Source of the DNA: Candidatus Bipolaricaulota bacterium
Lineage (GTDB): Bacteria > Bipolaricaulota > Bipolaricaulia > UBA7950 > UBA9294
Assembly: GCA_030606565.1 (NCBI GenBank)
Contig: JAUWGE010000001.1
Coordinates: 4,478-68,477, forward strand
DNA: 64,000 nucleotides
Reading direction: 5' to 3'
In this document: in pieces, positions 1 through 64,000 of the stretch
Numbering within the stretch: the first letter of the stretch is position 1
How the letters are laid out: every line of letters starts with the position of its first letter
Made by a program: the position numbers and the translations under genes
Notes under the pieces: generated by a model
Database searches by the model: none
What the model was told of the DNA's origin: nothing
The model's input: only the letters and a program-made list of their open reading frames with translations

Positions 1-1171
1 GCTCGCCGAGCATGACAAAGCGCGTGTTTCCCGCTCCCTGCAGTGCACTTTCAATGACAAGAGCGACACCGCCGAAGGCCTGTATCATCCCCAGAATGAT
101 GAGGGGAGCACACCCCAACGCGATTACAGCGGAATCGGATGTGTAGATGGAGAAAATCGCTCTGGGGAAGGCAACAAATAGGAGTCCCACTGCGCCCATC
201 AGGTAAGCACCCAGTTTTGCCGCTTCCCAGGTATACCGCTCCGCTTCCTTAGACTGACTGGCACCGAGATTCTGCCCGACCAGGGTCGCGGCGGCGACTC
301 CGAGTCCAATTGTCGGCATGATGGATAGGCCGTAGATTGAGCGGATCACGTTACTCGCGGCAAGTTCCAAGGTGCCGATACGGGAGACGATGGAGAAGAA
401 CGCGAAGAAGCTTCCGTTACCGATAAAGCGCTGAGCGATCACCGGAAGGGATAGGCGAAAGATAGGGGCAAACCAGGGAATAGCAAGCGACAGGCGGCGG
501 TAGGGGGAGAAGCTCTTGCGATAGCGACCCAATAGACTGATGATTACAAAGTAGGTCGTCCCTATTCCGGTGGCGATTGTAGAGGCGATCGCCGCGCCCG
601 CGATTCCCATTTGTGGTAGGCTGGCGTGGCCAAAGATCAGCAGGTAGTCTAGGAGAATATTGATGACAGTAACGATGATTGCTGAAGTCATTACTTGCTT
701 AGTGCTTCCCACTCCGCTGAAGAATCCGCGGTAGACCATATTGAGGAGCAAAAACGCCGCTCCAAGGAAGCGGTACCGCAAGTAAAGCTCCCCAAGGTGC
801 GCAACCTGCGGTTCACCGGATAGTAACGGAGCAAAGGCTGCGGCGACCCAGGGTCCTGCCGCAACCAATGGGATCCCACCGATTAAGGCCAATAGTAGCC
901 CCGCATTGAGGACGTGGCCGCACTGCGCGTAGTTCTCCTCACCGTAGCGGCGCGAGGTGAGGGTTTGGACGCCGACCCCGATTCCGGCCAACGAGAAGAC
1001 GATGGCAAAGTATCCAACCCCGGAGATACCAGCGGCGGCAAGCGGGACCGCGCCAAGGCGCCCGAGCATCGCCGTGTCGACGACACTCAGCAGGGTGATG
1101 GAGAGCATCCCTAGCGCCACTGGATAGGCGAGGCGGATCACCGCACGTGAGCGCGTTGGGTGAAGCTTCAT
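1..1171 (-). CDS. MATE family multidrug/oligosaccharidyl-lipid efflux transporter (partial; C-terminus runs off the window start)
   Basis: Manual reverse-strand translation gives MKLHPTRSRAVIRLAYPVALGMLSITLLSVVDTAMLGRLG..., the typical MATE/NorM N-terminus with 12-TM hydrophobic periodicity. The ORF is open to coordinate 1. Annotated ORFs in this interval are out-of-frame artefacts. Confidence 0.8.
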   Translation of the reverse strand, partial: MKLHPTRSRAVIRLAYPVALGMLSITLLSVVDTAMLGRLGAVPLAAAGISGVGYFAIVFSLAGIGVGVQTLTSRRYGEENYAQCGHVLNAGLLLALIGGIPLVAAGPWVAAAFAPLLSGEPQVAHLGELYLRYRFLGAAFLLLNMVYRGFFSGVGSTKQVMTSAIIVTVINILLDYLLIFGHASLPQMGIAGAAIASTIATGIGTTYFVIISLLGRYRKSFSPYRRLSLAIPWFAPIFRLSLPVIAQRFIGNGSFFAFFSIVSRIGTLELAASNVIRSIYGLSIMPTIGLGVAAATLVGQNLGASQSKEAERYTWEAAKLGAYLMGAVGLLFVAFPRAIFSIYTSDSAVIALGCAPLIILGMIQAFGGVALVIESALQGAGNTRFVMLGE

Positions 1172-1217
1172 CCTCTTCCAGAGGCTGCACGAATGAGTAA
1201 CCGATCCTTTCATCACA

Positions 1218-1682
1218 CTACCCCTTCTCTATCCCTTCAACCACCGTTTTTAGGTTCACCTTATCCAGTTGCGTCAACATCACTCCGGCGATCGTTGCTA
1301 ACGTTCCCAGTACCTTAAAGAAAGTGAGGCTTCCTCCCATAAGGAGAACCTCGGCAAACAGGGTGATGAGGGGAATGGAGTTCGCCGAGACTGCGACCTG
1401 AGTAGCGGAGAGATGGACAAGGGCATAGTGCATAGTGAGGAAGGCACCAGCCGGGCAGAGGACGCCCAAGAACAGGATCTCCGATACGATCGTAGGGGTG
1501 ACCTGTGTGAACCAGCGCAGGCCGTCGGTTGCTGCAAGCGGGCCGAACAGAAAGAGGAGGGTGAAGATGGGGATTGTCTTTACCGCGTCCTTGATTGCCA
1601 GGAAGGAAAGGCCCCAGATGAGCATCGCCGAGAAGAGGGCGAGATAAACGATAGCGGTCTTCCTGTAAGATTGCATGGACAT
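1218..1682 (-). CDS. Small DMT/EamA-like membrane protein
   Basis: Hydrophobic 4-TM product ...IVYLALFSAMLIWGLSFLAIK... resembling an EamA half-domain. The start was chosen at the MSMQ/MQ codons next to a GGAAGG RBS. The ORF track gives 1218..1727. Confidence 0.4.
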   Translation of the reverse strand: MSMQSYRKTAIVYLALFSAMLIWGLSFLAIKDAVKTIPIFTLLFLFGPLAATDGLRWFTQVTPTIVSEILFLGVLCPAGAFLTMHYALVHLSATQVAVSANSIPLITLFAEVLLMGGSLTFFKVLGTLATIAGVMLTQLDKVNLKTVVEGIEKG

Positions 1683-1793
1683 ACCTTCCTGTTTATCGCG
1701 GTGTGCTGGGTGCATTGTGCCTGCCATTACTTACTTTAACAACTGGCTTTAGCCTCGCAACAGTGGTAACGTGGGTCTAACGGCGCAAGGAGA

Positions 1794-2762
1794 GTGGAAG
1801 TGGGTAAGCGGGGCGTATTTCTCTTGGTGGCACTGGTGGGCATTCTCGTCTGTTTTTTCAGTTTCATCCGATTGGGTTATGGCGAAAAGCCTGTCCTTAG
1901 CCTGCGAAGCTGGCTTTGCATCCTTCAAGATGCCGAGGCTGAAACTGTCATGCGGTCCGGGTTTGACCTTGTGGTCATGGACTACTCCAGGGACGGCTCT
2001 GATGAGGCACGCTATACGCAAAAGGAGATCGGTGAGATCGTGGCTTCCGGAGTTATCCCCATCTGCTATCTGAGCATCGGCGAAGCCGAGGACTACCGCT
2101 TCTACTGGGAGACCTCCAGGAAGGAGGATCCTCCGTCCTGGCTTGGACGGGCCAACCCTGGCTGGGAGGGGAACTACAAGGTCCGCTACTGGGAGGAGGG
2201 CTGGCAGAGGATCGTCTTTTCCTACTTGGACCGGGTTCTTGAGCAGGGCTTTGCTGGAGTCTACCTGGATGTCATCGACGCGTTCGAGTACTGGGCCGAT
2301 CCTCAAAACGGTGAGTCCATTCGCCCCAGTGAAGAACTTGCTGCACAGTGGATGATCGCCTTTGTGAAAGAGATAGCTCGCTATTGCAGGGAGGAGAAGG
2401 TGCGATCTTATTTTAACATCATTCCTCAAAACGGCGAGCGGATCCTCGACTTCGATACTGATCGTTCGTATCTGGCCGCGATCTCTGGGATCGGGGTTGA
2501 GGACCTCTGGTACGACGAGACCGAGCTTCAACCACAGGAGGAAACAGACTGTCGCCTCTCCTACCTCTTCAAGATCGCGGCTGAAGGTAAGCTCGTCCTT
2601 TCTATCGACTATGTGGATGACGGAACAGGCTACCGGGGCGGTAACTTGGCTCGCATCCGCGACTACCGGGCGAGGGCTGAGGCAGCGGGCTTTATCCCCT
2701 ATGCGGCGCGTACTGACCGCGCGCTTGACCGCATCATTAGGATCACCGGTCTGCAGCCGTAA
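1794..2762 (+). CDS. Glycoside hydrolase family 114-like (TM1410-type endo-alpha-1,4-polygalactosaminidase-like) protein with N-terminal TM anchor
   Basis: Motifs ...GVIPICYLSIGEAEDYRFYWE... and ...GVYLDVIDAFEYWAD... are characteristic of the Glyco_hydro_114/TM1410 family. An N-terminal hydrophobic segment precedes them. The exact start is uncertain (GTG 1794 or 1800). Confidence 0.45.
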   Translation: MEVGKRGVFLLVALVGILVCFFSFIRLGYGEKPVLSLRSWLCILQDAEAETVMRSGFDLVVMDYSRDGSDEARYTQKEIGEIVASGVIPICYLSIGEAEDYRFYWETSRKEDPPSWLGRANPGWEGNYKVRYWEEGWQRIVFSYLDRVLEQGFAGVYLDVIDAFEYWADPQNGESIRPSEELAAQWMIAFVKEIARYCREEKVRSYFNIIPQNGERILDFDTDRSYLAAISGIGVEDLWYDETELQPQEETDCRLSYLFKIAAEGKLVLSIDYVDDGTGYRGGNLARIRDYRARAEAAGFIPYAARTDRALDRIIRITGLQP

Positions 2763-2831
2763 CAGGGCGCGGTTTACTTTAAGATCTTGTCACGGTAAAG
2801 TCTTCCTGCCAACATAATCTAGGAGGTTGTC

Positions 2832-3785
2832 TTGTCCGGCCCTACAGTGTTTAGTCAGAATCGAATTTGCCAGATGCTTCATATCCGCTATCCTATTCTT
2901 TTGGGAGGGATGGCACATGTGTCGCGCGCGCCGCTAGTTGCTGCCGTCTCCAACGCGGGCGGCTTGGGGATCATTGGATCTGGCGGGATGCCGCCCGATA
3001 TCTTGGTCGAGCAGATCGCGCAGGTGCGGAAGAAGACCGACCGACCGTTTGGCGTGAACCTGATGTTGATGGACCCAAACATCGAAGAGCAGGTCGAGGT
3101 CGTCCTGCGTGGGGACGTCCCGATGGTCTCGACCGGGGCGGGAAATCCGGCGAAGTACATGGACAGGTTGAAAGAAGCCGGGATCAGAGTCTTTCCGGTC
3201 ATCCCGGCGACGGCACTCGCCCGCAGAATGGAGCGGGCCGGAGCCGACGGTATCATCGCTGAGGGGACGGAATCCGGTGGGCACGTCGGAGAGGTGACGA
3301 CGATCGTCCTCGTGCCGCAGGTAGTTGATGTTGTGTCCGTACCGGTCGTCGCCGCCGGTGGGATCGCCGACGGCCGCGGTCTTGCGGCCGTCCTTGCCCT
3401 TGGTGCAGAGGGAGTGCAGATGGGGACCAGGTTCCTTGCCTCGGCCGAAGCACCGGTTCATTCGAATTACAAACAGGCGCTCTTGAAGGCAAGCGATCGC
3501 TCGACGATCGTCACCGGGCGCAGCCTCGGCGCGCCGGTGCGCACGATCGTCAACCGGATGACCAAACAGTTCGCCCGCTATGAACAGGAGCATCGCTCGT
3601 TTGAGGAATTCGAGAGCTTGGCCGTGGGTGGGCTTCGTCGTGCTGTCTACGATGGTGACACAGAGGATGGTTCCTTGATGGCCGGGCAGATTGTTGGTCT
3701 GATCGATGAAATCAAACCGGTGGAGATGATCATCGAAGAGGTAGTGCGAACAGCCACAGAATTACTGCAGGAGGGGAAGCTTTAA
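2832..3785 (+). CDS. fabK: Nitronate monooxygenase / enoyl-ACP reductase II (FabK) family FMN oxidoreductase
   Basis: The product shows the typical NMO/FabK fold motifs: ...MLHIRYPILLGGMAHVSRAPLVAAVSNAGGLGIIG..., ...AEGTESGGHVGE..., ...PVVAAGGIADGRG. A TTG start sits 5 nt after AGGAGG. Confidence 0.8.
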   Translation: MSGPTVFSQNRICQMLHIRYPILLGGMAHVSRAPLVAAVSNAGGLGIIGSGGMPPDILVEQIAQVRKKTDRPFGVNLMLMDPNIEEQVEVVLRGDVPMVSTGAGNPAKYMDRLKEAGIRVFPVIPATALARRMERAGADGIIAEGTESGGHVGEVTTIVLVPQVVDVVSVPVVAAGGIADGRGLAAVLALGAEGVQMGTRFLASAEAPVHSNYKQALLKASDRSTIVTGRSLGAPVRTIVNRMTKQFARYEQEHRSFEEFESLAVGGLRRAVYDGDTEDGSLMAGQIVGLIDEIKPVEMIIEEVVRTATELLQEGKL

Positions 3786-3789
3786 TTGG

Positions 3790-6141
3790 ATGGCAGTTGC
3801 TAACGACAGGACGCTGCGTGACCTGGAGTACGATCGGCTAAAACACCTGCTCAAGGAGTTTGCCTCTTCTTCCCTTGGAGAAGAGGCGATCGATGCTCTT
3901 ACTCCGCTTGCCGACCAACCAGCGATTGAGCGGGGGATGGCCGAGGTGAAAGAAGCGATCAGCTTTCTGGAGCAGCGAGGGCACTTCTCGCTTGGTGGCG
4001 TGCACGACCTTGCTCCTCTCCTTGACCATGCCAAGGAACGGACCCTCCTCGATGGTGAGGAGTTTCTCCTCGTCCTTCAAACGATCGAGAGCACCCACCA
4101 AATTCGGGCCACGCTTACCTCGAAAGAGGATTTACCCCTCCTTCGACGGTTCGCCGAGCGCCTCTCTGAAGCAAGTGAACTTGCAAAAAGGATCACTCAA
4201 GCGATCGACGAAACTGGTGAGATCCGTGACGACGCCTCGCCCACCCTTAAGCAATTGATGGGCAGGCGGCGAACCCTTGAGGAGCGGATCGAGAAAAAGC
4301 TACACGCGTTGATCGAGCGTAATCCTGAACTGATCAGCGAAGCCGTGGTGACCCGCCGCACCGGACGCCTAGTGATTCCGATTAAGAGTGGAGCAACGGG
4401 GGCGATGGAGTTCGTGGTACACGACCGCTCGGCAACCGGTCAGACCCTGTACGCCGAGCCGACCTCGCTTGTGGCGGAGAACAACGCAGTCGTTGGGATA
4501 GAAAGCGAGATTCGCAAGGAGAGGCTGCGCATCCTGCGCGAGTTGACAGATGCGTTCAAACAAGCGGAGCCTGCATTCCTGCGTGACCGGATGATCTTGG
4601 CTCACCTTGATTCCCTTTTTGCTCGTGCCGCCTACGCGGCTGCCCACCACTGTGCGTTTCCTCACCTCTCAGATGTTATTGTGCTAAGGGATGCTCGTCA
4701 TCCCCTGCTTCCGGAGAAGAGGGTTGTGCCGATCTCACTCTCCCTGGGCGGCCATACCCGGATGACCGTAATCACCGGCCCCAACACCGGCGGGAAGACG
4801 GTGACCTTAAAGACGATTGGGCTGTTGACGCTGATGACCCAGTCGGTCATTCCCATCCCCGCCTCCCCGGACTCCGAGCTTGCGATCGCTGCAAAAGTGC
4901 GAAGTGACATTGGCGATGAGCAGTCGATCGAGCAGAACCTCTCTACATTCTCTTCCCACATGGGAAACATAGTCTCTATCCTTAAAGAAGCGGATGCCGA
5001 CTCGTTGATACTGCTCGATGAACTCGGTGCCGGGACCGACCCGCAGGAAGGTGCGGCACTCGGGCTGGCGATCCTTGAGGACCTGTTATCAAGCGAGGCG
5101 CTGGTTGCCGCCTCCACCCATCTCACCCCGCTCAAGTACTTCGCCATTCGCCATCCTACGGTAAAGACCGCCTCTATGGAGTTTGATGTAGAGACCCTCT
5201 CGCCGACGTTTAGGGTGGTTGAAGGGATACCCGGCCGGAGCAACGCCTTTGTCATCGCCCGCGGGCTCGGTCTCTCTGCCCCCTTGGTCAAGCGCGCCCG
5301 CTCGTTCCTCTCGGAAGGGGAGATCAACGCTGAAGACATCATCGAGGAGTTGCAGCGCGAACGCCAGACGATGATTAACTATCGAAGAAAGGCGGAACAG
5401 AAACTCTCCGAAGCCAAGCAGTTGGAAGAGTCCTACCAGGAGCGACTCGCCGCTTTTGAGAGCGCAAAAGAGGAAGAAATCTCCTCAAGGCTGAAGGAGT
5501 TGGAAGCCTTCCTCCGTCGTGGCCAAGAGAGGGTGGAGCACCTTCTTGCCGAGATGAATGCCAGTCCCACCGTGGAAGGGGCAAAGGGTGCCTATCGCGA
5601 ACTTGCCGGGCTGCGGAGGGAGCTTTCTCAGCAGGAAGAGTTGTTCTCACGCAGGGAGGAAGAAGAGGGGATCTCCTCGGCGGAGCTTAAGGTCGGATGC
5701 CTCGTCCACGTACGCAGCCTGGATGCCGACGGACGCATCGTACAGCTCGCCCAGGGGGGGAGAGTAACGGTCGATCTTGAGGGAATCCGGGTGCTCACCG
5801 ACCGCTTCGATTTAGCACCGCCTAGACAGGAGCACAAGGTCAAGTCCCACTCCCCGCTGCCCTTGCAGCCGTCCGTTGGGAGGGTTAGTTTGCAGTTAAA
5901 CGTGCGCGGGATGACGGTCACTGAGGCACTGCGCGAGGTTGAATCCTACCTCGACCGGCTTCTTTTAGCCGATGTCAGGCAGGCGAGCATACTGCACGGG
6001 AAGGGGACCGGTGCGCTGCAGGATGCTGTGCGCAACTACCTTTCTTCTTGTTCATTCGTCGGATCCTGCGGCCCGGCGCCGCCGCGGGAGGGTGGGGAAG
6101 GGGTGACCCTCTTCGAACTCATGGGTGAGGAGAAGGATTGA
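3790..6141 (+). CDS. mutS2: Endonuclease MutS2 (MutS domain plus C-terminal Smr domain)
   Basis: 783 aa. Walker A GPNTGGKTVTLKTIGLL is present. The C-terminal Smr domain is LNVRGMTVTEALREVESYLDRLLLADVRQASILHGKGTGAL. Confidence 0.9.
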   Translation: MAVANDRTLRDLEYDRLKHLLKEFASSSLGEEAIDALTPLADQPAIERGMAEVKEAISFLEQRGHFSLGGVHDLAPLLDHAKERTLLDGEEFLLVLQTIESTHQIRATLTSKEDLPLLRRFAERLSEASELAKRITQAIDETGEIRDDASPTLKQLMGRRRTLEERIEKKLHALIERNPELISEAVVTRRTGRLVIPIKSGATGAMEFVVHDRSATGQTLYAEPTSLVAENNAVVGIESEIRKERLRILRELTDAFKQAEPAFLRDRMILAHLDSLFARAAYAAAHHCAFPHLSDVIVLRDARHPLLPEKRVVPISLSLGGHTRMTVITGPNTGGKTVTLKTIGLLTLMTQSVIPIPASPDSELAIAAKVRSDIGDEQSIEQNLSTFSSHMGNIVSILKEADADSLILLDELGAGTDPQEGAALGLAILEDLLSSEALVAASTHLTPLKYFAIRHPTVKTASMEFDVETLSPTFRVVEGIPGRSNAFVIARGLGLSAPLVKRARSFLSEGEINAEDIIEELQRERQTMINYRRKAEQKLSEAKQLEESYQERLAAFESAKEEEISSRLKELEAFLRRGQERVEHLLAEMNASPTVEGAKGAYRELAGLRRELSQQEELFSRREEEEGISSAELKVGCLVHVRSLDADGRIVQLAQGGRVTVDLEGIRVLTDRFDLAPPRQEHKVKSHSPLPLQPSVGRVSLQLNVRGMTVTEALREVESYLDRLLLADVRQASILHGKGTGALQDAVRNYLSSCSFVGSCGPAPPREGGEGVTLFELMGEEKD

Positions 6142-6203
6142 AAGGATTAAGCCTTTTCGTTAACATGAATCGCTAAGTCTACCGAATAGGGAGAGTTTCA
6201 AGC

Positions 6204-6512
6204 GTGAAGATTACCAAGGTAGAGATCCGGCCGATGCGCAGCGAGGGAAACCTAAAGGCGTTTTGTTCGGTCGTCTTCGACGATGTGTTCATCGTCCATA
6301 GTGTGAAGGTCATTCAGGGGAAGGAAAGCCTGTTTGTCGCCATGCCCAGCCGGGAGATCAAAAACGGCGAGTTCCGCGACACAGCACACCCAATTGACAA
6401 CGACTTCCGCTTAAAGATGGAACAGATCATCATTGATAAGTACAAGGAGGTTGTAAAAGAGGAGCAGGCGGTACTATCTGCGGATATTCCCACTGAGGAT
6501 CTGACATTTTAG
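6204..6512 (+). CDS. spoVG: Septation protein SpoVG
   Basis: MKITKVEIRPMRSEGNLKAFCSVVFDDVFIVHSVKVIQGKESLFVAMPSRE... is a near-canonical SpoVG. GTG start with an upstream GGGAGAG. Confidence 0.85.
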   Translation: MKITKVEIRPMRSEGNLKAFCSVVFDDVFIVHSVKVIQGKESLFVAMPSREIKNGEFRDTAHPIDNDFRLKMEQIIIDKYKEVVKEEQAVLSADIPTEDLTF

Positions 6513-6580
6513 GGCGTAGCCAAGCGGTAAGGCAACGGCCTTTGGAGCCGTGATCGGAGGTTCGAATCCTCCCGCCCTAA
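6510..6580 (+). tRNA. tRNA-Gln (anticodon TTG)
   Basis: A manual cloverleaf was built. Acceptor TAGGGCG/CGCCCTA gives a U1:A72 pair as in bacterial tRNA-Gln. U8 and A9 are present. The anticodon stem is ACGGC/GCCGT with loop CTTTGGA. The T-arm is GGAGG-TTCGAAT-CCTCC. The 5' end overlaps the spoVG stop codon. Confidence 0.65.
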
Positions 6581-6589
6581 CACTTAAGT

Positions 6590-7282
6590 ATGAAGGAAAG
6601 ACCGATTGAGGAACTGGCGAGGAAGCTTCGCTTGAAAATTGCGCCGGAGGCGCTGGAGCGGGCCTTCCTCCACAGTTCGTATGTGAACGAGCGTGGCGAC
6701 CCACGCGGCTCGAACGAGCGGCTGGAGTTCCTGGGCGATGCGGTAATAGGCCTTGCCGTGACGAACTACCTGTGCAAACAGTATCCGGATGCGGATGAAG
6801 GCCGTCTTACCAAGGCGAAGTCGATCGCTGTCAGCCGACCGATGCTGTCCGAGAAGGCAGAAGGGCTAGGCTTCTCTGCTTACCTTCGTTTGGGGAAGGG
6901 AGAGGAAGCAAACAATGGCCGCAAGCGAGCCTCCAATTTGGGGAACGCCTTTGAGGCCCTGGTTGCGGTTATCTTTCTCGAGCGCGGATTTTCATACGCA
7001 GCGAAGTTCGTCGTGCGTTACCTTAAAGAGGATATCGAGCGGTTCCTCGCTGAACAGTCAGCGACAGGGGACTATAAAAGCCTATTACAGGAGGCGGCAC
7101 AGCGACTGTTCGACCGTCGGCCAGCATACGTCGTTACCGAAGCAACGGGAAAGGAGCACCGCAAGAAGTTCACGGTGAAGGTCGCTGTGGCCGGGCACCG
7201 TGGAATCGGCCGCGGTCGCAGTAAGAAGGAGGCTGAGCAGGCAGCGGCGAAACAGTTATACTTGATATTGGAGGAGTTCTAA
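6590..7282 (+). CDS. rnc: Ribonuclease III
   Basis: The RNase III signature ERLEFLGDAV is present, and a C-terminal dsRBD follows. Confidence 0.9.
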   Translation: MKERPIEELARKLRLKIAPEALERAFLHSSYVNERGDPRGSNERLEFLGDAVIGLAVTNYLCKQYPDADEGRLTKAKSIAVSRPMLSEKAEGLGFSAYLRLGKGEEANNGRKRASNLGNAFEALVAVIFLERGFSYAAKFVVRYLKEDIERFLAEQSATGDYKSLLQEAAQRLFDRRPAYVVTEATGKEHRKKFTVKVAVAGHRGIGRGRSKKEAEQAAAKQLYLILEEF

Positions 7283-7287
7283 GAAAC

Positions 7288-7361
7288 GCGCCCGTAGCTC
7301 AGTTGGATAGAGCAGCGGTTTCCTAAACCGCAGGTCGGAGGTTCGAGTCCTCTCGGGCGTA
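7288..7361 (+). tRNA. tRNA-Arg (anticodon CCT)
   Basis: GCGCCCGTAGCTCAGTTGGATAGAGCAGCGGTTTCCTAAACCGCAGGTCGGAGGTTCGAGTCCTCTCGGGCGTA. The anticodon loop TTCCTAA gives CCT. The minus-strand ORF 7279..7524 is a translation of this tRNA. Confidence 0.8.
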
Positions 7362-7531
7362 CAGGTTTCATCTCGTTTAAGCTTCTGTAATCCAGAACGC
7401 GCTCCGGCCTATCTTGACCTTTAATCATGCTGTTTTTGTGTAGCGCAGCGCTAGCCCCGTTCCTGCACGCGATAGCGCCTCTTCTAAGACGATTTTTTAC
7501 TACAGCCGTGACACCAGCACCCACTTTTGGT

Positions 7532-7548
7532 GTATATTATAATATTAC
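7532..7548 (+). promoter_or_regulatory. AT-rich -10-like element (TATATTATAATATTA) directly upstream of the Cys-rich protein gene
   Basis: A conspicuous AT island in a GC-rich genome. TATAAT lies at 7541-7546. No clear -35 was found. Confidence 0.2.
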
Positions 7549-7553
7549 TCGAC

Positions 7554-8147
7554 ATGGAGGTGAGAGATGTGAAAAAGCGGTTCGTGTGGCCAGGCGTTGT
7601 TCTGGTGGGGCTCCTACTTATCGCAGCTGTGATGGGCGCAGCATCGACCTCGTCAAGCGTTTGGAGTGGGCGATACAGGGTGGGAGAGACAGTGTTATTT
7701 AAGGTGGAAGACCAGAAGGTCTTCTGCTGGTGCTGCTGCTGTCAGCCCGCCTGCCCCGAGACGCAGGTGTTGGGTTGGCATATTGCCGACTCTAGTGGTG
7801 GGATCGTCTATTCTGTGGTGAATGACGCACCGGTCCCGGCATCCATCTGGCAGGGAAGTTGGTCACAGATCAATTCCCTGGGAGCATCCGTTGCTGCAGG
7901 CTACTACATACTCTGCGTGGACACGTCGGTGGGAACCCTCTCGCGGTGTCTTTACTTGTATGACCCGTGCTGCGGTTGCTGCTGGGGCTGTTGCGGCTGG
8001 AGCTGTTGTGGATGGAGCCGCTGCGGATGCGGACCACAGTCAACGATCACCAGCTGTTGCTCTCGGACAAGCTTGGTATGGATTGTGGAGGAAGCACCCT
8101 GTTGTCACCTCTTCTTCCGGTGGCCGTGTTGTTCTAGCTGCCCGTAG
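7554..8147 (+). CDS. Cysteine-rich secreted protein (31 Cys in ~193 aa) with signal peptide
   Basis: The likely true start is GTG 7569, 8 nt after GGAGG, giving MKKRFVWPGVVLVGLLLIAAVMGAAS. Cys clusters include CWCCCCQPACPE, CCGCCWGCCGWSCCGWSRCGCG, SCCS and APCCHLFFRWPCCSSCP. Confidence 0.6.
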   Translation: MEVRDVKKRFVWPGVVLVGLLLIAAVMGAASTSSSVWSGRYRVGETVLFKVEDQKVFCWCCCCQPACPETQVLGWHIADSSGGIVYSVVNDAPVPASIWQGSWSQINSLGASVAAGYYILCVDTSVGTLSRCLYLYDPCCGCCWGCCGWSCCGWSRCGCGPQSTITSCCSRTSLVWIVEEAPCCHLFFRWPCCSSCP

Positions 8148-8236
8148 AGGACTTGACGATCGATCTTGCAGGAAGGTGCGTGAGAAAAAGAGTAAAGCGA
8201 CGTTAAACGCGGATATAGACTATCAAGGGGGTACTT

Positions 8237-11200
8237 GTGAATAGGATTAGGGTATTTTGGGTGTTGTTGGGGGTCATGCTGCTCGCACTGACAAGCGGGA
8301 TGGCCAAGGAGGAGGTCACACCGGTCCTTCCCGATGTCGTTGCTATGGCACAGGCGGCCGCCCAGGCAGCCGCGCTAGCACAAGCCCAGGCTGAGGCGAT
8401 TGCCACCGAAGCCCAGGAGCTCTTGGACTCTCTAGATGTTGGGCAGCTGTTGAGCCAAGCCAGCGCAGCAAGCGCTGACGCGCAGGCCTCTGCCCTGGCG
8501 ATCGCAGACGCTGAGTCACGGGCACTAGCGATGGCCGACGCGTTTGCGATAGCGTGTGCCCAGGCTCAAGCCCAGGCCAAGGCAAGCGTGCAAGCGTGCG
8601 TAAGCGCGGCAGCTCGTGCCGACGCAGCGGCAGCGGCTTTCGCATTAGCCTGCGCAGGTGCTGAAGCCCACACTGGAGCATCAGTGAGTGCATGTGCCGC
8701 AGCGAAAGCCAAAGCCGCGGCGGCGATTGAAGAGGTAATGACAGCAATTGCCTGCGCCCAGGCCGAGGCTGAGGCAAGTGCGCGTGCGTGCGCTGTGGTG
8801 GCCGCTGAGGTTGATGCCTATGCATTTGCGGTTGCTGAGGCGCTGGCCGAAGCAGTGGCGATTGCGAATGCCCAGGCGATCGCAGCAAGCCTCGCGGTGG
8901 CGACGGCCGAGGCTGAAGCCAAGGCGGTCGCCGAGGTGTCGGCCTCGGCCCAGTCGCATGCCCTGGCAGTGTCCGCAGCTCTAGCACGGGCAGAGGCCCA
9001 CGCGCGAAGTGCGTCCACCGCATCCGGCCAGGCTCGAGCAACGACCGAACTCACTACGCAGAGGATAAAACAGTCCGTACCATGTGGCACAGTTGTTGCC
9101 GAGGTGGGTGGAGTCATCGAGGCAATCGCTGATGTCGTGGCAATGGCCAGCGCTTCCGCGGACGCATCCGCGCAGGCGGCAGCCATCGCAGCAGCCTCAG
9201 CCAGTGCATCGGCAGAGGCCGCGGCTTCGGCTTATGCTCGAGCAAAGGCCGAAGCGGAAGCTGCTGCATTTGCGTTCGCCCACGCTCAAGCCTCAGCGCT
9301 AGCCGTTGCTGAGGCGCACGCTCTTGCCATAGCGGAAGCCGAAGCGGCAGCGAGTGCGATCGCCGTAGCGTATGCCGAAGCGCAAGCCCAAGCCAATGCA
9401 GTGGCGACCGCTCTTGCGCAAGCCAGGGCGGCTGCCCACGCCGCAGCAACGGCGATCGCTGGATCGTACAGTACCGCATTCGCGGAGGCCGACGCGGTCG
9501 CTACAGCGTGTGCACAAGCGACGGCAGCAGCCAGGGCAATGGCTCGAGCAATCGCCACAGCAAGGGCCCAAGCCGAAGCTACCGCTTCAGCAGCGGCCGA
9601 TGCCTGTGCGGTAGCAACAGCCAGTGCACAAGCCATGGCAAGCGCAATTGCGCAGGCTGCGGCGCAGGCATCGGCCAGTGCGGCAGCGGCGGCATCAGCG
9701 TATGCGGAGGCGCGAAGTGAAGCAAGCGCCATGGCCGGTGCGGTCGCCATAGCTGTCGCCGAGGTACAGGCTCAAGCTGCGGCCTGCGCAACCGCAGCGG
9801 CGCAGGCACAGACGGTAGCTACAGCGTGTGTTCAGGCAGCCGCCCAGGCCTCTGCATCTGCCGAGGCCAGCGCATCGTCAGTCGGAACCGGTGAAGCCTA
9901 CGCGCAGGCCTTCGCAGCCGCGGTGGCGATAGCCTCTGCCGATGTCTTCGCCCACGCACAAACCGCTGCACAGGCGGCAGCACAAGCGCAGGCGGCAGCA
10001 CAAGCGTGCGCATCCGCGTTCGCCGAGGCACAGACGGCAGCAGCAGCCGGAGTGCAAGCGGTAGCCGAAGCCGTCGCCGAGGCGCAGGCAGCGGCCCACG
10101 TGTGTGCGTCCGCGCAAGCTCAAGCCGAAGCCGCAGCGTTTGCAGGTGCAGAGGCAATCGCTGAAGCATCTGCGCAAGCACAGGCTGCAGCGCTGGCTGC
10201 AGCGCTGGCCCAGGCGGACGCTGAAGCCCAGGTGGCTGTAGGTGTCCTGGCTATTGCCGAAGCGCAGGCCGAGGCGGAAGCCTCCGCGCATGCGGCGGCA
10301 CTTGCACTGGCTGCAGCGGAAGCGCACGTCACCGTAGGGGTAGAAGCAGCTACAACGGCGTTTGCGGATGCGGCCGCGGCCGCGTATGCCGCAGCTGGAG
10401 CATTGGCAATAGCGCATGCTGAGGCGTACGCCGCAGCGGGGGCTCTGGCGATTGCCCAAGCAGATGCCTATGCCGCAGCTCACGCCTGCGCAATAGCGTT
10501 TGCCGCCGCAGAAGCATCGGCCGAGGCCGTCGCTGATGCCCAGGTGAGAGCATCCGCGTCAGCGGAGACGGCCGCAGCAGCTCTAGCCCTCGCCTACGCC
10601 ACAGCTGAAGCGGCAGCGAGTGCAGCCACGTCAGCGTCCGCTTCTGTGAGGGTGGTCCCCAGTATCGAGGCCTCGGTCAAGGCGTTTATCGATCCAGAGT
10701 GCCTCCAGCCTGTGTGCGAAGAATACGAGCCTTGTCCGCCTTGCCCGCCTTGTCCGGAGCCGGGCGAGCCGACGTATCCCGAGGGGTGTCCCGAGCCGGA
10801 GGATCAGGCTTGGAAGTTCGGTGAGGTAAAGGCCGGTGTGTTCAGCATGAAACAAGCGACGCTGCCACCCGATATCCGGGCGAGCTTCGAGCCGTTCAAT
10901 ATCGTCAATAGCTACGAGATCACGAACACCTTGCCTTCAGGCACGATGACGCTTGACACAAGCACCTGGACCTGGACCGTGACCTTCACCGGCGCCCTTC
11001 CTGCAGGCACCTACCATGTCCTCTACGGGTTCATCGATGCCAGGCAGTGCCCGGTCGGAACCTTGGATGTGTGGATCAACGCTTTTGGCAGAGTGACGCC
11101 GGGAGTCACACCGACTCCTGAACCAGAAGAGGCCTGCGTAAGGATAAGTTCATTCTGTGTGCCGCAGCAGCGGATCTCTCTACTCACTCTTCTTACAGGT

Positions 11201-11884
11201 GGACTCACGGAGTTCTCCACCACCATGACGATCAACAACGTGCGATACTCAACGGAGTTTGAATACTGTGGGGAAGAGGGGACGCGGTTTATAGTGTGCA
11301 CACCGCAGGGCGTGTATGCCGCGGACCAAAGCCAACGCGTTTTCGCATACTGGGCAGCGTATGACGAGACGGAGCATTCTTGGGAACCGTTCTCCGAATC
11401 GAACTGCACAGCTGTGACGATTGAGGACGGCGCGTGGATCGCCGCGTTCTACCAGTGCGAGACGAGTTCTGGCTATACCCCACCACCTCCGTCGGAAGAG
11501 GTCTGCGTCAGGGTGAGCGCGTTCTACCTGCCCCCCGAGGCCCCACCTATAACTACGCCGACTTACAAGCCAGGAACGCCGCAGTATCTCGCGGGCCCGG
11601 TGCCGTTCCAGACAACATTCACCAAAGATGACAAATACAAGATCCTAACGGGATCAGAGCAGTGCGGAGAGCCCGGTGAGGGCTTCAAGATCTGTGCTCA
11701 CCAACAGGTTTGGACCAGCACGGAGGAGCAGCTCGTCTTCGCCTACTGGGCAAAGTACAACGAGGAGAGCGAAACATGGACGCCAATCTCTGAAGCCACC
11801 ACGTGCATTCGAGTCACGACGCGCACAGGCGCTTGGCTCGGCGCGTTCTACAAGCTTGTAAGCCCACAGACGGAAAACTACTAG
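8237..11884 (+). CDS. Giant secreted (Ala-X)n dipeptide-repeat protein with Cys/Pro linker and internally duplicated C-terminal domain
   Basis: GTG start after AGGGGGT. The signal peptide is MNRIRVFWVLLGVMLLALTSGMA. About 800 residues have Ala at every second position with the phase maintained, where X is E/Q/S/V/T/C/H/Y/F/L/I/K/R. The linker CPPCPPCPEPGEPTYPEGCPEPE follows. The C-terminal ~400 aa contain two ~115-aa repeats: ...CGEEGTRFIVC..VFAYWAAYDE..W.P.SE..C..VT...GAW.AAFY and ...CGEPGEGFKICAH..VFAYWAKYNE..W.P.SE..C..VT...GAW.GAFY. Confidence 0.75.
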   Translation: MNRIRVFWVLLGVMLLALTSGMAKEEVTPVLPDVVAMAQAAAQAAALAQAQAEAIATEAQELLDSLDVGQLLSQASAASADAQASALAIADAESRALAMADAFAIACAQAQAQAKASVQACVSAAARADAAAAAFALACAGAEAHTGASVSACAAAKAKAAAAIEEVMTAIACAQAEAEASARACAVVAAEVDAYAFAVAEALAEAVAIANAQAIAASLAVATAEAEAKAVAEVSASAQSHALAVSAALARAEAHARSASTASGQARATTELTTQRIKQSVPCGTVVAEVGGVIEAIADVVAMASASADASAQAAAIAAASASASAEAAASAYARAKAEAEAAAFAFAHAQASALAVAEAHALAIAEAEAAASAIAVAYAEAQAQANAVATALAQARAAAHAAATAIAGSYSTAFAEADAVATACAQATAAARAMARAIATARAQAEATASAAADACAVATASAQAMASAIAQAAAQASASAAAAASAYAEARSEASAMAGAVAIAVAEVQAQAAACATAAAQAQTVATACVQAAAQASASAEASASSVGTGEAYAQAFAAAVAIASADVFAHAQTAAQAAAQAQAAAQACASAFAEAQTAAAAGVQAVAEAVAEAQAAAHVCASAQAQAEAAAFAGAEAIAEASAQAQAAALAAALAQADAEAQVAVGVLAIAEAQAEAEASAHAAALALAAAEAHVTVGVEAATTAFADAAAAAYAAAGALAIAHAEAYAAAGALAIAQADAYAAAHACAIAFAAAEASAEAVADAQVRASASAETAAAALALAYATAEAAASAATSASASVRVVPSIEASVKAFIDPECLQPVCEEYEPCPPCPPCPEPGEPTYPEGCPEPEDQAWKFGEVKAGVFSMKQATLPPDIRASFEPFNIVNSYEITNTLPSGTMTLDTSTWTWTVTFTGALPAGTYHVLYGFIDARQCPVGTLDVWINAFGRVTPGVTPTPEPEEACVRISSFCVPQQRISLLTLLTGGLTEFSTTMTINNVRYSTEFEYCGEEGTRFIVCTPQGVYAADQSQRVFAYWAAYDETEHSWEPFSESNCTAVTIEDGAWIAAFYQCETSSGYTPPPPSEEVCVRVSAFYLPPEAPPITTPTYKPGTPQYLAGPVPFQTTFTKDDKYKILTGSEQCGEPGEGFKICAHQQVWTSTEEQLVFAYWAKYNEESETWTPISEATTCIRVTTRTGAWLGAFYKLVSPQTENY
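8339..10660 (+). repeat. Coding (GCN-NNN)n hexanucleotide periodicity encoding the (Ala-X)n tract
   Basis: Alternating GCN codons over ~2.3 kb. They generate long spurious ORFs in the other five frames (Arg/Pro-rich, Ala/Cys-rich). Confidence 0.8.
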
Positions 11885-11896
11885 CTCCAACTATCC

Positions 11897-11927
11897 GGGG
11901 GATGGCGAAAGTCGTCCCCCGTTTTTC
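11897..11927 (+). terminator. Rho-independent terminator after the giant repeat-protein gene
   Basis: GGGGGATGGCGAAAGTCGTCCCCC is a hairpin with a GAAA-type loop. It is followed by GTTTTTC. Confidence 0.6.
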
Positions 11928-11972
11928 ATTGCAGTTGACGGGGTCGGGGACGCTTGTTACTCTAGGAAAGAC

Positions 11973-12054
11973 GCGAGGGTGGCGGAATTGGCAGACGCGC
12001 TAGCCTTAGGAGCTAGTGCCTTAGGGCGTGCGGGTTCGAGTCCCGCCCTTCGCA
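11973..12054 (+). tRNA. tRNA-Leu (anticodon TAG)
   Basis: Acceptor GCGAGGG/CCTTCGC. Anticodon arm CTAGC-CTTAGGA-GCTAG. A long variable arm and T-arm GCGGG-TTCGAGT-CCCGC are present. Confidence 0.8.
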
Positions 12055-12096
12055 GTTGTGGTTACTCGCATTTCCCGCTATAATGATTAAGCCTTT

Positions 12097-12168
12097 GCGG
12101 GAATAGCTCAGAGGTAGAGCACTGCCTTGCCAAGGCAGGGGTCGCGGGTTCAAATCCCGTTTCCCGCT
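12097..12168 (+). tRNA. tRNA-Gly (anticodon GCC)
   Basis: GCGGGAATAGCTCAGAGGTAGAGCACTGCCTTGCCAAGGCAGGGGTCGCGGGTTCAAATCCCGTTTCCCGCT. Confidence 0.85.
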
Positions 12169-12199
12169 CTTTAAAAAAGCTGGGAAGTCAAGGATGTTT

Positions 12200-12283
12200 G
12201 CCGGGGTGGCGGAATAGGCAGACGCAAGGGACTTAAAATCCCTTGAGGGTTTCCTCGTGCGGGTTCGAGTCCCGCTCCCGGCA
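12200..12283 (+). tRNA. tRNA-Leu (anticodon TAA)
   Basis: Acceptor GCCGGGG/TCCCGGC. Anticodon arm AGGGA-CTTAAAA-TCCCT. A long variable arm is present. Confidence 0.8.
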
Positions 12284-12292
12284 CAAGAGATC

Positions 12293-12367
12293 GCGGGGTG
12301 GAGCAATTAGGAAGCTCGTCGGGCTCATAACCCGGAGGTTGCTGGTTCGAATCCGGCCCCCGCAACC
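12293..12367 (+). tRNA. Initiator tRNA-fMet (anticodon CAT), CCA encoded
   Basis: A C1:A72 mismatch (CGCGGGG / CCCCGCA) is present. The anticodon stem has three consecutive G:C pairs with loop CTCATAA. The 3' end is ...ACCA. Confidence 0.75.
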
Positions 12368-12372
12368 AGTCA

Positions 12373-12447
12373 GGCGGCGTAGCTCAACCGGTTTAGAGCG
12401 CTCGGCTCATATCCGAGAGGTTCGGGGTTCGAGTCCCTGCGCCGCTA
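12373..12447 (+). tRNA. Elongator tRNA-Met (anticodon CAT) or tRNA-Ile2 (lysidine)
   Basis: GGCGGCGTAGCTCAACCGGTTTAGAGCGCTCGGCTCATATCCGAGAGGTTCGGGGTTCGAGTCCCTGCGCCGCTA. Confidence 0.7.
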
Positions 12448-12464
12448 GTTGTTTCATTAAATAA

Positions 12465-12538
12465 GGGGGCGTAGCTCTAATCGGGAGAGCGCTGCGTTCG
12501 CATCGCAGAGGTTGGCGGTTCGAATCCGCTCGCCTCCA
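12465..12538 (+). tRNA. tRNA-Ala (anticodon CGC)
   Basis: The G3:U70 identity pair is present. Anticodon arm CTGCG-TTCGCAT-CGCAG. T-loop TTCGAAT. Confidence 0.8.
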
Positions 12539-12604
12539 TTCCCTTGTTTGATAAGTGTCCTTTCCCCGTTTTGACGAAAGGGCACGAGACCTCACCTGCT
12601 TAAC

Positions 12605-13498
12605 CTAGAGGCCGGCCCGCCATAGAAGAAAAGCGATTCCGGATGAGGCGATGCTGGTCCCAGCCAGGATGGCAACGGCTTTCCTTACGCCGAAGCGGAT
12701 GGCCAACCGGTGGTGGATATGGCGCTTGTCGCCCTGGAATATCGACTGGCCGCGTACAATGCGGCGAATGACGGCAAAGACGGTGTCACTCAGCGGAAGT
12801 GCCACAAGGAACAAGGCTGGTAGGATTGACCATCCTTCTGGGTCACGGTTGAGGATCATCAATGTAAGGATTGCAAGTAGGTATCCAAGGAGCTCGGCGC
12901 CGGTATCCCCCAAAAGGAGCCGACCACGATGTCGGTTGAAGGGGTAAAACCCGACAAGCGCCCCCAGTGTGGCCGCAGCGAGGATCGCCCCCACAGAGCT
13001 TCCTATCGAGAAAGCGATGATGATGAGGGCGGTGAGCGGCGAGAACAGTGTGGCGATGGCCAGCCCGTCCAGCCCGTCGATCAGGTTCACCGCATTCATC
13101 AAGCCAACCACCCAGAGGAAGGTCACGAACCACTGAGCGCTTCCTAGATAGACCGCTGTGCCAAGGGAGATTAAATGAAGTGAGGAAAGACCGATCGCCG
13201 CGAAGGTCGCTGCAACACCCTGCCCGAGGAGCTTATACCGAGGGGAAAGGTCGATCCGATCATCGATTAAACTGACGAGGAGGATCACTGCGGCTCCCGC
13301 CAGGAGAAACAGGTTTAAATCGCTAAAGATTGGGATCATCCCCACGAGGGTGCCAACAAGGAGCACCGGACCGCCGATCGGCCTACCCTCGTCCGCAGCC
13401 CGAAATGGCCACGTTCTCCCAGCGTGGAGGATCAAAAGAGCGCCCACAATCGTGACGGCAAGTGAGAGTAGAACCGCCATGAGAAGTGACCAGACCAT
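12605..13498 (-). CDS. Glycosyltransferase family 4 polyprenyl-phosphate N-acetylhexosamine-1-phosphate transferase (WecA/TagO/MraY family)
   Basis: Motifs NAVNLIDGLDGLA and DKRHIHH are present. The protein is multi-TM. Confidence 0.85.
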   Translation of the reverse strand: MVWSLLMAVLLSLAVTIVGALLILHAGRTWPFRAADEGRPIGGPVLLVGTLVGMIPIFSDLNLFLLAGAAVILLVSLIDDRIDLSPRYKLLGQGVAATFAAIGLSSLHLISLGTAVYLGSAQWFVTFLWVVGLMNAVNLIDGLDGLAIATLFSPLTALIIIAFSIGSSVGAILAAATLGALVGFYPFNRHRGRLLLGDTGAELLGYLLAILTLMILNRDPEGWSILPALFLVALPLSDTVFAVIRRIVRGQSIFQGDKRHIHHRLAIRFGVRKAVAILAGTSIASSGIAFLLWRAGL

Positions 13499-13574
13499 GG
13501 ACTAAATTGTAGGAATAGGCCCCTGGGCGGGCAAGCTCTTCCTTAAAGGAATTAAAGACTCGGGATAACTTTGA

Positions 13575-14843
13575 CTACCAGGTTAGTGCCATCCCGATTC
13601 TCCACTCGGTAAAACCGGTGGTATCGATAACCACTCCGCTTGACACCGAGAAGAACCCACCGTTACTGAGGGTTGCCTCCATCTCACTTCTACCCCAGTC
13701 GAATAACAGCCCTGTCGAGGTCGAGAAGAAGGTATCGACGGAGAAGGTGGAGCCGCATCCAGCGGGGGGGATCTCTACTATCAAAGAGATGATCTCCCAG
13801 TATTCCTGCGGGTAGTAGAGGTGGTCTTCCTCTAGGGCTTCAGTTAGTGGCTCAACGATCAAGCCGTACTCAGGGATCGTGATGACGTACTCACTCGTGT
13901 CCAGATTCGAGATGCTGGTGAAGGTCGCTCCGGCAAAGGTCGCCTGGAACGCGATCCCGTAGATCTCAATCCCGGTGAGCTTTGCCCCATCTTGCAAGAT
14001 TTTGGTGTATATCTTCACGCAACCGAAATCGGTTTCCAGTGAGGGAATAAACGTATGACTTGCAGTCTGGATGGAGAAGTAATAATCCAGCGTTATATTC
14101 AGTGGAAGTCCGAACAGGTGTGTAAACGATAGCTCGATCTGTTGGGACTCAAAGCCCGAGCAGGTGAAGCTAGTCACGCTCGTCAGCTCAACGCAGGCAA
14201 AGGCGTTGGCCTTAAAGGTGAACTCCGCTCCCGAGAACGAGAGGTCACAGGACGCAATGGTGGGATCCGTCGTGTACGTCTTCGTGAGCAAGCTCCATAC
14301 GGCGTAAGAAGGGGTTTGGTTGGTCGTTTGTGGGGCGGTAAACGTAATTCCGCTCAAGTCTGCTCCCAAGAAGATGGCAGCCTCGAATGAGGCAAATCCT
14401 CCCGGCAGCTCTCCGTAAAGATCGAGCACGTACCCGTTCTTCCAGCCTCCGGCGGCGTTCGGCCCCACCATGGCGGAGTAGAGCTTCATCTCAAGCGCTG
14501 AAAAACCAAACCTTAATACACCCTGTGCATAGAGAAATGAGCCAGTCTGTGGTTCAAAGAGCATCATCCCGTCGAAGCCAAAACACCCCAACGAGGCAGA
14601 AAGACCAAACTCCTGCCATAGCCAGCCGCTAAAGAGGAAATCAGAGGTGCTCGATACTTCTAAGAACGCAAGGCGCAAACCCACCTCAAGGGTCGACGAA
14701 AAGGAAGAAAAGGGCATCGTCTGCTGGGGAGACAGACCGATCTCTGCATTCCAACTTCCCGTAAACGACGGTTCCATGGCCAGGCAGGCTGTCGTTCCCA
14801 AAAACACAAATAAGCTCACAATAACTACAATGCGGTAACTCAC
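13575..14843 (-). CDS. Secreted beta-rich hypothetical protein (possible outer-membrane beta-barrel)
   Basis: A signal peptide MSYRIVVIVSLFVFLGTTACLA is present. Gly/Ser/Thr/Phe-rich alternating strands follow. The C-terminus is aromatic (...MALTW). Confidence 0.4.
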   Translation of the reverse strand: MSYRIVVIVSLFVFLGTTACLAMEPSFTGSWNAEIGLSPQQTMPFSSFSSTLEVGLRLAFLEVSSTSDFLFSGWLWQEFGLSASLGCFGFDGMMLFEPQTGSFLYAQGVLRFGFSALEMKLYSAMVGPNAAGGWKNGYVLDLYGELPGGFASFEAAIFLGADLSGITFTAPQTTNQTPSYAVWSLLTKTYTTDPTIASCDLSFSGAEFTFKANAFACVELTSVTSFTCSGFESQQIELSFTHLFGLPLNITLDYYFSIQTASHTFIPSLETDFGCVKIYTKILQDGAKLTGIEIYGIAFQATFAGATFTSISNLDTSEYVITIPEYGLIVEPLTEALEEDHLYYPQEYWEIISLIVEIPPAGCGSTFSVDTFFSTSTGLLFDWGRSEMEATLSNGGFFSVSSGVVIDTTGFTEWRIGMALTW

Positions 14844-15085
14844 CTGAGACTCCCTTTCACTCCGGTCACAATAAGCTCCTGCGTGTTAAGCGCATCTTTT
14901 AAGCCCCTTTTTGCTCTTTTCTGACCCTATCCCGTAAACCCCCCTGACCTCTACACTCTTCGACCAAGCCAGAGGGGAAATAGGTCACCCGCTTAACCAG
15001 CAACGGTCCCTCTGGGGGTTGACATCGATTCCCTCTCACGAGGGGGCGGTTGGCGCGGGGTGGGTTTCCCGGTAGACTACTGCGT

Positions 15086-15895
15086 ATGCGAAGGTTCGTG
15101 ATTCTCGGCCACAAGGCGGCGGTAACGCCGCAGTTTAACCTGGACGACCTTCCCGGAAGTGCGGGGAGGATGGACATCCTCTGCCGCGCGATCGGGGCGG
15201 CCTTCTTTCTCTCACACGAGCTGCGCCGCGACATTGAGGTGACTCTCCTGTTGCAGAATAAGGTCCGGATCCGGCTTCTCGGAGAGAAGCTTCGACACTT
15301 AAACCCGGATGAGCGGTCGACCGGTGCCCTACTGAAGCACGCTTTAGAAAAGCTGAGTGACGAAGAGGTGGAGAGCACCCCCGGAATCTACATTTCTCAA
15401 GGGAATCTCAGTGCTACCCTTGACCGACTGTATCAGGTGGGGGCCCATCCAATCGTCCTTTGCGAAGAGGGGGACCCGTTTGACTCTGCCTCACTGCCGG
15501 AGGATCCCGCCTTCTTTCTCTCCGATCACCTCGATTTCACTGCTACAGAGGAAGAGGTACTCGCCGATCTACCTCGCCTTTCCCTGGGAGAGCAGCCCCT
15601 ACATGCGAGTCAGTGCATCACCATCGTCCACTACCTCCTTGACCGACAGCGCGAACAGGATCAGGCCGACCTCGTTTGTTGCCACAAGGTGTGGGGCGAG
15701 CCGAAGTCGCTTTTGATCAAGGGATTACTCGAGGATTTTGGGATCCCGGTGAACCTCCTCCGCCACGTCCCTCCTTCCGTTTATCCGATGACGGTCGACG
15801 GCCTTGCCGAGGTGAGGATCATGGTTTGCGAGAGCGACCTTCCCCGCGCCAAGGAGATCATCGCCGAATACTTTGAGGAACCAACCGACGAGTAG
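15086..15895 (+). CDS. TrmY-like SPOUT methyltransferase (DUF358) fused to C-terminal DUF2007-like domain
   Basis: The N-terminus MRRFVILGHKAAVTPQFNLDDLPGSAGRMDILCRAIGAAFFLSHELRRDIEVTLLL matches the tRNA pseudouridine-N1 methyltransferase TrmY pattern. The C-terminus ...PKSLLIKGLLEDFGIPVNL...VRIMVCESDLPRAKEII matches DUF2007. Confidence 0.5.
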   Translation: MRRFVILGHKAAVTPQFNLDDLPGSAGRMDILCRAIGAAFFLSHELRRDIEVTLLLQNKVRIRLLGEKLRHLNPDERSTGALLKHALEKLSDEEVESTPGIYISQGNLSATLDRLYQVGAHPIVLCEEGDPFDSASLPEDPAFFLSDHLDFTATEEEVLADLPRLSLGEQPLHASQCITIVHYLLDRQREQDQADLVCCHKVWGEPKSLLIKGLLEDFGIPVNLLRHVPPSVYPMTVDGLAEVRIMVCESDLPRAKEIIAEYFEEPTDE

Positions 15896-16221
15896 GAAAG
15901 CTATCAGTACTCAGTAGCAAGCGGTCAGGACCCACAAGAGGAACGCTATTTTTCTGGCTCTTCTCTATTCGGTATGGGTAAACTGGTGCTCTCGTGCGGG
16001 CAAGCTCAACTTCAGACTACCCACTTGAACCGAAGGCCTTTGAAACTATTAGGGAGCCAAGAAACCAGGAAAGATTATCATTTTTTACCTCTTGTCTCTG
16101 AGTTCTCATGGCTTCCTGGCTTCCTCATGATAAGATTGTAAGCCAGTTTGACCTCAGGTTACCCACTTGAAACAGTGAGGAGCCATTTTTCTTCTCTAGT
16201 AGTTGTCTTACAATTCGTGTT

Positions 16222-16887
16222 ATGGAGAGCTACCACCAAGAGAATGACCCGTTTGCGACGAGGCGCCATGCGATGGTCAAACATCAGCTGCGCGCCCGTG
16301 GGATTGCGGATAAGGACGTCCTTGCCGTGATGGGAAGGGTTGCCAGGCACCTGTTTGTACCTTCGCCCCTGCGCGAGGAAGCGTACGCGGATCACCCGCT
16401 ACCGATCGGGGAGGGGCAGACGATCTCCCAGCCGTACATCGTCGCCTTGATGACCGAGGCCCTTTTCGTGACAGGAGGGGCAAAGGTCCTTGAGATAGGG
16501 ACCGGCTCCGGCTACCAGACAGCCATCCTCGCGGAGTTGGCGAACACCGTATTTACGGTTGAGCGTTCTAGTGCCCTCTCTTCTGGGGCGCAACGACTCC
16601 TGCGACATCTTGGGTACGAAAATATTCAGTTTGTTGTGGGGGACGGGACTCTGGGCCTTCCCGCAGAGACGCCGTTCGATCGGATCATCGCCACGGGGAG
16701 CCTCCCCTGTCTCCCCCAGGGGCTCCTTGACCAGCTCACCGTAGACGGGATCTGCGTCCTGCCTGTGGGAGATAGATCCCTACAGCGCCTGTTGCAGGTG
16801 AAAAAGGTTGGCTCCTCAGTTGAGCAACATGACCTGGGAGCATGCTGCTTTGTCCCCTTGATTGGGAAAGAGGGGTGGAGTTCGTAA
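16222..16887 (+). CDS. pcm: Protein-L-isoaspartate O-methyltransferase
   Basis: ...GEGQTISQPYIVALMTEALFVTGGAKVLEIGTGSGYQTAILAEL... is the canonical PIMT motif. Confidence 0.9.
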   Translation: MESYHQENDPFATRRHAMVKHQLRARGIADKDVLAVMGRVARHLFVPSPLREEAYADHPLPIGEGQTISQPYIVALMTEALFVTGGAKVLEIGTGSGYQTAILAELANTVFTVERSSALSSGAQRLLRHLGYENIQFVVGDGTLGLPAETPFDRIIATGSLPCLPQGLLDQLTVDGICVLPVGDRSLQRLLQVKKVGSSVEQHDLGACCFVPLIGKEGWSS

Positions 16888-16965
16888 ATGCGCGATTTTT
16901 AGGAACCTAACAAGAACCACCTACGCCTTCATTTCATGTTAAGATCTAAACTGAAAGGAGCCACC

Positions 16966-18042
16966 ATGGAGTTCATCGATCTTCGTAGCGACACCGTGAC
17001 CAAGCCAACGCGTGGGATGCGCCAGGCGATGGTGCAGGCGAAGGTGGGTGACGATGTCTACGACGAGGACCCCACGGTCAACCGCCTGCAGGAGATGGCG
17101 GCCTCGATGCTCGGCAAGGAAGCGTGCCTGTTCGTCGCCAGTGGAACGATGGGAAACATCGTGGCAATTCTCACCCACGGCGGACGCGGCGATGAGATGA
17201 TCCTGGGGAACCTGTCACACACCTTCCTTTACGAGGGAGGCGCAGCGGCCGGGCTGGCGGGAATCCATTCTCATACCCTTTCAAATCGACCGGATGGGAC
17301 GATCCCAATTGAGGCTATCGAGGAGGCGATTCGCGCGGATAACGTTCACTTTCCCCGCACGCGCCTGATCTGCCTTGAGAACACGCATAACCGCTGTGGA
17401 GGAGCGATCCTCACGCCGGAGTACTGCGACGCGGTCGGCCAACTTGCTCGCAGCCGTGGGATCGCCGTTCACCTTGATGGAGCGCGTCTGTTAAACGCCG
17501 CCATCGCCTTGGGAATCGAGCCGTTAAAACTGACCCGCAGTGTCGACTCGGTGATGGTCTGTCTGTCCAAGGGGTTAGGTGCTCCGGTTGGTTCCCTTTT
17601 GTGTGGGTCGCGCGAGTTCATCCTTAAAGCAAAACGGATGCGAAAGATCGTCGGGGGAGGAATGCGCCAAGTCGGGATCATCGCTGCTGCAGGGGTCTAT
17701 GCCCTGGAGCATAACATCGACCGACTGGCAGAGGACCACAAGAATGCTTCCCGCCTCGCCGAAGGGATCAACACACTCCATGGACTCACCTGCGGGGCAG
17801 AGGGTGATACCACACAGCCTGTAAAGACAAACCTCGTCTATTTTAAAGTCGACGGGGCGGCGGTGGGAGACCCCTCACTTGACGCCCGTGTACTATCAAA
17901 GCGCCTGCGAACACATGGGGTACTTGCCAATCCCCTTGGTAGCGACCCTAACCAGATGCGCATGGTCACCCACCTCGATGTGACGGCCCAGGGCATCGAG
18001 GAGGCACTTTTCGCCCTTAAGTCATCTCTTAAAAAGACATAG
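16966..18042 (+). CDS. ltaE: Low-specificity L-threonine aldolase
   Basis: MEFIDLRSDTVTKPTRGMRQAM...DDVYDEDPTVNRLQE... matches the threonine aldolase signature. An AAGGAG RBS lies upstream. Confidence 0.9.
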   Translation: MEFIDLRSDTVTKPTRGMRQAMVQAKVGDDVYDEDPTVNRLQEMAASMLGKEACLFVASGTMGNIVAILTHGGRGDEMILGNLSHTFLYEGGAAAGLAGIHSHTLSNRPDGTIPIEAIEEAIRADNVHFPRTRLICLENTHNRCGGAILTPEYCDAVGQLARSRGIAVHLDGARLLNAAIALGIEPLKLTRSVDSVMVCLSKGLGAPVGSLLCGSREFILKAKRMRKIVGGGMRQVGIIAAAGVYALEHNIDRLAEDHKNASRLAEGINTLHGLTCGAEGDTTQPVKTNLVYFKVDGAAVGDPSLDARVLSKRLRTHGVLANPLGSDPNQMRMVTHLDVTAQGIEEALFALKSSLKKT

Positions 18043-18181
18043 GTCCGCATCAGTTAAGAAATAGATCTACTCGCCTTGAGAACTATGGGCTACGCTTTAC
18101 GGAAGAAAGCCCTTAGGCTAGCCTTACCGGGTGGTGAGGGCACTTCCTTAGAGGAGCTGCCCTTCCCTAACTCCCAAGACT

Positions 18182-19000
18182 GTGGAAAAGGGGGAGATGA
18201 TGAAGGGGCTAGTGACTGTTGGGGCTGTTCTGATCCTCTGGGCAGCCATGCTCATCGCAGGGCCAATAGAAATCTACTTCAGCGGAGGCCCATCTGCGGC
18301 CGCCCTTAGCGAGATCAACGCGATCAAAGATCGAATAAACGCGATCATTACTCTGCTCAACGATGACATTGCCCTCCTGCCGGAGATCGAGATCACCGAA
18401 GAGGTGGGGTTACTGGACGATATGGGCAGTGGGATCGCCTACCAGGCAGGGGAGAGGCTCTGGCTTTCTGATCGGTTCGCCCTCGGTGGAAAGATCGAGG
18501 TTTTCCGTGTATCGACCTCGACCGCTGGGGTCTACACCTCGAGTGAGACCTCCGAGATCTCGATCGATCTTAATTGCTACGCCGTCGGGTTCTTGGTGAG
18601 CGGCCGCTACGACTTCCTTGATGCCGGTGTGATCCTTTCGGCCGACCTAGGACTCGGCTATTACTACTCCGGCTTCAATCGGGCGATCACCTTCCAGATT
18701 CCCCCGGAGTATCCGAAGGCCATAGCAGGGCTCCCCCCTGAGGGCGAGGGCCGCTATAGCGGTTACAACCTCGGCTTTGAGGGAGGTCTGTCACTTTTCT
18801 TTCCCATCACCGATTGGTTGGAGGTTGGCTCATCTCTCTTCTACCGCTCCCTTACGCTAGGAGGGATGAGAGACCGGGAGGGAAACAGTTTAGATCTAGA
18901 TGGAGACGGTACCCCGGAGAAGGTTGATCTCGGTGGAATCACCGTGCAGTTTACCTTCTCCTTGGTCATTGATCTTAACCCTGAAGGGAAAAAGGAGTGA
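18182..19000 (+). CDS. Secreted hypothetical protein (beta-rich)
   Basis: A signal peptide or anchor MMKGLVTVGAVLILWAAMLIAG is present. No recognisable catalytic motifs were found. Confidence 0.4.
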   Translation: MEKGEMMKGLVTVGAVLILWAAMLIAGPIEIYFSGGPSAAALSEINAIKDRINAIITLLNDDIALLPEIEITEEVGLLDDMGSGIAYQAGERLWLSDRFALGGKIEVFRVSTSTAGVYTSSETSEISIDLNCYAVGFLVSGRYDFLDAGVILSADLGLGYYYSGFNRAITFQIPPEYPKAIAGLPPEGEGRYSGYNLGFEGGLSLFFPITDWLEVGSSLFYRSLTLGGMRDREGNSLDLDGDGTPEKVDLGGITVQFTFSLVIDLNPEGKKE

Positions 19001-19005
19001 TATTA

Positions 19006-19670
19006 TGAGGAGTGCGAGTTTCTACCTTCTTTTAGGATTGATCCTCCTCGTCGTTGTTGCCATTACAGGTTGCCTTGGGGTGAAGTCTGGCGAACCTCAG
19101 GCCCTGTTCACCGCTTCGCCGGTGAAGCACATTATTCCGTTCACGGCCAACTTCGATGGAACCCTCTCTTACGACCCCGATGGACGGATCGTCTCCTACA
19201 TGTGGAACTTTGGGGACGGTGCCGCTGCGGAGGGACCACAGACCGCACACGTCTACGAGGAGGACGGAGAGTATACGGTTTTACTGACCGTGGTTGACAA
19301 CCAGGGAATCTCCGGTTCAATTTCCCTTATGGTGCAAGCGCTCAACCCACCGCCTTCCGCCACCTTCTTCTACAGACCCAAGAGCAAGATGGGTGATAAG
19401 TACATCGTGGGGATGTATGAGTTGATCACCTTCAACGCCTCGGAATCAACCGACGATGGAGAGGTTATCGCCTACGACTGGAACTTTGGGGACGGGGAGA
19501 CCGCTCAGGGCGAGGTTGTAGAGCACCGCTACCTCTGCGCGGGCACCTACAAAGTCGTCCTTATCGTCACTGACGATGACGGCGGAAAGACAAAATACGT
19601 TGATTGGATCAACATCCTTGGAGAGCAGCCCTGCAACGGCGTCTGCCCAGGAGAAGGGAGTTGCCGATGA
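19006..19670 (+). CDS. Lipoprotein with two PKD domains
   Basis: A lipobox ...AITGC is present. Two WNFGDG (PKD W-x-FGDG) signatures are present. ATG follows a GGAG RBS. Confidence 0.75.
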
Positions 19671-20677
19671 AGAAAACGATTCTTGTCCTGCTTCTCCTTG
19701 TGCCACTGTTCCTGACTGGATGCAGCTTAAATGACATCATGAGCGGCCTGGTGAACCAGGTTCCAGAAGCGGTGATCGATGCCTCTCCCAGGGAGGGGGA
19801 TGCCCCGCTGACGGTGAAATTCGATGCCAGTTACTCTCACGACGATGGAACGATCGCGAGCTACCATTGGGACTTCGGCGATCCACATGACACTGTGCCA
19901 GCGAGCGAGGCCGTTGCCTCCCATAGCTACACCCTGCCTAGGAACTACCTTGTTAAGCTGACCGTGATCGACGACAAAGGTGAGATAGGCTGCGAGAAGA
20001 TTGCAATTATAGTTAAAAACCCACCACCGGTGGCGAGCTTCACGGTGAGTAACGAGCTCCCCCGCGCCGGAGAGACCGTGATATTTGATGCTTCCGAATC
20101 CTACGACTCAAACGGTGAGATTGTCAGTTACGCCTGGAAGTTCGGTGATGGCAACACCGGTAGCGACGTTTGGACTAGTCACGCCTACATGAAAGATGGT
20201 GACTACGATATCACCCTCACCGTCACTGACAATGCGGGGGCGATGGGTAAAGCGCGCCAACGTAGGATCACCGTGCAAGAAGGAAGCGGCGGGTGCCCTG
20301 GAGACTCCTGTGGGATTAGCGGTGACCGTCCATTAGCTGTGATCACTGTGATCACAGGGCCTCACTCCTGTCAAGATTGGAAAGTCGGCGTCCCGATCGA
20401 GTTTGACGGAAGCTTCTCTCGCGCCGCTGAAGGAACGATCATCCGCCATGCGTGGGACTTCGGGGATGGCGAGAGCGCTGTTGGCGCACGGGTGAGCCAC
20501 GCCTATCAGCAGGCCGGCTCGTTCACCGTCACTCTTACCGTCACCGACGATGAAGGACGACGGTCATCAGCCCATCGGGACAAGCTGCTACTAGTTGAAG
20601 AAAGCGTTCAGCTTTCAGCTGTCAGCGCTCAGCTATCAGCAAATAGTCTCGGCAGATGGGATTTTCCTGAGGGCTGA
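19667..20677 (+). CDS. Lipoprotein with three PKD domains; last ~28 codons encoded by a palindromic repeat element
   Basis: The signal peptide is MKKTILVLLLLVPLFLTGC. Three PKD signatures are present: WDFGD, WKFGDG and WDFGDG. The start overlaps the upstream stop (ATGA). Confidence 0.75.
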   Translation: MKKTILVLLLLVPLFLTGCSLNDIMSGLVNQVPEAVIDASPREGDAPLTVKFDASYSHDDGTIASYHWDFGDPHDTVPASEAVASHSYTLPRNYLVKLTVIDDKGEIGCEKIAIIVKNPPPVASFTVSNELPRAGETVIFDASESYDSNGEIVSYAWKFGDGNTGSDVWTSHAYMKDGDYDITLTVTDNAGAMGKARQRRITVQEGSGGCPGDSCGISGDRPLAVITVITGPHSCQDWKVGVPIEFDGSFSRAAEGTIIRHAWDFGDGESAVGARVSHAYQQAGSFTVTLTVTDDEGRRSSAHRDKLLLVEESVQLSAVSAQLSANSLGRWDFPEG

Positions 20678-20716
20678 CTGCTGAACGCTTCTTTCTTCCT
20701 GATCGCTGATAGCTAA
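20597..20716. repeat. ~120-bp palindromic interspersed element (copy 1 of 2), GCTGAnn-rich arms
   Basis: gaagaaagcgttcagctttcagctgtcagcgctcagctatcagc...gctgactgctgaacgcttctttcttcctgatcgctgatagct. It is ~85% identical to 51258..51368. The arms are inverted repeats. Confidence 0.6.
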
Positions 20717-20842
20717 ATGCCAAGTGTCGGACACAGGTTCCTCCGCTACGAATGCCCTCCTTCGATGTTTTATTTCGTCGTGCAATAACAGGCCTTGTGA
20801 CGTAGAATTGACTTAGGTAACGACGAGAGGGTGAGTTTGAAA

Positions 20843-21445
20843 ATGAAAGTTCGATCGGCTCTTTTACTATTGGGCGTCGTGGTTGCCCTGACCGGCTGTC
20901 TCTTTCAAAGCATTCCCCGCGCCGATTTCACTCCTACCCCCTCAAGCGGCTACCCACCGCTTACGGTGCACTTCGATGCGAGTGCCTCGAGGAGCCCCAA
21001 TGGGCCCATCGTATCATACGATTGGGACTTTGACGATGGAGAAGAATCAAGCGGGGTGACGGTCGACCACACGTTTACGGTGAAGAGGATATATCGGGTT
21101 ACCCTTACTGTGACCGATTCCGAAGGAAAAGTGGGAACGCTCTACCGCAATGTCCAGGCCCTGAGTCTTCCCCCTGTTGCTGACTTTGATTACTGGCCCT
21201 ACCTACCAACCAAGCAGACCCCGGTGGAGTTCGATGCGCGTGAATCCTACGATCCCGATGGGGAGATCGACGAGTGGATCTGGTCGTTCGGGGACGGCAC
21301 CTCGGGCTGGGGAGAGATCACCGAGCACCTCTTTCCCACGGCAGGGATCACGTATTCCGTCACCCTGACCGTGATCGACGATGACAATGTGGAAAACTCC
21401 ATTACAAAGCCCGTGTGGGTCGTCGGCTGCGAGGGCTGCGGCTGA
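20843..21445 (+). CDS. Lipoprotein with two PKD domains
   Basis: The signal peptide is MKVRSALLLLGVVVALTGC. Signatures WDFDDG and WSFGDG are present. Confidence 0.7.
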   Translation: MKVRSALLLLGVVVALTGCLFQSIPRADFTPTPSSGYPPLTVHFDASASRSPNGPIVSYDWDFDDGEESSGVTVDHTFTVKRIYRVTLTVTDSEGKVGTLYRNVQALSLPPVADFDYWPYLPTKQTPVEFDARESYDPDGEIDEWIWSFGDGTSGWGEITEHLFPTAGITYSVTLTVIDDDNVENSITKPVWVVGCEGCG

Positions 21446-21627
21446 TAGGTAACACCGAGTTTCCGGTCCGACGTTTCCCCTCAGCTGGGCGCACCCTGCG
21501 TTCGGTCTTAGACGCTTGGGTTCAGATCCATTCCCTCTGGGGCTCTCACACCTCGACACTTGTAGGTCCTTCCGAGCGCTGCACAGCTAGGTGCTCTTCG
21601 GTAGTTGATCCTCGTTCGCCTCGCAAG

Positions 21628-22632
21628 CTATTCTCTAGGCGAGAGTATCCCAAATTCAGCGGAGAGGATGTGTGTGTCACCTTCCAAACCGCCTGCACTC
21701 CCCTTCAAGTAGGCGTAATCGATAGTCAGACCTTCCCATGGATTTATTCCAAGCCCAGCGCTCAACCGTCTTGTCCCATCGCGCCAAACGATAAACCCTC
21801 CGCGCAGTGCAAGCTGACTCACAGGGAGAACCTCTACACCCAAGTGTAGCCGATCCAGATTGGAATAACGGGGCAAGTCAGAATGTGGGGCTGCAGGCGA
21901 AAAATCGATATCTAGAGCTAGCATGAGCTTGCTGTCAAGAAGGAGAGCCGTTGCCCCAACCCTGACAATCCAGGGGACATAATTGTCTGGGTTATGAGCC
22001 GTCCCTCGCCAGCGTACGGTCGTCTCCAAAGTGTCTGTAGAGACAATCCCGACCGAGACCGGAATATCATCCAATGCTCCCTTGAAGAGAAGCCCAAGGT
22101 CAAATCCCAATCCACTCCCAACACCATAGAGGATAGTTTCTCGATAGTACTTCACGTTACCCCCGAGCGAGGCGGTCCAATTCTCCGCTATTTCGAGAAG
22201 CCAAGAAACAGAAGCAAGAAAGAGGGATTGGTCTGCGTCAAAGGTTCCTCCACCGTCATCCCCTGTGTATGGGATGCCAGAGACGGTATGGTTTATCCAG
22301 GTAATTCCCACTCCAAGGGAGGAAAGGCTTCCCGTTTGAACAGGTTTTGCTAACAGACTCAAATCCTGGAACTTTATGTCCGAAATCCCAAACCTTCCCC
22401 CAACAACGCACATACCCCCCACATGGTATCCCTCCAAATAGCCAATCCCGGCCGGATTCCAGAACCCAGCGGAAGCATCGTCCGCTGTGGCAACGAAAGT
22501 TCCTCCCATCGCAAGGGCGCGGGCACCGATTCCATCGCGAGCAAAGCTTCCTGCGTCCGTTCCCTCTCCGAGTGTGCTCAAGCTCAGGCCAACCAACAAG
22601 ACACCCACCAAACAGATAAATCTCTTCCGCAT
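21628..22632 (-). CDS. PorV/PorQ-like outer-membrane beta-barrel protein (putative)
   Basis: A signal peptide is followed by GARALAMGGTFVATADDASAGFWNPAGIG. It is a paralog of 44178..45128. The gene lies immediately downstream of the S8 protease that carries the sorting-type C-terminal domain. Confidence 0.45.
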   Translation of the reverse strand: MRKRFICLVGVLLVGLSLSTLGEGTDAGSFARDGIGARALAMGGTFVATADDASAGFWNPAGIGYLEGYHVGGMCVVGGRFGISDIKFQDLSLLAKPVQTGSLSSLGVGITWINHTVSGIPYTGDDGGGTFDADQSLFLASVSWLLEIAENWTASLGGNVKYYRETILYGVGSGLGFDLGLLFKGALDDIPVSVGIVSTDTLETTVRWRGTAHNPDNYVPWIVRVGATALLLDSKLMLALDIDFSPAAPHSDLPRYSNLDRLHLGVEVLPVSQLALRGGFIVWRDGTRRLSAGLGINPWEGLTIDYAYLKGSAGGLEGDTHILSAEFGILSPRE

Positions 22633-22820
22633 AAGTTCCTCCTGAAAAAGCGATGCTGTAATCTTACCCCCTGACGTTGATAATGCCAGAGAAGGTCCTC
22701 GGTCTTAAAGAAAAGCCCGCTGAAGTGGGATACTCCAGGGAGGTTAATGTACCCTGCCACCTCAGGATCGCAAGCTCCTTTATCTCACTCCCAACCCTGA
22801 GGCAAGGCACGCTTACCACA

Positions 22821-25310
22821 TCACCGCAAGATGACCAACTTTTCTAGCCCCGTAGTGACCCATTCGTCCCCGATCTTCACCTGGGCCCGGTAGAGATACA
22901 CGCCGTTACTCAGGTATTCACCTAGCGTGTCATGGGTGAACCAGGGCAGGACGGGCATGTCGGTCTCGCCCTGCCACACGAGCCGCCCAGCAAGGTCGTA
23001 GATCTCAACCCGCAGACCCTCGACATTACAGTGGCAAACGCCTTGCACCCAGAACGTCATTGCAAGCTCGGTCGTCACTGGGTTCGGCATGTTTACCACC
23101 CTCAGGGTGGCAAGCTCATAGGAAGACGCCTTTGGCATCGGAGGAAGATCAGCAGGCACCACAAGAGCCTTGGGAGCCATCGGCGCGAACGTCGCACTTA
23201 CCGGTGTACCAGAAGCGTAGTTAAGCTTCAGGCTGAGGCCAGAGACCTCCGCCCGCACCCAGTAACCATACCACGGATCGAGCGTAGACGGTGTGTTGTA
23301 ATCACCGTCGGTTGCCTTGTAACCGTAGATGTCGTCGCGGACCCAACCGGCGGCTGCCGCATCGGCCCAGGACTTGGTCTGGGTTCCGCAACACACGGAA
23401 CTCCGTATCACCTGGATTGCGCTCTTCGGGTAGCTCCATGGCGCGCTGATCTGGTGCCAGCCTGCGGTCGAGATGTCGAGCGTGACATCGGTTGTGACCT
23501 GATCACCTCTATCGGTGACGCTCTTGCTCGCTGGCAGGTACACCCAGTAGCCTTCAGCGGGTTCGATCATGGTGACCATGTCGTACTCACCCGTTGCTGG
23601 GTTCCAGCGGTAGGCGGCAGTGCCGTAAAGGTTAGACGATGATCCGCCATTCAGCGGGACGGAGGCCATGTACCAACCAGGGGCTGCACCATAGGTGTGG
23701 GTATTTCCGGGCGTTATGCTCAAGGGCAGGTAAAGGCGTCCATGACCGTACAGGTTGTCTTTTCCCAAAGTCCCTATATCTACAGCGTTTGATTCCAACC
23801 ACTCTCGCACGCCGGTCGCACTCCAACTCTGATACTTCGACCATAGTAAGGCCGCCGCGCCAGCCACCTGTGGCGAGGCGGCAGAAGTCCCGTAGAAAGC
23901 TGTCTCATAGGACATTCCTGACACCCCATCCGCGCCACAGATATCCGGCTTGGTGATGGAAGCGGCGTGTTGACTATTGTTGGTGGGGCCTTGTGAGCTG
24001 AACGGCTCCTGTGGGCCGGTCTGCCAATCGTGCCAATCGATCACTCCCACAGTGAATACAAACGGGGCGTTCGCCGGAGCGGCGATGGAGCTGCACTCTA
24101 CAGAATACTCTAGAGGAAGATCGTAAGGCTTGCAGAAAAGCTCCATTCGCGGGTGTGCCGGTGCACTATATACCTGTATCGCCACCCCGTAGTTATCGGA
24201 AGCCGGCGCTGTGTACTCGATGATCTCGCTCGGCTCCTGCGTACCACCCTGATAATTCTCCGACGAAGCAACAATATCCCCCACCCCGTTTACCAAAAAC
24301 AGATCATAGTCTTGATCGCTACTTGGCCAGCCGTCCCAGGTGAGATACAGCCCGATCGTCTCGCCCATCTCGAGGTAGAAGCCGTTCTCCTCATCCAAAG
24401 GGGCAAGATCCAACCACCCATCAGCATCGGCATCATGCCAGTCGCCCTCCCAGTGCCCGCCGGCCGCCGAGTTTCCCGCCGCATTCACCCACAGGATGCC
24501 ACTATCCACCGCTTGGGCGACGATCTCCGGGATCAATCCTGTCCCATCATAGAAGTTGGTGTTGAACCACCCCATCGAGTGGGTGATCACATTTACACCA
24601 TGAGAAATGGCATCGGAGACGGCATTGGCGAGGTCCACATCGCTATCGATCTTCATCAAGAGAAGCTCCGCCGCTGGGGCCATATCGTGGACGATCTCCG
24701 CACAGGCCGTCCCGTGCACGCTGTCCGTCTCCAGTCCCTCACCGGTGTAGTCATGAGTGAAGGTGACATGCGCAAGCTCCCCCGCTGACAACGCCTCGGT
24801 GAGGCCGTCAAATCCTCCATCGATCACGGCTACACGGATCCCCTGGCCACGGTAGCCCGCTTGCTGCCAAGCTTGCGCCCCACTCAGTTCTACCCCTTCT
24901 GAAACAACAAGAGGGACCGGACGATACGGCCGCCGCACAAATCTCACTCCGGGAAGACGGGCAAGTTCTATCAGACATACAGCGGGAATCTCTACCTCCA
25001 GCATATTCAACGCATCGGCCCGCGAAAGGACCTCACCCCCCAATCGCATGATTTCACTCGTAGAAAGAGGGCCATCTGTCGCCACCACCACACGAACATG
25101 ACCCTCTCGCCACATCATCCCCAACCCCCTAGCAAGCGTTTCTGCCTGAGTGAGTGTCTGCTGAGCCTCTTCTGCCAGCTGTTGCAGAGCCGTCTCCAGG
25201 GTGGGGATCATCTCCTCGGGAGGGATCGGCTTCTCTTGTTCACTGACACCCTGCAGTCCCGCACCCACAGCGACAACAAGGATCAGCACATACATAAGAA
25301 TCCTACGCAT
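22821..25310 (-). CDS. Subtilisin-like S8 peptidase with C-terminal conserved cassette and T9SS/FlgD-like C-terminal sorting domain
   Basis: The catalytic triad motifs are VAVIDGGFDG (Asp), HGTACAEIVHDMAP (His) and GTSAASPQVAGAAALL (Ser). The C-terminal ~200 aa are ~75% identical to the tail of 40605..43943. The terminal segment is ...IYDLAGRLVW...GVYLYRAQV...KLVILR. Confidence 0.85.
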   Translation of the reverse strand: MRRILMYVLILVVAVGAGLQGVSEQEKPIPPEEMIPTLETALQQLAEEAQQTLTQAETLARGLGMMWREGHVRVVVATDGPLSTSEIMRLGGEVLSRADALNMLEVEIPAVCLIELARLPGVRFVRRPYRPVPLVVSEGVELSGAQAWQQAGYRGQGIRVAVIDGGFDGLTEALSAGELAHVTFTHDYTGEGLETDSVHGTACAEIVHDMAPAAELLLMKIDSDVDLANAVSDAISHGVNVITHSMGWFNTNFYDGTGLIPEIVAQAVDSGILWVNAAGNSAAGGHWEGDWHDADADGWLDLAPLDEENGFYLEMGETIGLYLTWDGWPSSDQDYDLFLVNGVGDIVASSENYQGGTQEPSEIIEYTAPASDNYGVAIQVYSAPAHPRMELFCKPYDLPLEYSVECSSIAAPANAPFVFTVGVIDWHDWQTGPQEPFSSQGPTNNSQHAASITKPDICGADGVSGMSYETAFYGTSAASPQVAGAAALLWSKYQSWSATGVREWLESNAVDIGTLGKDNLYGHGRLYLPLSITPGNTHTYGAAPGWYMASVPLNGGSSSNLYGTAAYRWNPATGEYDMVTMIEPAEGYWVYLPASKSVTDRGDQVTTDVTLDISTAGWHQISAPWSYPKSAIQVIRSSVCCGTQTKSWADAAAAGWVRDDIYGYKATDGDYNTPSTLDPWYGYWVRAEVSGLSLKLNYASGTPVSATFAPMAPKALVVPADLPPMPKASSYELATLRVVNMPNPVTTELAMTFWVQGVCHCNVEGLRVEIYDLAGRLVWQGETDMPVLPWFTHDTLGEYLSNGVYLYRAQVKIGDEWVTTGLEKLVILR

Positions 25311-25361
25311 AGACTATCACCTCATCGATAGTTCCAGGTGATGTTATAACGGAGATGGATC

Positions 25362-25946
25362 GTGAGACAACTTCTCGCTACCATTACCAAGAGAAAGGAG
25401 GAGAGGACCCTGACGCGCAGAACGAAGTGGGCGGTAATCGGGTTTGTAGGACTTCTCTTGGTGTGTGGGGCCACTGCTGCAACGCTTCTATTCCTGAACG
25501 CGAATAAGCAGCCGCCCGTCGGCACCAAAATAAGAGAGACTGCTCCTTCCTTCACGTTGGAGGATCTCGACGGGGTGCCTGTCTCCCTTTCCGACTTTTA
25601 CGGCCGCGTGGTTATCCTGGAATTCTGGCAGACTTCTTGCCCGGATTGTCGTAAAGCTATGCCTCACTTAAAAACCTTATATGCCCGCTACAAGGACAAG
25701 GGACTGGTCTGGTTAGGGGTAAACCTTGACCACGACCCCGAGGTCGTAAAAGCGTACCTTAAAGACAGCGGATTTCTCGACCAGATCACCCTGTGGGGGT
25801 CCTTTTCCGCCGCGATGGATATTGTTGATCTCTTCGATGTAGATCTCGTGCCGCGCGCGCTTGTTATCGATCGCCGCGGGATCATCCGCTACATGGGAAC
25901 CTATCCAGATGAGCCAGAAGCCTCCGACATTGAACCCTGGTTGTAA
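25362..25946 (+). CDS. TlpA/ResA-like thiol-disulfide oxidoreductase (thioredoxin fold, membrane anchored)
   Basis: An N-terminal TM segment is present. A CxxC motif lies in VILEFWQTSCPDCRKAMP. Confidence 0.8.
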   Translation: MRQLLATITKRKEERTLTRRTKWAVIGFVGLLLVCGATAATLLFLNANKQPPVGTKIRETAPSFTLEDLDGVPVSLSDFYGRVVILEFWQTSCPDCRKAMPHLKTLYARYKDKGLVWLGVNLDHDPEVVKAYLKDSGFLDQITLWGSFSAAMDIVDLFDVDLVPRALVIDRRGIIRYMGTYPDEPEASDIEPWL

Positions 25947-26179
25947 CTAAAATCAGCCGTCAGTGATCAGCCATCAGCAGTCAGGAAAGAAGGAGCGATC
26001 AGGGAAAAGAAGTAATGAGTGATCAGGGGAAAAGACAGTCAGTAATCAGCCAAAAGAAGAAAAGGCGCTTTTAGCTGACGACTGAGTGCTGACGGCTTCT
26101 TCTTCGTGACGTTACGCTTGACGCACCGGTCTGCTATCCTTAGAATAGAAATTACAAACGTAATATAAATAGTATTCCT

Positions 26180-26437
26180 ATGAAGACAAAGACGATAACT
26201 GTGAAACTAGAAGACGAACTCGCGAACGCTGTAGAACGCATGCAGAAAGAGGCGGGTTTCCACAGCAAGAGCGAGATGATTCGCGAAGGGCTGAGAGTGT
26301 TAATCGCACGGGAACGCCACCGGAAACTAACAGAGAACCTCACGCGCTATCTGAGAGATCGCGAAGCCCTCGACGAAGCAGCCCAGGAGGTTGAAGAGCG
26401 AATACCGTCCACCGAAGAGGCGCTGAAACGGTCGTAG
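26180..26437 (+). CDS. Ribbon-helix-helix (CopG/ParD-like) antitoxin
   Basis: The RHH N-terminus is TITVKLEDELANAVERMQKEAGFHSKSEMIREGLRVLI. The gene lies immediately upstream of the MazF-like frame. Confidence 0.6.
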   Translation: MKTKTITVKLEDELANAVERMQKEAGFHSKSEMIREGLRVLIARERHRKLTENLTRYLRDREALDEAAQEVEERIPSTEEALKRS

Positions 26438-26439
26438 CC

Positions 26440-26785
26440 ATGATCCAGCGCGGTGCGGTGTTCAACGTCAACTTTTCAGTCCAAGGCGTGGCCATGAAGG
26501 AGTAAGGCCGGCGATTGTCATACAAGCCGACCTTTACTGCCCTCTCTCAACCCTTCTCGTCATTCCCACTTCAACACACGCCCGCAAGGAGATTGACTTT
26601 CATGTCCCGGTGACCGTTCAAGGGATTCGCACCTATGCGTTGATCGAGCAGCTCACCGCGGTGGACAAAACAAGGCGGATAAAGAGCGAAAACTATCTGG
26701 GGAGGATCTCACCGAAAGAGATGGAGAAGATTGATCGGATGCTCAAGGTTTTCATCGGCCTCGATTCAAAACTGTCGTTCCTCTA
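26440..26785 (+). pseudogene. mazF: MazF/PemK-family toxin disrupted by a frameshift near 26495-26505
   Basis: Frame A reads MIQRGAVFNVNFSVQGVAMKE* (stop at ~26503). A second frame continues GHEGVRPAIVIQADLY...VIPTSTHARKEIDFHVPVTVQGIRTYALIEQLTAVDKTRRIKSENYLGRISPKEMEKIDRMLKVFIGL, which is a typical MazF. Confidence 0.6.
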
Positions 26786-26958
26786 GCTGAGAGCGATCGG
26801 TAATCAGCGATCAGCTTAAGGCCTCTAAGGCTGACAGTTGATAGATGGTAGCTATTTCCCCTGCCTTTGATTTGCTTTAGGCTGATAGCTGAAAGCCAGT
26901 AGAGTTCGCCGCCCACCGGGCGGGACGTTCTTCACGGTTCTGGTAAACTTGTGAGGCA

Positions 26959-26967
26959 GTGTATAAT
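26959..26967 (+). promoter_or_regulatory. Extended -10 promoter element TGTATAAT upstream of TA pair
   Basis: TGTATAAT is a perfect extended -10 element. It lies ~23 nt upstream of the GGAGGTG RBS and ATG 26990. Confidence 0.3.
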
Positions 26968-26989
26968 TGGAGAGATGGAGGTGTATACG

Positions 26990-27208
26990 ATGACGAAACT
27001 TCTCAAAGAAGCGTTTACCGAAGCTTCCAAGCTCCCCGAGAGTGAGCAGAATGTGTTTGCGGAATGGTTGCTAGAGGAGCTAGCATCCGAGCATCGTTGG
27101 GAAAAAGCCTTTGCTGGATCTCACGAAGCGCTTACACATTTGGCAGATGAAGCACTTGCCGAGCAGCGCGACGGCCGCACTCAAGTGCTTAAACCGCATA
27201 AACTGTGA
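26990..27208 (+). CDS. Putative antitoxin (addiction-module component)
   Basis: MTKLLKEAFTEASKLPESEQNVFAEWLLEEL... is an acidic helical small protein. It is translationally coupled (overlap) to the downstream toxin-like gene. It is homologous in architecture to 39933..40133. Confidence 0.5.
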   Translation: MTKLLKEAFTEASKLPESEQNVFAEWLLEELASEHRWEKAFAGSHEALTHLADEALAEQRDGRTQVLKPHKL

Positions 27209-27474
27209 CATCCTACACGACGGGATGCTTCCGGAAGGCGTTTTCCCAGTTGCCCCGGGATGTTCAGCAGAACGCCAGAGAGTCTTACAAGCTATTCGCA
27301 CAAAACGCGTATCATCCCAGTTTACGTCTTAAGCAGGTGCATCCGACGAAGCCCATCTACTCAGTTCGAGTCACTAGTAACTACCGAGCAGTAGGAGTCC
27401 ACGATGGAGACAATATGATCTGGTTTTGGATCGGTTCTCATGCTGATTATGATAAACTACTCTCTAGGCTTTAG
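27205..27474 (+). CDS. RelE/ParE-superfamily toxin-like protein (paralog of 39672..39932)
   Basis: ...FRKAFSQLPRDVQQNARESYKLFAQNAYHPSLRLKQVHPTKPIYSVRVTSNYRAVGVHDGDNMIWFWIGSHADYDKL shares the pattern F..LP..VQ...NP.HPSL..K.V....SVR....RA....D..W.WIG.H..Y with 39672..39932. Confidence 0.55.
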   Translation: MTSYTTGCFRKAFSQLPRDVQQNARESYKLFAQNAYHPSLRLKQVHPTKPIYSVRVTSNYRAVGVHDGDNMIWFWIGSHADYDKLLSRL

Positions 27475-27592
27475 GCTAGCTATCAGCCGTCAGGGAGGAA
27501 CAAACCGTCAGCTACCAGCTTTCACCATCAAGCAGAAGCGGCTTTTCTTTTAGCTGAGCGCTAAATGCTGACGGCTGATTGCTGGTTGCTAC

Positions 27593-28189
27593 TCAAAACA
27601 CCTCTTCTAAATCGATGGAAAGCCCAGCAAGAAGGGGGGATTTAAGAGGTGCCTTTTCTTTGCAGGCATAAAGGGCAACCTGGGAAAAGCCCTGCTCCTG
27701 CAGCTTTAACACCTCAACCGTCTTTGTGGCAGGATCGACCAGCCAGTACTCCTTGACACCATGGCGGGCATAGAGGGCCTTTTTGTAGGTGCGGTCGCGC
27801 TTTGCTGTTGCCTCAGAGAGAATCTCGATCACCAGACCAGGGGCACCGCGGATCCCTTCCTCGGCGATAATATCGGCCTGTTCCTTTCCGACAAACAAGA
27901 TATCAGGCTGGAGGACGGTGTCTTCGCTGAGGATGACGTCAAGAGGAGCATCGTAAACAAAACCTAAGTCGTGCTGTTTGACGAACCCGCGCAAAATAAA
28001 CTCCAGGTTTCCTGAGATGCGTTGGTGATACTCATTCGGTGATGGAACCATGACTAACTCCCCCTCAAAAAGCTCATAGCGCTCCCGCTCGGACTCCGGT
28101 GCGTTTCGATAGTCTTCGTAGGTAAACTTGATTCTAGTAGCCGGCTTTTCCATCGGATCCACCTCCATCGAGTATTCTAGAACGTCCAT
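27593..28189 (-). CDS. Uma2-family (DUF820) putative restriction-endonuclease-like protein
   Basis: ...YELFEGELVMVPSPNEYHQRISGNLEFILRGFVKQHDLGFVYDAPLDVIL...PDILFV... is the Uma2 pattern. Confidence 0.75.
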   Translation of the reverse strand: MDVLEYSMEVDPMEKPATRIKFTYEDYRNAPESERERYELFEGELVMVPSPNEYHQRISGNLEFILRGFVKQHDLGFVYDAPLDVILSEDTVLQPDILFVGKEQADIIAEEGIRGAPGLVIEILSEATAKRDRTYKKALYARHGVKEYWLVDPATKTVEVLKLQEQGFSQVALYACKEKAPLKSPLLAGLSIDLEEVF

Positions 28190-28325
28190 GGTCCAAAGTC
28201 CAAAAAGCGGTGATGAGTTAAGGGTGATGAGAGAAGAAGAGCGGGATTAAGGAGTATGGATTAGGGATTCAAGGGGCGAAGGCAGCGATGAGGGATAGGT
28301 GAATCGTGGATGGTAGACTGTGAAT

Positions 28326-28403
28326 GGTGAATGGTCCAGAGTCCACAGTCCAGAGCCGGTGATAAATTGTGAATTGCGAATGATGGAGAGCGGGTGTGTG
28401 CTG
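28326..28403. repeat. 78-bp interspersed repeat built of 7-nt periodic units (copy A)
   Basis: GTGAATG GTCCAGA GTCCACA GTCCAGA GCCGGTG ATAAATT GTGAATT GCGAATG ATGGAGA GCGGGTG ... It is ~94% identical to 32310..32387. Confidence 0.7.
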
Positions 28404-28455
28404 AAAGCTGACGGCTGATAGCTGAAATGCTGATAGCTTGACCGTTGATTGCTGG

Positions 28456-28866
28456 TCATAGCAGGAAGCTTCTCGTCCGAAGCGGTACAAAACGACAGAT
28501 CTCCTCAAAGTGGTTGTCCGCATGCCAGAGCAGAAGATCCTTGGCAAGGGCAGCCTGGGCGATCAGTAGATCCGGAAGGGGGATAGGAAGCCCCTCTTTG
28601 CGCAGCGTATACCCCAGGCGAGCCGCCTCTTTCCAGACACCTTCGTCGATGGGAATATCTGGAACTACACCGAGGTGTTCCAGCAGTTTGTCAAAACTTT
28701 TCTCATCCCTTGAACCGATCAGGATCTCCGCTCGTACAACCCAACACGAGAAGACGCGCCCTTTGGTAAGCGCCTTCTTCACCGAGGCCTTTAGTTCCTC
28801 CCGCCCCTCCGGTCGGAGATAATGGACCCAAACCGAGGTATCGATAAACACGGGCTCTTCGCCCAT
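28456..28866 (-). CDS. vapC: PIN-domain toxin VapC
   Basis: MGEEPVFIDTSVWVHYLR...D...IAQAAL is the PIN pattern. The start overlaps the vapB stop. Confidence 0.75.
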   Translation of the reverse strand: MGEEPVFIDTSVWVHYLRPEGREELKASVKKALTKGRVFSCWVVRAEILIGSRDEKSFDKLLEHLGVVPDIPIDEGVWKEAARLGYTLRKEGLPIPLPDLLIAQAALAKDLLLWHADNHFEEICRFVPLRTRSFLL

Positions 28867-29102
28867 CAGATCGACTCTGCGCTGGATTCGCGCCACTCTT
28901 TGAGATCCTCCGGCGTCAGCTCAACGAGGCCTGAGCCAGCAAGTTCGGATAGCTTCTTCAGATGGCGTGCGCGCACGAACTCACGGAGCGCCACCTCGAT
29001 GGCCTCCCGTTTGGTCTTTACGTTAGCCAATCGCCTGCTCTCTTCCAGAAGTTCAGGATCCACCGAAACCGAAAGTCTACTTATGGTGCACCTCCAAAAC
29101 AC
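28866..29102 (-). CDS. vapB: VapB-family antitoxin
   Basis: ...LSVSVDPELLEESRRLANVKTKREAIEVALREFVRARHLKKL... resembles Rv0623-like VapB antitoxins. The exact start is unclear, with no ATG near the RBS. Confidence 0.6.
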   Translation of the reverse strand: MFWRCTISRLSVSVDPELLEESRRLANVKTKREAIEVALREFVRARHLKKLSELAGSGLVELTPEDLKEWRESSAESI

Positions 29103-29397
29103 CTAGAAGATACACCATTCATCGAGGGTTAACAAGCCAGTGTCAGTATGGTAGGGATTGTGGATAGTTGATCGCTGGTGGAGGGAGAAGGCTAATACGT
29201 TTCTCTCTCTTCCCGCGTCCCCGTGTCTTCCCCTTCCCTTCTCCGTGTTCTCTCCGTCCTCTGCGGCGAGGCGTATGAAAAAGGGCTCTTCGCTATTCGG
29301 CCTGCCTGCAGCAGGCAGGTCCGGTTCGGAGGGGGGAGGGACCGGGAACTTAACTGGTCCTTCCTACCCTATCTGGGTCTTCGCATCAACAAAAACG

Positions 29398-29421
29398 GCC
29401 CCGGGGCCCTTCCGGAGGAAT
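29398..29421 (-). terminator. Terminator-like palindrome GGCCCCGGGGCC followed by T-run (minus strand)
   Basis: A perfect 12-bp palindrome with TTTTT follows on the minus strand. It lies just downstream of the relE stop. A similar motif follows the two beta-helix genes. Confidence 0.45.
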
Positions 29422-29449
29422 GCGGAAGATATCTGCGGTGCCTCATCTA

Positions 29450-29716
29450 CTACCGGCCCCCCAGGCGCTCCATGACCTCGTGGGATCCTATTCGACGGAG
29501 TATAATGGCCTCGCCTTCTATCTGAAAGGTGGACCGGTAGCCGCCGCCGACCTTCGCCTTCCAGATCCGCTTCCGTTTGTCGATGATCCGCGCTTCCAGA
29601 GAGGGATGCCGAGGAGCCTCCAGCAGAAAGGCAAGCTGCTTATCAAACCGCTTTTGGATTTGGAGGGACAGGCTCTGGTAATCGCGGATGAAGGGCTTCG
29701 TGAAAACCGGCTTCAT
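29450..29716 (-). CDS. RelE/ParE-family toxin
   Basis: MKPVFTKPFIRDYQSL...GGGYRSTFQIEGEAIILRRIGSHE matches the RelE pattern. Confidence 0.7.
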   Translation of the reverse strand: MKPVFTKPFIRDYQSLSLQIQKRFDKQLAFLLEAPRHPSLEARIIDKRKRIWKAKVGGGYRSTFQIEGEAIILRRIGSHEVMERLGGR

Positions 29717-29997
29717 GCCCTGGTCTTTTTTAGAGCTTCAATCGCCTCTTGGGTTGTCGCAAAGGGTCCGATCAACTCACCCTTCTTAATTGCCTCATCC
29801 GCCTCCCGCTCCTTCTTTTGCCATTCCTTTGACCAAAACCAGACATCTTCCTTATCAACCAGCCTCTTGGGAATGATGACGATCTCGCCCCCTTGGGCTT
29901 CGACCTCGACGTAGTCGCCAACCTCCAAGCCCACCTGCCGACGTACCTTCTCGGGGATGGTCACTTGGTATTTGGTCCGCACTTTGACTACCGGCAT
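29713..29997 (-). CDS. AbrB/MazE/SpoVT-family antitoxin
   Basis: MPVVKVRTKYQVTIPEKVRRQVGLEVGDYVEVEAQGGEIVIIPKR is a swapped-hairpin AbrB-type fold. It overlaps relE (ATGA). Confidence 0.65.
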   Translation of the reverse strand: MPVVKVRTKYQVTIPEKVRRQVGLEVGDYVEVEAQGGEIVIIPKRLVDKEDVWFWSKEWQKKEREADEAIKKGELIGPFATTQEAIEALKKTRA

Positions 29998-30341
29998 CGT
30001 TCTCCCTCCTCTATCAAGAGTTTGAAAGCAATGCAGTATTGCAAACTGATTATAATGCTGTCCATCTCTAACTGCAAAGGTCCGCAAGAGTCGAGAGTTG
30101 AGTGAAGCCCATTCGTTGAGTTCGTTGAGTTTGATCACCCACTACCTACTACCCACCATTCTCATCTGTCCAAAGGTCAAGGTCCAACGTCCAAGGTTGG
30201 TGGTAAATGGTGAATGGTAAGTAGTGAGTAGTGAATGGAGAACGCTGACCGCTGATTGCTCCAAGGAAAACAGCACGGGGTCTTAGCAGCCGGGATGATA
30301 TTAAGTGTCAAGTGTGGGCATGACCCCGGAGCGCGGTGAAC

Positions 30342-30626
30342 TTACCCCCGATACGCCTCACGCCGAGGCTTGCAGGAATAGAGCACCACGTTCTTTTCGA
30401 GGACATCGTAGCGAATCCGGTAATCCCCCGAGGCAATTCTCCACTGCCCTTCCCCCTTCTTCATTCCCTTGAGCTTCTTGATGTTGTGCCGACCGCTCCG
30501 GGCGTAGGGATCTTCACGGAGAACTTCTACCATGGCCTCAACATGGGAGATCGCTCCGGGCGTTCGTCTGGCCAGACTCTTGTAGTCGCGGTCGAAGTGA
30601 GGGGTACTGAGGATGCGGTAGGGCAT
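30342..30626 (-). CDS. RelE/ParE-family toxin
   Basis: ...KKLKGMKKGEGQWRIASGDYRIRYDVLEKNVVLYSCKPRREAYRG is the canonical RelE C-terminus. Confidence 0.7.
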   Translation of the reverse strand: MPYRILSTPHFDRDYKSLARRTPGAISHVEAMVEVLREDPYARSGRHNIKKLKGMKKGEGQWRIASGDYRIRYDVLEKNVVLYSCKPRREAYRG

Positions 30627-30636
30627 GGGCAGGCTG

Positions 30637-30930
30637 TCACTTCGGCCGCTTGGTCGTCGTGCGCACCTCGGCTAAGACTTTCTCCACGGAACGGGTCTTG
30701 CCAGTCTGATACTCCCGGTAGCCCTGCCGAATCTGTGCCTTCAAAGACTCATCGTGCAGATCCAGGTAGTCCTCCAGCTCGTCGGCGTCGAGGATACCGA
30801 GCACCGGGAGCCCATCCCGCTCTACGATAATGTATTCCTTGCCCACTTTCACCCGGCGGATCAGCTCACCGAAGTGGGTCTTGGCCTCGGTCGCGGAGAC
30901 GCGGGTCACTTTGGGAGCTCGTGTGGCCAT
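30637..30930 (-). CDS. Phd/YefM-family antitoxin
   Basis: ...VSATEAKTHFGELIRRVKVGKEYIIVERDGLPVLGILDADELEDY matches Phd/YefM. Confidence 0.75.
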   Translation of the reverse strand: MATRAPKVTRVSATEAKTHFGELIRRVKVGKEYIIVERDGLPVLGILDADELEDYLDLHDESLKAQIRQGYREYQTGKTRSVEKVLAEVRTTTKRPK

Positions 30931-30946
30931 CTCCCCTCCTCAATGG

Positions 30947-31150
30947 TCAACGTTGGTCAATCAGGAGGATAGCCGAAAGAAGAGCGGAAAGCAAGGCCTT
31001 ACCGGGGAGACCTACCCGGTCCTTGACCTCATCCGAGCGCTCGATCATCCCTGCATCCAGAGCGGTCATCACGTCTACCCCGCGGGCGCGTAAAGCCTGT
31101 ACCAGGTCTTTATCCATGGCATCTTCATCTATATAGAGACGGATTGTCAC
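30947..31150 (-). CDS. DUF5615-family PIN-like protein (toxin-like partner of DUF433)
   Basis: MTIRLYIDEDAMDKDLVQALRARGVDVMTALDAGMIERSDE... matches the DUF5615 pattern. Confidence 0.6.
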   Translation of the reverse strand: MTIRLYIDEDAMDKDLVQALRARGVDVMTALDAGMIERSDEVKDRVGLPGKALLSALLSAILLIDQR

Positions 31151-31449
31151 GAATCTTTTTCTTTCTGGGAGAGAAAGTGCTCATGCTTCAATCGCTCAGC
31201 CTCCGCTTCCTCGGCAGCGATGTCGGCTTCGATCTCTTCTCGATTGGCGTGATAATAGGCCAAGGCGGCGTGGACTTGAGCTAGGGATAAGTGGCCTATC
31301 CGATCTGCAATTTCTTCCGGGCTCAACCCTAGCTTATACCAGCCTACGATGCGCCGTACCGTCACGCCTGTCCCCGCAATCCGCGGACGCCCCCCACGCA
31401 CCTCCGGCGTCCGAACGATGAGCGTCCCAACCTCAACTACATTTGCCAT
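31147..31449 (-). CDS. DUF433-family antitoxin-like protein
   Basis: ...VRGGRPRIAGTGVTVRRIVGWYKLGLSPEEIADRIGHLSLAQVHAALAYY matches the DUF433 core. It overlaps the downstream DUF5615 gene. Confidence 0.7.
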   Translation of the reverse strand: MANVVEVGTLIVRTPEVRGGRPRIAGTGVTVRRIVGWYKLGLSPEEIADRIGHLSLAQVHAALAYYHANREEIEADIAAEEAEAERLKHEHFLSQKEKDS

Positions 31450-31816
31450 GATTGATCGCCCCTCACGATACTGTTGTCCGTTTTGTAGAGATGTGATCTA
31501 TATTTAGTCTAACGCATGTGCTCGACCATTGTCAGCACCTCGTCTCTTTCCGGGTTTGGATGCTAGATGTGAGGATATTAGGTGTTAGGCGCGGTGGGTG
31601 ACGAATGGTGAAAGCGGCCGCAGATGGTGGGTAGTTTGTGGTTCGTAGTTTGAAGTTCAAAGTTCCTGGTTTGCTGACTTGCCGACTCTTGACTCAATCT
31701 CTCAATGGCTCTCGACTCTACCGTGCCCGGAGAGTGTCAAGTGTAGGCCTGACCCCGGCGTTCTGGTAAGTAGTAGGTGGAAAAGCTAGGAGCTGAAAGC
31801 TGACGGCTGATAGGCG

Positions 31817-32233
31817 TCACGCCAGCTTTGTCTTTATCCTTTCTATCTCGCTTTTGTTCTTCTCTACATCGCCTTCTATCCGCCCGATCCACGCCGTTGT
31901 AGCAACTCTCTCCTGATCGATACGGGTGAGAATTGTCATCATCTTGTCCTGACCGCGCGCCATCTCGTCCATGCGTTCGTTGAACTCCGTCCTGGTCACC
32001 ATTTTTTTTATCTCTTCACGGTTGTTAATGACTTGAATGGTGAGGTTATCGATCTTCTTGCTGTTCGTATCGATCTTCACGCTGTTCGTATCGATCTTCT
32101 TGCTGTTCGTATCGATCTTATCAGTGAGTTTCTGTTCCACCTGATCGATCCTGCCAGTGAGTTTCTGTTCCACCCTGTCGAGGTCTTTTTTGGTCGCTGG
32201 TTCGTCACGGCGGTCGTTCATAGACACCTCCAC
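31817..32233 (-). CDS. Coiled-coil protein with 7-aa tandem repeats (IDTNSKK)x3 encoded by 21-nt DNA repeats
   Basis: ...KIDTNSKKIDTNSVKIDTNSKKIDNL... The DNA carries three tandem copies of cttgctgttcgtatcgatctt. Confidence 0.45.
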   Translation of the reverse strand: MEVSMNDRRDEPATKKDLDRVEQKLTGRIDQVEQKLTDKIDTNSKKIDTNSVKIDTNSKKIDNLTIQVINNREEIKKMVTRTEFNERMDEMARGQDKMMTILTRIDQERVATTAWIGRIEGDVEKNKSEIERIKTKLA

Positions 32234-32309
32234 TTGATAGTTATAGCGACTGCCCTCAGAGCTGTCAACCTCCGCTGGCGGCGAATGGTGGGTAGTGAGT
32301 GGTGGGGGG

Positions 32310-32387
32310 GTGAATGGTCCAGAGTCCAGGGTCCAGAGCCGGTGATAAATTGTGAATTACAAATGATGGAGAGCGGGTGTATGCTGA
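32310..32387. repeat. 78-bp interspersed repeat built of 7-nt periodic units (copy B)
   Basis: ~94% identical to 28326..28403. Confidence 0.7.
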
Positions 32388-32616
32388 CCGCTGATCGCTT
32401 CTCTTAGCTGTCAGCTCCTGGCGATCTTAGCGTCTTAGCGAGAGAAAGGCATGTGCTTCTCGCGAAGGCCTGTCTGCCTCGCCGGCACAGGCAGGCCTGT
32501 CTGCCGTCGTATTCTGACAGGCAGGCGCGGAGACACGGGGAGGAGGAGACGCGCAACAGGCAAGTCAGAGCAGTCAAACGTCAAGAAACAAGCATCTTAC
32601 CGCAGAGGGCGCCGCG

Positions 32617-32820
32617 GAATTGAGAGATCGGGAGATCGTATAATTGATAGATTGAATCATCGGGAGATCGTATAATTGATAGATTGAATCATCGGGAGAT
32701 TGAGAGATTGGGGAGTTAAATCACTCAATTGCTAAATCACTCAATCTCTCACTTACTCACTCGCTCAATCATTCAATCAATCTCTCACTCGCTCAATCCG
32801 AAGAAGTCTGGTAAGATATC
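32617..32820. repeat. Composite element: tandem ~32-bp (8-nt periodic) GATCGGGAGATCGTATAATTGATAGATTGAAT units plus complementary AATCACTCAATC arm (copy 1 of 3)
   Basis: The left arm carries about 2.5 tandem units. The right arm is built of 8-mers such as AATCACTC, AATCTCTC and ACTCGCTC, which are partly the reverse complement of the left arm. It ends in ctcaatccgaagaagtctggtaagatatc. Confidence 0.65.
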
Positions 32821-32888
32821 GGTTGGAATTGGCTTTGGAATCTTGCTACACTGTTTTAGAGTGAACTTTTGCAGGAGGGGAATATCGC

Positions 32889-33116
32889 ATGAGCAAGGAG
32901 CAAGACCGAACGGAAGTAAAGATAGGGATCTCTGTTGAAGAGCTAATATCTGCTATCAACGAACTGGATGAAGAGCACAGGGAGTTCCTGATCGAGAATC
33001 TCCTGGCTGCCACGAATCCTGATTACCTTCACAGCATCGAAGAGGCGCGAGTGAATTATAGGCAGGGCCAGATCCTTCCCCATAATAAGGTATTTGGCAA
33101 GGCGGAGAAGAATTAG
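32889..33116 (+). CDS. Putative antitoxin partner of RelE/ParE toxin
   Basis: A small acidic protein lying 10 nt upstream of the relE/parE-like gene. ...ISVEELISAINELDEEHREFLIENLL... Confidence 0.45.
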   Translation: MSKEQDRTEVKIGISVEELISAINELDEEHREFLIENLLAATNPDYLHSIEEARVNYRQGQILPHNKVFGKAEKN

Positions 33117-33125
33117 GGGCAAGCT

Positions 33126-33380
33126 TTGAAATACGAGCTGTTATATACCAAGCGTGCGGCAAGGGACATCTCCAGATTGGATCAGGTAGCCAAGGAGCGA
33201 CTAAGGAAAACCTTGGAGAGGTATGCACAATCTCCTTTCGACTACGCGAAGAAGATGGTGGATCCGGCGCTGGGTACTTATCGCTTCCGAATCGGAGAGT
33301 ATAGAGTCATCTTCGATGTGGAAGGTAATAAGATCGTTGTCTTGCGAGTAGGCCATCGTCGCGAGATATACCGCGGATGA
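33126..33380 (+). CDS. RelE/ParE-family toxin
   Basis: MKYELLYTKRAARDISRLDQ...GTYRFRIGEYRVIFDVEGNKIVVLRVGHRREIYRG is the canonical pattern. Confidence 0.75.
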   Translation: MKYELLYTKRAARDISRLDQVAKERLRKTLERYAQSPFDYAKKMVDPALGTYRFRIGEYRVIFDVEGNKIVVLRVGHRREIYRG

Positions 33381-33737
33381 GAGCAGCTTCCCGTTCAAGA
33401 TCGAGTATTGTGGCATCAGGTTTAACGAGGGATTCTGGGCGGACATCTTCATCGAAGCAAGGGATACTTCCCAAGAGGACACGTCCCAAGGCTATCTTGT
33501 CTGCTGTGCTGGCACAGGCAGGGAACTCAAATCGGTAAAAGCGGTGAACAATGCCGCAAGAAGCAACTGCTTACGTACCTGCCTGTCTGCGTCCGAAGGA
33601 CAGGCAGGCGCAAAGACCGCAAAGAGCTGTCAGCTATCAGCCGTCAGCGATCAGCTTGGACTACCAACCCAGTTTGTTTCTTACTCTGCCCTTCACTCAC
33701 CACTCTTCACTGCTTTAGCGCCTTTGCGAGAGGCACA

Positions 33738-34010
33738 AGCTTTTTCTCTCGCCCGTTCGTTGCACTCACTCAAGCCGCAAAGGTCGCGGAGGAATTGAGA
33801 GATCGGAAGATTGAATGATCAGGAGATCGGATGATTGATAGATTGGATGATCGGGAGATCGTATAATTGATAGATTGAATCATCGGGGGATTGAGAGATT
33901 TAGAAGCTAAAATTTAATCAATCGCTCAATCATTCAATCGCTCAATCATTCAATCACTCAATCTCTCACTTACTCACTCATTCACTCACTCACTCATTCA
34001 ATCACTCAAT
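33738..34010. repeat. Composite 8-mer tandem-array element (copy 2 of 3)
   Basis: It shares the leader ...cgttcgttgcactcactcaagccgcaaaggtcgcggaggaattgagagatcggaagattgaatgatc... with the copy at 38597. It carries about 3 tandem units and a complementary CTCAATCATTCAATC arm. Confidence 0.65.
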
Positions 34011-34013
34011 AAA

Positions 34014-34052
34014 AACGGCCCCGGGGGGTTAGCCCCAGGGCCGGGGGAATTG
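34014..34052 (-). terminator. Rho-independent terminator of the beta-helix gene (minus strand)
   Basis: A GGCCCCGGGG...CCCCAGGGCC hairpin is followed by TTTTT on the minus strand, directly after the stop. A near-identical structure follows 40605..43943. Confidence 0.5.
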
Positions 34053-34061
34053 CGAATTAGG

Positions 34062-37000
34062 TTATCTCAGGATCGCGAGCTTCTTTACCTCGCTCACGAC
34101 CCACTCACCATTGACCAGCGCGTACAGCTTGTAGAGATACACCCCGTTGGCGAGGTACTCGACGTCGCTGTTCTCGGTGTGCCAGTCAAGGCTCGCGCCA
34201 GGCTCCTCGGCCTCGTAGACCAGTCGGCCGGCAAGGTCGAAGATCTGGACCTTGATCGCCTCGACGTACGCTGCCGCGCCCTTCACCGCAAACGTGGTGG
34301 TGTGGACATCGATGATCGGGTTCGGACTAACTGTAAATGTCAGCACCTCTAGGATTTCACGCAACGAGAGCGTGGGCGGTGGCGGCGGATTCCCCATGGT
34401 CCCTGTACAAGCGCGCCACACCACCTCGCCACATGCAGATCCCGTAGTTATGCCAGATCCGGAGGGTGCGAAATGCAGGATGACCCCACTCGTGAGCGCC
34501 TTCAACCAATAGCCCGTCCAGGGGTCGAGAACTGCACCTGAGCTACCATCGATAGCTTCGTACTCCCCGGTTAGTACGTTGTATGTCCAAAGACGACCCT
34601 CAATCCAGCCAGCAGCCACCGCGTCAGCGAGCGATTTCACTTCACCGTCCTTGGACAAGGTGATCGAGTCACCGCTACCCCACACAACGGGGTAAGGAAC
34701 GCCGATCATGTGCCAGCCCGCTCGCTCCAATAGCAGCGCTTGCTCTCCCACCAGGGAGTCACCTTGGAAGTGAAGCTCCATCGGCTCGCCAAGACAGAGC
34801 CAATACCCGTGCATACAGCAGATGGCGGTGAGCGTCCCTGCCTGACAACTGTCATAGCACTGGCCGTTGTAGTTGAACAGACGCAGCGGATCAATGCCAG
34901 CAAAGACTACTTCCGGGGTATTGTCCTCAAGCGACAGCGGAATCGCGATCATGTGCCAGCCCGCGGACAGGTTCAACACATTCTCGGCCTCGAGGGCAGT
35001 GATCGTCACGTCATCGTAGTCGGACTTGCTAGAATGATTCGTCACTACCAATGTGATCACATACCGACCCGGCACGTCGGGAATGAAGGTTGGGTCAACC
35101 GTATTGCTGTTGGACAACATCGCCCGACTACCGGTGGGCTTCACGGCGATCGACCAATCGTAGCCGACCCAATCGCTTCTTGTATCTCGCGATTCCGACG
35201 CGGACCCATCCAACTGCACCAAGCGCCCCACGGTCACTGTTTGATCTTCTCCCGCGTCCGCCTCGGGACGCGGGCGACTCGGCCCACCGCCGCCGGCAGC
35301 CGTTCCCGATCCGAAGGCAAGGCCGGTCAGGTCGTCGAGTGTGGGTTGGGTTGTGGGAGTAACGGTTACCTCCACACAATTGGTAGCTGCATTGAACACC
35401 TGATTGGAGCATTGCTGCCAGGCCGCGCCATCCCAGTAGGAGATGATCGTACGCGCATTCGACGGGCAAAAGTCGATCGTTAAGCTGTTTACACCTGTAT
35501 CGTCATCCAAATGGACATCCCAGTAGTTGCCGGTTGCGTTTCCCAACGCCGTACCGCCGGGATTGTTGTTGTACGTGGCAGTTGTGATCGTGTGATCTCC
35601 TGCTGCGTCGATATCAATGGAGCCGATCCCGGTCACAGTATCATCAGCAGGGACCGTACCGTCACCAGAGACAGTGTTCGACGACGCCTCCCCCAACTCC
35701 GCTCCTGTCCACGGGCAGTAGTCCACGTTGGCGCTGACCTTGTCGCCAGTGCCATCAGCGTTCACCTCAGTTGTGGGATCATCGGTGCAGGGCGGGACCT
35801 CGTTTGTGCCATCAGTATCCTCTGGCCCACTGTCATCGCCCCACCAGTTGTTGGTGGCGTCAAATTGGTTTGTATCCACGTTTTCAACACCGTACCGCGT
35901 ACTGCCGGTGATATTGTTGAAATGGGCTTCGTTGCTTGCATGATGGACGAACAAGCCGACGACATTCCCCGTCAGGGTGTTTCCCTGCACGCTGACGTTA
36001 GTAGGGCTCTCGCCAGGCATCCCTCCGATAATGATCCCCGAATTCCAATACGTGTTAACACCTACAGGCTTTGAATCAGCATAGGTGAGACCCATGTCGG
36101 TGACGGTATTGTTGGTAATCGTACAATCCGACGACCATATCTGGATGCCGTTGATACCGTCGCTAACTGTGTTGCTGTCAACGGTAACGTTACCGCCAGC
36201 AGCACTAGGATTGACATTGTCTTGTACATGTATTGAAGCGTAATCCCAGTCGCCGGTGCCGTCCCCACCATAATAGTTACACTTGGTCAGGGTGTTATCA
36301 TAAACATAAGTGTATGGAGCGCCAATGACCTGGATACCCGGGTACTTGGTTCCAGAGATGATATTGCCTATCACCTGTACCCTGTCTGCTGTCCCGGTAG
36401 CGCCAGACCTTATTATGTTTATACCCTTATCCTCAGTAGCGTTAATCTCGTTATTGTAGATATAGGTGTATGGGCTGCCAAAGGTCTGGATACATGCAGC
36501 ACCCCAGGTGTTTCCGCAGTCAGATACAATGTTACCAGTTACTTCTACCCTGGTTGCTTCGCTAGTGGCAGGGCAATTTCTTACATATATGCCCTTATCT
36601 GCACAAGAGCTGACTATGCAATTTGAGACTCTACACCCTGTGACACCATTAAGGTAAAATCCATTCTCCCCATTTATCGCCTTGATCCCTTGTACTATTA
36701 CATTATTCGTGGTTATCTCGAAGCAGTTATTGGCTGATTGCGGGGCAGCATATTGCACCAATACCATCTCGGGATTTCCAACATCACCGGTGATGGTCAC
36801 CCCTTTGTTAACGACAATTGCCTGAGTAATTGTATACGTCCCCGCTGCCACATTGACTGTGCTGGCGGTGACTTCGTCCACGCCCTCCTGGATGCGCCCG
36901 GTTGCACCAGTTTGTGGGCTGTCATCATCCACGTTTAGCACGGACAAATCGCCCTGGAAACCGGGTCCGGGATCTGTGTCAGTCCCGCTGTCCAGCCAGG

Positions 37001-38009
37001 GGGTGTAGTCGACATCGGCGCTGACTTCGCCAGCTACGCCGGCTGCGGTGTTGGTGCTCCACCAGTTGCATGAGGCATCAAGGGTTGTTCCAACATCTAG
37101 GTTGTTTACTCCGTAGGCGACACTGCTATAGATGCTGTTGTAATTGATAGTATGGTCTGCATTATGAACAATCCTGACACCGTCTCTAGCACTGCCATAT
37201 ATTTCGTTATACTGAATGTTCACATCGTGAGAATTGGCAGTTCTGATGCCATCGTGGCCAACATTCTTGATTTCGTTGTACTCTACGGTGTTGTTCGAAC
37301 CTACTGAGGAGTAATTGAAAAGGATCCCTGCGCCACCTGAGTTCTCTATCAGGTTATGCTCAATTAGACTATTAGTGATATCAGCAGTCCATGAGTTCAA
37401 GCCAAGGAACATTCCACAACCACCACTAGGACCTATGTCCAGAATCCAATTATAGGACACAGTCAGATTGTCGCACTCGCAGGCGAAGATGCCAGGCGCA
37501 TTCGTTGTCACAGGCGACGCGGAAGGCGTTACGATGTTGTTCTTGATGACTACATCGTCAGCTCTATTCTCGACAATATCGTCACCAGCTTTAAGCGTGA
37601 AGCCATCAATTATAACGCCATCGGCACCATCGAAGATATAGATGGCATTGCCATGTGGGACGTTGGGTCCTTCAATGATGGACTCCGCAACACGCGTACC
37701 GTAACCAGGGGTTCCTGCATTGGCACCGCGGAGCGTTATCCCACCTTGGCTGCCATCGAATTTCAGTCCATAGTGATCCGTCGCGAATGGCCCTCCTGCC
37801 GGGGTATACGTCCCCGCCGCCACGTTGATCGTGTCGCCAGCAGCAGCGGCATCAATGGCAGCTTGTATCTTACAGTAGGGGTCGGCCTGAGTACCACTAC
37901 CAGGCCCTGGGCAGTTGTCATCATCAACATACCAATCCGCCGCCAACCCCACCGCTCCCGATACCAAAATCGTTAATGCCAGCACTCCTACAGCCATCCA
38001 CCGTTTCAT
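34062..38009 (-). CDS. Large secreted right-handed parallel beta-helix (pectate-lyase-fold) protein with C-terminal conserved cassette and sorting-type C-terminal domain
   Basis: The signal peptide is MKRWMAVGVLALTILVSGAVGLA. The N-terminal motif is DWYVDDDNCPGPGSGTQADPYCKIQAAIDAAAAGDTINVAAGTY. Many NxxxxN/IxxN beta-helix rungs follow. The C-terminus is ...VQIFDLAGRLVYEAEEPGASLDWHTENSDVEYLANGVYLYKLYALVNGEWVVSEVKKLAILR. The start is ATG 38009 after AGGAGGAGGA. Confidence 0.8.
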   Translation of the reverse strand: MKRWMAVGVLALTILVSGAVGLAADWYVDDDNCPGPGSGTQADPYCKIQAAIDAAAAGDTINVAAGTYTPAGGPFATDHYGLKFDGSQGGITLRGANAGTPGYGTRVAESIIEGPNVPHGNAIYIFDGADGVIIDGFTLKAGDDIVENRADDVVIKNNIVTPSASPVTTNAPGIFACECDNLTVSYNWILDIGPSGGCGMFLGLNSWTADITNSLIEHNLIENSGGAGILFNYSSVGSNNTVEYNEIKNVGHDGIRTANSHDVNIQYNEIYGSARDGVRIVHNADHTINYNSIYSSVAYGVNNLDVGTTLDASCNWWSTNTAAGVAGEVSADVDYTPWLDSGTDTDPGPGFQGDLSVLNVDDDSPQTGATGRIQEGVDEVTASTVNVAAGTYTITQAIVVNKGVTITGDVGNPEMVLVQYAAPQSANNCFEITTNNVIVQGIKAINGENGFYLNGVTGCRVSNCIVSSCADKGIYVRNCPATSEATRVEVTGNIVSDCGNTWGAACIQTFGSPYTYIYNNEINATEDKGINIIRSGATGTADRVQVIGNIISGTKYPGIQVIGAPYTYVYDNTLTKCNYYGGDGTGDWDYASIHVQDNVNPSAAGGNVTVDSNTVSDGINGIQIWSSDCTITNNTVTDMGLTYADSKPVGVNTYWNSGIIIGGMPGESPTNVSVQGNTLTGNVVGLFVHHASNEAHFNNITGSTRYGVENVDTNQFDATNNWWGDDSGPEDTDGTNEVPPCTDDPTTEVNADGTGDKVSANVDYCPWTGAELGEASSNTVSGDGTVPADDTVTGIGSIDIDAAGDHTITTATYNNNPGGTALGNATGNYWDVHLDDDTGVNSLTIDFCPSNARTIISYWDGAAWQQCSNQVFNAATNCVEVTVTPTTQPTLDDLTGLAFGSGTAAGGGGPSRPRPEADAGEDQTVTVGRLVQLDGSASESRDTRSDWVGYDWSIAVKPTGSRAMLSNSNTVDPTFIPDVPGRYVITLVVTNHSSKSDYDDVTITALEAENVLNLSAGWHMIAIPLSLEDNTPEVVFAGIDPLRLFNYNGQCYDSCQAGTLTAICCMHGYWLCLGEPMELHFQGDSLVGEQALLLERAGWHMIGVPYPVVWGSGDSITLSKDGEVKSLADAVAAGWIEGRLWTYNVLTGEYEAIDGSSGAVLDPWTGYWLKALTSGVILHFAPSGSGITTGSACGEVVWRACTGTMGNPPPPPTLSLREILEVLTFTVSPNPIIDVHTTTFAVKGAAAYVEAIKVQIFDLAGRLVYEAEEPGASLDWHTENSDVEYLANGVYLYKLYALVNGEWVVSEVKKLAILR

Positions 38010-38211
38010 TTCCTCCTCCTTCTCAAACAAAAGAGCTCCCTTTCGGAGCTCCTATGATCCGCTAACAAGTAAAGAACCATTCACTATCAAATCTCTACAC
38101 TTCTCCCCCGCCCTAAGAAGTAAATCACCCATCTACATCACCAGCGTCTCCTGATACCCCCTTTAGCATAACATACAATCTGCAATTATGGATTTTTTAA
38201 TCACATAACTA

Positions 38212-38262
38212 CTATATAACTCGTTACACGTATTTGTACTATATAGCTCGTTACACGTATTT
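38212..38262. promoter_or_regulatory. 23-bp AT-rich direct repeat (x2) in the promoter region of the beta-helix gene
   Basis: ctatataactcgttacacgtatttgt / ctatatagctcgttacacgtatttgt. Each copy contains the partial palindrome ACACGT. Confidence 0.35.
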
Positions 38263-38596
38263 GTCAAGTGTTTGTTGTCCGCAGAAGCCTTAACATTGAG
38301 CACCTTTGCTTAGAGAAGACCTCTCCGGCAGTATCCATCGTGTGAGCGCTGCCAAGGAACTCGTCATCTGCGGAGGAATGCTGGGGCACGTGTAAGCAGT
38401 TAGCAATCCATAGCCCATGCGAAACGCTCTCCAACAGTGATCCGCTCGACGTTGACTTCTCGCCGCCGAGCGCGCAAAGAACGCGGAGAGATTCCTGATC
38501 GCCGTCCGTGATCTCGACGATCTCCGCGGTGAGCTGGAAAGGTCGAACACTGACTGCTGATGGCTTCAAAGAAAACAGCACGGGATCTGGCGTTCT

Positions 38597-38870
38597 TCGT
38601 TTTCTCTCGCCCGCTCGTTGCACTCACTCAAGACGCAAAGATCGCTGAGGAATTGAGAGATCGGAAGATTGAATGATCGGGAGATCGGATGATTGATAGA
38701 TTGAATGATCGGGAGATCGGATGATTGATAGATTGAATGATCGGGGGATCGTATAATTGATAGATTGAATGATCGGGGGATCGTATAATTGATAGATTGA
38801 ATCATCGGGGGATTGAGAGATTGGGGAGTTAAATCACTCAATTGCTAAATCACTCAATCTCTCACTCAAT
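38597..38870. repeat. Composite 8-mer tandem-array element (copy 3 of 3; 5 tandem ~32-bp units)
   Basis: gattgaatgatcgggagatcggatgattgata is repeated 5 times with minor variants, then AATCACTCAATTGCTAAATCACTCAATCTCTCAC follows. The right-end motif ctcaatccgaagaagtctggtaagatatc recurs at 39030..39058. Confidence 0.65.
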
Positions 38871-39057
38871 TGCCCTCTCTGCGTACTCCGCATCCTCGGC
38901 GGTGGAAGCTTCTGCTTCGCAAGGAGAAGAGGCTTGTAGAACAGGTTCTGTAAAAAAGCCAAAAGCAAAGCCCCCATGATCTCTACTGATATGGAGGTGA
39001 TGAAGCCAGATCGCTTATATGGGGAAAATACTCAATCCGAAGAAGTCTGGTAAGATA

Positions 39058-39315
39058 TCAGTCCTTGAGTAGCTTAAGACGCTTTAGATCCTCTTCGCTC
39101 CACTGAGCCTGCTTGCCAATCATGCTTTGCAGGGTGCCGATCTTAAAGGTTTGACCAGGGTAGTGGAAGGTCACGGTAACTCTACGGCCATCGGCGTGTG
39201 CATAGCGATGATGTGATCCTCGTCGACGCTTGCGGCAAAACCTATCCCGCTCCAAGGCCGTGATCAATTTGCCAGCCGTAAGGCTGCGGAGTTTGCTGTA
39301 GTCGATCTCGCTCAT
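39058..39315 (-). CDS. hicA: HicA-family toxin
   Basis: ...GSHHRYAHADGRRVTVTFHYPGQTFKIGTLQSMIGKQ is the HicA/YcfA pattern. Confidence 0.75.
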   Translation of the reverse strand: MSEIDYSKLRSLTAGKLITALERDRFCRKRRRGSHHRYAHADGRRVTVTFHYPGQTFKIGTLQSMIGKQAQWSEEDLKRLKLLKD

Positions 39316-39581
39316 ATGGCGACGCTAATGGCTGGCTCATCAAGGACTTTAATCTCGCTCTCCGGTCCAGTAGGAATAGGCCTGCCTTCCTCCAAGAACT
39401 CTTTCAGGATCATCTCCAGGACTTCGTGGATGTTCTTGAGGGCTTCTTCCTTGGTTTCGCCCCAGGTTGAGGCACCTTGCGCCTCAAGGATCGGGATATG
39501 AGCACGCCAAACCGCTGCGCTCTCAGGCTCATCAGGCCAGCGATCCTCTTCAAGGACGATACGAAAGACGTAGGTCTTCAT
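39312..39581 (-). CDS. hicB: HicB-family antitoxin
   Basis: MKTYVFRIVLEEDRWPDEPESAAVWRAHIPILEAQGASTWGETKEEALKNIHEVLEMIL is the HicB/UPF0150 fold. It overlaps hicA. Confidence 0.7.
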   Translation of the reverse strand: MKTYVFRIVLEEDRWPDEPESAAVWRAHIPILEAQGASTWGETKEEALKNIHEVLEMILKEFLEEGRPIPTGPESEIKVLDEPAISVAI

Positions 39582-39671
39582 CCCTTCCTCCTCCGACTTC
39601 CCCTGCTCGAGGCTTGCCATAATGTGAAGATACGGCAACAGAGTTTTCTTGTCAAGGATAGAAATGCTTTG

Positions 39672-39932
39672 TTAGCCCATTCCTTTAATCATTTGTTTGT
39701 ATTCGTTATGAGTACCAATCCAAACCCAAATGAAGTCTCCACCATCCTCAACCGCAAGGGCCCTATGATTAATCCCAGCTCGAACTGACCAAAATTTACT
39801 TACTTTCTTGAAATGGAGGGAGGGATGCAAAGGGTTCGCCTTGAGCAGCTCGAAGTTTCTCTTTGATACCTTTTGAACAGGGGCAGGAAGACTCTCAAAG
39901 CATGTCCAGAACCGGCTTGTTGTTCTATGCAT
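39672..39932 (-). CDS. RelE/ParE-superfamily toxin-like protein (paralog of 27205..27474)
   Basis: ...FESLPAPVQKVSKRNFELLKANPLHPSLHFKKVSKFWSVRAGINHRALAVEDGGDFIWVWIGTHNEYKQ. Confidence 0.55.
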   Translation of the reverse strand: MHRTTSRFWTCFESLPAPVQKVSKRNFELLKANPLHPSLHFKKVSKFWSVRAGINHRALAVEDGGDFIWVWIGTHNEYKQMIKGMG

Positions 39933-40133
39933 TTAGAGTTTCTTTAGCCTTCCCTTCGCTTTTTCATCACTGGCTTCCGTGATCAGAAAGTCCAATTTCC
40001 CTGATTCTGAGTCTATCTCAATCTGTCTATCCCATTTTTCCTGATCCCTTTCAGAGAACCACTGCCTCAACTGCTCATATTCCTTTTCCGGGAGAGATTC
40101 AATTGAACATAAAATTTCCTCTACTTTTGGCAT
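39933..40133 (-). CDS. Putative antitoxin partner
   Basis: MPKVEEILCSIESLPEKEYEQLRQWFSERDQEKWDRQIE... It is adjacent to and co-oriented with 39672..39932. Confidence 0.45.
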   Translation of the reverse strand: MPKVEEILCSIESLPEKEYEQLRQWFSERDQEKWDRQIEIDSESGKLDFLITEASDEKAKGRLKKL

Positions 40134-40550
40134 ATATAGCTCCTTTTCTATTCATCAACTCACAATGATCCGCCAGCACACCCGCTTGATAGTACGATGG
40201 GTGATCCTGTCCGTCAATACGTCTCACAGGCGGTGGACTGATTGGCGACAATTATTTGGCTCTTTCGCAGGTTGGCTGATGGTGGGAGCAAGCTTTCTTC
40301 CGGCGGCGTGGAAGCCGCCTCTGCTTCTGGTCTTTCCATCTCACCGCAGAGCAGCAGGCTCTCGCTCCCATGCCCAGCCCGGGGGACGCAGTATAACTCC
40401 GGTCTTTTCCTTCAAAGCGCTTGAACGCATGATAAACAGATAGGTACGGGTCTTGTTCTCGTGTAGCTAGCCCATTAATCAGCCAACCTGCAAAAGACCC
40501 GAAAATAAGCTGATGGCTGACGGCTAATAGCTACCAACTCCCTAACAAAG

Positions 40551-40592
40551 AAAATCCCCGACCCCGGGAGAATTCCCCAGGGCCGGGGGAAA
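40551..40592 (-). terminator. Terminator-like hairpin after the second beta-helix gene (minus strand)
   Basis: ccccgaccccggg...cccagggccggggg is preceded by AAAA on the plus strand. The region is near-identical to 34014..34060. Confidence 0.4.
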
Positions 40593-40604
40593 TTGCGAAT
40601 TAGG

Positions 40605-43600
40605 TTATCTTAGGATCGCGAGCTTCTTGGTCTCGCTCACAACCCACTCACCATTGACGAGCGCGTACAGCTTGTAGAGATATACCCCGTTTGCGAGGTA
40701 CTCCCCGTAGTCGCTGTCGGTATGCCAGTCTAGGCTTGTTCCAGCTTCCTCGGCCTCGTAGACCAGTCGACCAGCAAGGTCGTAGATCTCGACCTTGACA
40801 GCGTCCACGAACGCCGCGCCCGCACCCTTCACCGCAAAGGTGGTGGTGTGGACATCAACGATCGGGTTCGGGTAGTTGCCGAACTCAAGGTCATCCGCAC
40901 CCACAGAGGGTGAAGGAGGCATCGGAGGAAGATCAGCCGGCACCACAAGGGCCTTTGGCCCCATTGGTGCAAATGAAGCACTGACCGGTGTACCCGAAGC
41001 GTAGAGAAGCTTCAGGGAGAGACCGGACACGTTGGCCCGCACCCAGTAACCGTACCACGGGTTGATCGTGCTGGGCATGGTGTAATCGGTACCGGTTGCC
41101 GAATACGCGTAGATGTCATCGCGTACCCAGCCGGCAGTTGCCGCATCGGCCCAGGTCTTCTCTTGAGCGCCCTTTATCACCTTAATCGCGCTCTTCGGAT
41201 AGCTCCACGGAGCGCTTACCTGATGCCAGCCTGTGCACGAGATGTTGATCGTGACATCGCTCGTCACTTGACTACCAGAGTCTGTGACGCTCTTACTCGC
41301 GGGCAGGCTCACCCAGTATCCGAACTCGGGCTCGACCATCGAAACGATGTCGTAAACCTCAGTTGCGCAGTTCCAGCGATAGGCAACCGTGCCGAACAGG
41401 GCACTCGGCGTACCGCTGTTTAACGGGACCGAGACCATGTACCAGCCAGCCGCCGCACCGTAGATGTGGGACTTGCCAGGCACGGTTCCGCAGAGCGTCC
41501 AACCAGTAAAGTCGACGTCGCCAAAGACGTTGACTCCCTTGACAGGCTCCACTCCCCAACCGTTATCCGTAGCATCGAGCATTCCGAGCCCGTCGTTTCG
41601 AGCGAGGATCGGCGCATCGAAGCAGTTGCCGTGGAGGTCGAACGTATCAGCATTCCCAAGGGTTGTGACCAAGAGAGCTGTGGCACCGCCGTACACCTTA
41701 TTCACGTTGGTGATGTCAGCCGCTCCGCTTTCCATCGAGATACCAGTAACGTTGCCGGTGAGGATGTTCCCCTTGACCTCGAGCGGGTTGTTGATCGTGC
41801 CGCCCCGCAACCGGAGACCAACATCGATCATGCCCTCGATGGTGTTGTTCTTCACCGGGGTCTCGTTCGGGGTTGTGATGTCGATTCCCACGCGGAGATT
41901 GCCGGTGTTCGTGACTGTGTTCCCCACGAGGGTGTTGTTTGTCCCCGCCAACATCCGAATTCCAACCGCCACATCAGTGCTATCACCCGTCACCGTCGTG
42001 AAGTCCTTGACGGTGTTGTTAATGATGTCGCAGTTGTCAGGGACAGTACCTGCTCCGGATGAATCAAGCACGTCAATACCCACCGCGTAGGTGGAGCTTC
42101 CAGCGTTGATGACCGTGTTGCCGTCTACCACGTTGTTGTCCGCACCCGCGTTCGCGCCGCCAATGTCATCGAGACGGATCGCAGCAAAGCGGGAGGCGGC
42201 GACGTTCACCGCGTCCTTCGCGGCATTCTCAACGGTGTTTCCGACGATGTTGTTGTTATCACCACCGTTGACGAGGATCCCGTCCTGGCTTACCGAGAAG
42301 ATCGTGTTGTTCAGGATTTCGTTGTTGTTAAAGTTAACAACGTCCATGCCGATACCGCCGGTCAAGATGTTCTTGATCGTGTTGTTCTTGACAATCTGGT
42401 TCCCACCGCCAAACAGGATTCCCGCACCGCCGCCGGTGACGGTGTCCACCGTGTTCCCGGTGACTTCGCAGTTGGCGACCGTTAGGTCGATCCCATCGAA
42501 ACCACCGCTCACGCTCTTGACGGTGTTGTCCTTCACGAGAACGTTCCCGCCGGCGACGTTGATCCCATCACCCAGAGTCACCGCAGTGATCTTGTTTCCG
42601 ATCACCTGATCGTTCACGCCGGTACCGATGCCGTTACCACCGTTTACACCGGTGAACTCGTTGTTGCTGATCGTGTTGTTCCCGGCGGACGTGATCCCGG
42701 CGCCACCGACACTGACGAACGTGTTGGTGCTGATCATGTGGTTCGTTCCGCCACCCGCGTTGGCAATACCGGCCGCGCCAAGGTTGTTGAACGTGTTTCC
42801 AGTCACGGTGAAGTTCGAGTTCGCCCCGACATTCATCAGGATACCGTTAGCCGCAGCACCAAGAACGGAGTTGTCCGTAATCGTGGCATTTGTAGCACCA
42901 CTCGTCGCGGCGTCGATCGCGTCTCCAGCAGTTGTTGCATCCAGTTGATTACCCGAAATGATCGCGTTCGAGCTGCCGAACTGAATCGCATCACCACCGG
43001 TCCCACCACCTGTCACCTGGTTGTCACGGTATTGGTTGTTTGAACCGCCAGCGTCGAGGATCCCGATTCCCCCCGCGGCCTGCGCGTACGTGAAGATGTT
43101 TCGCAGGACCTGGGTGTTGTTGGAGTCGCCCGCTAGGTCGATGCCATTCGTGCGCAGCTGGCCGGCAATGTTGTCCCGGATCACACTGTTCGTGTACCCG
43201 TTCGCGCCCCCGACGAGCTGCCCCGCGAAGTTGATCGTGTTGTTCCAGGCAGAAAGGGTGTTGTAAGACGCAGCGCTCGCGTTCTCGATGAAGAACGTGG
43301 GAGCCGGAACAGCCAACGCTCCGATGACCTGGTTATCGTAGACCTGGGCACCGATCCCAAGCGTAAGTTGAATGGCTGGAACAGCGCCGATCGTTAAGTT
43401 GAACGTGTTATTTTTTACTATACAGTCGTTTCCTGCAAGCTGGATGGCAGCCGTGGCAAAAGCGCCTGCTCCGTCGTTGAACGTCATGCCTTGGATGCGC
43501 GCATTGCCGTTACACACGATCGCGTCGTCGGCAGCACCACCAGACGAAAAGATATCGAAGTTCTGAAGGGTGACGTCCTGGATCCCGATGTTGACGAGGA

Positions 43601-43943
43601 TTCCAACGGCATTGTTTGTCGTCAGGCGCGCACCGGTAACCTCTCCAACGATTGTCTGGCCGTTTCTGGAAACGATCAGCGTCGTGACAGCGACCGGTAT
43701 CGCACCAGCCCCGAGCTGAATTCCGGTAGCAGGGACACAATACGTGCCGTCCAGCTGAAGCGTTCCAGCCGGGTTGGCGCCCGTACCGTCAGCCACTGGG
43801 AGCGCAACCGCGGGACCGTAGTTGGCAGCAACACCAAGGTCATAAGTCCCCAGCGGGCACGCTGCAAAGATCGGGAGGGCAAAGACGGCCAGCCCCAGTA
43901 GGGCCGCCATCAAAATCCCGATTTTTATCCGATTTAATTTCAC
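40605..43943 (-). CDS. Large secreted parallel beta-helix repeat protein with conserved cassette plus sorting-type C-terminal domain
   Basis: GTG start after GGAGGT. The signal peptide is MKLNRIKIGILMAALLGLAVFALPIFA. There are dozens of N-rich beta-helix rungs (NNTI.GN, VKNNT). The C-terminal 200 aa are ~75% identical to the S8 protease tail. The last 110 nt are near-identical to 34062..34170. Confidence 0.8.
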   Translation of the reverse strand: MKLNRIKIGILMAALLGLAVFALPIFAACPLGTYDLGVAANYGPAVALPVADGTGANPAGTLQLDGTYCVPATGIQLGAGAIPVAVTTLIVSRNGQTIVGEVTGARLTTNNAVGILVNIGIQDVTLQNFDIFSSGGAADDAIVCNGNARIQGMTFNDGAGAFATAAIQLAGNDCIVKNNTFNLTIGAVPAIQLTLGIGAQVYDNQVIGALAVPAPTFFIENASAASYNTLSAWNNTINFAGQLVGGANGYTNSVIRDNIAGQLRTNGIDLAGDSNNTQVLRNIFTYAQAAGGIGILDAGGSNNQYRDNQVTGGGTGGDAIQFGSSNAIISGNQLDATTAGDAIDAATSGATNATITDNSVLGAAANGILMNVGANSNFTVTGNTFNNLGAAGIANAGGGTNHMISTNTFVSVGGAGITSAGNNTISNNEFTGVNGGNGIGTGVNDQVIGNKITAVTLGDGINVAGGNVLVKDNTVKSVSGGFDGIDLTVANCEVTGNTVDTVTGGGAGILFGGGNQIVKNNTIKNILTGGIGMDVVNFNNNEILNNTIFSVSQDGILVNGGDNNNIVGNTVENAAKDAVNVAASRFAAIRLDDIGGANAGADNNVVDGNTVINAGSSTYAVGIDVLDSSGAGTVPDNCDIINNTVKDFTTVTGDSTDVAVGIRMLAGTNNTLVGNTVTNTGNLRVGIDITTPNETPVKNNTIEGMIDVGLRLRGGTINNPLEVKGNILTGNVTGISMESGAADITNVNKVYGGATALLVTTLGNADTFDLHGNCFDAPILARNDGLGMLDATDNGWGVEPVKGVNVFGDVDFTGWTLCGTVPGKSHIYGAAAGWYMVSVPLNSGTPSALFGTVAYRWNCATEVYDIVSMVEPEFGYWVSLPASKSVTDSGSQVTSDVTINISCTGWHQVSAPWSYPKSAIKVIKGAQEKTWADAATAGWVRDDIYAYSATGTDYTMPSTINPWYGYWVRANVSGLSLKLLYASGTPVSASFAPMGPKALVVPADLPPMPPSPSVGADDLEFGNYPNPIVDVHTTTFAVKGAGAAFVDAVKVEIYDLAGRLVYEAEEAGTSLDWHTDSDYGEYLANGVYLYKLYALVNGEWVVSETKKLAILR

Positions 43944-44177
43944 TTTGTACCTCCTCTTTTCTTTTTCTATTTTGTCACTTCGTCCGTCTCTTCTATTATA
44001 CAGGTTATTATCTATGGCTAAACACCTCCTAAATCAGTCCGGAGTCCAAAGTCCGGAGTCGAGGAACGAGGACAGAGGCATTGCTGCCGTAGTCGCATCC
44101 TCTCATACTCATGCTTTCACCTCGATCCAAGGATCTCGATCCAAGGATCTCGATCCCTCGCACCTGCGTAGCCTATT

Positions 44178-45128
44178 CTATAGTGGTGGCTCTTCCAGTG
44201 GCTTTTCCTCCTCGCCCCCGCCCAGAATGTCACCGAGCGAGAACTCAGCCGAAAGCACAAGCGTGTTTCCAATCGCCTCGTTCAGGAGGTAGGCCGCGTC
44301 CACGTACAGGCCGGCCACGCTGATCCCCGCACCAACGGAGAAGTAGTAGTCCTGGAAGTCATTGGTCAGGACTACACCCCCGCGCAGCGCGAGCTCCTCG
44401 ATGACCTTAAACTCCATCCCGAGGTGGGCATCGCCTAGATTCGTTCCGTCAAAGTCCATGTCAGCGGCGAAGATCAGCGTGTCATCGACCAACCGCATCG
44501 CCATTCCCGCCGTGTATAGGGCGGAGACGGTGTCCTGTGTACCACTGTCCCAGGTGATCTTCGTGCCACCGAGGTCGGCCGCATTCACACCAAATGTGAA
44601 TATCTCGCCGAGGTTAACCAGAAGGCCAAGGTCAAAACCGAAGCCATCGGCCGTTGCCCCTAGCCCGGAATCGGCCATGTAGTACTTGACGTTGGCACCG
44701 GCAAGGCCGATGTCAAAGACGTTTGCCGCTAAGGTACCGATGATCGCCTGTTCGCTCCAGGTGAACACGTCACCCAGATCCCCGTTCGCATCGACCACCT
44801 GTGAAGCAACGGAAGCCCGCTCCCAGGAAAGGCCGATTCCGAGGTCGGCGAACATGGTCGTCGCGCCGACAAACTGGTGCGTGATCCCCAGGCCGAACAG
44901 ATCGGTCGACATCCCAGAAAGGCGGGTGTCATCTAGCTGGGCCAGTCCTGCCGGGTTCCAAATTACTGCCGTAGTGTCGTCCACAACGGCTACAAATGCA
45001 CCGCCCATGGCCAGTGCTCGCGCGCCTAACCCGCTCTTGAAGGCACTGAACGCACCAGTGCCATCAGCCAGGGCAAACGCGGAGATAACCATGATGAGCG
45101 CTAGACTTACCACTATCACTCGTTTCAT
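44178..45128 (-). CDS. PorV/PorQ-like outer-membrane beta-barrel protein (putative), paralog of 21628..22632
   Basis: A signal peptide is followed by GARALAMGGAFVAVVDDTTAVIWNPAGLA. The gene lies immediately downstream of the 1055-aa gene that carries the sorting-type C-terminal domain. Confidence 0.45.
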   Translation of the reverse strand: MKRVIVVSLALIMVISAFALADGTGAFSAFKSGLGARALAMGGAFVAVVDDTTAVIWNPAGLAQLDDTRLSGMSTDLFGLGITHQFVGATTMFADLGIGLSWERASVASQVVDANGDLGDVFTWSEQAIIGTLAANVFDIGLAGANVKYYMADSGLGATADGFGFDLGLLVNLGEIFTFGVNAADLGGTKITWDSGTQDTVSALYTAGMAMRLVDDTLIFAADMDFDGTNLGDAHLGMEFKVIEELALRGGVVLTNDFQDYYFSVGAGISVAGLYVDAAYLLNEAIGNTLVLSAEFSLGDILGGGEEEKPLEEPPL

Positions 45129-45206
45129 CGTTGTTGTTACCCCCTTATTTAATCGATCGGGGACCCTCCGGGGCCGTTTCCGACCCCGGAAGATCGCCTC
45201 TCTTAT

Positions 45207-48200
45207 TTACTTATTGATGAACACCGTGCTCTTGGCGATATGGATGTCCTCGCCAGCAACAACCATCATCACGTAGAGGTAAGGACCGTTGGCAAGGTCA
45301 GCACCGTCCCACGTGATCTCATTGCTGCCTAAAGCACCTTCCAGCTCCGCTACAAGATGACCGGATGCGTCGTACACGGTGACCGTAAACGAGTCGGCAG
45401 GCCCTATCCCGTAGCTGAAGGTAACTTCAGTATCGAATGGGTTAGGCTTCACGATCGGCTCAAACACCAACTCACTGGCCACGATACTGACCGTGTGAGA
45501 GGAGCTGTCCAGCGGATCGGTCGGATCGGTGTAGGTCGCGGTGATCGTATCACCGGCTACCGCACCGAGATCGGCCATGCTGATCGCCTCTGTGATGAAC
45601 GTGTCGGTGTTCGCCCCCTCAAGGTAGGAGAGGTCGTAGGCGATGCCTTCGACTTCCAGACCGGTCAGGATACTGGCACCGGTATGGGATGGGTCGATGA
45701 CCTTTACGTACACGTCATCAACGTCGGTGTACTGCATCACCACGTTGCCCTCGGCATCGGTGAACCTGGTCGTTGAGGCCTCTCCCGGGGGCACACCGCC
45801 ACCACCACAGCCGACCTTGATGGAGATCCAGGCCGAATCACTGTGGTTTGACGGGTCCTGATATACAGCGATCATCGTGTCGCCCGGCAGTGCACCGAGC
45901 ATTGGCAGGCACTCGTACTGGGTGACCAGATCGATGCAGGTCACACTCCGGAAGATACCCGTGGCCACACCGGACTCCATCAGATCCACCGGTACCCAGC
46001 GGCCGTTTCGCGGGTTCAAGATGTACAGCTTGGCCAGGGTTCCGTTATCGGAGATGTTGGTGTCGCCCAGAAGCTCGTTCACCGGGTGAAACTCCTCATC
46101 GAGGAACCCACAGGGTACGTGGTTTGCAGCATAGTCCCACGGCCCGAACGGGAAGTTCTGCTGGCCGTCCCAGAAGGCGTCGATTCGCTCGCGACGGTAT
46201 TGGTCTTCATCCTGGTCAGGGTCAATCACCTCGACAAAGACGCAGTCAGAGTTCGTGTAACCGAATACTCTGTTTCCCTGCCTGTCAAGGAAGTACATGT
46301 TGACCGAGCCGGTCGCGCCGTTAAAGACTTGGGTGTCGGCAATCTCCATCAGGTCGAAGGAAACGTCGTTGTCCTTACGTATTCTATCGATCTGCGGCGG
46401 GAAGGCTGAGGCGATATTGCTATCGCCTAAAAGACCCATCTCCGCCTCTTCATACCATTGGTCATTATAGCGTACGTAGATCGAATCCTCGTTGAACGCC
46501 TCTAACTTCCAGTTGTCAAGCTGCAATTGGTAGCCGCCACGTGAGGCCGGCAGCCCTACCCCGAGCGCGTCCCACACCGGTAAAAGCTGGTATCCGGCGT
46601 TGGAGAAGAAGACGGGCGAATTTGAAGATGTCTCATCAAGGATGAGCCATTCGGAGTCGTCTTCCTCGTGTGGATCGCAGATGTGCACCACTACCTGCTC
46701 TGGGCAGCAAGGGTCGACGTTGGCGTTAGAGTCGATCACTTGCACGTACACTGGATCGCGACCGAGCCAGAACTCGGACTTATTCATGCGCAACGCATCG
46801 GTGAAGTTGGTGATGCTCGCGCACTCGCGGGACTCGATATAGGCTATAGCCAGCTTGAAGTCGTCAAAGTCGTTGGGGTCCAAGTAGTAAGCGACGAGCG
46901 TGTCGCAGACATCCAGTCTGTCAAACCCCAGGTCAACCAGTATGCTGTTTAACTTGAGTTCAAACACGCCGGTGTCCACGCCTGTCTCATGCGCGTAGAA
47001 CATCGCGCGGGCAAAGCCATCAGGATCGTCAGTCTCAAAGTAGGTAACGTTGCCATCGGCTTCTGTCGGGTACTCAACGTAGTAAGCGCCCTCAGACCTC
47101 GGTTGGTTGTTGTCGGGGTAGTTGGGCCCGATACCGCTATCGTAAATGTTGTACCAACGGATCGATACCTCCCGTCCGGGTGCGCTGTTCGCACCGGGAA
47201 CGACTCCGCCGAGGCGCTTTAACATGCAGAAGTTGGTGGCGCTTGTACCGTTAGCAAAGTCATCCGCCGGGTTCCAAGAACCGGGGTTGACGATGATGAA
47301 CACGGGCACGTACTCCGCCCGGTTGCAGTTTAAGTTCTCGTCTGGGTCGACCACCGTGATCGTCGCCGAGGAGTTCGCGTCCTTGTAGATCGGGCTTGCT
47401 CCTGGCTGGCCAGGGGTGATCGGACCGCACTCAGTGGCACCGCTCCAGTAAAGCTGTGCTTCGGTATCGATAATCTTGGCCATTCCAACCACGATATCCC
47501 CAAGATCGTTCGGATCCTGGTAGATCGTGACGAGCGTGTCCATGTTCTCAAACCGCCCACACGGCCACTCGTATGGCACAGCTGGGATAATCTGCATCGG
47601 CTCCATCCCTGCGCTTGAAGACGCTGGAGGTGGAGGCGGTGGACCTGGCGGCGGTGGTGGCGGTGGAGGTGGTGGCGGCGGTGGAGGTGGTGCCTCACCG
47701 CCTATCATCCCTTCCGTGAAGTTACCCAGGCAGTCAAACCAGCCGCGTATGCCGCCATTGACCCCAGTTAATGTGTTCGGATCCCAGGAATAGGCGTAAT
47801 TACCCCACTGGAAATCTTCCTGAACGATCGCGTGGGTTCCAAGCTCGGGATGGGAAAAATCCTCCCGCGTCCCGATCTGGAAGGCGCGCTTGCTCACAAA
47901 CAACCCTGTGTTCGCACCGGTCTCTTCCAGGTGGTCAGCCCCAACGTAACCGACCGGACCACCAGGGTAGTGCCCCTTAAACGGGTAGTATCCAGGGTCA
48001 TCGTACGCGAATCCGTTTGCGTCACCGTTTTCGTCCATATAGCTGACCCAGACGATATACGCGCCCGTCTTGGGATCGAAGATCTTGACATTGGTCCAAA
48101 TCTTGTCGCGCACATCACAATCGATATCTTCATCCGGATCGTAGACAGCGACCCATACCTCATCGCCTTCTTGTAGCAGTGTTACCCGGTTATTCCCGTT

Positions 48201-48314
48201 TGAGTCCGAGGAAAAGTATATATCCGCGGACGTCGCGAGGGTAGCCAGGGCAAAGAACGCCATGAGCAGAAATACCATGGCACTCCCTATAACTAGTTTC
48301 TTTTTCAAGGTCAT
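45207..48314 (-). CDS. Large secreted protein with poly-proline tract, repeated D-rich modules and sorting-type C-terminal domain
   Basis: The start is ATG 48314 after AAGGAGG. The signal peptide is MTLKKKLVIGSAMVFLLMAFFALATLATSA. A P15-GP6 tract is present. Repeated Y(Q/L)DPND / VIDPxxD motifs occur. The C-terminus is ...FTVTVYDASGHLVAELEG...GPYLYVMMVVAGEDIHIAKSTVFINK. Confidence 0.7.
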   Translation of the reverse strand: MTLKKKLVIGSAMVFLLMAFFALATLATSADIYFSSDSNGNNRVTLLQEGDEVWVAVYDPDEDIDCDVRDKIWTNVKIFDPKTGAYIVWVSYMDENGDANGFAYDDPGYYPFKGHYPGGPVGYVGADHLEETGANTGLFVSKRAFQIGTREDFSHPELGTHAIVQEDFQWGNYAYSWDPNTLTGVNGGIRGWFDCLGNFTEGMIGGEAPPPPPPPPPPPPPPPGPPPPPPASSSAGMEPMQIIPAVPYEWPCGRFENMDTLVTIYQDPNDLGDIVVGMAKIIDTEAQLYWSGATECGPITPGQPGASPIYKDANSSATITVVDPDENLNCNRAEYVPVFIIVNPGSWNPADDFANGTSATNFCMLKRLGGVVPGANSAPGREVSIRWYNIYDSGIGPNYPDNNQPRSEGAYYVEYPTEADGNVTYFETDDPDGFARAMFYAHETGVDTGVFELKLNSILVDLGFDRLDVCDTLVAYYLDPNDFDDFKLAIAYIESRECASITNFTDALRMNKSEFWLGRDPVYVQVIDSNANVDPCCPEQVVVHICDPHEEDDSEWLILDETSSNSPVFFSNAGYQLLPVWDALGVGLPASRGGYQLQLDNWKLEAFNEDSIYVRYNDQWYEEAEMGLLGDSNIASAFPPQIDRIRKDNDVSFDLMEIADTQVFNGATGSVNMYFLDRQGNRVFGYTNSDCVFVEVIDPDQDEDQYRRERIDAFWDGQQNFPFGPWDYAANHVPCGFLDEEFHPVNELLGDTNISDNGTLAKLYILNPRNGRWVPVDLMESGVATGIFRSVTCIDLVTQYECLPMLGALPGDTMIAVYQDPSNHSDSAWISIKVGCGGGGVPPGEASTTRFTDAEGNVVMQYTDVDDVYVKVIDPSHTGASILTGLEVEGIAYDLSYLEGANTDTFITEAISMADLGAVAGDTITATYTDPTDPLDSSSHTVSIVASELVFEPIVKPNPFDTEVTFSYGIGPADSFTVTVYDASGHLVAELEGALGSNEITWDGADLANGPYLYVMMVVAGEDIHIAKSTVFINK

Positions 48315-48972
48315 ACCTCCTTCTTCGGGTTTTCGATTTCGCTTGCAAAAACTTCTTCGACATTTTTCATCCAAGCTGACTGACCTCCTTCTTCGGTAAG
48401 AACCCTCGTCCGAGATTTCGTACCACCCCCCTCATTATCTCCCAGTGTATCCTTCCTTTGTTTCTTGCTTTTAATCCTTAAGGATGAGGCTTTTATCCCA
48501 TCCTAGCCCGTTATAAAGCCTTCTGTCAAGACACACACCTTCTCTCAAGTGACCAGAGAGCACCACACCGACCCCATCTATTATGGATACAAACTTCGAG
48601 CATCTTATCACACCACAGCAACCCGTGTCAAGTCCGGAAAGAATCACTTTGAAGTTGCACCAAGTATCTCTTGCGGCCGTAAGAGGCGGTGATGGGGCTA
48701 ACGCCTGAGTGGCTCCGCAATCCAGACACTTGTTTCCCACCTCCTTTGCTGGGAGATGACTGCATCCTGAACCTAACGTTGCTCCCTCCCTTTGGTGAAG
48801 GAGCTTGGTGTGGCCGGATGCGTCTTTGCGTCCGGCCAAGGTGGGACAGGTGTCCAACGGCGGACACGGGTTCCGCCGCTCGTATGCTGGTAGTGAGGCG
48901 ATGGTGCGCCGTTGACATTCCGACAAATCTGTTGCTACAATATCGAGGAAGACGGGTCTAGCGAAGGCAGGC

Positions 48973-49276
48973 ATGAATCATGTAGGAATCACTGTCCCTA
49001 AAGACAGCGTTACCAAATTTTTGTCAGCACCACCATATACGCAAACTCGCCCTCTTCGGATCAGTACTGCGTGAGGATTTCGGGGCGGAGAGTGACGTGG
49101 ATGTATTGGTGGAATTCGAACCAGGACACGTGCCCGGCTTTATCCGTTTAGCGGGCATGGAGTTTGAGCTTGAGGAACTATTCAGCGGACGGAAAGTGGA
49201 CCTGCGGACACCAGAAGACTTGAGCCGGTATTTTCGCGATGGAGTGGTGGCCACGGCGATGGTTCTTTATGGATAA
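48973..49276 (+). pseudogene. MNT-type nucleotidyltransferase (HEPN/MNT antitoxin) with a frameshift in a T5 run
   Basis: Frame 1 reads [21 protein letters not shown]...*. Frame 2 reads ...[84 protein letters not shown]. Removing one T at ~49023 joins them into a canonical ~100-aa MNT. Confidence 0.5.
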
Positions 49277-49381
49277 GGCCGATGAAATACGGTTACGTCA
49301 TATGCGGGGGTGCGGTGCGGGATGCCATCAGTTTCGCGACACCTAGCTATCAAATCATCAGTTTTCGTACCAGTTGCCAAT
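49269..49381 (+). pseudogene. Truncated HEPN (DUF86) toxin remnant
   Basis: [12 protein letters not shown]... then a frameshift to ...VRDAISFATPSYQIISFRTSCQ*. It is about 40 aa against an expected ~115. Confidence 0.35.
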
Positions 49382-49478
49382 AAAGCCCGGTCCATGATCA
49401 GGGTTTGAATTACGCTTCTGGGAGTAGTATCATTATAATAGTATCATCACTAGATGAAGAAATTGATACTCTTGAGAG

Positions 49479-49772
49479 GTGATGAAGATGAGTGTCTATT
49501 CTAAGGCTAAAGCAAAGAGCGGACCTCTTCGCACCAGGAGGGTTCAGACGGTCCTCACCAGTGAGCAATACGACCTCCTGTTACAGATAGCCAAGAAGAA
49601 GCACAAACCGGTAAGCGCCCTCGTGCGTGAGGCGCTCGAGGCGGGATGTCTTAAGGAGGAGCTGTGCACCCAGCGCCAACGTGCTCTAAAAGGCCTCCTC
49701 TCCCTCAAGGCACCGGTGGCTGACTGGGAGAAGATGGAGTCCGAGATCCTCGAAGGGGCCATGGATGGGTAA
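49479..49772 (+). CDS. RHH/VapB-like antitoxin
   Basis: ...RTRRVQTVLTSEQYDLLLQIAKKKHKPVSALVREALEAG is a ribbon-helix-helix fold. It overlaps the downstream PIN gene. Confidence 0.55.
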   Translation: MMKMSVYSKAKAKSGPLRTRRVQTVLTSEQYDLLLQIAKKKHKPVSALVREALEAGCLKEELCTQRQRALKGLLSLKAPVADWEKMESEILEGAMDG

Positions 49773-50220
49773 GGTCTTCCTGGATGTGAACATCCCCATG
49801 TATGCCGGTGGCAAGGACCATCCCTACAAGGAGTCATGTGCTTGGATCATGACCGAGGTAGCGGAAAGAAGGCTTAAGGTGGCCACGGACACCGAAGTTA
49901 TCCAAGAAATCCTCTACCGTTACGGAGCAATAGAGCGGTGGGAAACCGGCGTGGCGATGGCTAACGCTGTTATGGAGCTTGTCCCCGAGATCTACCCCGT
50001 CAACTTAGCCGACATTCGCCGCGCGGTCAATCTCTTCCAAACCTACGGGCCAAAAGGGGTTACTGCCAGAGATGCACTTCATGTAGCCGTGATGATGAAT
50101 AAGGGCTTAAACGAGATTCTCTCCACTGATTCCCACTTCGATCTTATCAAGGAAATAAAGCGGCTGGACCCCAAAACCCTCTTTCGTCAAGGCAAAACAA
50201 CCAAGAGAACACCTCCTTGA
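49765..50220 (+). CDS. vapC: PIN-domain toxin VapC
   Basis: MGKVFLDVNIPMYAGG...DALHVAVMMNKGLNEILSTDSHFD is the PIN pattern. Confidence 0.75.
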   Translation: MGKVFLDVNIPMYAGGKDHPYKESCAWIMTEVAERRLKVATDTEVIQEILYRYGAIERWETGVAMANAVMELVPEIYPVNLADIRRAVNLFQTYGPKGVTARDALHVAVMMNKGLNEILSTDSHFDLIKEIKRLDPKTLFRQGKTTKRTPP

Positions 50221-50559
50221 GGTGAGGAAGCCTCCTGAAATGGATTAGCCTCTTGCCTTCACTGGCGAGTCTTGCCTCGGAGAGCATGCGATCAAAGGCC
50301 AACAATTCGTAACACTGTCTCTGTCAACGAACCCTCCTGTTTTTTTGCTTGCCTGCTTGGGGGGTGTAGTAACCGGTTTGGGACTTATTACACCCCCCGG
50401 GTGGGGTGTAGTAAACAGCTCGTCATGTACTACACCCTCCAGGTCTTGTTCACCGGGGAGAAGTCCCACCTCTGGGTCGATGATCTACGAGCCTTGACAG
50501 GGATGAGCAAAAGGTATTATTGTAGGGTGGGTTCAGCAAATCCTGTTTGGAGGTACGAA

Positions 50560-51201
50560 ATGAACATGGTCTACAGAAGCTTACCGATCGCGCTTTCTCT
50601 TCTTCTCCTCTTCTCGCTGGCTGCTGTTGCCGCACCGGCGCTTCTCATGACGAATACCGGAAAGACGCAGGAAGGGAGCCTCATGGGGATTTCCCCCGTG
50701 ATCCGTCTTAACGTTCCCCGGTCGGCATCACCGTTTGGCCCACCGCAGGCGTTTGACATTCCGCTGTCCACAGTTTGCCAGATCACGGTTGACTTTCCTC
50801 GCCTGATCATTGAGACAGACAAGCGGGTCTACCTTGGTCCCTTCTCCGCGTTTAGCGGAATCTCGGAGCTTCTCGCGCTCCGCACAAAAGACGAGACGCT
50901 CAAGTTTCCCACCGCCTCCCTGCGAGCGATCGCCCTTCACGGTAACCCGCTTGGGCCGGTGCCACGACAGTGGCTGGGAGATAAGTTTCTATTGCTGCCA
51001 GAGGTGCTAACCGCTCAAGCTTTACAGGCGGAGGACGGCGAAACTCTCCCCGAAGAGCCAAGCGAGAGGATCTACTGGGAGGAACTTTATCCAACACTCC
51101 CTCCTGAGCCCACTCAGGAGACGAGCTGGTGGCTAAATGCGTTGATCTTTGCCGGCCTGGCGGCCCTGGTGTACTTCAGCCTCAGCTCAAGTGGGGGTTA
51201 A
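50560..51201 (+). CDS. Secreted hypothetical protein with C-terminal TM anchor
   Basis: The start is ATG after GGAGGT. The signal peptide is MNMVYRSLPIALSLLLLFSLAAVAAPA. The C-terminus is WWLNALIFAGLAALVYFSLSSSGG. Confidence 0.5.
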   Translation: MNMVYRSLPIALSLLLLFSLAAVAAPALLMTNTGKTQEGSLMGISPVIRLNVPRSASPFGPPQAFDIPLSTVCQITVDFPRLIIETDKRVYLGPFSAFSGISELLALRTKDETLKFPTASLRAIALHGNPLGPVPRQWLGDKFLLLPEVLTAQALQAEDGETLPEEPSERIYWEELYPTLPPEPTQETSWWLNALIFAGLAALVYFSLSSSGG

Positions 51202-51257
51202 ACGTAGTTTTTTCCCCGTAGTTCTTCGTCGGGGAGGTGCCACGCCGCTACCTGGTT

Positions 51258-51368
51258 GAAGAAAGCGATCAGCTTTCAGCGATCAGCTTTCAGCAAATAA
51301 TCTCGGTAGATGGGATTTTCCTGAGGGCTGACGGCTGAACGCTTGTTTCTTCCTGAGTGCTGATAGTT
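51258..51368. repeat. ~110-bp palindromic interspersed element (copy 2 of 2)
   Basis: gaagaaagcgatcagctttcagcgatcagctttcagcaaataatctcggtagatgggattttcctgagggctgacggctgaacgcttgtttcttcctgagtgctgatagtt. Confidence 0.6.
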
Positions 51369-51410
51369 CTGCTTGCAGGAGCGCTGTAAACACTCTACTA
51401 TCACTTTTAA

Positions 51411-51497
51411 GGAGGGATGACCGAATGGCAAGGAGCCGGTCTCGAAAACCGGTACGCCCGCAAGGGCTTCGGGGTTCGAATCCCCGTCCCTCCGCCA
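51411..51497 (+). tRNA. tRNA-Ser (anticodon CGA), CCA encoded
   Basis: Acceptor GGAGGGA/TCCCTCC. Anticodon arm CCGGT-CTCGAAA-ACCGG. A long variable arm is present. The 3' end is ...GCCA. Confidence 0.8.
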
Positions 51498-51501
51498 TTT
51501 T

Positions 51502-51574
51502 GCGCCCGTAGCTCAGAGGACAGAGCGTCGCACTGCGGCTGCGAAGGTCGGAGGTTCGAGTCCTCCCGGGCGTA
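51502..51574 (+). tRNA. tRNA-Arg (anticodon read as GCG)
   Basis: GCGCCCGTAGCTCAGAGGACAGAGCGTCGCACTGCGGCTGCGAAGGTCGGAGGTTCGAGTCCTCCCGGGCGTA. The anticodon loop is CTGCGGC. Confidence 0.6.
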
Positions 51575-52396
51575 CTCAGTGCAGCTTAACCGAGAACCGA
51601 TGGTGAAAGGTTCTCCGCATGGTGAACTCAGCCGTCCTCCACAGATCGCTGGTATCCAGTCGAAGCACTTGCTTTCCGCATCGAACCGCTACAATCATTG
51701 CAACATCTCGCCTCTGCTACGTGCAGAGGAAAGGGGGTGATCCGTATGACAGAAGGTCCAAGACGGTCAGCGGTCACCCCCTTGTTCACAGTCCTTTAAG
51801 TTGTCGAGCGATTTCTACCACCCAGCGAGAATCTCAGGGCTAATCTTGATCCCGGTATTCGCATGTCCGGGACGGTCATGAGAAGATGCTTGTAGGAGCG
51901 GCTGCTGACCTCAATAGGGCATAAGCAGGAAGTTACATGGGTTCACACCTACCTAATGGTTTCGCGGGCCACCCGGCCACGATCGACGATGTCCCGGCGG
52001 TCGTGGATTGCTCGCCTGTTTCAACCCGTCACCCGCCGAGACGCAAGCGTCACACAGAAAGCACAGGCCCTGTTCACACTCTCCTCACATACGTGGCGTA
52101 GATTATCAACATACGGGAGCACAAAACACCTCCATACCGAATGAGACGAGGGACCAAAAGGCCCCTCGCTTCTTTTGCCATCGGGGGCAATGGGGGTGAA
52201 AACAAGCGTTATCGACTGAACAGCTCAAGCACTTCTACGCCTAAAGAGACTCAACTCGCCTGCTTTTGCTACACAAGATACGCTTTCGTTGCGAGAGTGG
52301 CTAATCCCTCTCAATCAGTTTTCGTGCTATACTTTAGGACGCAGGGTTACTGAACGGGAAATACAAAAGACGCCAATCAGGAGGAAGGTGCGTGAG

Positions 52397-52870
52397 ATGA
52401 GACGGACTGCTCAACTGCTTCTTTTCGTGTCTCTGATATTGGTGCCGGTCCTGATAGGACAAGGGATGGACATTGGGGCTAAGTTTGGTACGCAAACTTC
52501 TTCCCTTGTGATCCAGGCTGAGTGGGATATTTCACCGAACCTCACTATGACAATCTTTCTTGAGCCTCAACTTGGAAGTATTGTCAACCCAGCCACTGCC
52601 CAGACGCCGTCTTTTACCATCGGGCTAATAGGGAAGTACCGGTTTCCCAGTGCGAATTCCCCATTCGTACCATACTTAGGGTTGGGCGGGAGCCTCAAAC
52701 AACAGGGCCCCGAGACAACGATAGCAATAGAAGCACTCGCTGGCACACGCTTTTACCTTGCGTCAAACCTGTACCTGTTCGCTGAAGCGGCATTCTCTAT
52801 CTTCTTCCCAATAACCGATGTGGCAAACTGGTACAAGGACCTATATCTAGGGTTTGCTTTCCGCCTGTGA
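52397..52870 (+). CDS. Small outer-membrane beta-barrel (OmpW/OmpA-beta-like) protein
   Basis: The start follows AGGAGGAAGG. The signal peptide is MRRTAQLLLFVSLILVPVLIGQG. Amphipathic beta strands follow. The C-terminus is LYLGFAFRL. Confidence 0.55.
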   Translation: MRRTAQLLLFVSLILVPVLIGQGMDIGAKFGTQTSSLVIQAEWDISPNLTMTIFLEPQLGSIVNPATAQTPSFTIGLIGKYRFPSANSPFVPYLGLGGSLKQQGPETTIAIEALAGTRFYLASNLYLFAEAAFSIFFPITDVANWYKDLYLGFAFRL

Positions 52871-53115
52871 TCTTCGCTAATCGACCCTCTCGGAGTTGTC
52901 GCGGTCGCCCTAAAAGGGGGATGGCTACCTATCAACTCTCTGCGCTCACGATCTAGATTGGCATCTCGTGGTGGAGGAAGAAGGCGCAATCAGAGGAGGG
53001 AATTGTCAGCTGTGCCCGAATCTACGCAACGAAAGCGATCAACTGTAGCAGCTCTTCCAATGGCAGGAGACTGCTTCTTTTTGTGCTATATTGGCAGCAC
53101 TAAAGGAGGATGCTG

Positions 53116-53844
53116 ATGGGCAAAGTGCTAATTTGGAATCTATTGCTGGTGATGGTTTTGACTCTTGCAGCCATGGCGGACGAGACCCCAGCGCCCTCGT
53201 CTCAAGTGTATTACGGAGATATCTCCGAAACGGCAATTCTCTGGTTTGCTGGAACGAGTGTCACAACAGAGATCCACGGCGATTTCGCTCTCTCAGGGAG
53301 CCTGACGATCAAGGATGAGGCAATTCCTTTCACCACATGTGGGGAGATGAGCGGATTCGGAGAGGGAGATACCGCGACCCTCACCGGTGTGATGTGGACG
53401 ATCTTTACTACAGCGGGCACGTTGGGCAATGGAGAAGAAGTTGAAATCCGAGGGGGCCTTACTGTCGATAGCGGGGATTATCTCCTGGCCACCGAAGCTA
53501 CAGGAGAGGGTACAGGAACCTTCTACATGATGATCCTCTTGACAGACGCAAGGATTGAAGTTGGAGGCACTGTGTACGGATCAGCAAGTGGTAGTTTCGT
53601 ACCGCCGGATGACCCGTACACGATGCAACTCGACGTATCAGGAACCATGCGCTTTGAAGTCACCTCTACAATCCAGTCCTTAAGGAATACACCAATCGAT
53701 CTGGGGACCCTGCAGGAAAGGCTGCCATGGGACCTAGGCATGTGGCCGGAGGATCTGTTTTCCCAACTTCTCTTGCTGCTAGGCGAGTCCCCTACGGAGA
53801 AGGGAACAGTTTCGCAGAGTGGGTGTAATGCCCAGGGTTCCTAG
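53116..53844 (+). CDS. Secreted hypothetical protein
   Basis: The start follows AAGGAGG. The signal peptide is MGKVLIWNLLLVMVLTLAAMA. The mature part is G/T/E-rich. Confidence 0.4.
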   Translation: MGKVLIWNLLLVMVLTLAAMADETPAPSSQVYYGDISETAILWFAGTSVTTEIHGDFALSGSLTIKDEAIPFTTCGEMSGFGEGDTATLTGVMWTIFTTAGTLGNGEEVEIRGGLTVDSGDYLLATEATGEGTGTFYMMILLTDARIEVGGTVYGSASGSFVPPDDPYTMQLDVSGTMRFEVTSTIQSLRNTPIDLGTLQERLPWDLGMWPEDLFSQLLLLLGESPTEKGTVSQSGCNAQGS

Positions 53845-54105
53845 CCTGGGCGGAACTCTTGTTGAGCTCCTGATGGCACTAAGGAGAGGCACAGTTACTT
53901 CTCGCAGCAAATGGTCGCGGTTGTTGCAAGGCCTAGGAGGGCAAGGCTTAGGCAGCAGGGATTCCCAGCCTATAGGCTGTCAACCTCTGAATTGGTCGAC
54001 GTGGCTGCTTCTCCTACTAAGACATAACCAGGCTCTTGACAGCAAGAGACCCACGAGGAGTATAATGGAAGGTAGGAATCCGTTTAAGACGGGAGGTTTG
54101 ACAGA

Positions 54106-55128
54106 ATGAAGAAGCTTTCGATTGTGCTAGGAGTTATAATAATCCTACTCGCGGGCGGGACGGCCCCTGTATTGGGCACCCTTCAAGTCCCACCCCTAGT
54201 CCAGCCTCAGCTACAACCGCTCCTGAAGTATCTCCTTCGTCCGGACCTGGAAGTTGAAGAAATCTGGTGTACAACTCCCGGAGGTACGTTGGCCTTCAGC
54301 GTGATAAATAGCGGATTTAGTCCTCTCCCCGATGGATGGGAGTCATACACCCACCTCACAGCCCGCGTTTCCCATATTTCTGGAGGCATAGAGGTACCTC
54401 TCGGTGAATTCAATCTCTGCCTTCCCTCTAGCACTGAGAATGGCGGAATTGGGATACCTGATGGGATTTCCAACTATGTGACAAACATCATCTTAGAAGG
54501 TGAGGCAATCGTCAAGGTCGAAGTCGACTATCACGATCGAATCCAGGAACTAAACGAGGTGAACAACTTCGAACTGACGATTTACACCCCATGTGGAAGG
54601 GGAACAATGCCCGATCTCGAAGCTTCCTTTGTTGAGTTGCCAGTAGACATCTTGCGTCCAGGAACCGACTTGAATAACTACATCGGGATCTTGATCACGA
54701 ATCTCGGAAGAGGTCTAGCAAAAGGAACTGGGAACTGGCCCACCGAAGGCTATATCATCGATGTTGTTCTCTCGTCTGATATGGTTGTTCCTCCAGGCGC
54801 TACTATGGTTGTCACCCTAGCTGGGCAAGTGTTTCCAGTACCCGTTCCCTCCACCTATCGCGTCTATCGAGAAGACATGCTCATCGGAAGAATATGGACC
54901 ACAGAGGACATCCCGAGAGAGGAAGAGGTTATTTACGGCTTGCATAGGGAGCCTGGATGCGAAGTGATTGGTCTTCCAATGGAATACCCATCTGTAGTTT
55001 GGCCTAGTTCGGGAGGATATAGAGCCTTCTATATCGTTGTCCTTGTTGACCCTCTAAACAACATATCTGAAGCTAGAGAAGACAACAACAAGTACTTCTT
55101 CCGCTTGATGATCGAAGAGCCGCTGTAA
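54106..55128 (+). CDS. Secreted protein with two CARDB-like domains
   Basis: The signal peptide is MKKLSIVLGVIIILLAGGTAPVLG. The motifs PDLEVEEIWCT...ELNEVNNFEL and ...EAREDNNKYF match the CARDB pattern E.NE.NN. Confidence 0.6.
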   Translation: MKKLSIVLGVIIILLAGGTAPVLGTLQVPPLVQPQLQPLLKYLLRPDLEVEEIWCTTPGGTLAFSVINSGFSPLPDGWESYTHLTARVSHISGGIEVPLGEFNLCLPSSTENGGIGIPDGISNYVTNIILEGEAIVKVEVDYHDRIQELNEVNNFELTIYTPCGRGTMPDLEASFVELPVDILRPGTDLNNYIGILITNLGRGLAKGTGNWPTEGYIIDVVLSSDMVVPPGATMVVTLAGQVFPVPVPSTYRVYREDMLIGRIWTTEDIPREEEVIYGLHREPGCEVIGLPMEYPSVVWPSSGGYRAFYIVVLVDPLNNISEAREDNNKYFFRLMIEEPL

Positions 55129-55985
55129 TCCCTGTCGCTCAGATAATCGAGCCTGAATTGACGACAGCAAGACCGTTGGTGTCGAGAAACCCACTGCGGC
55201 AACATACGGTTCCTCTTGTTGCCAAGCCTGTCCTGGCAGAAAGCCATCCCGCTTGCATAGCCCAAAGAACCTTTCGCACTACTGCAGGTTGATCCATTCT
55301 CGCCCTTTCAGCATGCCACCAGTTGACTGGCGACCCTCCTGCCAAAACCCCACTCAGTATCACAAGGTTGTTTCGCTGCCGGTGAGCCGGTAGAACCGAA
55401 GACACGCGTCACCACTTGGTGTAGTCAAAAACCCCAAAGCAAGTTGGGGCATTAAAAGCAAAAACCCAAAGGTACGATGCTACAAAAACGAATGTAGCGT
55501 CGGAACCTGCCTGCCCGTCACATCCACCTGTCTGCGTGCGAACCTGCCTACCGCCCCAGCGGGGCAGGCAGGCACGCACAGGCAGGCACGGCAGACAGGT
55601 CTCCGACGTTGAGGGGTTTATTCCCGTGGGAACTCATGTAGCAAGCAAAAACAACAGGCTGATTCGCCGAAGGCTAATCTCCTCTTTTCTCCCTCCAGCA
55701 AGCTTTAAAAGTATCAAGCGGAGGCTTTTCATGAACATCACTCTATCTCTGCGTACGGATGCCCGCGAAGAATATGACCTAAATCACCCCTCTCCGTTGA
55801 ACCACTGTTCTTGGCCAGTGTGATCAATATCACAAAGATCTTTCACCTCGGTCCTCATTAACATCACCCCGGAGCGTTACCATAAGCCTGCTATCACATC
55901 GATCAACGCGTGGTTAAAAGCGAGCCTCATCGCCAGGTAAGCGATGGCCATCAAGTTATTAGGGAGAAAAAGGAAGGGTGATATC

Positions 55986-57569
55986 ATGAAAGGTCGGATG
56001 ATAGTCGGGCGCTTCCCCGGCAGGCGTGCCTTGGGATCAATTGTGCTGCCCCTACTCCTGATCTTGCCCGTTGTGATAACTTGTGCTGAGGAATGTCCAC
56101 CTGCTGTCCGGGCTTACGATCAGGCAGTCGTCCCGGAGGAGGTCGTTCAGGGCGAGATCATCACCGTGACCGCTTGGGTACAGAATACAAGCTGCGACAC
56201 GCTTGGGGCGTTTGAGGTCGCAGCTTACTACGATGTGGTGGATGAAAACGACCCTGATGCTCACTTGATCAGTACGCAGACCGTTCCTGGCTTAGACCCG
56301 TGCGAGGAAAAGCAACTGACCTTCTATTGGGACACTACAGACATCCCACCGGGGACCTATCCGATTCAGGTTTGGGCCGACTCCTCGAAAAAGTTCAACC
56401 AGGAGCCTGAAGGCGACAACATCTGTAAAGCAAGGGTCATAACGAGAATCAATCCCGTTCCGCCCCTTATTCGAGCGAGCAAGACATTCGTGGACATTGA
56501 CGGTGGTTTACCAGAGTCAGGGGACACCGTTGAGTATGAGATCATCATCGGTAACTATGGCCTCGGCGACCAAAGTGATAACTTAGGGCCCGAATTTGTC
56601 GATGAAATTCCCGCTTTTATGGCCTATATAGATGGGGCGGCTAGCGCCACGTCAGGGACGATCAGCTTCGATGCCTCAGGTAATAGCATTGTCTGGAATG
56701 GCTCCATCCCCGCTTTAGGGTCTGTGACCATCAACTTTCAGGTGAATATAGATGAGGCAGCGCCCGGTGGATCACTGATCTGCAATCAGGGCGTTGTAAC
56801 TTGGGATATAGACGGTGATGGTACAAACGACTCCCAAACGCCCACCGATGATCCAAGCACGTCGGCGCCCGAGGACCCCACGTGTCTCGTCATTAATTTC
56901 CCGCCACAGGCCCATATCGATGTGAGTAAGACGGTGACCGACTTAAACGGCGATTCCCCTGAACCTGGAGACATCGTTGAATACGAGATCATCATCGGCA
57001 ATGCAGGCAACGGCGACCAACAGGACAATCCCGGTGACGAATTTGTAGATTATATCCCGCCCTGGATGAGTTACGTTAAGAGATCGGCGCAAGCCACGTC
57101 AGGAAAGGTGAGGTTTCACCGAGTTAGCTGGCTTCGTCGAATCCTGATGCACGATGAAGATAGAGGGAATTGGGTTACCTGGAACGGAAGTATCCCCGCT
57201 GGGGGATCGGTGATCATCACGTTTAAGACAAAGATCGATAAGGACGCGCCTGCTGAGTTGATCGTCTGCAACCAAGGGACGGTAAACTGGGACACTGACG
57301 GAGACGGCACAAACGACACCGCGGAGCCAACTGATGACCCAGATACGGTGAAGCAGGATGATCCTACCTGTCTTCTTCCGATTGCCTCTCCACCCGATGT
57401 TTCTCCCCCACCGGGGCAAGTCGATCCTGCTCTCCCGGCTGATCCTCCCGCCGGTTGCGCGGCCCCCACCTTGTCTGAATGGGGGCAGATCGCGTTGATC
57501 GGCCTCCTAGCGCTTGCATTCACTGGGGCGCTGTGGCGGAGAAATCGGCTTTTACCCCGGCGAAGGTAG
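55986..57569 (+). CDS. Secreted CARDB + 2x DUF11-repeat protein with IPTL-CTERM-like C-terminal sorting signal
   Basis: A CARDB-like N-domain ends ...EPEGDNICKA. Two repeats of ...GD.VEYEIIIGN.G.GDQ.DN.G.EFVD.IP..M.Y......ATSG......W.G.IPA.GSV.I.F....D match DUF11. The C-terminus is APTLSEWGQIALIGLLALAFTGALWRRNRLLPRRR, a PTLSEWG motif followed by TM and Arg-rich segments. Confidence 0.65.
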   Translation: MKGRMIVGRFPGRRALGSIVLPLLLILPVVITCAEECPPAVRAYDQAVVPEEVVQGEIITVTAWVQNTSCDTLGAFEVAAYYDVVDENDPDAHLISTQTVPGLDPCEEKQLTFYWDTTDIPPGTYPIQVWADSSKKFNQEPEGDNICKARVITRINPVPPLIRASKTFVDIDGGLPESGDTVEYEIIIGNYGLGDQSDNLGPEFVDEIPAFMAYIDGAASATSGTISFDASGNSIVWNGSIPALGSVTINFQVNIDEAAPGGSLICNQGVVTWDIDGDGTNDSQTPTDDPSTSAPEDPTCLVINFPPQAHIDVSKTVTDLNGDSPEPGDIVEYEIIIGNAGNGDQQDNPGDEFVDYIPPWMSYVKRSAQATSGKVRFHRVSWLRRILMHDEDRGNWVTWNGSIPAGGSVIITFKTKIDKDAPAELIVCNQGTVNWDTDGDGTNDTAEPTDDPDTVKQDDPTCLLPIASPPDVSPPPGQVDPALPADPPAGCAAPTLSEWGQIALIGLLALAFTGALWRRNRLLPRRR

Positions 57570-57603
57570 AGGGAAACCGCTTTGTGAAGAAAACCGTGAG
57601 AAG

Positions 57604-58125
57604 ATGAAGAAACCGACAAGCCAAAACATGCGGAAGCGGAGGATAATCCGCCCTTATCTGATCTTCGTGGTCTGCCTTGCCGGAGCTTCGGCGTTGCTTG
57701 CGTGGGTCACAAGGAACGAGTGCGCGGTGAGTTTCGTTCAGACAGGCGTGGCGCGCTGTACCAGCTTCGTCCTCAACTTCCTCAACATGCAGACTGTGGT
57801 GGTAGGGCATACCATCGAGTCTAGCCGATTTCACATCGAGGTTATCACGGCTTGTACAGGGCTTTATGTCGCCAGCGTATTCCTGCCGGCGGTGATCGCC
57901 TATCCTTCCCGATTGATCGCCAAGCTGATCGGAGCCACCTGTGGAATCGCGGCGATCTTCGCGCTTAACATCATCCGCTTGGTGAGCCTTTTCTATATCG
58001 GAATCTACTTGCCCAGTTTCCTAGAGAAGGCCCACCTTCTCGTGTGGCAATCCCTGTTCATCATCTTTGCCCTGTTCCTGTGGTTATTCTGGGCCGAAAA
58101 GGTGGCTCATGCCTCTTGCAAGTAA
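57604..58125 (+). CDS. Small exosortase/archaeosortase-like polytopic membrane protein (candidate sorting enzyme)
   Basis: About 170 aa with 5-6 TM segments. ...FHIEVITACTGLYVASVFL... is a CxG motif resembling exosortase CSG. ...IAAIFALNIIRLVSLFY... is an N-x-x-R motif. It lies 35 nt after the IPTL-CTERM protein. Confidence 0.5.
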   Translation: MKKPTSQNMRKRRIIRPYLIFVVCLAGASALLAWVTRNECAVSFVQTGVARCTSFVLNFLNMQTVVVGHTIESSRFHIEVITACTGLYVASVFLPAVIAYPSRLIAKLIGATCGIAAIFALNIIRLVSLFYIGIYLPSFLEKAHLLVWQSLFIIFALFLWLFWAEKVAHASCK

Positions 58126-58711
58126 GGACACTCCTCGGTCAACAACTCACCTCCTGCGTTTCGCCGCTACATTCCTTGTGTGTTTCGTGCTCGTTTCTTT
58201 TCTCTGGCTCTTTGTCTCCCCTATTTACAATCGAGTGATCGTCGGGGTCACCAACGCGGTGCTTCCGTTGGTCGAACACCCGTCAATGACCAGGGTGGGG
58301 GCGGAAGGGGAAAGCGTTTTGGTCTATCGCGATGAGCCAGGAGCCCAAGGAGGGCGTCTTTTTTTGAAATTCGCCACCCGTTACGTATATCTCGCATTCG
58401 TACCGCTTTTGGCTCTCTTTCTGGCTACTCCCAGACTGCGAGTGGTGCGGCGAATTAAGCTCGCTCTTATAGGATTGATTATTCTAGCTAGCTTTCATAT
58501 CACTTATCTAATTACAGCTGTACGGCTGGGGTATATCTTTGTTGGCCTGAGTAAAGTGGGCAGGGCGGAGTACTGCTTTTGCGACTGGATGCAGGTCCTT
58601 CTGCGAATACTGTGGGAAGTGGCTGCCGTTCTCATTTGGTGGGCTTTGACCTTCAGATATTGGTGGAAGCGCCCTCTTGTCCAGAGCAAAGGCTCTTTCG
58701 CCAAATCATGA
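58109..58711 (+). CDS. Polytopic membrane protein co-transcribed with the sortase-like gene
   Basis: MPLASKDTPRSTTHLLRFAATFLVCFVLVSFLWLFVSP... with 4 TM segments. It overlaps the upstream gene by 17 nt. Confidence 0.4.
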   Translation: MPLASKDTPRSTTHLLRFAATFLVCFVLVSFLWLFVSPIYNRVIVGVTNAVLPLVEHPSMTRVGAEGESVLVYRDEPGAQGGRLFLKFATRYVYLAFVPLLALFLATPRLRVVRRIKLALIGLIILASFHITYLITAVRLGYIFVGLSKVGRAEYCFCDWMQVLLRILWEVAAVLIWWALTFRYWWKRPLVQSKGSFAKS

Positions 58712-58819
58712 TGCTACCATATGTTCCGACCTTAAACGGACTAATTCAGCACTGCAACAGGGCCTTTCACATTTTTAGGGACTTCACCCTTGTGCTATGG
58801 TGGAGTAGGCGGAGGAGGT

Positions 58820-60106
58820 ATGCACAAACCGAGTTTGTTTGAGTTTTGCTCTTGGGTGTGGATGGGAAAAGCGTTAGGTGCGATCATCTTCTTATCATCC
58901 GCCCTCTTCCTTTTGGTAGGATGCGGAAACAGCGTGCCCATTGCCGTATTCACTGCGTCACTCTCCACGGGAGTTGCTCCCCTTACGGTGGAGTTCGATG
59001 CCTCTGTATCGTTAGATCCTGATGGGACTATCATAAGCTACCAATGGGACTTTTGTGACGGGAACCTGGGTTCTGGTCCACAAACGGTGCACACTTTTCA
59101 GAACGCTGGCACCTACAAGGTCAAACTCATAGTCATCGACAATAAAGGAGCGAGCGATTCGGCCACCCTGTCGATTCAAGTAACCCCTCCTGCCAACGTC
59201 ATTCCCGTAGCGAGTTTCACTGCTATGCCCACCTCTGGAATAAGGCCACTTGCCGTAAGCTTTGATGCCTCTGCCTCCGTGGATAGCGATGGGGTCATTA
59301 TCACATACACCTGGGACTTCGGCGATGGAGTAAGTGGGTTTGGGATGATGGTCTCTCACACCTACACAAGCTCGGGGACTTATACCGTCACCCTCACAGT
59401 TACCGATAACGAGGGCGCGGCCGATGATAAGACCACGCTTATCACGGTCTCGGAACCGCCAAGACCGGTCGCTCGCTTTACCGCCACCCCTACCGCCGGG
59501 CCGGTCCCCCTCACGGTGGAATTCGATGCCGGTGCATCCTACCACGAGGACGCGGAGAAAAACATCGCCTCTTACCGGTGGAGCTTCGGCGATGGTGGGA
59601 GCGAAGCCGCAGAGACGGTCATCCACGTATACGAGAGCGCAAGGACTTACACGGCGACACTCACAGTTGCAGACGAGGACGGGGTCGAAGATGTAGCGAC
59701 CCAGACCATCCAAGTGTCAGGGCCCGAGTTCCTCGAGCTAGGTGATAGCGTGTGCAACGGTGAAATCAGGCTAACGCTCCGCGCTGTACGGTCTGCTAGC
59801 GCGATAGGAGTATGGGAACCCGATCCGGAACATATCTATGTTATCGTCGATTTGAGAGCGGATGGGATCAAGGATGGCCAACTGATATGGATCGATGACT
59901 TTAAGATCGTTTGTGGTGACAGTGAGGTTCGAGTCACCAAGGACATAGCCACATTCTCACTGGATCATTATTTCAAAGGCGGAAACCTGGATGCGGGCCA
60001 GTTTGTGGATGGGGAGCTCGCATTCGAAGTGCGTACCGCCGATTTTTACATCCTCGAATACACCCAGTGGGGCGAGGAACCCCTCAAGTTCCGCTTGCGC
60101 CCGTAG
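58820..60106 (+). CDS. Lipoprotein with three PKD domains and a C-terminal domain; stop codon lies inside a duplicated tRNA-Arg sequence
   Basis: The start follows GGAGGAGGT. The lipobox is LLVGCG. Signatures WDFCDG, WDFGDG and WSFGDG are present. The last codons ...FRLRP* are encoded by the tRNA copy at 60097. Confidence 0.7.
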   Translation: MHKPSLFEFCSWVWMGKALGAIIFLSSALFLLVGCGNSVPIAVFTASLSTGVAPLTVEFDASVSLDPDGTIISYQWDFCDGNLGSGPQTVHTFQNAGTYKVKLIVIDNKGASDSATLSIQVTPPANVIPVASFTAMPTSGIRPLAVSFDASASVDSDGVIITYTWDFGDGVSGFGMMVSHTYTSSGTYTVTLTVTDNEGAADDKTTLITVSEPPRPVARFTATPTAGPVPLTVEFDAGASYHEDAEKNIASYRWSFGDGGSEAAETVIHVYESARTYTATLTVADEDGVEDVATQTIQVSGPEFLELGDSVCNGEIRLTLRAVRSASAIGVWEPDPEHIYVIVDLRADGIKDGQLIWIDDFKIVCGDSEVRVTKDIATFSLDHYFKGGNLDAGQFVDGELAFEVRTADFYILEYTQWGEEPLKFRLRP

Positions 60107-60169
60107 ATCAGAGGACAGAGCGTCGCACTGCGGCTGCGAAGGTCGGAGGTTCGAGTCCTCCCGGGCATA
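60097..60169 (+). pseudogene. Degenerate second copy of tRNA-Arg (GCG) (72/74 nt identical to 51502..51574)
   Basis: GCGCCCGTAGATCAGAGG...CCTCCCGGGCATA. The C-to-A change in the D-stem and the CGGGCAT acceptor strand create D-stem and C2:A71 mismatches. Confidence 0.5.
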
Positions 60170-60259
60170 AAGGCCTTTTCCCGATACGCCCTCAGTATCA
60201 CAGGCGATCACTATATCGGAGGTGGTTCAACCCTCCTGTTAAAAGGTTCGCTCGCCGGT

Positions 60260-61117
60260 CTAAGGGCTCTCTGGGATAGTCTCCTCTACTATCCCACCCT
60301 GCAGTTTCTCCCTTTGCTCCTTTGTGACATCGATGATGGCTGTCCCTTCCGGGACATCGAACTTGAACTCCTCATCAGGAATCTCGATGTTGACCGTAAC
60401 ATCCTTTAGCCTTTGCTGGTAGATCAGTTCACCATCCGGGGAATACGCCTCTATCCTCCTCTGTAAACCATCCACCCCTGAAACCCATGCCTTGACTCGT
60501 GCAACTTCTGCGTCTTCTTCCTGGGTCACATCGCCTTGAAAGACATAAACTTCCTCACCATCCAGATCCTCAATGCCGAGGTACTCAATACTGCCTTTGT
60601 CGATCTTGCCCAGCACGCCCTCAATGTCCGCCTGCCCCTCGACCAATTCTTTGATGGTCTCTGGAAACTCCTCCCTCAATGCGGCCAGATCGACCTTGGA
60701 AGCCATCTTAAAAAACGGCAGATATTGCCAGAGTGTGAGTCCATCAGAATACAGGTATTGCTTGGCCCTTTCGTCTTTTCCCATGCACATCTCCATCCTC
60801 AATCGGTCCGGTCTGACGAATGCGATTGTGCCATATGTAGTCTCACCCTCTGTAAAGACTATCTCGAATGTCGCGCGATAGGAGCTCAAACTTCGAATCT
60901 TGCTCTGAAGATCGCTTAATAATGCTTCTGCATCTGCCTTAGGTTCGGTTATCTGCGGAACCTCGCCGGGTGGGCTTTGAACCGTTAACTCCCTGGGGGC
61001 GGCTACATCAGGGGAGGGAGGCCCTTTCCCCTTATCACCACAGCCTGTAAGACCAAGCAAAGCGATCAGCAGAGCAATCCCCCAGATGTAGCGGGGTCTT
61101 TTCCTCTTTGCCACCAT
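60260..61117 (-). CDS. LolA-like / DUF4292-type lipoprotein
   Basis: MVAKRKRPRYIWGIALLIALLGLTGCG is a lipobox. The mature domain has LolA-fold-like composition. The assignment is tentative. Confidence 0.4.
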   Translation of the reverse strand: MVAKRKRPRYIWGIALLIALLGLTGCGDKGKGPPSPDVAAPRELTVQSPPGEVPQITEPKADAEALLSDLQSKIRSLSSYRATFEIVFTEGETTYGTIAFVRPDRLRMEMCMGKDERAKQYLYSDGLTLWQYLPFFKMASKVDLAALREEFPETIKELVEGQADIEGVLGKIDKGSIEYLGIEDLDGEEVYVFQGDVTQEEDAEVARVKAWVSGVDGLQRRIEAYSPDGELIYQQRLKDVTVNIEIPDEEFKFDVPEGTAIIDVTKEQREKLQGGIVEETIPESP

Positions 61118-61497
61118 TGGATCCCTCCATTCGATAAATCCCAACCATTCACCTACAGGATAGCCGAGCAATTTTCAAATTCTGACGGAGTTGGGTTCGG
61201 CCTGGATCGGTGTTATCAGCGTCGCGGTGGATTTTAGACATAACACCACAAGTAGTTGCGCATCTCCTTGTCGCATAATGTTCTCTGGAACAACGTCCTT
61301 CGGGCCTATGCGCGCTTATTCAAGGCGTTGTGTATAGACGGATAAGCATCTTACCAGGCTATGTGGGAAAGTTTGTCACACCTCTGGGGCCAGATTAAAA
61401 TACTCAAAGTAACATGGCGAGCAAAAGACGTTTTTTTATTCTTACTCTGCTGACCTTAGTTGTGGTGTCACTCACAGGGTGTTTCTCGTTTCGCGGA

Positions 61498-61549
61498 AAT
61501 CAAGAACCCTGCGCTTTCGGCGCAGGGTTCTTGATTTTACGATTTTTTG
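61498..61549 (+). terminator. Strong intrinsic terminator-like hairpin (17-bp perfect stem) with U-rich tail upstream of tkt
   Basis: AATCAAGAACCCTGCGC-TTTCG-GCGCAGGGTTCTTGATT then TTACGATTTTTTG. Confidence 0.5.
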
Positions 61550-61635
61550 CAACACCCTCCCCTGAGACTACCATCCCCCCTATAAACTTCGTATTATTTT
61601 ACAAGTGCAAACGGCAAAAAATAAAGAGGAAGCGA

Positions 61636-62460
61636 ATGGAGATTGAGGCCCTGAAAAGGAAGGCAAACAAACTGCGAGGGGATGTGCTTCGCATGGTGAC
61701 GAAGGCCAACTCCGGCCACCCCGGCGGTGCGCTGGGAATGGCCGATCTCCTCACTGTGCTTTACTACCAATACCTCAAGCACGACCCGAAGCGGCCCGAC
61801 TGGCCGGATCGCGACCGTTTCCTCCTGTCTAACGGCCATACCTGCCCGATCCTCTACGCCATCCTCGCCGATCGTGGCTACTTCCCGCGCGAGGAGCTGT
61901 GGCACTTCCGCAAGCTCGGCGCCCTCTTGCAGGGACACCCCTCCACTGCCTGGAAGATCCCCGGGGTGGAGCTATCGAGTGGATCGCTCGGTAACGGGCT
62001 TTCAGTCTCACTAGGGATGGCTCTTGCTGCAAGGCTCGACAAGAAAGACTCCCGTATCTATTGCTTCATCTCCGATGCCGAGTGTCAGGAAGGTCAGCCG
62101 TGGGAGGCGGCGACCGCTGCAGTACATCACCGTGTCGATAACCTGTGCGCGATCCTTGACTGGAACGGCTGTCAGATCGATGGCTACACCGCGAACGTGA
62201 TGGACGTCGGTGACCTCGCGGGCAAGTTCCGATCCTTTGGCTTCACCGTACACGAGATCGATGGGCACAACTACGAGGAGATCATCACTGCGTTCGACGC
62301 CTTCCTTGCTGCCGCTGGAACGGCAAAGCCAACGTTGATCGCTGCCCACACCACACTCGGTAAAGGGGTCTCGTTCATGGAGAACGATCCCAAGTGGCAC
62401 CACGGTGCCCTTTCCGAGGAGCAACTGGCGCAGGCCCTTACTGAGCTTGGCCTGAATTAG
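61636..62460 (+). CDS. tkt: Transketolase, N-terminal (TPP-binding) subunit of a split transketolase
   Basis: ...MVTKANSGHPGGALGMADLLTVLYY...LSNGHTCPILYAILADRGY...GSLGNGLSVSLGMALA... An AAGAGGAAG RBS is present. The upstream in-frame extension 61414-61635 is probably not translated. Confidence 0.85.
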   Translation: MEIEALKRKANKLRGDVLRMVTKANSGHPGGALGMADLLTVLYYQYLKHDPKRPDWPDRDRFLLSNGHTCPILYAILADRGYFPREELWHFRKLGALLQGHPSTAWKIPGVELSSGSLGNGLSVSLGMALAARLDKKDSRIYCFISDAECQEGQPWEAATAAVHHRVDNLCAILDWNGCQIDGYTANVMDVGDLAGKFRSFGFTVHEIDGHNYEEIITAFDAFLAAAGTAKPTLIAAHTTLGKGVSFMENDPKWHHGALSEEQLAQALTELGLN

Positions 62461-62909
62461 CGCTCTCTTAATACCTGGGTTGAAGTTCGAATCCCCTAGG
62501 CTCCATACCCGGCCACCTCGCCGCGCAAGGATGAGCTTCTCAACGCCTTCGGGAAATGACCGGAGATATACATGCCTCGAATGGACAAGAGCAGGGAGAT
62601 CCAAAGTCGCTGATGGCTGTTCTTGGGGTCGCGAAGTTCACTTAATGTTCACACCCTGTTCATGATGTCTTGATAACCAGCAGATAAAATAAGGTTGTGT
62701 AAGAGCGCAAACGACACACCTTCTAACAGCGCATACTATGCTAACAGGGAGAGGCCCCAATAGGGGCTTCTTCCTTTTGTGGGGAAAAGGTGCCGAGGTG
62801 ATACCTTGCCTGATTGCACCCCCACATCCACCAGGCACCTTCACGGGAACCACTTGAGTTTTTGTAACTAATTCTGTCTCGGTGTGTATATCAAGCAAAA
62901 GGAGTAAAT

Positions 62910-62996
62910 ATGTGCCTGTCGGCTTGGCTGCTTCTATCCTTCTTCTGGGCTTTCTGGATCTTCGCGTTTGCTGGCTGGTGGTGCGGCTGTTGCTAA
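62910..62996 (+). CDS. Possible small hydrophobic Trp/Cys-rich peptide (28 aa)
   Basis: MCLSAWLLLSFFWAFWIFAFAGWWCGCC follows an AGGAG RBS (7 nt upstream). It lies in a lower-GC segment. Confidence 0.25.
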   Translation: MCLSAWLLLSFFWAFWIFAFAGWWCGCC

Positions 62997-63545
62997 TTTC
63001 TTCGTAGTTTAGGAGAACTTTTACCAAGCTTTCTCACACGCCAAGTTACGTCCTGCAGCGGCTAGCTAGGCAAGGAACGGCCAATGCGTTAGAAGCTTCG
63101 GTCCCTCTTTTTATTTGGACTGTTAGCCCCTTGACTTTGTTCGCCTCTCGGCAGGACCTACTCTGCTGCGAATAGCGAGGAACCTTACCTCCTCGATGCT
63201 CTCTGTCGACCGGGTACAACCACGCGCGAAATCCTAACCTGCGCCCAATCTGTGCTCTGCCTTGGTCATACCTCCGGTATGGACCTGCTTACAGGCGTAA
63301 TCGCCGCGTTGGAATGGGGCCTTGCGATCTCCAATTAGCGGCAGCGGGCTTCTTTCGCTCGACGGTAGATTGCTTCTAGGCTCGAGTCCCTTCAGGCACG
63401 CTTGAGTTCACCGCACCTAGAACCTTCCAGGTGACCTTTGACGTTTGTCTGAAATAGAAGGGCGCAAATTGGAAAGCCTTCATCCCTCTGATTACTGATT
63501 CGTCTCTTGTCTTTTTGGAGCATCCTGCGTATAGTCCTTTCGGAA

Positions 63546-64000
63546 ATGAGAGATACCATTGTTCTATTCGACGGATTCAATCTCTACCACGCCTTGATTG
63601 AGAAACACGGTGGCTATCGTCCATTCAAAGGGTACAAATGGCTAGATTACCGCGCTCTGGCCCAAGAGCTTCTTTCTCTACAAGAGACCCTTTCTGACAC
63701 GTATCTTTTCACAACGCACACGATTCCCGGAATGTATGCGTGGAAGTCGAAGAAAGCGCGCCACACAAGACTTCTTGAAGTCAATAGGGACAAGGGTGTT
63801 CAGGTCATAGAGGGGCGTTTTGCAAAGCGCCGACAAAAATGCCTAGTACCAAAGAAAGACGGGGGCTGCCGCAAGAGTTTCCTAAAACATGTGGAAAAAC
63901 GAACAGACGTGAACATTGCCGTCATATTGGTGTCGCTTGCATATCAGAAGGCGTTCGACAACGCTCTCCTTAGTGTCAGCAGACAGCGATCTAATCCCAG
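63546..64000 (+). CDS. NYN-domain (LabA-like, PIN-fold) protein, 3' partial
   Basis: MRDTIVLFDGFNLYHALIEKHGG... matches the NYN N-terminal pattern M..IA.F.DG.NLY. The gene continues beyond the window. Confidence 0.6.
   Translation, partial: MRDTIVLFDGFNLYHALIEKHGGYRPFKGYKWLDYRALAQELLSLQETLSDTYLFTTHTIPGMYAWKSKKARHTRLLEVNRDKGVQVIEGRFAKRRQKCLVPKKDGGCRKSFLKHVEKRTDVNIAVILVSLAYQKAFDNALLSVSRQRSNP

Follow-up and report, generated by a model that had tools for sequence, protein, structure and literature searches.

What does a secreted protein become when alanine occupies every second residue over some 770 residues? The question arises from a 64,000-nt stretch of DNA (hereafter, the window) of Candidatus Bipolaricaulota (Acetothermia/OP1), in which a locus within positions 7,554–11,884 encodes a Cys-rich protein followed by a protein that carries such a tract (hereafter, the rod protein). 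Bipolaricaulota form an uncultured, deep-branching phylum with an unresolved cell envelope, and neither adhesins nor proteins of appendages were recognized in them (PMC6092417). In this phylum, the rod protein may be a major component of the envelope. A first-pass annotation had taken its period-2 alanine as a sign of β-strands or silk, to the exclusion of a coiled coil. Here, we argue that it is probably a surface stalk or fiber, consisting of an Ala-rich, α-helical coiled-coil rod of about 110–114 nm (if continuous) with β-sandwich domains at its C-terminus.

The rod gene (8237..11884, forward strand, GTG start, 1215 aa) was present as annotated, and its frame is open across 3648 nt over which the remaining frames are broken (other features are listed in Table 1). 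The flanking tRNA genes were likewise found (tRNA-Arg at 7288–7362 and six tRNAs at 11973–12538), as was the putative terminator, a strong terminator-like hairpin. Of the AT-rich promoter-like island, the dip in GC content is real; a σ70 consensus scan scored zero sites. The Cys-rich gene is upstream and co-oriented, and its product begins with a signal peptide, as described, but its 25 Cys make up 13% of the precursor rather than 16% (by our estimate, about 15% once the signal peptide is removed). Its start also had to be moved: ATG 7554 is an alternative in-frame start, and GTG 7569, behind the ribosome-binding site GGAGGTG, is the most likely one, giving a product of the same length as a public gene call with 100% identity. 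The Cys-rich gene lies immediately 5′ of the rod gene in 7 of the 10 loci examined (the window, L001, L004, L009, L011, L013, and L014), the flanks of which differ in several cases, so that homologs of both genes do co-occur; L005, L007, and L012 carry it unaccompanied by a rod gene, and distant rod genes lack the Cys-rich partner. Because no terminator-like hairpin was found between the genes, one follows them, and the pair is conserved despite different flanks, the two-gene unit holds and probably represents one operon. Sec-type signal peptides can be read in both sequences, in agreement with the earlier view that both products are exported, which would take them to the cell envelope or surface.

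Table 1. Features of the Cys-rich/rod protein locus (positions in the window; res, residues of the rod protein; A1 and A2, alignments)
Feature	Position	Strand	Remark
AT-rich upstream region, putative promoter	7430..7552	+	GC 0.48 at 7250–7549 vs 0.56–0.69 around
−10-like TATAAT, putative	7538–7543	+	read in sequence
Ribosome-binding site GGAGGTG, Cys-rich gene	7557..7563	+	5 nt upstream of GTG 7569
Cys-rich secreted protein, 192 aa	7569..8147	+	signal peptide, β domain weakly FlgD_ig-like, Cys/Trp-rich tail
Ribosome-binding site AAGGGGG, rod gene	8225..8231	+	5 nt upstream of GTG 8237
Signal peptide, res 1–23, MNRIRVFWVLLGVMLLALTSGMA then KEE (putative cleavage)	8237..8305	+	homologs with equivalent n/h/c regions ending ..A
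N-terminal cap, res 24–35 (..TPVLPDVV..)	8306..8341	+	P[VI]LPD[IV]V conserved
(Ala-X)n rod, res 36–802	8342..10642	+	Ala at every second residue; aligns column by column in A2
Non-AX insert VPCGTVVAEVGGVIEA, res 281–296, possible hinge	9077..9124	+	kept in P0054, P0059/P0060, L009
Two V-x-V-G-V motifs, res 666–670 and 698–702	10232..10342	+	Val on Ala lattice; 32 residues apart
Rod terminus with C-x4-C (C822, C827), SVRVVPSIEASVKAFIDPECLQPVCEEY	10643..10726	+	both Cys invariant, 9/9 sequences of A2
Cys/Pro hinge-like linker EPCPPCPPCPEPGEPTYPEGCPEPE, res 831–855, CPPCPPCP	10727..10801	+	sequence
First C-terminal β domain, res 856–952	10802..11092	+	W-x-FGE ... LPSG ... G-x-Y; A1, A2
CnaB/transthyretin-like β-sandwich, copy 1, res 967–1075	11135..11461	+	
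CnaB/transthyretin-like β-sandwich, copy 2, res 1090–1208	11504..11860	+	38% identity with copy 1 (E = 1e-25)
Intrinsic-terminator-like hairpin and T run	11896..11921	+	11 pairs, 8 G-C; 12 nt past stop codon

Alanine accounts for 405 of the 1215 residues of the rod protein. Over residues 27–809, 320 of the 374 Ala fall on even positions (20,000 shuffles: 192.6 ± 4.3, maximum 216), sliding windows of 10 residues resolved 24 phased blocks between which the phase never switched, and the spectrum of the Ala indicator has one dominant peak, at period 2.0. What the first-pass annotation had described of the sequence of the tract therefore stands, including the unbroken phase (here over about 770 residues), the example peptide that it quoted, and the regularly spaced Cys at X positions. 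The Ala lattice is occupied by A (320), V (24), S (12), T (9), and G (5), and E, D, and P are almost absent from it, though each is one mutation away from Ala. At the X positions, E, Q, A, and L are abundant; with 48 E, 15 D, 14 R, and 5 K among 388, these positions are not dominated by E/K/R, unlike those of ER/K or TolA-like single-helix linkers. Only 17 Gly, 4 Pro, and 2 Asn occur in 783 residues (G+P+N = 2.9%), with unbroken stretches of up to about 130 residues, and identity autocorrelation is high at 32 residues (z = 6.5). The strict Ala phase is limited to the clade of the window protein; the distant homologs L009, P0059, and P0060 switch phase once or twice.

Superimposed on the lattice is a second period. 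Scored for LIVFMYWC, Rayleigh periodicity has its maximum at 3.52–3.56 residues in all family members scanned (window protein, L004, L009, L011, L013, L014, P0054, P0055, P0058, and P0059), and of 2000 permutations within the non-Ala sites, 10 attained the observed value for the window protein and 0 did so for each of L009, P0054, and P0059. Where the Ala parity flips, the 3.53 signal exceeds its 4.6 alias (0.487 vs 0.231 in L014; 0.384 vs 0.256 in L009), and this hydrophobic seam stays in phase for some 780 residues in every family member. In L014, large hydrophobics make up 0.22–0.27 of two adjacent helical sectors and 0.03–0.05 on the opposite side, polar residues 0.11–0.22 vs 0.40 opposite, and Ala 0.42–0.55 everywhere. 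The rod Cys follow the same period (R = 0.78–0.88): their spacings (14, 18, 32, 46, 60, 74, and 128) are near-integer numbers of helical turns, 11 of the 14 in the window protein lie in the two core sectors, and L009 and L014 contain C-x2-C-x3-C. Additionally, identity autocorrelation peaks at lags of 14, 32, 46, 60, and 64, that is, beyond multiples of 32. The tract thus combines a sustained periodicity near 3.5 with long breaker-free stretches, as generic coiled coils do, although the canonical core of large aliphatics at a/d is missing; its core sectors are about 50% Ala and 20–27% large hydrophobics and hold most of the Cys. In the window protein itself the seam is weak (R = 0.20), with hydrophobics on all faces, and hydrophobic autocorrelation at lag 4 is close to zero, where a positive figure would be expected of a simple a/d core. 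An AlphaFold (AF2) model of the monomer, proposed earlier as a way to tell β from helical forms, was all helix, broken at the insert of residues 281–296, but of low confidence (mean pLDDT 44, pTM 0.27); because that confidence is so low, the case for helicity is taken entirely from sequence statistics. Read in this way, periods 2 and 3.53 together indicate a very long α-helical rod over a silk-like β-sheet.

We propose that, once the signal peptide is cleaved, residues 36–802 would fold as a very long coiled coil, with a probable hinge at residues 281–296 splitting an N-arm from a C-arm. Since 7 is odd, heptad positions alternate between Ala and X from one heptad to the next, and core layers should then run X, A, A, X. 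Ala at every second residue would place about 50% Ala on each helix face, while V/I/L/F/Y and almost all Cys would align on one seam at 3.53 residues per turn. The resulting core may be regular, alanine-rich, and of small radius, as in "Alacoil" or bee-silk coiled coils; in bee silk, alanine-rich cores do produce small-radius bundles (PMC12284834). The chains are predicted to form a parallel, in-register homo-oligomer in which the seam Cys, C-x4-C, and CPPCPPCP face their twins and could staple the chains via disulfides or, under anoxia, shared metal ions. Hints of such an oligomer are the invariant C-x4-C with CPPCPPCP behind it and a TlpA-like thioredoxin gene that adjoins the homolog P0060, with another near P0054. 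Disulfides are doubtful in a strict anaerobe. Stapling does not appear essential to the fold, since the rods of P0059 and P0060 have almost no Cys.

The ends of the rod are conserved to different degrees. The cap motif P[VI]LPD[IV]V recurs in L004, L009, L011, L013, L014, and P0054, and the rod terminus aligns with P0066 at an hhalign probability of 98.4%. The Cys/Pro linker was found where it had been annotated, and in homologs it is variable (Pro/Thr-rich in L009, L013, and L014). The first C-terminal β domain, which has no match in Pfam and a low AF2 pLDDT, is repeated one to five times in homologs. The internally duplicated domain noticed earlier was confirmed, and its two copies have a CnaB/transthyretin-like fold. 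In line with a surface role, C-terminal modules are swapped among homologs, with BACON_2/HYDIN Ig in P0059 and P0060, and an SLH domain occurs in P0073, whose complex AX tract is comparable to that of the window protein. No LPXTG sorting signal or Cna_B Pfam membership was found for the rod protein, which ends in ..KLVSPQTENY, and Pfam/NCBIfam returned no anchor motif (SLH, LPXTG, lipobox, or β-barrel). Because Ig-like and CnaB/transthyretin-like domains lie at the C-terminus, the rod may serve as a long spacer, stalk, or fiber on the cell surface, tipped by one Ig-like and two CnaB/transthyretin-like domains. In bacteria, β domains of this kind are typical of adhesin stalks and tips. The best functional guess is still the one first suggested, a fibrous, Cys-linked structure outside the cell.

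In the Cys-rich partner, 11 Trp accompany the 25 Cys, whereas metallothionein-like metal-binding proteins are Cys-rich but poor in aromatic residues. It matched no family in Pfam or NCBIfam, and a PDB profile search gave nothing significant. None of its 48 homologs carries a Pfam domain, and their alignment (A3) shows conserved columns. FlgD_ig matches appeared in 3 of 21 homologs (best E = 8.6e-5) and CHU_C in 1 of 21, while the Cys-rich protein of the window itself did not match FlgD_ig/T9SS-type C-terminal domains (PF13860, PF18962). We infer that this small protein, with a putative FlgD-Ig-like β domain and a 25-Cys tail, may be an anchoring or cross-linking accessory of the rod.

A helical tract need not build a long oligomeric rod. 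It could fold back as an intramolecular antiparallel bundle, or its helices could assemble laterally as a two-dimensional lattice (S-layer or sheath), which we regard as unlikely though deserving of attention. The 60–130 or so residues between Gly-containing breaks would suit folded-back helices of the Alacoil, spectrin, or apolipophorin kind, and the conserved breaks (HTG, VPCG..GG, GSYST, GTGE, and VxVGV) could be turns. Ala at about 50% on every face permits close contacts all round, the hydrophobics of the window protein lie on all faces, and an antiparallel pair lets Ala layers face large residues, as in Alacoil, in keeping with the antiparallel bee-silk tetramer (PMC12284834). However, the breaks do not disturb the phase of the seam, which holds for about 780 residues, as expected of one continuous rod and unneeded for hairpins; the invariant C-x4-C and the hinge-like CPPCP suggest parallel chains; and there are only about 10 breaks in 770 residues.

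The β reading of the first-pass annotation, in which the Ala faces of strands zip into silk, a cross-β tape, or a flat β-solenoid, possibly with an α-to-β switch, to give an extracellular β-fiber or matrix, has the perfect period-2 alternation with a small-residue face on its side. It is a live minority rival because its precedent is real: β-sheets do form from short (Ala-X)n peptides, EAK16 among them (PMC2387071), and EAK16 (AEAEAKAK)2 and RADA16 self-assemble into very stable β-sheet fibers and can interconvert with α-helix (PMC2387071, PMC8216384). Where the Ala lattice lacks Ala, it mainly has Val (the commonest), Thr, or Ser, the V-x-V-G-V motifs favor β structure, the related protein P0075 contains (Asp-hydrophobic)n stretches, and the AF2 helix is not confident. 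Nevertheless, the exclusion of a coiled coil does not hold. Turn residues that would delimit strands are missing, as a G+P+N content of 2.9% cannot supply the 50–100 turns of a meander or solenoid; the 3.53 seam would be meaningless in a β-sheet, yet it is significant and conserved; and E, Q, A, and L are frequent at the X positions. Identity and hydrophobic autocorrelation lack a lag-16 (rung) signal but do show lags 14 and 18. We therefore consider β structure improbable.

A two-component structural material without a described counterpart may also be imagined, and the chance of this is likewise small. Its strict (Ala-X)n rods, bistable in conformation as EAK16 is, would leave the cell as coiled coils with an Ala core and could then lock, or under heat or stress change, into Ala-zipper β-sheets. 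The 25-Cys partner would link the seam and hinge Cys through disulfides or metal-thiolate bridges, and the cells of Bipolaricaulota would thereby bear a sheath or matrix analogous, in a prokaryote, to the keratin/KAP composite. Keratin and the high-sulfur keratin-associated proteins also pair a rod with a Cys-rich cross-linking partner, a conceptual analogy to the window pair without homology.

Returning to the coiled-coil rod, the strength of selection on the tract bears on whether it has an ordered structure at all. dN/dS of the rod was 0.10 (vs L004) and 0.13 (vs L001) at dS of 0.8–1.2, which indicates strong purifying selection; the globular C-terminus gave a higher value (0.23, against 0.10 for the rod). 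Identity to L004 and L001 is 91–92% on the Ala lattice and 72–76% at X positions, the attributable indels in the rod are of 2 and 32 residues, and all four Ala codons are in use (97/94/79/50). A spacer of low complexity that does no more than keep the signal peptide and the C-terminal domains apart, whether disordered or an isolated single helix of the TolA domain II or ER/K type, would agree with HMMER cross-matches to simple Ala tracts and with the low AF2 pLDDT. It is nonetheless very unlikely, since the X positions are conserved at saturated dS, the tract aligns column by column and has an ordered Cys/hydrophobic seam, and 19 K+R vs 63 acidic residues in the 388 X positions rule out an ER/K-type single helix. 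An assembly artefact or non-coding simple repeat, for which the GC-rich, biased composition and the 6-nt lattice might speak, can be set aside as ruled out by codon-level selection, an intact ORF, the same gene (intact orthologs) in at least 8 independent Bipolaricaulota assemblies, and the weakness of its DNA repeats, no long tandem repeat being found in the rod gene (best, 42 nt × 2.4 copies at 75%).

Several known systems resemble the proposed rod in part. The silks of bees, ants, and hornets (AmelF1-4), together with Alacoil, are secreted helical fibers with an Ala-rich core, a small radius, and heptad predictions that are weak or ambiguous (PMC12284834). Bee silk, however, consists of rods of about 210 residues in an antiparallel heterotetramer and has no sequence relationship to the window protein; its Ala is enriched at core positions, not at every second residue, and it lacks Cys staples and appended β domains. 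Long coiled-coil envelope stalks are also known, as in Thermotoga Omp-alpha. Similarly, Deinococcus SlpA/OmpM-type connectors, Staphylothermus tetrabrachion, and Sulfolobus SlaB are exported rods, tens of nm long, with Ig-like domains and periodic discontinuities such as β-layers, and they keep envelope layers apart or present domains in prokaryotes that are deep-branching or thermophilic (10.1101/2022.05.18.492506; 10.64898/2026.08.21.746120). Unlike those stalks, the window protein has no SLH, β-barrel, or C-terminal membrane anchor but a soluble β-sandwich C-terminus; its rod is 3–4 times longer than that of SlpA, and the (Ala-X)n rule has not been seen in them. EAK16 (from yeast zuotin) and RADA16 share the Ala-X dipeptide rule and its α/β ambivalence (PMC2387071, PMC8216384), but they are 16-residue synthetic peptides with charged X only that form β-sheet tapes, whereas the X positions of the window protein are a conserved mix with hydrophobics and Cys at a 3.53 period. 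Gram-positive pilins and MSCRAMM proteins have the CnaB/transthyretin-like fold in common with the window protein, which lacks their LPXTG or sortase context.

If the tract is a coiled coil, we know of no precedent for period-2 and period-3.53 rules obeyed together over about 770 residues. Core layers would then be forced into alternating Ala/Ala and large/large pairs, giving an unusually thin rod with its radius modulated every 14 residues. Such a rod would extend the design space of coiled coils to a new point and might serve as a template for protein materials, and it would test why (Ala-X)n peptides choose β-sheet and a long (Ala-X)n protein helix.

The rod protein belongs to an undescribed, unannotated family, in keeping with the earlier remark that its duplicated C-terminal domain could not be assigned to one: searches against Pfam, NCBIfam (E ≤ 1), and PDB gave no sequence relative, and the sole PDB sequence match below E = 0.1 was the (QA)n tract of human TCERG1. 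Among 1.84 billion representative proteins, only 113 matched at E ≤ 1e-3, and most weaker matches were other Ala-alternating tracts. HMMER cross-matches were to simple (A-E/K/R/Q)n tracts in unrelated proteins, e.g., kinases and S-layer-homology proteins. TolA-domain-II-like linkers are tracts of this simple kind. The simple period-2 Ala tracts (P0095, P0119, P0067, and others) span 100–440 residues of short-unit repeats with charged or Gln X and, unlike the window rod, show neither a Cys/hydrophobic seam nor conserved landmarks.

The gene for the rod (Table) opens with a GTG start preceded by a ribosome-binding site (AAGGGGG) and encodes a product of 1215 aa. When this protein was printed with Ala marked by parity, even positions carried Ala from residue 36 to about residue 802. 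Between residues 27 and 809, 320 of 374 Ala were in phase (20,000 shuffles: 192.6 ± 4.3, maximum 216), forming 24 phased blocks with no phase switch, and period 2.0 was the single dominant peak of the Ala-indicator spectrum, which confirms the unbroken (Ala-X)n phase claimed in the first-pass annotation and the periodicity that it proposed to compute. Non-Ala residues tolerated on the alternate Ala positions (the Ala lattice) were V (24), S (12), T (9) and G (5); E, D and P were almost absent, though equally one mutation from Ala. The other positions (the X lattice) were composed first of A, Q, E and S, next of V, L, I and T, and last of D, R, C, G, F, H and Y, with no Pro and only 2 Asn. Two VxVGV motifs lie 32 residues apart in the rod, and a non-AX insert at residues 281–296 is conserved. 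An invariant C-x4-C (C822, C827) immediately follows the rod, and then a CPPCPPCP segment similar to an antibody hinge. This Cys/Pro linker, the flanking tRNAs, the terminator and the internal duplication of the C-terminal domain (38% identity, E = 1e-25), all reported earlier, were found again. A sigma-70 promoter scan returned 0 sites. Antisense ORFs within the rod gene, e.g., 9286..9750 (-), were dropped as genes: they are short by-products of the GCN-NNN lattice, which yields AX-like peptides mechanically, and they do not count as evidence of genes.

Features of the window and of homologous loci (L numbers, loci or contigs with homologous genes; P numbers, homologous or matching proteins)
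Locus	Position (strand)	Feature	Observation
Window	7569..8147 (+)	Cys-rich partner gene	
Window	8237..11884 (+)	Rod gene	
Window	8343-10483 (-)	Antisense ORFs, 90-232 aa	Overlap rod gene; several encode AX-like peptides
Window	11896-11921	Terminator, strong	Downstream of rod gene
Window	22821-25310 (-), 34062-38030 (-), 40605-43943 (-), 45207-48374 (-)	S8 peptidase and three large proteins	Beta-helix domains in two of the three, one of them also with a PKD domain; all four end in a similar FlgD_ig/Por_Secre_tail/CHU_C-like domain (by eye or weak Pfam matches)
Window	25362..25946 (+)	TlpA-like gene (SCPDC)	13.5 kb from rod gene
Window	27593-31449	Small-gene cluster	Resembles toxin-antitoxin and mobile-defence modules (judged by eye from translations): Uma2-like endonuclease, PIN-domain protein, AbrB-like, RelE/Phd-like pair, DUF433-like protein
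Window, L001, L004, L009, L011, L013, L014		Cys-rich gene immediately upstream of rod gene	Flanks differ: transposase/GatB, CorA, NikR-ZnuA, ProRS, or tRNA cluster
L001 (JGI contig Ga0074242_12037173)	3342-5807, 5949-6254, 6181-7041	ORFs of the rod gene	Frame changes break the gene right after the rod
L005, L007	8001-9250 (L005), 8001-9240 (L007)	Same synteny without rod gene	Cys-rich gene, then directly the six-tRNA cluster (Leu-Gly-Leu-Met-Met-Ala), then GT4, methyltransferases, PKD proteins
L011	5004-5794	Transposase_mut fragments, tRNA-synthetase gene remnant	Directly upstream of Cys-rich/rod pair
L012		Likewise without rod gene	
L015	3230-4123 (-)	Membrane-anchored/secreted thioredoxin-fold gene (CPFC)	1.9 kb from rod gene of P0054
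L016	9639-10232	Membrane-anchored/secreted thioredoxin-fold gene (STCPYC)	Abuts rod gene of P0060, starting 3 nt past rod stop
P0054, P0060 loci		Distant rod genes	No upstream Cys-rich gene

The first-pass annotation had also considered an assembly artefact of a simple repeat. Tandem repeats in the DNA were weak and short (best: 42 nt × 2.4 copies at 75%), orthologues occurred in independent assemblies, and dN/dS of the rod was 0.10 against L004 and 0.13 against L001 (dS 0.8–1.2), which bears the gene out as real. All four codons were in use on the Ala lattice (97/94/79/50). The L004 orthologue is intact (1228 aa; contig labelled 'uncultured Thermotogae', with L003 labelled as a Candidatus Bipolaricaulota MAG), that of L001 comes from a JGI metagenome, and L009, L011, L013 and L014 hold more intact orthologues. 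Identity to L004 and L001 was 91–92% on the Ala lattice and 72–76% at X positions; the ω of the globular C-terminus was 0.23–0.36, indicating that the rod is under tighter constraint. Attributable rod indels among orthologues comprised gaps of 2 residues (L004) and 32 residues (L009). Furthermore, the tract can be aligned column by column out to the distant relatives P0054, P0055–58 and P0059/60, which have in common LDSLDVGQLL, VPCGxVVAEVxG, GTGEAY, two VxVGV and TSVxVVPxIETSVxAFIDPxCLQPxC. The rod thus appears to be a folded domain family and not a drifting low-complexity spacer. In the divergent L009 orthologue, exactly 32 residues are missing, equal to one VxVGV-to-VxVGV super-repeat or 9 helical turns. 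The frame changes in L001 (5807–7041) are either sequencing error or a sign of a pseudogene.

Period 2 had been read as the hallmark of beta-strand or silk-like material. A beta-sheet would fit the observation that Val is the commonest replacement on the Ala lattice, and short (Ala-X)n peptides do form beta-sheets: EAK16 and RADA16 are textbook beta-sheet formers, able to switch between alpha and beta (PMC2387071, PMC8216384). However, a meander or solenoid would need 50–100 turns, whereas turn-forming residues are scarce in the 783-residue tract (17 Gly, 4 Pro, 2 Asn), and its non-Ala residues follow a different, conserved periodicity. In the hydrophobicity spectrum, extra maxima appeared at 3.54 and 15.8 residues, accompanied by their period-2 aliases (4.6 and 2.29), and in Rayleigh analysis LIVFMYWC positions peaked at 3.52–3.56 in every family member examined. 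When non-Ala residues were permuted over non-Ala sites (2000 trials), the observed value of this helical stripe of hydrophobics and Cys (the seam) was reached in 10/2000 trials for the window and in 0/2000 each for L009, P0054 and P0059. The alias can be resolved in parity-flipping homologues because X positions there sample both parities; the signal at 3.53 vs that at 4.6 was 0.487 vs 0.231 in L014, 0.384 vs 0.256 in L009 and 0.414 vs 0.246 in L013. The beta-sheet reading is therefore not supported and is the less probable one.

Seam phase was coherent along the entire ~780 residues. In L014, two adjacent heptad-like sectors carried 22–27% large hydrophobics and 8/9 Cys, whereas on the opposite side 3–5% of residues were large hydrophobics and 40% were charged or polar, with Ala at 42–55% on all sectors. 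Rod Cys spacings (14, 18, 32, 46, 60, 74, 128) were near-integer numbers of 3.53-residue turns, and C-x2-C-x3-C was found in L009 and L014. Residue-identity autocorrelation peaked at lags 14, 32, 46, 60 and 64, without being confined to multiples of 32; a 3.53 signal arising purely from 32-residue internal duplication was rejected, given the peaks at 14, 46 and 60 and the lack of a 32 peak in P0054. AlphaFold2 with nine sequences returned ten long helices for the rod at low confidence (mean pLDDT 44), so the structure prediction proposed earlier for the repeat did yield helices, and this all-helix output lends slight support to a helical rod. On the balance of evidence, the rod would be an alpha-helical coiled coil with a half-alanine core. 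Of the original interpretation, the operon, the exported products, the idea of a Cys-linked fibre and the undescribed status of the family were retained; the beta/silk inference was not. A promelittin-like role as substrate of processive X-Ala dipeptidyl peptidases was dropped, as distant homologues switch Ala phase and breaks occur without Ala at the required position.

Because 7 is odd, heptad positions in such a coiled coil built on a period-2 lattice alternate between Ala and X in successive heptads; core layers would run X, A, A, X, with a super-period of 14 residues. Such a core would amount to an ordered counterpart of the small-radius, Ala-rich cores of bee silk and 'Alacoils' (PMC12284834). 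Residues 36–802 would span ~114 nm, and the insert at 281–296 could split the rod into arms of ~33 nm and ~75 nm. C-x4-C, CPPCPPCP and the seam Cys suggest that chains may run parallel and in register, stapled by disulfides or shared metals. Rod Cys are almost nil in P0059 and P0060, so stapling would be lineage-specific. Extracytoplasmic thioredoxin-like genes lie near the rod genes of two distant family members, and a TlpA-like gene is present in the window (Table); these offer no more than a hint regarding Cys stapling.

The first C-terminal domain (residues 856–952) has no Pfam match and reaches up to five copies in P0054. C-terminal modules are swapped among the family, BACON_2/HYDIN Ig being present in P0059 and P0060, and P0073, whose complex AX tract is comparable, terminates in an SLH domain; such swapping is typical of the architectures of surface stalks or adhesins. 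The window rod protein has no anchor of the SLH, LPXTG, lipobox or beta-barrel type. A lipoprotein anchor was dropped, there being no Cys after the signal peptide, as was an InlB B-repeat identity of the C-terminal domains, for which there was no Pfam support. The Bipolaricaulota envelope is atypical, possibly Thermotoga-like, and adhesins and appendages had not been recognised in the one closed genome (PMC6092417). From this background and the stalk/adhesin-type architecture, we infer that the rod protein is a long surface stalk, spacer or fibre. All structural claims on the rod rest on sequence statistics, and its function is likewise inferred. Elsewhere in the window, the S8 peptidase and the three large proteins (Table) end in a similar domain that one would not expect outside Bacteroidota; it could be a surface-attachment tag particular to the phylum.

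The most probable start of the partner is GTG 7569; the resulting 192-aa product contains 25 Cys and 11 Trp and exactly matches a public gene call. Besides a signal peptide, it has a conserved beta domain and a tail rich in Cys and Trp; FlgD_ig weakly matched 3 of 21 family members, and several large secreted proteins encoded elsewhere in the window terminate in the same type of domain. The 48 homologues are annotated as nothing beyond 'hypothetical protein', the one named match being a Candidatus Acetothermia MAG. Within the beta domain of the partner homologues P0009, P0020 and P0052 lies a 30–40-residue (Ala-X)n-like insertion (e.g., SAAAAQASAQAAASATATAQASS), so the partner family has the AX motif as well. 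The proposed two-gene unit held up, with the pair recurring in 7 loci with differing flanks and no terminator between the two window genes. Linkage of rod and partner is strong within the clade but not obligatory, and the absence of the rod gene in L005 and L007 amounts to a natural presence/absence polymorphism at that site. The partner could tentatively be an accessory for anchoring or cross-linking. The remnants upstream of the L011 pair hint that the two genes can move as a unit.

Neither window protein matched Pfam or NCBIfam at E ≤ 1, and the claim of an undescribed family stands. Among seven homologues and the L009 orthologue, Pfam searches matched P0059 and P0060 alone (BACON_2/HYDIN Ig domains). 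PDB sequence searches (C-terminal profile, rod, Cys-rich profile) gave nothing meaningful, the sole signal being the TCERG1 QA tract; no identical record of the window protein turned up in public assemblies, and literature searches gave nothing relevant on alternating-alanine coiled coils or 'alanine-rich' Acetothermia proteins. When 1.84 billion representative proteins were scanned exhaustively with HMMER, 113 matched at E ≤ 1e-3, 13 of them at ≤ 1e-30. The weaker ones were simple (A-E/K/R/Q)n tandem tracts of 100–440 residues in unrelated proteins, or a few AX tracts that are complex, contain Cys and hydrophobics and belong to surface proteins from other sources, namely P0073 (an Acidobacteriota SLH protein), P0075 (Phycisphaerae, Planctomycetota) and P0066 (JGI metagenome), the last sharing the rod terminus (hhalign probability 98.4%). 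Period-2 Ala tracts as such are not unique because many other proteins carry them, whereas the conserved, complex ~770-residue tract is.

In working principle, the rod is nearest to Ala-rich coiled-coil silks and to the long envelope stalks SlpA/OmpM, tetrabrachion and SlaB, but it is not a sequence member of any of them. EAK16/RADA16 peptides and simple bacterial (A-E/K)n linkers follow the same dipeptide rule but lack its complex conserved X pattern and helical seam. The rod would thus be a surface rod of coiled-coil type that obeys a sequence rule without precedent and belongs to an unannotated family; its dual periodicity can be tested directly and would come as a surprise to specialists in coiled coils and protein materials. 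Among the simple tracts, P0119 (residues 256–514) repeats AEAEAKAK perfectly over >250 residues, in effect a poly-EAK16 in a natural protein, and P0095 (residues 687–1125) has 439 residues of (A-K/E/D)n with zero Ala on the X lattice. P0066, P0073 and P0075 combine an N-terminal 'YGDAPD...GxxEDY' domain, presumably GEVED-like, with a complex AX tract bearing Cys clusters and with SLH or beta domains, and P0075 additionally contains (Asp-hydrophobic)n stretches that keep phase with the AX lattice.

Follow-up and report, generated by a model that had tools for sequence, protein, structure and literature searches.

Minimal mobile elements of Neisseria place alternative cassettes at one chromosomal site between conserved flanks, and exchange them by homologous recombination without a dedicated recombinase, relying on the conserved flanking genes and on natural transformation. 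Intergenic arrays of heptamer direct repeats are known from Cyanobacteria as STRR. TAACTGA heptamer repeats have been reported, according to the abstract of that study, just 5' of start codons in Beggiatoaceae, Cyanobacteria, and Bacteroidetes (MacGregor 2015, PMC4679880). In Photorhabdus, type II toxin-antitoxin (TA) modules cluster in small, high-turnover spots and undergo toxin pseudogenisation (Belot et al., Mol Biol Evol 2026, PMC13617665). We here describe a 14.6-kb TA cluster located in a 64-kb stretch of DNA that was analysed as a whole (hereafter, the window). This locus belongs to a recognised class of rapidly changing gene clusters and has unusual runs of 7-base repeats at its module borders; it probably represents a TA-only, high-turnover chromosomal zone in which recombination at short repeats in the intergenic DNA rearranges the modules, and it is best read as neither an integron nor a recognisable defence island. 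The comparison set consisted of about 35 metagenome contigs (labelled L001 onward) from cold-seep and sediment samples; these contigs, mostly 0.5-2 kb long, were fetched by exact protein match, which inflates the identity values of the queried proteins.

Pfam searches identified nine two-gene type II TA loci in the 14.6-kb region, between 26.18 and 40.13 kb (Table 1). While the dense TA cluster reported in an earlier note on this DNA is thus real, the "at least ten modules" given there are slightly generous, because nine bicistronic loci and a solo Uma2 gene were counted. Besides this Uma2 gene, the region contains a gene for a coiled-coil protein and one for a beta-helix surface protein. Module orientation is mixed, sigma-70-like promoter sites are located 5' of six modules, and spacers account for 4855 nt (33%) of the cluster; as previously described, these spacers are packed with short repeats, including abundant shared repeats of 30-150 nt. 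The GC content, described as visibly lower, is weakly so; TA genes average 52.3% (range 41-61%) as compared to 56.5% for core genes (Mann-Whitney p = 0.005), but the codon usage of TA genes is core-like (correlation of 0.93-0.94 with core and surface genes) and the right end of the window has a GC content as low as that of the cluster. Core genes in the window are MutS2, RNase III, 11 tRNAs, PCMT, threonine aldolase, and transketolase. The TA cluster is interleaved with lineage-specific surface-protein genes, more TA genes occur at 49-50 kb, and the cluster is not a single bounded insert; relative to its own genome, it would appear to be enriched in TA genes.

Table 1. Positions of TA modules, other genes, promoter-like sites, and heptamer arrays in the window
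Feature	Position	Strand	Details
RHH (CopG/VapB-like) antitoxin, MazEF-type module	26180-26437	+	Pfam RHH_1, E = 5e-6
Promoter-like site 5' of RHH antitoxin	26118-26146		
MazF/PemK toxin pseudogene	26441-26786	+	Pfam PemK_toxin matches C-terminal 58 aa
Putative antitoxin, partner of ParE_like-1	26990-27208	+	72 aa; stop overlaps toxin start; no family match in Pfam or NCBIfam
ParE_like toxin 1	27205-27474	+	Pfam PF24732, E = 4e-13
Solo Uma2-family nuclease-fold protein	27593-28189	-	Pfam Uma2, E = 4e-36
VapBC discrete unit	28408-29171	-	VapC PIN 28456-28896, VapB 28866-29084; Pfam PIN, VapB_antitoxin
AbrB/MazE antitoxin and RelE/ParE toxin	29450-29997	-	Antitoxin 29713-29997, toxin 29450-29716; Pfam MazE_antitoxin, ParE_toxin; NCBIfam AbrB
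Promoter-like site of AbrB-RelE module	30078-30049		
Phd-RelE (RelE2) discrete unit	30243-31027	-	Phd 30637-30930, RelE/ParE 30342-30626; Pfam
Truncated DUF5615 toxin remnant	30947-31150	-	67-aa ORF; 41 genuine codons, then read-through
DUF433 antitoxin and leader to recurrent breakpoint 31632	31147-31632	-	DUF433 31147-31449; Pfam DUF433, E = 2e-19; PDB 2ga1
Coiled-coil protein, function unassigned	31817-32233	-	In-frame 21-nt repeats (21 nt x 3.5 tandem repeat at 32047-32119); Pfam matches below threshold only
Small antitoxin-like ORF and RelE/ParE toxin, discrete unit	32792-33522	+	ORF 32889-33116, toxin 33126-33380; Pfam ParE_toxin, E = 1.5e-12
Secreted beta-helix/PKD surface protein, non-TA	34062-38030	-	Pfam; CHU_C/Por_Secre_tail-like C-terminus; C-terminal 300 aa 41% identical to second beta-helix protein
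HicB antitoxin and HicA toxin	39058-39581	-	HicB 39312-39581 (Pfam HicB_lk_antitox, E = 2.5e-4, under its cut-off), HicA 39058-39315 (Pfam HicA_toxin, E = 3e-13)
Promoter-like site of HicAB module	39655-39627		
ParE_like toxin 2 and 66-aa partner	39672-40133	-	Toxin 39672-39932 (Pfam ParE_like, E = 5e-4, under cut-off), partner 39933-40133
Second small TA cluster	48992-50220	+	MNT 48992-49276 (Pfam NTP_transf_2, E = 2e-12), HEPN remnants 49239-49383, RHH-like VapB 49479-49772, PIN 49765-50220 (Pfam, E = 8e-8)
[NATCAGC]n heptamer array at module 3' border, example	28398-28428		
Further [NATCAGC]n arrays	25952-25987, 26787-26817, 27478-27493, 27547-27594, 30237-30260, 31783-31811, 33624-33657, 40509-40536		

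Pfam domain matches bore out the previous calls of VapBC, RelE with AbrB, RelE with Phd, RelE with a small ORF, HicAB, and Uma2. Both families of the RHH and MazF pair were likewise recognised by Pfam, and the proposed frameshift of MazF corresponds to two indels (+2 nt and -6 nt) relative to the intact 116-aa alleles of contigs L022 and L034; the C-terminal part is in frame at 26610-26786 and the N-terminus lies in a different frame, with both lesions also present in the Logan contig L001. With regard to the proposed DUF433 and DUF5615 pair, DUF433 was found by Pfam, while its partner is a remnant without a Pfam match, whose truncation at codon 41 coincides exactly with the Phd-RelE2 border. 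MazF and DUF5615 are the broken toxins of the cluster; an apparently intact toxin is present in seven of the nine bicistronic loci. The two RelE/ParE-like pairs do show the proposed paralogy, and identities of 38% between the toxins and 26% between their antitoxin partners point to old paralogues rather than recent duplicates. For the second cluster, previously described as a further VapBC and a decayed HEPN/MNT pair, MNT and PIN were confirmed by Pfam, while the HEPN partner of MNT consists of fragments of about 35 aa that were recognised by eye only; HEPN is intact in L034.

The modules of this cluster are rearranged among related populations. Across the comparison set, the same modules are found at 92-100% nucleotide identity with different neighbours; no gene order is common to the related populations, which differ widely both in the modules that they carry and in which of these are neighbours. 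The identical order in relatives that would have told against the reading of the earlier note was not found. The VapBC block (29171-28408), comprising both genes, their 5' leader, and the first heptamers on the 3' side, recurs at 98% identity in L009, L021, L022, L024, and L025, where the flanking sequence differs from contig to contig, and four different partners are found 3' of VapBC, i.e., Uma2 (window, L023), convergent MazF-RHH (L021, L022, L025), a convergent ParE_like gene (L024), and DUF433 (L009). Four different partners also occur 3' of Phd-RelE2, i.e., AbrB-RelE (window), Uma2 (L034), ParE_like (L036, L038), and other sequence (L037). The AbrB-RelE module is found at a different place in L008; the exact DUF433 protein is present on nine contigs, six of which break at 31632; and the block at 32792-33522 is 96-99% identical in L029-L033, with mosaic flanks in L030. 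L017 and L018 are colinear with the window at the ParE_like-2 pair, and L010 carries a coiled-coil homologue with 73% nucleotide identity. DUF4926, DUF4160, or intact HEPN-MNT modules, which are absent from the window, occur in L008, L012, L021, and L034.

Strong turnover between strains is also typical of defence loci, and the cluster could be a phage-defence island, in which the TA pairs and Uma2 would remain side by side because they work as abortive-infection systems, and phage pressure, not selfish addiction, would drive turnover. HicAB, MazEF, ParE/RelE-like, and HEPN-MNT systems are among the type II TA families with documented anti-phage roles, and PADLOC matched Uma2 to the candidate system PDC-S03 (E = 2e-44; PDB 9y1l, E = 4e-45). 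The nine other proteins scanned with PADLOC, however, showed no significant match (marginal ones at E = 0.002-0.003), and no restriction-modification, CRISPR, CBASS, retron, or similar genes were found in the window; the earlier designation as a defence island was not sustained, as Uma2 is all that PADLOC recognises, and as a candidate. In addition, three toxins are decayed, which argues against strong current selection, and TA clusters in Photorhabdus seldom co-locate with defence systems (PMC13617665). We thus consider a defence island unlikely.

The reading that we favour is a TA-only zone of high turnover. Its spacers consist of heptamer and octamer arrays that are specific to the lineage. 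Arrays with a period of 7 account for 554 nt of the window as compared to about 10 nt in shuffled sequence; 19 of the 25 array motif matches in the window lie inside the TA cluster, and arrays are far commoner per operon end within the cluster than outside. These arrays are degenerate (units NATCAGC / GCTGATN, plus CATTCAC- and TTGGACN-type blocks), are hypervariable in length and composition between contigs, and are absent from L002, a relative with 66% identity. They are located directly 3' of toxin stop codons and also, in the window and in L034, 3' of non-TA genes (Trx, beta-helix 2, and PKD genes), and might be no more than markers of operon ends. Each of the four module 3' borders that were mapped is at a heptamer array, including the Phd-RelE2 border at 30240-30244, which is common to L034, L036, L037, and L038; contigs diverge right after '...ATCAGCGGTCAGC' (RelE2) and '...AGCTATCAGCATTT' (VapC). 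About half of some 16 breakpoint clusters fall at heptamer arrays, which represent 7-12% of spacer DNA; the other half are at a terminator, at REP-like palindromes, or within genes. The module 5' borders (31632, 31027, 29171, 32792, and 26117) have no sequence in common. In L009, L012, and L013, DUF5615 runs on as '...ERSDEEHLDYATAQSRVLYSFNV', which we take to be its usual continuation, and the window departs from these contigs at 31027, the 5' border of Phd-RelE2, which is seen in L034 and as a breakpoint within DUF5615. Phd-RelE2 hence appears to have inserted into DUF5615 in the window, at a coding site without an array, with some populations keeping the canonical sequence past that point.

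Sharp and recurrent 3' borders, the concentration and hypervariability of the arrays, and the movement of intact units at 98% identity would also fit an integron-like but integrase-unrelated cassette system, with arrays serving as attC analogues at which a dedicated recombinase, whose gene would lie in another part of the genome, excises and re-inserts TA modules. This is very unlikely given the heterogeneous 5' borders, the module that landed in coding sequence, the arrays 3' of non-TA genes, and the mixed orientation and own promoters of the modules; moreover, no recombinase is encoded in the 64 kb. ORF searches of the window, including 30 larger ORFs outside the cluster, found no integrase or transposase, and a consensus scan of the window found no attC-like R''...R' palindromes, which upholds the earlier statement that an integrase and canonical attC sites are absent; the window also contains no tRNA-fragment repeat and has no matches to plasmids, phages, or viral contigs. 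The term "cassette array" used in the earlier note applies only loosely; the modules are of mixed orientation, have promoters of their own, and show no common site at their 5' borders.

That the locus is static, with junctions representing chimeric short-read assemblies at repeats or paralogous copies elsewhere in the same genomes, is very unlikely, although an individual contig may still reflect a mis-join at a repeat or a paralogous copy; while spacers are rich in repeats, most contigs are <2 kb, and assemblies stop at the cluster edge (L003 30 nt past Trx, L004 within Trx, L034 in an array), the VapC-MazF junction was recovered in three assemblies from two assemblers (L021 and L022 from ENA, with SPAdes-style NODE names, and L025 from Logan), the junction of Phd-RelE2 with ParE_like is common to two JGI samples (L036, L038), contigs ~100% identical to the window are all colinear while rearranged ones (97-98% identity) show consistent SNPs, L034, 14.7 kb long, has orthologous core genes (PCMT-ThrAld-PKD flank, ~90% nucleotide identity) next to a different module set, the usual and interrupted DUF5615 continuations are an allelic difference rather than a mis-join, and two contigs of one sample are covered 39x and 48x, similar depths that fit a single copy.

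In the high-turnover zone proposed here, which would lie in the flexible part of the chromosome, each module would be an autonomous, self-promoted type II operon of antitoxin and toxin; the toxins (RelE/ParE-fold proteins, the VapC PIN nuclease, HicA, and MazF) are predicted from family membership to cleave RNA or to poison translation, and each would be neutralised by its partner antitoxin. Modules pile up side by side among lineage-specific surface-protein genes and are gained, lost, reordered, and eroded singly; the contigs show the rearrangement itself, which we infer to proceed by general recombination, either homologous or slippage-like/illegitimate, at the short intergenic repeats flanking the modules. 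The degenerate [NATCAGC]n arrays directly 3' of toxin stops would be the main crossover candidates, and exchange among co-existing strains probably contributes. Modules may persist as putative selfish addiction elements, with toxin genes decaying once redundant or when struck by another module.

Among known systems, the TA spots of Photorhabdus (PMC13617665) resemble the cluster in that TA modules co-localise, often without other cargo, in regions of high gene turnover that are seldom beside defence systems, and are lost by deletion or toxin pseudogenisation. However, many Photorhabdus clusters are linked to a transposase or an integrase, while the window has neither; its modules are set apart by long spacers (33%) of lineage-specific arrays where many breakpoints are located, and its host is an uncultured bacterium of cold seeps or marine sediment that is known from metagenomes only. 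Sedentary chromosomal integrons and CALINs with TA cassettes, such as the Vibrio superintegron (IntegronFinder PMC4889954; PMC13108822), also represent arrays of small modules with order and content that vary between close relatives, with self-promoted TA pairs embedded in the array and each unit followed 3' by a structured repeat. By contrast, the window has no IntI integrase, attI, or attC R''/R' core consensus with paired arms; gene orientation is mixed, 5' borders are heterogeneous, every unit is a TA module or other self-expressed gene, and heptamers in tandem, not imperfect palindromes with a fixed architecture, form the 3' repeats. With STRR and with TAACTGA repeats, as described in the abstract of PMC4679880, the window arrays share degenerate 7-nt units that are repeated in tandem and found in intergenic DNA only, a copy number that varies, and a lineage-restricted distribution, but they mostly lie just 3' of stop codons, whereas TAACTGA repeats lie just 5' of starts, and are concentrated around TA modules and at rearrangement breakpoints, a link that this abstract does not make for TAACTGA. 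The window units and additional blocks also differ from the repeats described there. To our knowledge, STRR have no link to TA modules or breakpoints either. Finally, the Neisseria minimal mobile elements share with the cluster the swapping of alternative cassettes between conserved flanks without a dedicated recombinase, whereas the candidate crossovers in the window are short intergenic repeats inside the cluster itself.

The toxin-antitoxin (TA) cluster reported in the earlier note was confirmed as an observation, and nearly all of the gene calls made there from the sequence were borne out by Pfam. The pairs recognized by Pfam are RHH and MazF, two ParE_like pairs, VapBC, AbrB and RelE, Phd and RelE, DUF433 with a 67-aa ORF, a small ORF with RelE, and HicAB, i.e., nine bicistronic type II TA loci where at least ten modules had been claimed; a solo Uma2 gene, a 138-aa coiled-coil protein, and a 1322-aa beta-helix/PKD surface protein are the non-paired genes of the island. 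All nine pairs are small, adjacent, and co-directional, with an overlap or gap of ≤11 nt in eight of them and an overlap of 31 nt between VapB and VapC. PemK, ParE_like-1, PIN, ParE_toxin (three genes), and HicA scored above the Pfam cut-off; ParE_like-2 scored under it (E = 5e-4), yet is 38% identical to ParE_like-1, and the DUF5615 remnant had no Pfam match. Recognized antitoxin or DNA-binding families include RHH, VapB, AbrB/MazE, Phd, and DUF433, with HicB scoring under the cut-off; the small partners of ParE_like-1, RelE-3, and ParE_like-2 matched no Pfam or NCBIfam family. The two ParE_like pairs had been described as paralogous; they do belong to one family, but recent duplication is ruled out as their source by the low identity of the toxins and of their partners (26%). 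A PDB sequence search with ParE_like-1 found no match, and exact-protein look-ups for Uma2, both ParE_like toxins, and the coiled-coil protein returned no record. We infer toxin function, addiction, and promoter use from sequence. KIDTNSK-type heptads in the coiled-coil protein are encoded by two in-frame tandem repeats, one of 21 nt (x3.5) and one of 33 nt (x1.9), and repeat number may vary between populations, since the homologue in the related contig L010 has 127 aa. Spacers make up 4855 nt, one third of the island, and a Pfam search of ten stop-to-stop frames from the large spacers detected no decayed genes.

Coordinates of features in the window and, where indicated, in related contigs
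Feature	Position	Remark
Left of island		MutS2, RNase III, tRNA cluster, PCMT, threonine aldolase, three PKD-domain genes, S8 peptidase, TlpA-like thioredoxin (Trx)
Right of island		more secreted proteins, two tRNAs, transketolase
ParE_like-1 and small partner	27205-27474; 26990-27208
VapBC block	29171-28408
Phd-RelE block; RelE-2	31027-30243; 30342-30626
DUF433 module start	31632
Coiled-coil gene; its repeats	31817-32233; 32047-32174
RelE-3 and small partner	33126-33380; 32889-33116
ParE_like-2 and small partner	39672-39932; 39933-40133
Large spacers searched for decayed genes	29.1-29.5, 33.35-33.8, 38.3-38.6, 40.1-40.5 kb
Second TA cluster	48.99-50.22 kb	MNT, PIN, RHH-like VapB, HEPN fragments
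Trx and S8 peptidase	25310-25362	divergent; co-directional in L002 (4801-5463)
Shared C-terminal module	22821-23700, 34062-35000, 40605-41500	S8 peptidase, both beta-helix proteins
Beta-helix gene ends	34016-34325, 40559-40871
27-nt tandem repeat	38210-38267	upstream of beta-helix gene
1215-aa ORF	8237-11884
tRNA-Arg(GCG) genes	51502-51575, 60096-60170
Heptamer arrays past non-TA genes	20599-20726, 44036-44063, 51264-51339	in L034: 6471-6518, 6797-6826
Breakpoint, rho-independent terminator	29387-29409
Breakpoint, octamer array edge	32792
Breakpoint, REP-like palindrome	33521	3' border of RelE-3 module
Breakpoints inside genes	27326, 31027	31027: DUF5615 codon 41
Composite element	32619-32800, 33742-34010, 38600-38880	same strand
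REP-like palindromes	29300-29325, 32468-32530, 33493-33523, 33578-33609
Two further repeat families	16044-16184, 50354-50451	in L034: 1-68, 6556-6660, 7648-7830

The setting of the island (25,950-40,600) is an ordinary chromosomal context, in which Rfam at the gathering threshold reported tRNAs only. A 1215-aa ORF without a Pfam match, located where the GC content of the window peaks (64-66%), holds several 12-42-nt tandem repeats. To the right of the island, two tRNA-Arg(GCG) genes (98.6% identical) flank an 8.5-kb segment that encodes CARDB, DUF11, and PKD surface proteins and that may represent an insertion, either bounded by a duplication or targeted to a tRNA gene. A C-terminal module of ~300 aa with a CHU_C/Por_Secre_tail-like domain at its end is common to the S8 peptidase and both beta-helix proteins. 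Between the two beta-helix genes, nucleotide identity is 83-87% over the last ~75 residues and the terminators downstream, and these stretches could be recombination targets on either side of the right half of the cluster. The best promoter-like site in the region (TTGACA-18-TATAGT, minus strand) is overlapped by two tandem copies of a 27-nt repeat (96% identical), and this arrangement looks like an operator pair.

In the species-representative collection, the nearest genome was a distant MAG labelled "uncultured Planctomycetota" (L002; S8 peptidase 66% identical at the amino acid level), the sole relative detected by a scan with the S8 peptidase, in which a surface-protein gene adjoins Trx and TA genes are absent there. 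Trx and the S8 peptidase gene are divergent in the related contigs L003 and L004, as in the window, and co-directional in L002; an inversion of one of the two genes has occurred here, at the left edge of the cluster. A metagenome scan with Trx found two close contigs (84-97% nucleotide identity), which end at or within Trx, i.e., at the left island edge. Exact-protein look-ups yielded ~35 contigs from at least 12 samples, including several JGI samples, a selection that introduces ascertainment bias into identity estimates and into differences between nucleotide and amino acid identity; some of these contigs come from the Site-F cold seep in the South China Sea (PMC9357000). Contigs with ~100% identity (L001, L027, and L028) are colinear with the window, and contigs with 92-99% identity carry the same modules next to different neighbours. 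The VapBC block, for example, is 98% identical in L009, L021, L022, L024, and L025; downstream of VapBC are Uma2 in the window and L023, a convergent RHH-MazF in L021, L022, and L025, a convergent ParE_like pair in L024, and the DUF433 module in L009. Similarly, the Phd-RelE block is followed by AbrB-RelE (window and L035), Uma2 (L034), a convergent ParE_like pair (L036 and L038), or unrelated sequence (L037), and the DUF433 module starts at the same position in six contigs with at least four different upstream neighbours. Modules missing from the window were also found, including DUF4926 with a 99-aa partner (L008), DUF4926 (L012 and L034), DUF4160 (L021), and an intact HEPN-MNT (L034).

The comparison contig that matters most is L034 (14.7 kb). 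Window 16.6-21.4 kb is matched at ~90% identity by its PCMT-threonine aldolase-PKD genes, and L034 therefore represents this chromosomal neighbourhood as it occurs in a sister population. Its TA set and order (HEPN-MNT, Uma2, Phd-RelE, DUF4926, RHH-MazF, ParE_like) differ from those of the window, and the S8 and Trx genes are not in between. Since alternative junctions recur across independent assemblies and assemblers (L021 and L022 vs. L025; L036 vs. L038) and two contigs of one sample have similar coverage (39x and 48x), these comparisons, made on short contigs, argue against chimeras and multi-copy paralogues. Related populations differ in module order and content at this locus rather than sharing one identical order, and the variable "addiction island" proposed in the earlier note is supported in substance.

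The spacers are rich in period-7 arrays, of which the window has 15, totalling 554 nt vs. ~10 nt in shuffled sequence; every array is intergenic, and the island contains 11 of them together with 19 of the 25 matches (≤2 mismatches) to the 13-mer GCTGACGGCTGAT. In the orientation of the gene that they follow, NATCAGC units form runs that start within a few bases after the stop codon of Trx, MazF, ParE_like-1, Uma2, VapC, and the coiled-coil gene, and ~60-70 nt past RelE-2 and beta-helix 2 (the second beta-helix gene). At convergent gene junctions, two inverted runs give a hairpin; where genes are co-directional, CATTCAC/CCACCCA-type and TTGGACN-type blocks separate the run from the next promoter. 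Arrays range from 2-3 to ~25 units, and in alignments of contigs whose neighbours differ, identity extends past the stop codon into the first few heptamers and is lost inside the array. About half of ~16 breakpoint clusters fall at heptamer arrays, which span only 7-12% of spacer DNA; the remaining breakpoints are at a rho-independent terminator, at the edge of an octamer array, at REP-like CCTGCCTG palindromes, and inside genes. NATCAGC/GCTGATN arrays also follow PKD genes and a 309-aa ORF located before tRNA-Ser, and because these non-TA genes carry them too, the arrays are a lineage-wide intergenic feature (found in L008 and L034, absent from L002) rather than a TA-specific site.

Other repeat families occur as well. 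A composite element, present in three copies (92-97% identical) and confined to the island within the 64-kb window, consists of a conserved head of ~60 nt (TTCTCTCGCCCGYTCGTTGCACTCACTCAAG...), a middle with 2.3-4.6 units of a 32-nt tandem repeat (AGATTGAATGATCGGGRGATCGKATAATTGAT), and a complementary 8/16-nt array, (TCAATCAC)n, as its tail; together, these parts can form a long hairpin (z = -3.2 when folded as DNA). REP-like palindromes (CCTGCCTG...CAGGCAGG) lie in the spacers, one of them coinciding with a module border. Two more short intergenic families are common to the window and L034 at non-orthologous positions, and one of these forms a tandem duplicate beside the intact MNT-HEPN of L034.

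Several toxin genes are decayed. Compared to intact 116-aa alleles (L022 and L034), the window MazF gene has a 2-nt insertion and a 6-nt deletion, and both lesions recur in an independent Logan assembly of this population. The 67-aa ORF after DUF433 is a truncated DUF5615 toxin; L009, L012, and L013 run on past codon 41 with "...ERSDEEHLDYATAQSRVLYSFNV", which we take to be the usual DUF5615 continuation, to the contig ends, and the window, L008, L011, L016, L036, and L039 diverge at this codon. Because the divergence point is the 5' border of the Phd-RelE module, as identified by L034, Phd-RelE must have landed inside the DUF5615 toxin gene, which left DUF433 an orphan. In the second TA cluster, the HEPN gene, intact in L034, is present as fragments only (recognized by eye).

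These data are most simply explained as a TA-only spot of high turnover within the flexible genome, where autonomous modules would accumulate side by side, would be re-ordered and exchanged between co-existing strains by what we infer to be general recombination at abundant short repeats, and would lose their toxins over time. Alternatively, the heptamer arrays might be sites of an undescribed cassette exchange, with a recombinase that is encoded elsewhere and is unrelated to integron integrases; we consider this improbable, as the heterogeneous 5' borders disfavour a dedicated array recombinase. If true, it would represent an integron-like shuffling platform on simple-sequence repeats in a sediment lineage, transferring TA modules that are self-expressed, and possibly further small genes, from one array to another.

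An integron or CALIN would share with this locus the variation of module content and order among close relatives, but was rejected. Tests of 30 larger ORFs outside the island in the 64-kb window revealed no recombinase domain, whether of an integrase, a transposase, or another type, and a crude consensus regex scan for attC (RYYYAAC...GTTRRRY) returned 12 R''...R' spacings on both strands, none with paired arms; the absence of an integrase and of a canonical attC site, as previously noted, was thus upheld. In addition, gene orientation switches four times across the region, and sigma-70-like promoter sites are predicted upstream of six modules, which thus appear to be self-expressed units rather than the promoterless one-way cassettes that the suggested analogy with a cassette array implies; that analogy fails. 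A prophage, ICE-type, or other integrative island was also rejected, given the lack of an integrase, of a repeated tRNA 3'-fragment near the region, and of any mobile-element match (the entire island was compared with plasmids and phages by megablast, and VapC, Uma2, and DUF433 were scanned against viral contigs, where they had no relatives), and given a near-core composition: TA genes average 52% GC (heterogeneous, 41-61%) vs. 56.5% for core genes, the island deficit is 4 points only, and TA gene codon usage correlates at 0.93-0.94 with that of core and surface genes. The likeness to a defence island does not hold, as Uma2 (candidate system PDC-S03) was the sole clear PADLOC match among 10 proteins, two marginal matches (E = 0.002-0.003) being discounted, and a Pfam search of the window identified no genes of RM, CRISPR, CBASS, or similar systems; a phage-defence role of the modules is possible, independent of the structural reading.

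Chromosomal TA clusters are already known, and how their modules enter, move, and decay is debated; most data come from cultured Proteobacteria, with transposases or integrases close by. Here, single TA modules are re-ordered, swapped, and inserted into one another among populations that are 90-99% identical, without a visible mobility gene and with 3' borders in simple heptamer arrays, in an uncultured sediment lineage. If confirmed in closed genomes, this locus would provide a natural system for asking whether short tandem repeats alone drive cassette-like shuffling and how fast toxins are inactivated after arrival. Because assemblies break at such loci, the TA content of MAGs from this lineage will be under-counted.

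With regard to known systems, the arrays resemble cyanobacterial STRR, which are intergenic heptamer repeats, in that the window spacers have tandem degenerate 7-nt units far above chance. They also resemble the TAACTGA repeats of Beggiatoaceae (PMC4679880). Belot et al. (2026; PMC13617665) reported that TA systems of Photorhabdus cluster in small spots in high-turnover regions, seldom beside defence systems, and are often lost by deletion or toxin pseudogenisation. The cluster described here matches this spot-like, high-turnover, toxin-losing pattern; unlike the Photorhabdus clusters, it has no transposases or integrases nearby, its spacers are very long and repeat-filled, and its module 3' borders coincide with heptamer arrays.

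Follow-up and report, generated by a model that had tools for sequence, protein, structure and literature searches.

Tandem heptanucleotide repeats in intergenic DNA have reportedly been known since 1990 and are said to have been recognised as widespread in 2007; we know of no accepted function for them. The long simple sequence repeats (LSSR), the cyanobacterial STRR and the GGGAATC/GGGGAYT repeats of Xanthomonas and Nostoc (PMC4692102) resemble the arrays described in this work in that they have a 7-nt unit, are strongly intergenic, lie on both strands and in inverted pairs, vary in length and sequence among close relatives, and are without established function. The intergenic over-representation of heptamer LSSR has been ascribed to polymerase slippage (Mrazek 2007, as cited in PMC4692102 and PMC4679880). 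The present arrays, however, consist of imperfect units (a fixed pentamer plus two random bases), are short (3-10 units), combine several ordered pentamer families with a polar succession of TCAGC and then GCTGA, and do not form G-quadruplexes. A further likeness is seen in the TAACTGA direct repeats of Beggiatoaceae, Cyanobacteria and Bacteroidetes (MacGregor 2015, PMC4679880), which are also heptamers with a CTGA core and stop codons, occur between genes in 2-6 copies in forward orientation just upstream of start codons, and are scattered over distant phyla, the mechanism of their transfer being not known; Csp or S1 was proposed there as the RNA binder. The TAACTGA units are exact and hardly ever inverted (169 direct sets, one indirect; PMC4679880). 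In contrast, the arrays described here have free spacer bases and usually form inverted arm pairs starting at the upstream stop codon.

Another class is that of the modular MITE-like repeats, such as the pneumococcal BOX (boxA-boxB(n)-boxC), Correia/NEMIS, RUP and the cyanobacterial Nezha/SDR. A composite octamer element present in the same DNA is, like them, small, non-coding and palindromic, bears terminal inverted repeats, and is dispersed in many intergenic copies in either orientation; with them it also shares a variable number of internal tandem modules and nested small hairpin insertions. It differs from them in having no sequence similarity, in its 8-nt periodic arms, in the lack of a detected target-site duplication or partner transposase, and in a polymorphism that resembles replacement or recombination. 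The heptamer arrays and the composite element are best read as a variant of the known heptanucleotide-repeat and MITE-like classes, and this variant is itself new.

Palindromes between genes are also represented by the REP, BIME and REPIN sequences with GTAG or CGTC tags (PMC3733652). These are often paired in inverted orientation and located inside operons, and roles have been suggested for them in stabilising mRNA, in termination and in rearrangement. A REP is one stem-loop of 20-40 nt bearing a conserved tetranucleotide tag, the GTAG type being accompanied by a RAYT gene (PMC3733652). The identity of our arrays with REP/REPIN was rejected, as they are tandem 7/8-mers without a GTAG/CGTC tag and the window contains no RAYT gene. 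The window does contain, at 50348-50442, another family of hairpins that is of GTAG type.

Repeat modules in the spacers of the island

MAG CBDUVB01 and MAGs named Candidatus Bipolaricaulota are relatives of the window, that is, of the whole 64-kb stretch of DNA analysed here. The toxin-antitoxin (TA) island of the window is made of cassettes running in both orientations, each with its own promoter-like sites; RNase III is also encoded in the window. Short direct repeats were found in almost every island spacer, and the spacers appear to be a mosaic of dispersed non-coding repeat modules that typify this uncultured lineage. The repeat sites are as follows (z refers to the fold):

20596..20716 (no strand assigned): heptamer-arm hairpin copy A; (NNTCAGC)x5, loop, GCTGA arm, U-rich tail; z = -3.45; the ORF of a PKD gene extends into it
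25947..26100 (no strand assigned): TCAGC arm at 25952-25985 and GCTGA arm at 26074-26100; the redoxin gene stop lies on one side, the promoter of the RHH/MazF-pseudogene cassette (promoter-like site 26118) on the other; z = -1.7
26787..26900 (no strand assigned): heptamer-arm hairpin beginning at the MazF-pseudogene stop codon; z = -3.55
27475..27592 (no strand assigned): heptamer-arm hairpin; the ParE-like and Uma2 genes converge on it, and it fills the space between them; z = -3.03
28190..28455 (-): unpaired tract with PIN stop, TCAGC array, 91-nt module (28326-28416), TGGAC and CATTCAC arrays, Uma2 promoter
30130..30341 (-): ParE stop, module X (30262-30340), TCAGC array and a hairpin with CAYTCAC / GGTGGGTAG arms whose loop contains TTGGAC units; the tract lies upstream of the promoter of a MazE-like gene (promoter-like site 30078); z = -3.49
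31590..31816 (-): unpaired heptamer/octamer arrays, module X copy (31725-31770), GCTGA array (31790-31811); z = +1.85
32240..32403 (-): arrays just upstream of the TTGACA..TATAAC promoter of a coiled-coil gene, including the second 91-nt module (32309-32399)
32598..32791 (+): composite copy 1, with 2.3 units of 32 nt and a complementary arm; z = -2.65 and -3.65
32792..32820 (+): "signature" CTCAATCCGAAGAAGTCTGGTAAGATATC, the last part of a distinct module of ~76 nt; it borders the promoter of the antitoxin/ParE cassette
33625..33656 (+): TCAGC heptamer array 3' of ParE 33126-33380, with C-rich units of CAYTCAC type after it
33742..34010 (+): composite copy 2, with 2.6 units, a long arm of 8-mers and the same leader as in copy 3
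38549..38947 (+): composite copy 3, preceded by module X and its TCAGC-type array (38549-38600); the copy consists of the leader, 4.6 32-nt units, a short complementary arm and the right-hand family tail with a terminal inverted repeat at 38931-38945
38984..39059 (+): ~76-nt module with the "signature" at its end, adjoining the hicA stop
40509..40528 (no strand assigned): heptamer array directly after the intrinsic terminator of a 1112-aa surface-protein gene
51240..51355 (no strand assigned): heptamer-arm hairpin copy B, flanked by tRNA-Ser and by a gene of unknown function; z = -4.61

The initial annotation had described this intergenic DNA as non-random and heptad-periodic, and the counts clearly agree: the window holds 17 period-7 arrays against 1.25 in shuffles (~14x), 16 of them non-coding, while periods 5, 10 and 11 gave only 0-1 arrays, non-triplet periods other than 7 being absent. 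Lag-7 identity was 0.289 in non-coding and 0.245 in coding DNA. The heptamer runs quoted there were found at 28321-28355, 28407-28434 and 30207-30234; its duplicated heptad unit is real as well, though it measures 86-91 nt with 90-92% identity, not 78 nt with 94%. Each heptamer consists of a fixed pentamer and two random bases in strict 7-nt phase, the pentamers being GCTGA/TCAGC and, further, TGGAC and CAYTCAC; a tract combines several families in fixed order, with 3-10 units per array. GCTGA pairs at distance 7 numbered 24, against 0-1 at any other distance within 5-12, and the two spacer bases of the GCTGA heptamer carried 0.03-0.05 bit, that is, no information.

Could the arrays be neutral by-products of polymerase slippage, with neither function nor a role in rearrangement? 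An intergenic excess of heptamer repeats is already known (Mrazek 2007, as cited above), and tandem, over-represented, intergenic 7-nt units are found here just as in LSSR/STRR. Copies also differ in unit number (hairpins A and B are ~90% identical, copy A having one extra heptamer, 5 vs 4 TCAGC units), and relatives contain near-perfect runs, such as TGGACCT x5 in metagenome contig L052, which has nine TGGACCN units vs three in the window. The near-identical units expected from slippage are, however, not what the arrays consist of: adjacent GCTGA units never had identical spacer bases (0/24 in the window, 0/13 in relatives), and variation is confined to two of the seven positions. An invariant pentamer whose random spacers never repeat between neighbours is not explained by simple slippage, nor does slippage account for the polar arm order, for the recurrence of the same pentamers across phyla and phages, or for the precise placement a few bases from stop and start codons. 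We consider this explanation quite unlikely.

The usual layout is an (NNTCAGC)n arm, commencing within a few bases of a stop codon, and then a (GCTGANN)n arm, frequently as an interrupted hairpin: a single-stranded arm pair gives 5-bp helices with 2x2 mismatches between them, closed by a loop of 30-100 nt. The hairpin potential proposed earlier was borne out for paired arms (z = -3.0 to -4.6), but several arrays have no partner arm and do not fold. Hairpins at 20.6 kb and 51.3 kb end in U-rich tails, whereas those at 26787-26900 and 27475-27592 do not. The order TCAGC then GCTGA prevailed over the reverse by 63 vs 7, and the spacer bases of paired arms were no more complementary (0.454) than in re-paired controls (0.50 +/- 0.024); neither observation is explained by a plain hairpin requirement.

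The same features might suggest phased binding sites of a sequence-specific protein, one protomer per 7- or 8-nt unit, regulating or organising gene boundaries. On the DNA side, the models would be ribbon-helix-helix (RHH) proteins: omega of pSM19035, whose 7-bp WATCACW heptads form direct and inverted arrays, and MetJ, which recognises met boxes of 8 bp in tandem. On the RNA side, TRAP and HutP, which bind spaced motifs, would serve as models, as would Csp or S1, the proteins put forward for the TAACTGA repeats (PMC4679880). By analogy with such RHH operators, the phasing and the combination of direct and inverted units would be alike. An invariant pentamer in exact 7-nt phase with information-free and never repeated spacers is what such binding would predict; the polarity of the arms, their non-complementary spacers, the arrays without a partner arm, the proximity of arrays to -35 boxes, the RHH and other antitoxin DNA binders encoded within the island, and the occurrence of identical pentamers in Terriglobales, the window lineage and phage contigs all point the same way. 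However, the arrays keep to no single type of antitoxin: GCTGA arrays border all cassette types (PIN, ParE, MazF, HicAB), and the repeats are also found next to genes for PKD and surface proteins, next to a tRNA gene and, in phages, next to structural genes, which argues that they are not operators of particular antitoxins. Moreover, the arms lie 30-100 nt apart, in contrast to the contiguous omega operators, and no candidate protein was identified. Such a binding role seems unlikely to us.

The unpaired tracts raise the question of Rho-utilisation (rut) sites, which would end transcription of cassettes having no intrinsic terminators. In a consensus scan, canonical intrinsic terminators were indeed seen only behind large genes. 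The RNA sense of 28190-28455 (-) is unstructured (no fold, z = +0.8) and contains 37% C, 12% G and 24 YC dinucleotides per 100 nt, with YC dimers each 7 nt giving 14-nt spacings, inside the (YC)N9-13 rule (PMC6144790). Yet a marked C>G skew was found in only 2 of 10 co-directional spacers, Rho-site features being present in 28190-28455, weak in 31450-31816 and absent from the other eight; the GCTGA arms are G-rich and structured, and in relatives the arrays come after canonical terminators. This reading is accordingly very improbable.

The GCTGAYGGCTGAT motif, which had been reported to recur at cassette boundaries, was matched at essentially all the places listed; allowing <=2 mismatches, the window holds 34 matches against 3.5 expected (shuffle maximum 9). 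Arrays or the motif were found in 10/12 island spacers vs 4/30 other window spacers (Fisher p = 3.5e-5). Neither the heptamer arrays nor the composite element is TA-specific. The repeats may have accumulated in the island because it consists of many short, independently transcribed accessory cassettes in dense array, rather than through TA function.

The composite octamer element

As originally described, the window carries three composite copies, in which 32-nt units of four octamers each (2.3, 2.6 and 4.6 units) are followed by a partly complementary arm (57 nt, 75% complementary). Not all details held: only copies 2 and 3 have the leader said to be conserved in every copy, and the 3' signature said to end each copy occurs just twice, at 32792 and 39031. 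It adjoins copy 1 only, lies ~160 nt from copy 3 beside hicA, and is absent from copy 2. Copy 3, placed at 38597-38870, in fact reaches about 38947. Copy 2 adjoins the terminator of a 1322-aa surface-protein gene. The units are head-to-tail without unique spacers and no cas genes were seen among the ORFs scanned, so the earlier exclusion of CRISPR stands.

Composite-family matches were obtained at 47 genome loci, of which 37 carry the element and were analysed; these belong to MAGs named Bipolaricaulota or "Thermotogae", plus CBDUVB01. All analysed copies are intergenic, in both orientations, and the element is multi-copy (16 loci on 15 contigs in CBDUVB01; 9 contigs in JAYEFP01). Several matches sit at contig ends, and the octamer element interrupts the short-read assemblies of these MAGs. 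The canonical form has 273 nt, with the ends (G)CCTGTTGCACAAACC / GGTTYGTGCAACAGC, and folds end to end (z = -3.96). Between the conserved ends, 1 to 4.6 units of 32 nt are found, and 0-7 AATCACTC units among MAG copies; in the window genome the left arm is enlarged by tandem 32-nt blocks.

The element is thus non-coding, shorter than 600 bp, flanked by terminal inverted repeats, dispersed in many copies and polymorphic for presence or absence, as is typical of MITEs, and it is a BOX-like modular repeat by architecture alone, with no sequence homology. No consistent target-site duplication was found at the composite ends examined. Transposase genes were seen neither in the window nor in the loci where those ends lie, an autonomous partner element was not found, and the ORFs of the 64-kb window include no transposase, integrase, recombinase or RAYT gene. 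The data support a ~270-nt palindromic, MITE/BOX-like dispersed element with 8-nt periodic arms; the hairpin-forming "MITE/REP-like" label first attached to the repeats is supported for the composite.

Differences between strains at the repeat modules

The spacers are not assembly artefacts, because independent metagenome contigs carry them at 98-100% identity; for instance, 28190..28455 was matched 100% in L230. The layout of arrays and promoter at 32240..32403 also recurs in L049-L054. In contigs whose flanking genes are 96-100% identical, homology is lost within heptamer arrays or at their margins (window 28408/28432 and 40525), or else at the borders of the composite (32597/32792). L228/L229 contain an intact MazF-RHH cassette inside the TCAGC array between PIN and Uma2 (window 28190..28455), bordered by the 8-nt direct repeat CAGCATTT. 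The homology of L224 ends at the array at 40525, where this contig has one extra heptamer. Composite copy 1 is absent from the near-identical L233 through replacement, not clean insertion, with flanks 99.3% identical; there, the ~76-nt "signature" module that lies beside hicA in the window (38984..39059) precedes the antitoxin/ParE cassette. A ParE-like cassette of the window is absent in L056. The octamer arm of composite copy 3 varies among L224, L226, L227 and the window within identical flanks, although, as the strain comparisons use short metagenome contigs ending in the repeats, some of these variants could be assembly chimeras. These results show that the modules gain or lose units as a whole, that copies exchange sequence with one another, and that cassette order varies among near-identical strains exactly at the repeat modules. 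The proposal that the repeats delimit cassettes is substantially supported by the breakpoints, but no recombinase is encoded in the window and the sites are not confined to TA genes.

Chromosomal integrons typically carry TA cassettes, and the island could be seen as an integron-like cassette array in which the hairpins serve as attC-type sites for a site-specific recombinase. Like attC sites, the hairpins are imperfect, vary in length and sequence with short conserved motifs, and lie at the 3' end of many cassettes, and strains differ in cassette content at them. This candidate was nevertheless rejected and has hardly any probability in our judgement: the 64 kb contain no integrase, the cassettes stand in mixed orientation with promoter-like sites of their own, the GCTGA motifs are unlike the attC R'/R'' cores, and the same hairpins divide the genes of a phage structural operon.

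On balance, the repeats are probably slippage-prone, recombining intergenic modules that punctuate transcription units and act as rearrangement junctions, a function that we infer. Direct repeats in the spacers would supply microhomology for slippage, template switching or recombination, and each promoter-gene(s) cassette may thereby become an exchangeable module. The hairpins, once transcribed, might punctuate transcripts by 3'-end protection, termination or insulation.

Occurrence in other genomes and phages

The repeats were also found in related uncultured bacteria, Acidobacteria and phage contigs. In a phage structural operon, heptamer hairpins separate nearly all genes; in phage contigs, the modal distances of an array are 2-11 nt from the preceding stop codon and 2-30 nt to the start codon that follows, and 51/63 arm pairs lie between co-directional genes. 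Intercistronic RNA hairpins are exemplified by the E. coli REP stabilisers and the phage T7 RNase III sites, and the phage-contig hairpins would be analogous in that they fill stop-to-start gaps between co-directional cistrons. Unlike them, the arrays of the window in many cases follow terminators or have no pairing.

The fixed pentamer in 7-nt phase, the non-repetitive spacers, the arm polarity and the stop-to-start placement would, on one speculative reading, reflect recognition by a conserved factor. It is conceivable, if rather doubtful, that (NNTCAGC)n...(GCTGANN)n, with its TGGAC, CAYTCAC and GATTG relatives, is a boundary "punctuation" signal read by such a factor in distant phyla and phages and doubling as an exchange linker; this signal was not found in the searchable literature. 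The factor might be a phased nucleic-acid-binding protein, a recogniser of nuclease or recombination hotspots, or the translation/termination machinery, and the signal would also serve as a linker for swapping cassettes and phage modules.

The locus sets constraints on heptanucleotide repeats that go beyond slippage: an invariant pentamer, random non-repeating spacers, a fixed arm order, stop-to-start placement, and units that recur unchanged in Acidobacteria, in a Bipolaricaulota-type lineage and in phage operons. Comparison of near-identical strains further provides direct examples of cassettes that were inserted or exchanged within arrays. Should the arrays prove to be linkers for recombination or punctuation bound by a factor, the modularity of toxin-antitoxin islands and phage genomes would be easier to explain, and a sequence signature would be available to locate cassette boundaries in uncultured genomes.

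Heptamer arrays in the spacers of the island

Pfam scans placed the toxin-antitoxin (TA) island at 25.9-40.6 kb and revealed the following cassettes:

RHH and a MazF pseudogene
two antitoxin/ParE-like pairs
Uma2
VapB-PIN
MazE-like/ParE
Phd/ParE
DUF433 and a small partner
antitoxin/ParE
HicB-HicA

The island is interrupted by two large secreted beta-helix/PKD proteins, and the window outside it is ordinary chromosome (MutS2, RNase III, tRNA clusters, metabolic genes). The MazF gene (26434-26786) has four stops in the expected frame, being open only in its C-terminal 58 codons.

The results clearly showed that the 7-nt periodicity reported in the initial annotation is real and specific: the lag-7 identity was 0.289 in non-coding vs. 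0.245 in coding DNA, and 17 period-7 arrays were found (16 of the 17 non-coding) vs. 1.25 in shuffled sequences, with periods 5, 10 and 11 absent. The recurrence of the GCTGAYGGCTGAT motif (34 matches with at most two mismatches vs. 3.5 expected) and the placement of arrays or motif at cassette boundaries (10 of 12 island spacers vs. 4 of 30 elsewhere in the window, p = 3.5e-5) were likewise borne out, and independent contigs of other metagenomes reproduce the island spacers at 98-100% identity. The heptad unit described as a 78-bp duplication at 94% identity does exist in two copies (28326-28416 and 32309-32399), which measure 86-91 nt and are 90-92% identical. The arrays lack spacers and no cas genes were found among the scanned ORFs, thus ruling out CRISPR, as had been supposed.

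Each unit consists of a fixed pentamer and two free bases. GCTGA pairs stand exactly 7 nt apart in 24 cases vs. 0-1 for other distances within 5-12 nt; the two spacer positions hold 0.03-0.05 bit of information, and their bases are identical between neighbouring units in 0/24 cases in the window and 0/13 in relatives. Further pentamer families are TGGAC and CAYTCAC/GGTGA, as well as GATTG/CAATC at an 8-nt period. Oriented with the upstream gene, the stop-codon-side arm read (A/G)TCAGCN in every case examined, and in five spacers a GCTGANN arm follows the TCAGC arm after 30-100 nt, with a fold z of -3.0 to -4.6. The tracts 28190-28455, 31590-31730 and 32240-32389 lack a partner arm, and their folds are no more stable than those of shuffled sequences. 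Read as RNA, the first of them is markedly C-rich and poor in G; the idea that the arrays are Rho sites fits only 2 of 10 spacers. Most arrays carry stop codons in two or three frames on the G-rich strand and none on the other. The same arrays stand beside all cassette types and beside non-TA genes, which rules out operators of individual antitoxins.

The hairpin elements at 20.6 and 51.3 kb, 30 kb apart, are about 90% identical, the difference being exactly one heptamer. The one at 20.6 kb separates two PKD-domain ORFs (19604-20677 and 20831-21445); the first ORF reads into the element and has its stop codon there, which suggests an insertion within a PKD gene or at its end. Module X (GAACGCCGGGGTCAGGCCTACACTTGACAC...CCCGTGCTGTTTTCTTTGGAGC), which is directly followed by a TCAGC heptamer array at every occurrence, has three window copies (30262-30340, 31725-31770 and 38560-38600) and another in a strain contig (L224:57-135).

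The dispersed octamer element and other hairpin families

The composite octamer element is present three times in the window:

32598..32791: copy 1
33742..34010: copy 2
38549..38947: module X with a TCAGC-type array (38549-38600), then copy 3

In agreement with the initial annotation, the copies contain 32-nt units (2.3, 2.6 and 4.6 per copy) and a complementary 8-mer arm. The conserved leader ascribed to all three is common to copies 2 and 3 and missing from copy 1; copy 3 extends further than annotated, to about 38947; and the "3' signature" said to close each copy occurs only twice (32792 and 39031), not at the end of each element.

Scanning a genome collection with the 32-nt unit's core sequence yielded 47 loci. 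We analysed 37 of them, from MAGs named Bipolaricaulota, MAGs named 'uncultured Thermotogae' bearing the same element, and the MAG CBDUVB01; the remainder comprise six loci of Terriglobales/Acidobacteriota, one of Anaerolineae and about three apparent chance or coding matches. No match to the octamer core was found in viral contigs. Syntenic genes of CBDUVB01 and the window show 72-77% nucleotide identity, and the repeat family of CBDUVB01 is also present in MAGs named Candidatus Bipolaricaulota. A six-tRNA cluster (Leu, Gly, Leu, Met, Met, Ala; 11973-12538) is 91% identical to that of CBDUVB01 (L031).

The canonical element is about 273 nt long, with inverted ends (G)CCTGTTGCACAAACC and an end-to-end fold z of -3.96. 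Since MAG copies outside the window carry a single 32-nt unit (with 0-7 AATCACTC units), the window copies represent a dispersed MITE/BOX-like element that has been expanded locally by 32-nt units; similar expansions could be hidden by short-read MAGs. All composite copies are intergenic and found in both orientations, often starting <20 nt from a stop codon; between co-directional genes, 12 sense vs. 6 antisense copies make a weak bias that is not significant. Several copies coincide with contig ends, and some contain nested small hairpins (GGGGGGTGTAGTA..., CCTGTCTGCC...). In the filled/empty site comparison of the window with locus L018, synteny stops before the element.

Octamer arrays also occur in orthologous spacers of different MAGs (L027:1040-1145, L036:6040-6135; L013, L033, L040), with differing unit numbers. 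As judged by eye, one such spacer lies between apparent neighbouring ATP synthase subunit genes and the other upstream of an apparent housekeeping gene; going by these two sites, octamer arrays may also reside within housekeeping operons and 5' leaders.

Other small repeats were observed as follows:

50348-50442: a neighbouring pair of REP-like hairpins containing GTAG (GGGGGGTGTAGTA...TACTACACCCCCC), downstream of the second PIN TA pair (49479-50220); also nested inside octamer-element copies of Bipolaricaulota MAG loci L003, L022, L037 and L044
29290-29325, 32471-32530, 33498-33610 and 55505-55600: CCTGTCTGCC...GGCACAGGCAGG hairpin family, also at JAYEFP01/CBDUVB01 loci; the copy at 33498-33522 is the end of homology with strains L232-L234
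29200-29260: C-rich 8-nt periodic tract (CCCGTGTC / TCCCCTTC types), a family common to relatives (L049:2231-2357, L018:7520-7590)
38210-38267: 27-nt unit present twice (96% identity) ahead of the gene for the 1322-aa surface protein, overlapping the region's best promoter-like site, TTGACA-18-TATAGT on the minus strand

Cassette junctions in strains and relatives

Short contigs from other samples were obtained by exact-protein look-ups with HicA, PIN and ParE; those for Uma2 and the coiled-coil protein gave no match. Samples containing this lineage include SRR14876846, SRR13892597 and ZHAN22-2 SAMN18200503-06.

Contigs of near-identical strains compared with the window
L230: 100% match over 1.5 kb
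L228/L229: VapB-PIN 98.5% identical; intact MazF-RHH cassette inside the TCAGC array in the PIN/Uma2 gap, with CAGCATTT at both junctions
L224: homology stops at array 40525, with one heptamer more; the module preceding the array is a different one, module X
L233: 79 nt in place of composite copy 1; flanks 99.3% identical
L232: homology begins directly after the signature, at the promoter edge of the cassette
L224, L226, L227: octamer arm of copy 3 differs among them and the window; hicA and a 197-nt flank identical

The window counterpart of the L228/L229 cassette, 92% identical, lies elsewhere and its MazF is decayed; the MazF of L228/L229 is intact (116 aa), with 92% nucleotide identity to the window pseudogene. 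The octamer-arm variants may be assembly chimeras, as these contigs end in the repeat. In L229 (1601-1861), a lysine/arginine-rich ORF comes after the MazF-RHH cassette; truncated by the contig end, it looks by its sequence like a transposase N-terminus. L228 has Uma2 at this position.

In relatives with a homologous surface-protein gene (L049-L054), the order is fixed: the stop codon of the gene, a canonical terminator, the TCAGCNN, TGGACCN and CAYYACT arrays, and lastly a TTGACA..TATAAC promoter, which belongs to a coiled-coil gene with homology to window 31817-32233. The TGGACCN array has 9 units in L052 vs. 3 in the window, and L052 also has the 91-nt module (the duplicated heptad unit) at 90% identity, against only about 40% for the neighbouring proteins. 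In L056, HicB shows 85% amino-acid identity and the ParE-like cassette is absent; the -35 box of hicB is the exact point at which homology restarts. When metagenomes were scanned with the 1322-aa protein, no close ortholog turned up (maximum 44% identity), the loci being informative for heptamers.

The coiled-coil protein is small and has internal tandem repeats of 21 nt (7-aa, KIDTNSK) and 33 nt. Its homologs in relatives always have the same heptamer arrays and promoter upstream, and L049 bears tandem duplicates (1727-2158, 2434-2811).

Wider distribution and possible role

Six Terriglobales/Acidobacteriota loci (L004, L007, L025, L026, L030, L038), from a phylum distant from that of the window, also bear window-type heptamers (NNGCTGA, CTGAGTG); their intergenic hairpins are built from window-type octamers (GATTGAAT CATCGGGG GATTGAAT CATTGAA). 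At least 120 contigs of IMG/VR contain three consecutive GCTGAYN units, and array density reaches 15-34 per 10 kb in some of them. In L137, a phage structural operon (terminase, portal, protease, capsid) whose capsid is at most 37% identical to those of cultured phages, arm-pair hairpins stand at nearly every gene boundary. Across these loci, selected by the motif itself, TCAGC precedes GCTGA in 63 cases vs. 7 in reverse, and 51 of 63 arm pairs lie between co-directional genes; typically 2-11 nt separate the stop codon from the first unit, and 2-30 nt separate the last unit from the next start. Complementarity between the spacer bases of the two arms, a test of whether a perfect stem is selected, did not exceed the re-pairing control (0.454 vs. 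0.50 +/- 0.024).

Slippage combined with hairpin selection does not account for the invariance of the pentamer, the lack of repetition among spacers or the polarity of the arms. These favour recognition by some factor, which makes a phased protein-binding array the main rival explanation. DNA precedents for phased arrays are the omega heptads and the MetJ 8-bp boxes. A further precedent is the Csp or S1 binding proposed for TAACTGA repeats (PMC4679880). That the spacer hairpins are integron attC sites is not supported: no integrase or transposase was found among the genes of the 64-kb window, the cassettes are in mixed orientation and they have their own promoters. On these grounds an integron was rejected.

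Taken together, the modules are dispersed, altered by whole units, present or absent between strains and coincident with rearrangement junctions. As for function, we infer that the short direct-repeat arrays in almost every spacer would provide microhomology for slippage, template switching or recombination, which would make promoter-gene cassettes exchangeable, and that the transcribed hairpins would punctuate transcripts.

Heptanucleotide repeats are a known class without an explained function, and MITE/BOX/REP-type elements are well-known classes. At the gathering threshold Rfam returned tRNAs only and no match for the repeats, the sub-threshold matches in the island being two chance ones (E about 0.6-0.9), and neither Rfam nor the literature, searched by taxon and by repeat sequence, contained a description of these repeats. 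The window repeats thus belong to known kinds, as an undescribed variant. Of interest are the pentamer-in-heptamer design with its polarity, the spread across phyla and phages, and the direct examples of cassette junctions.
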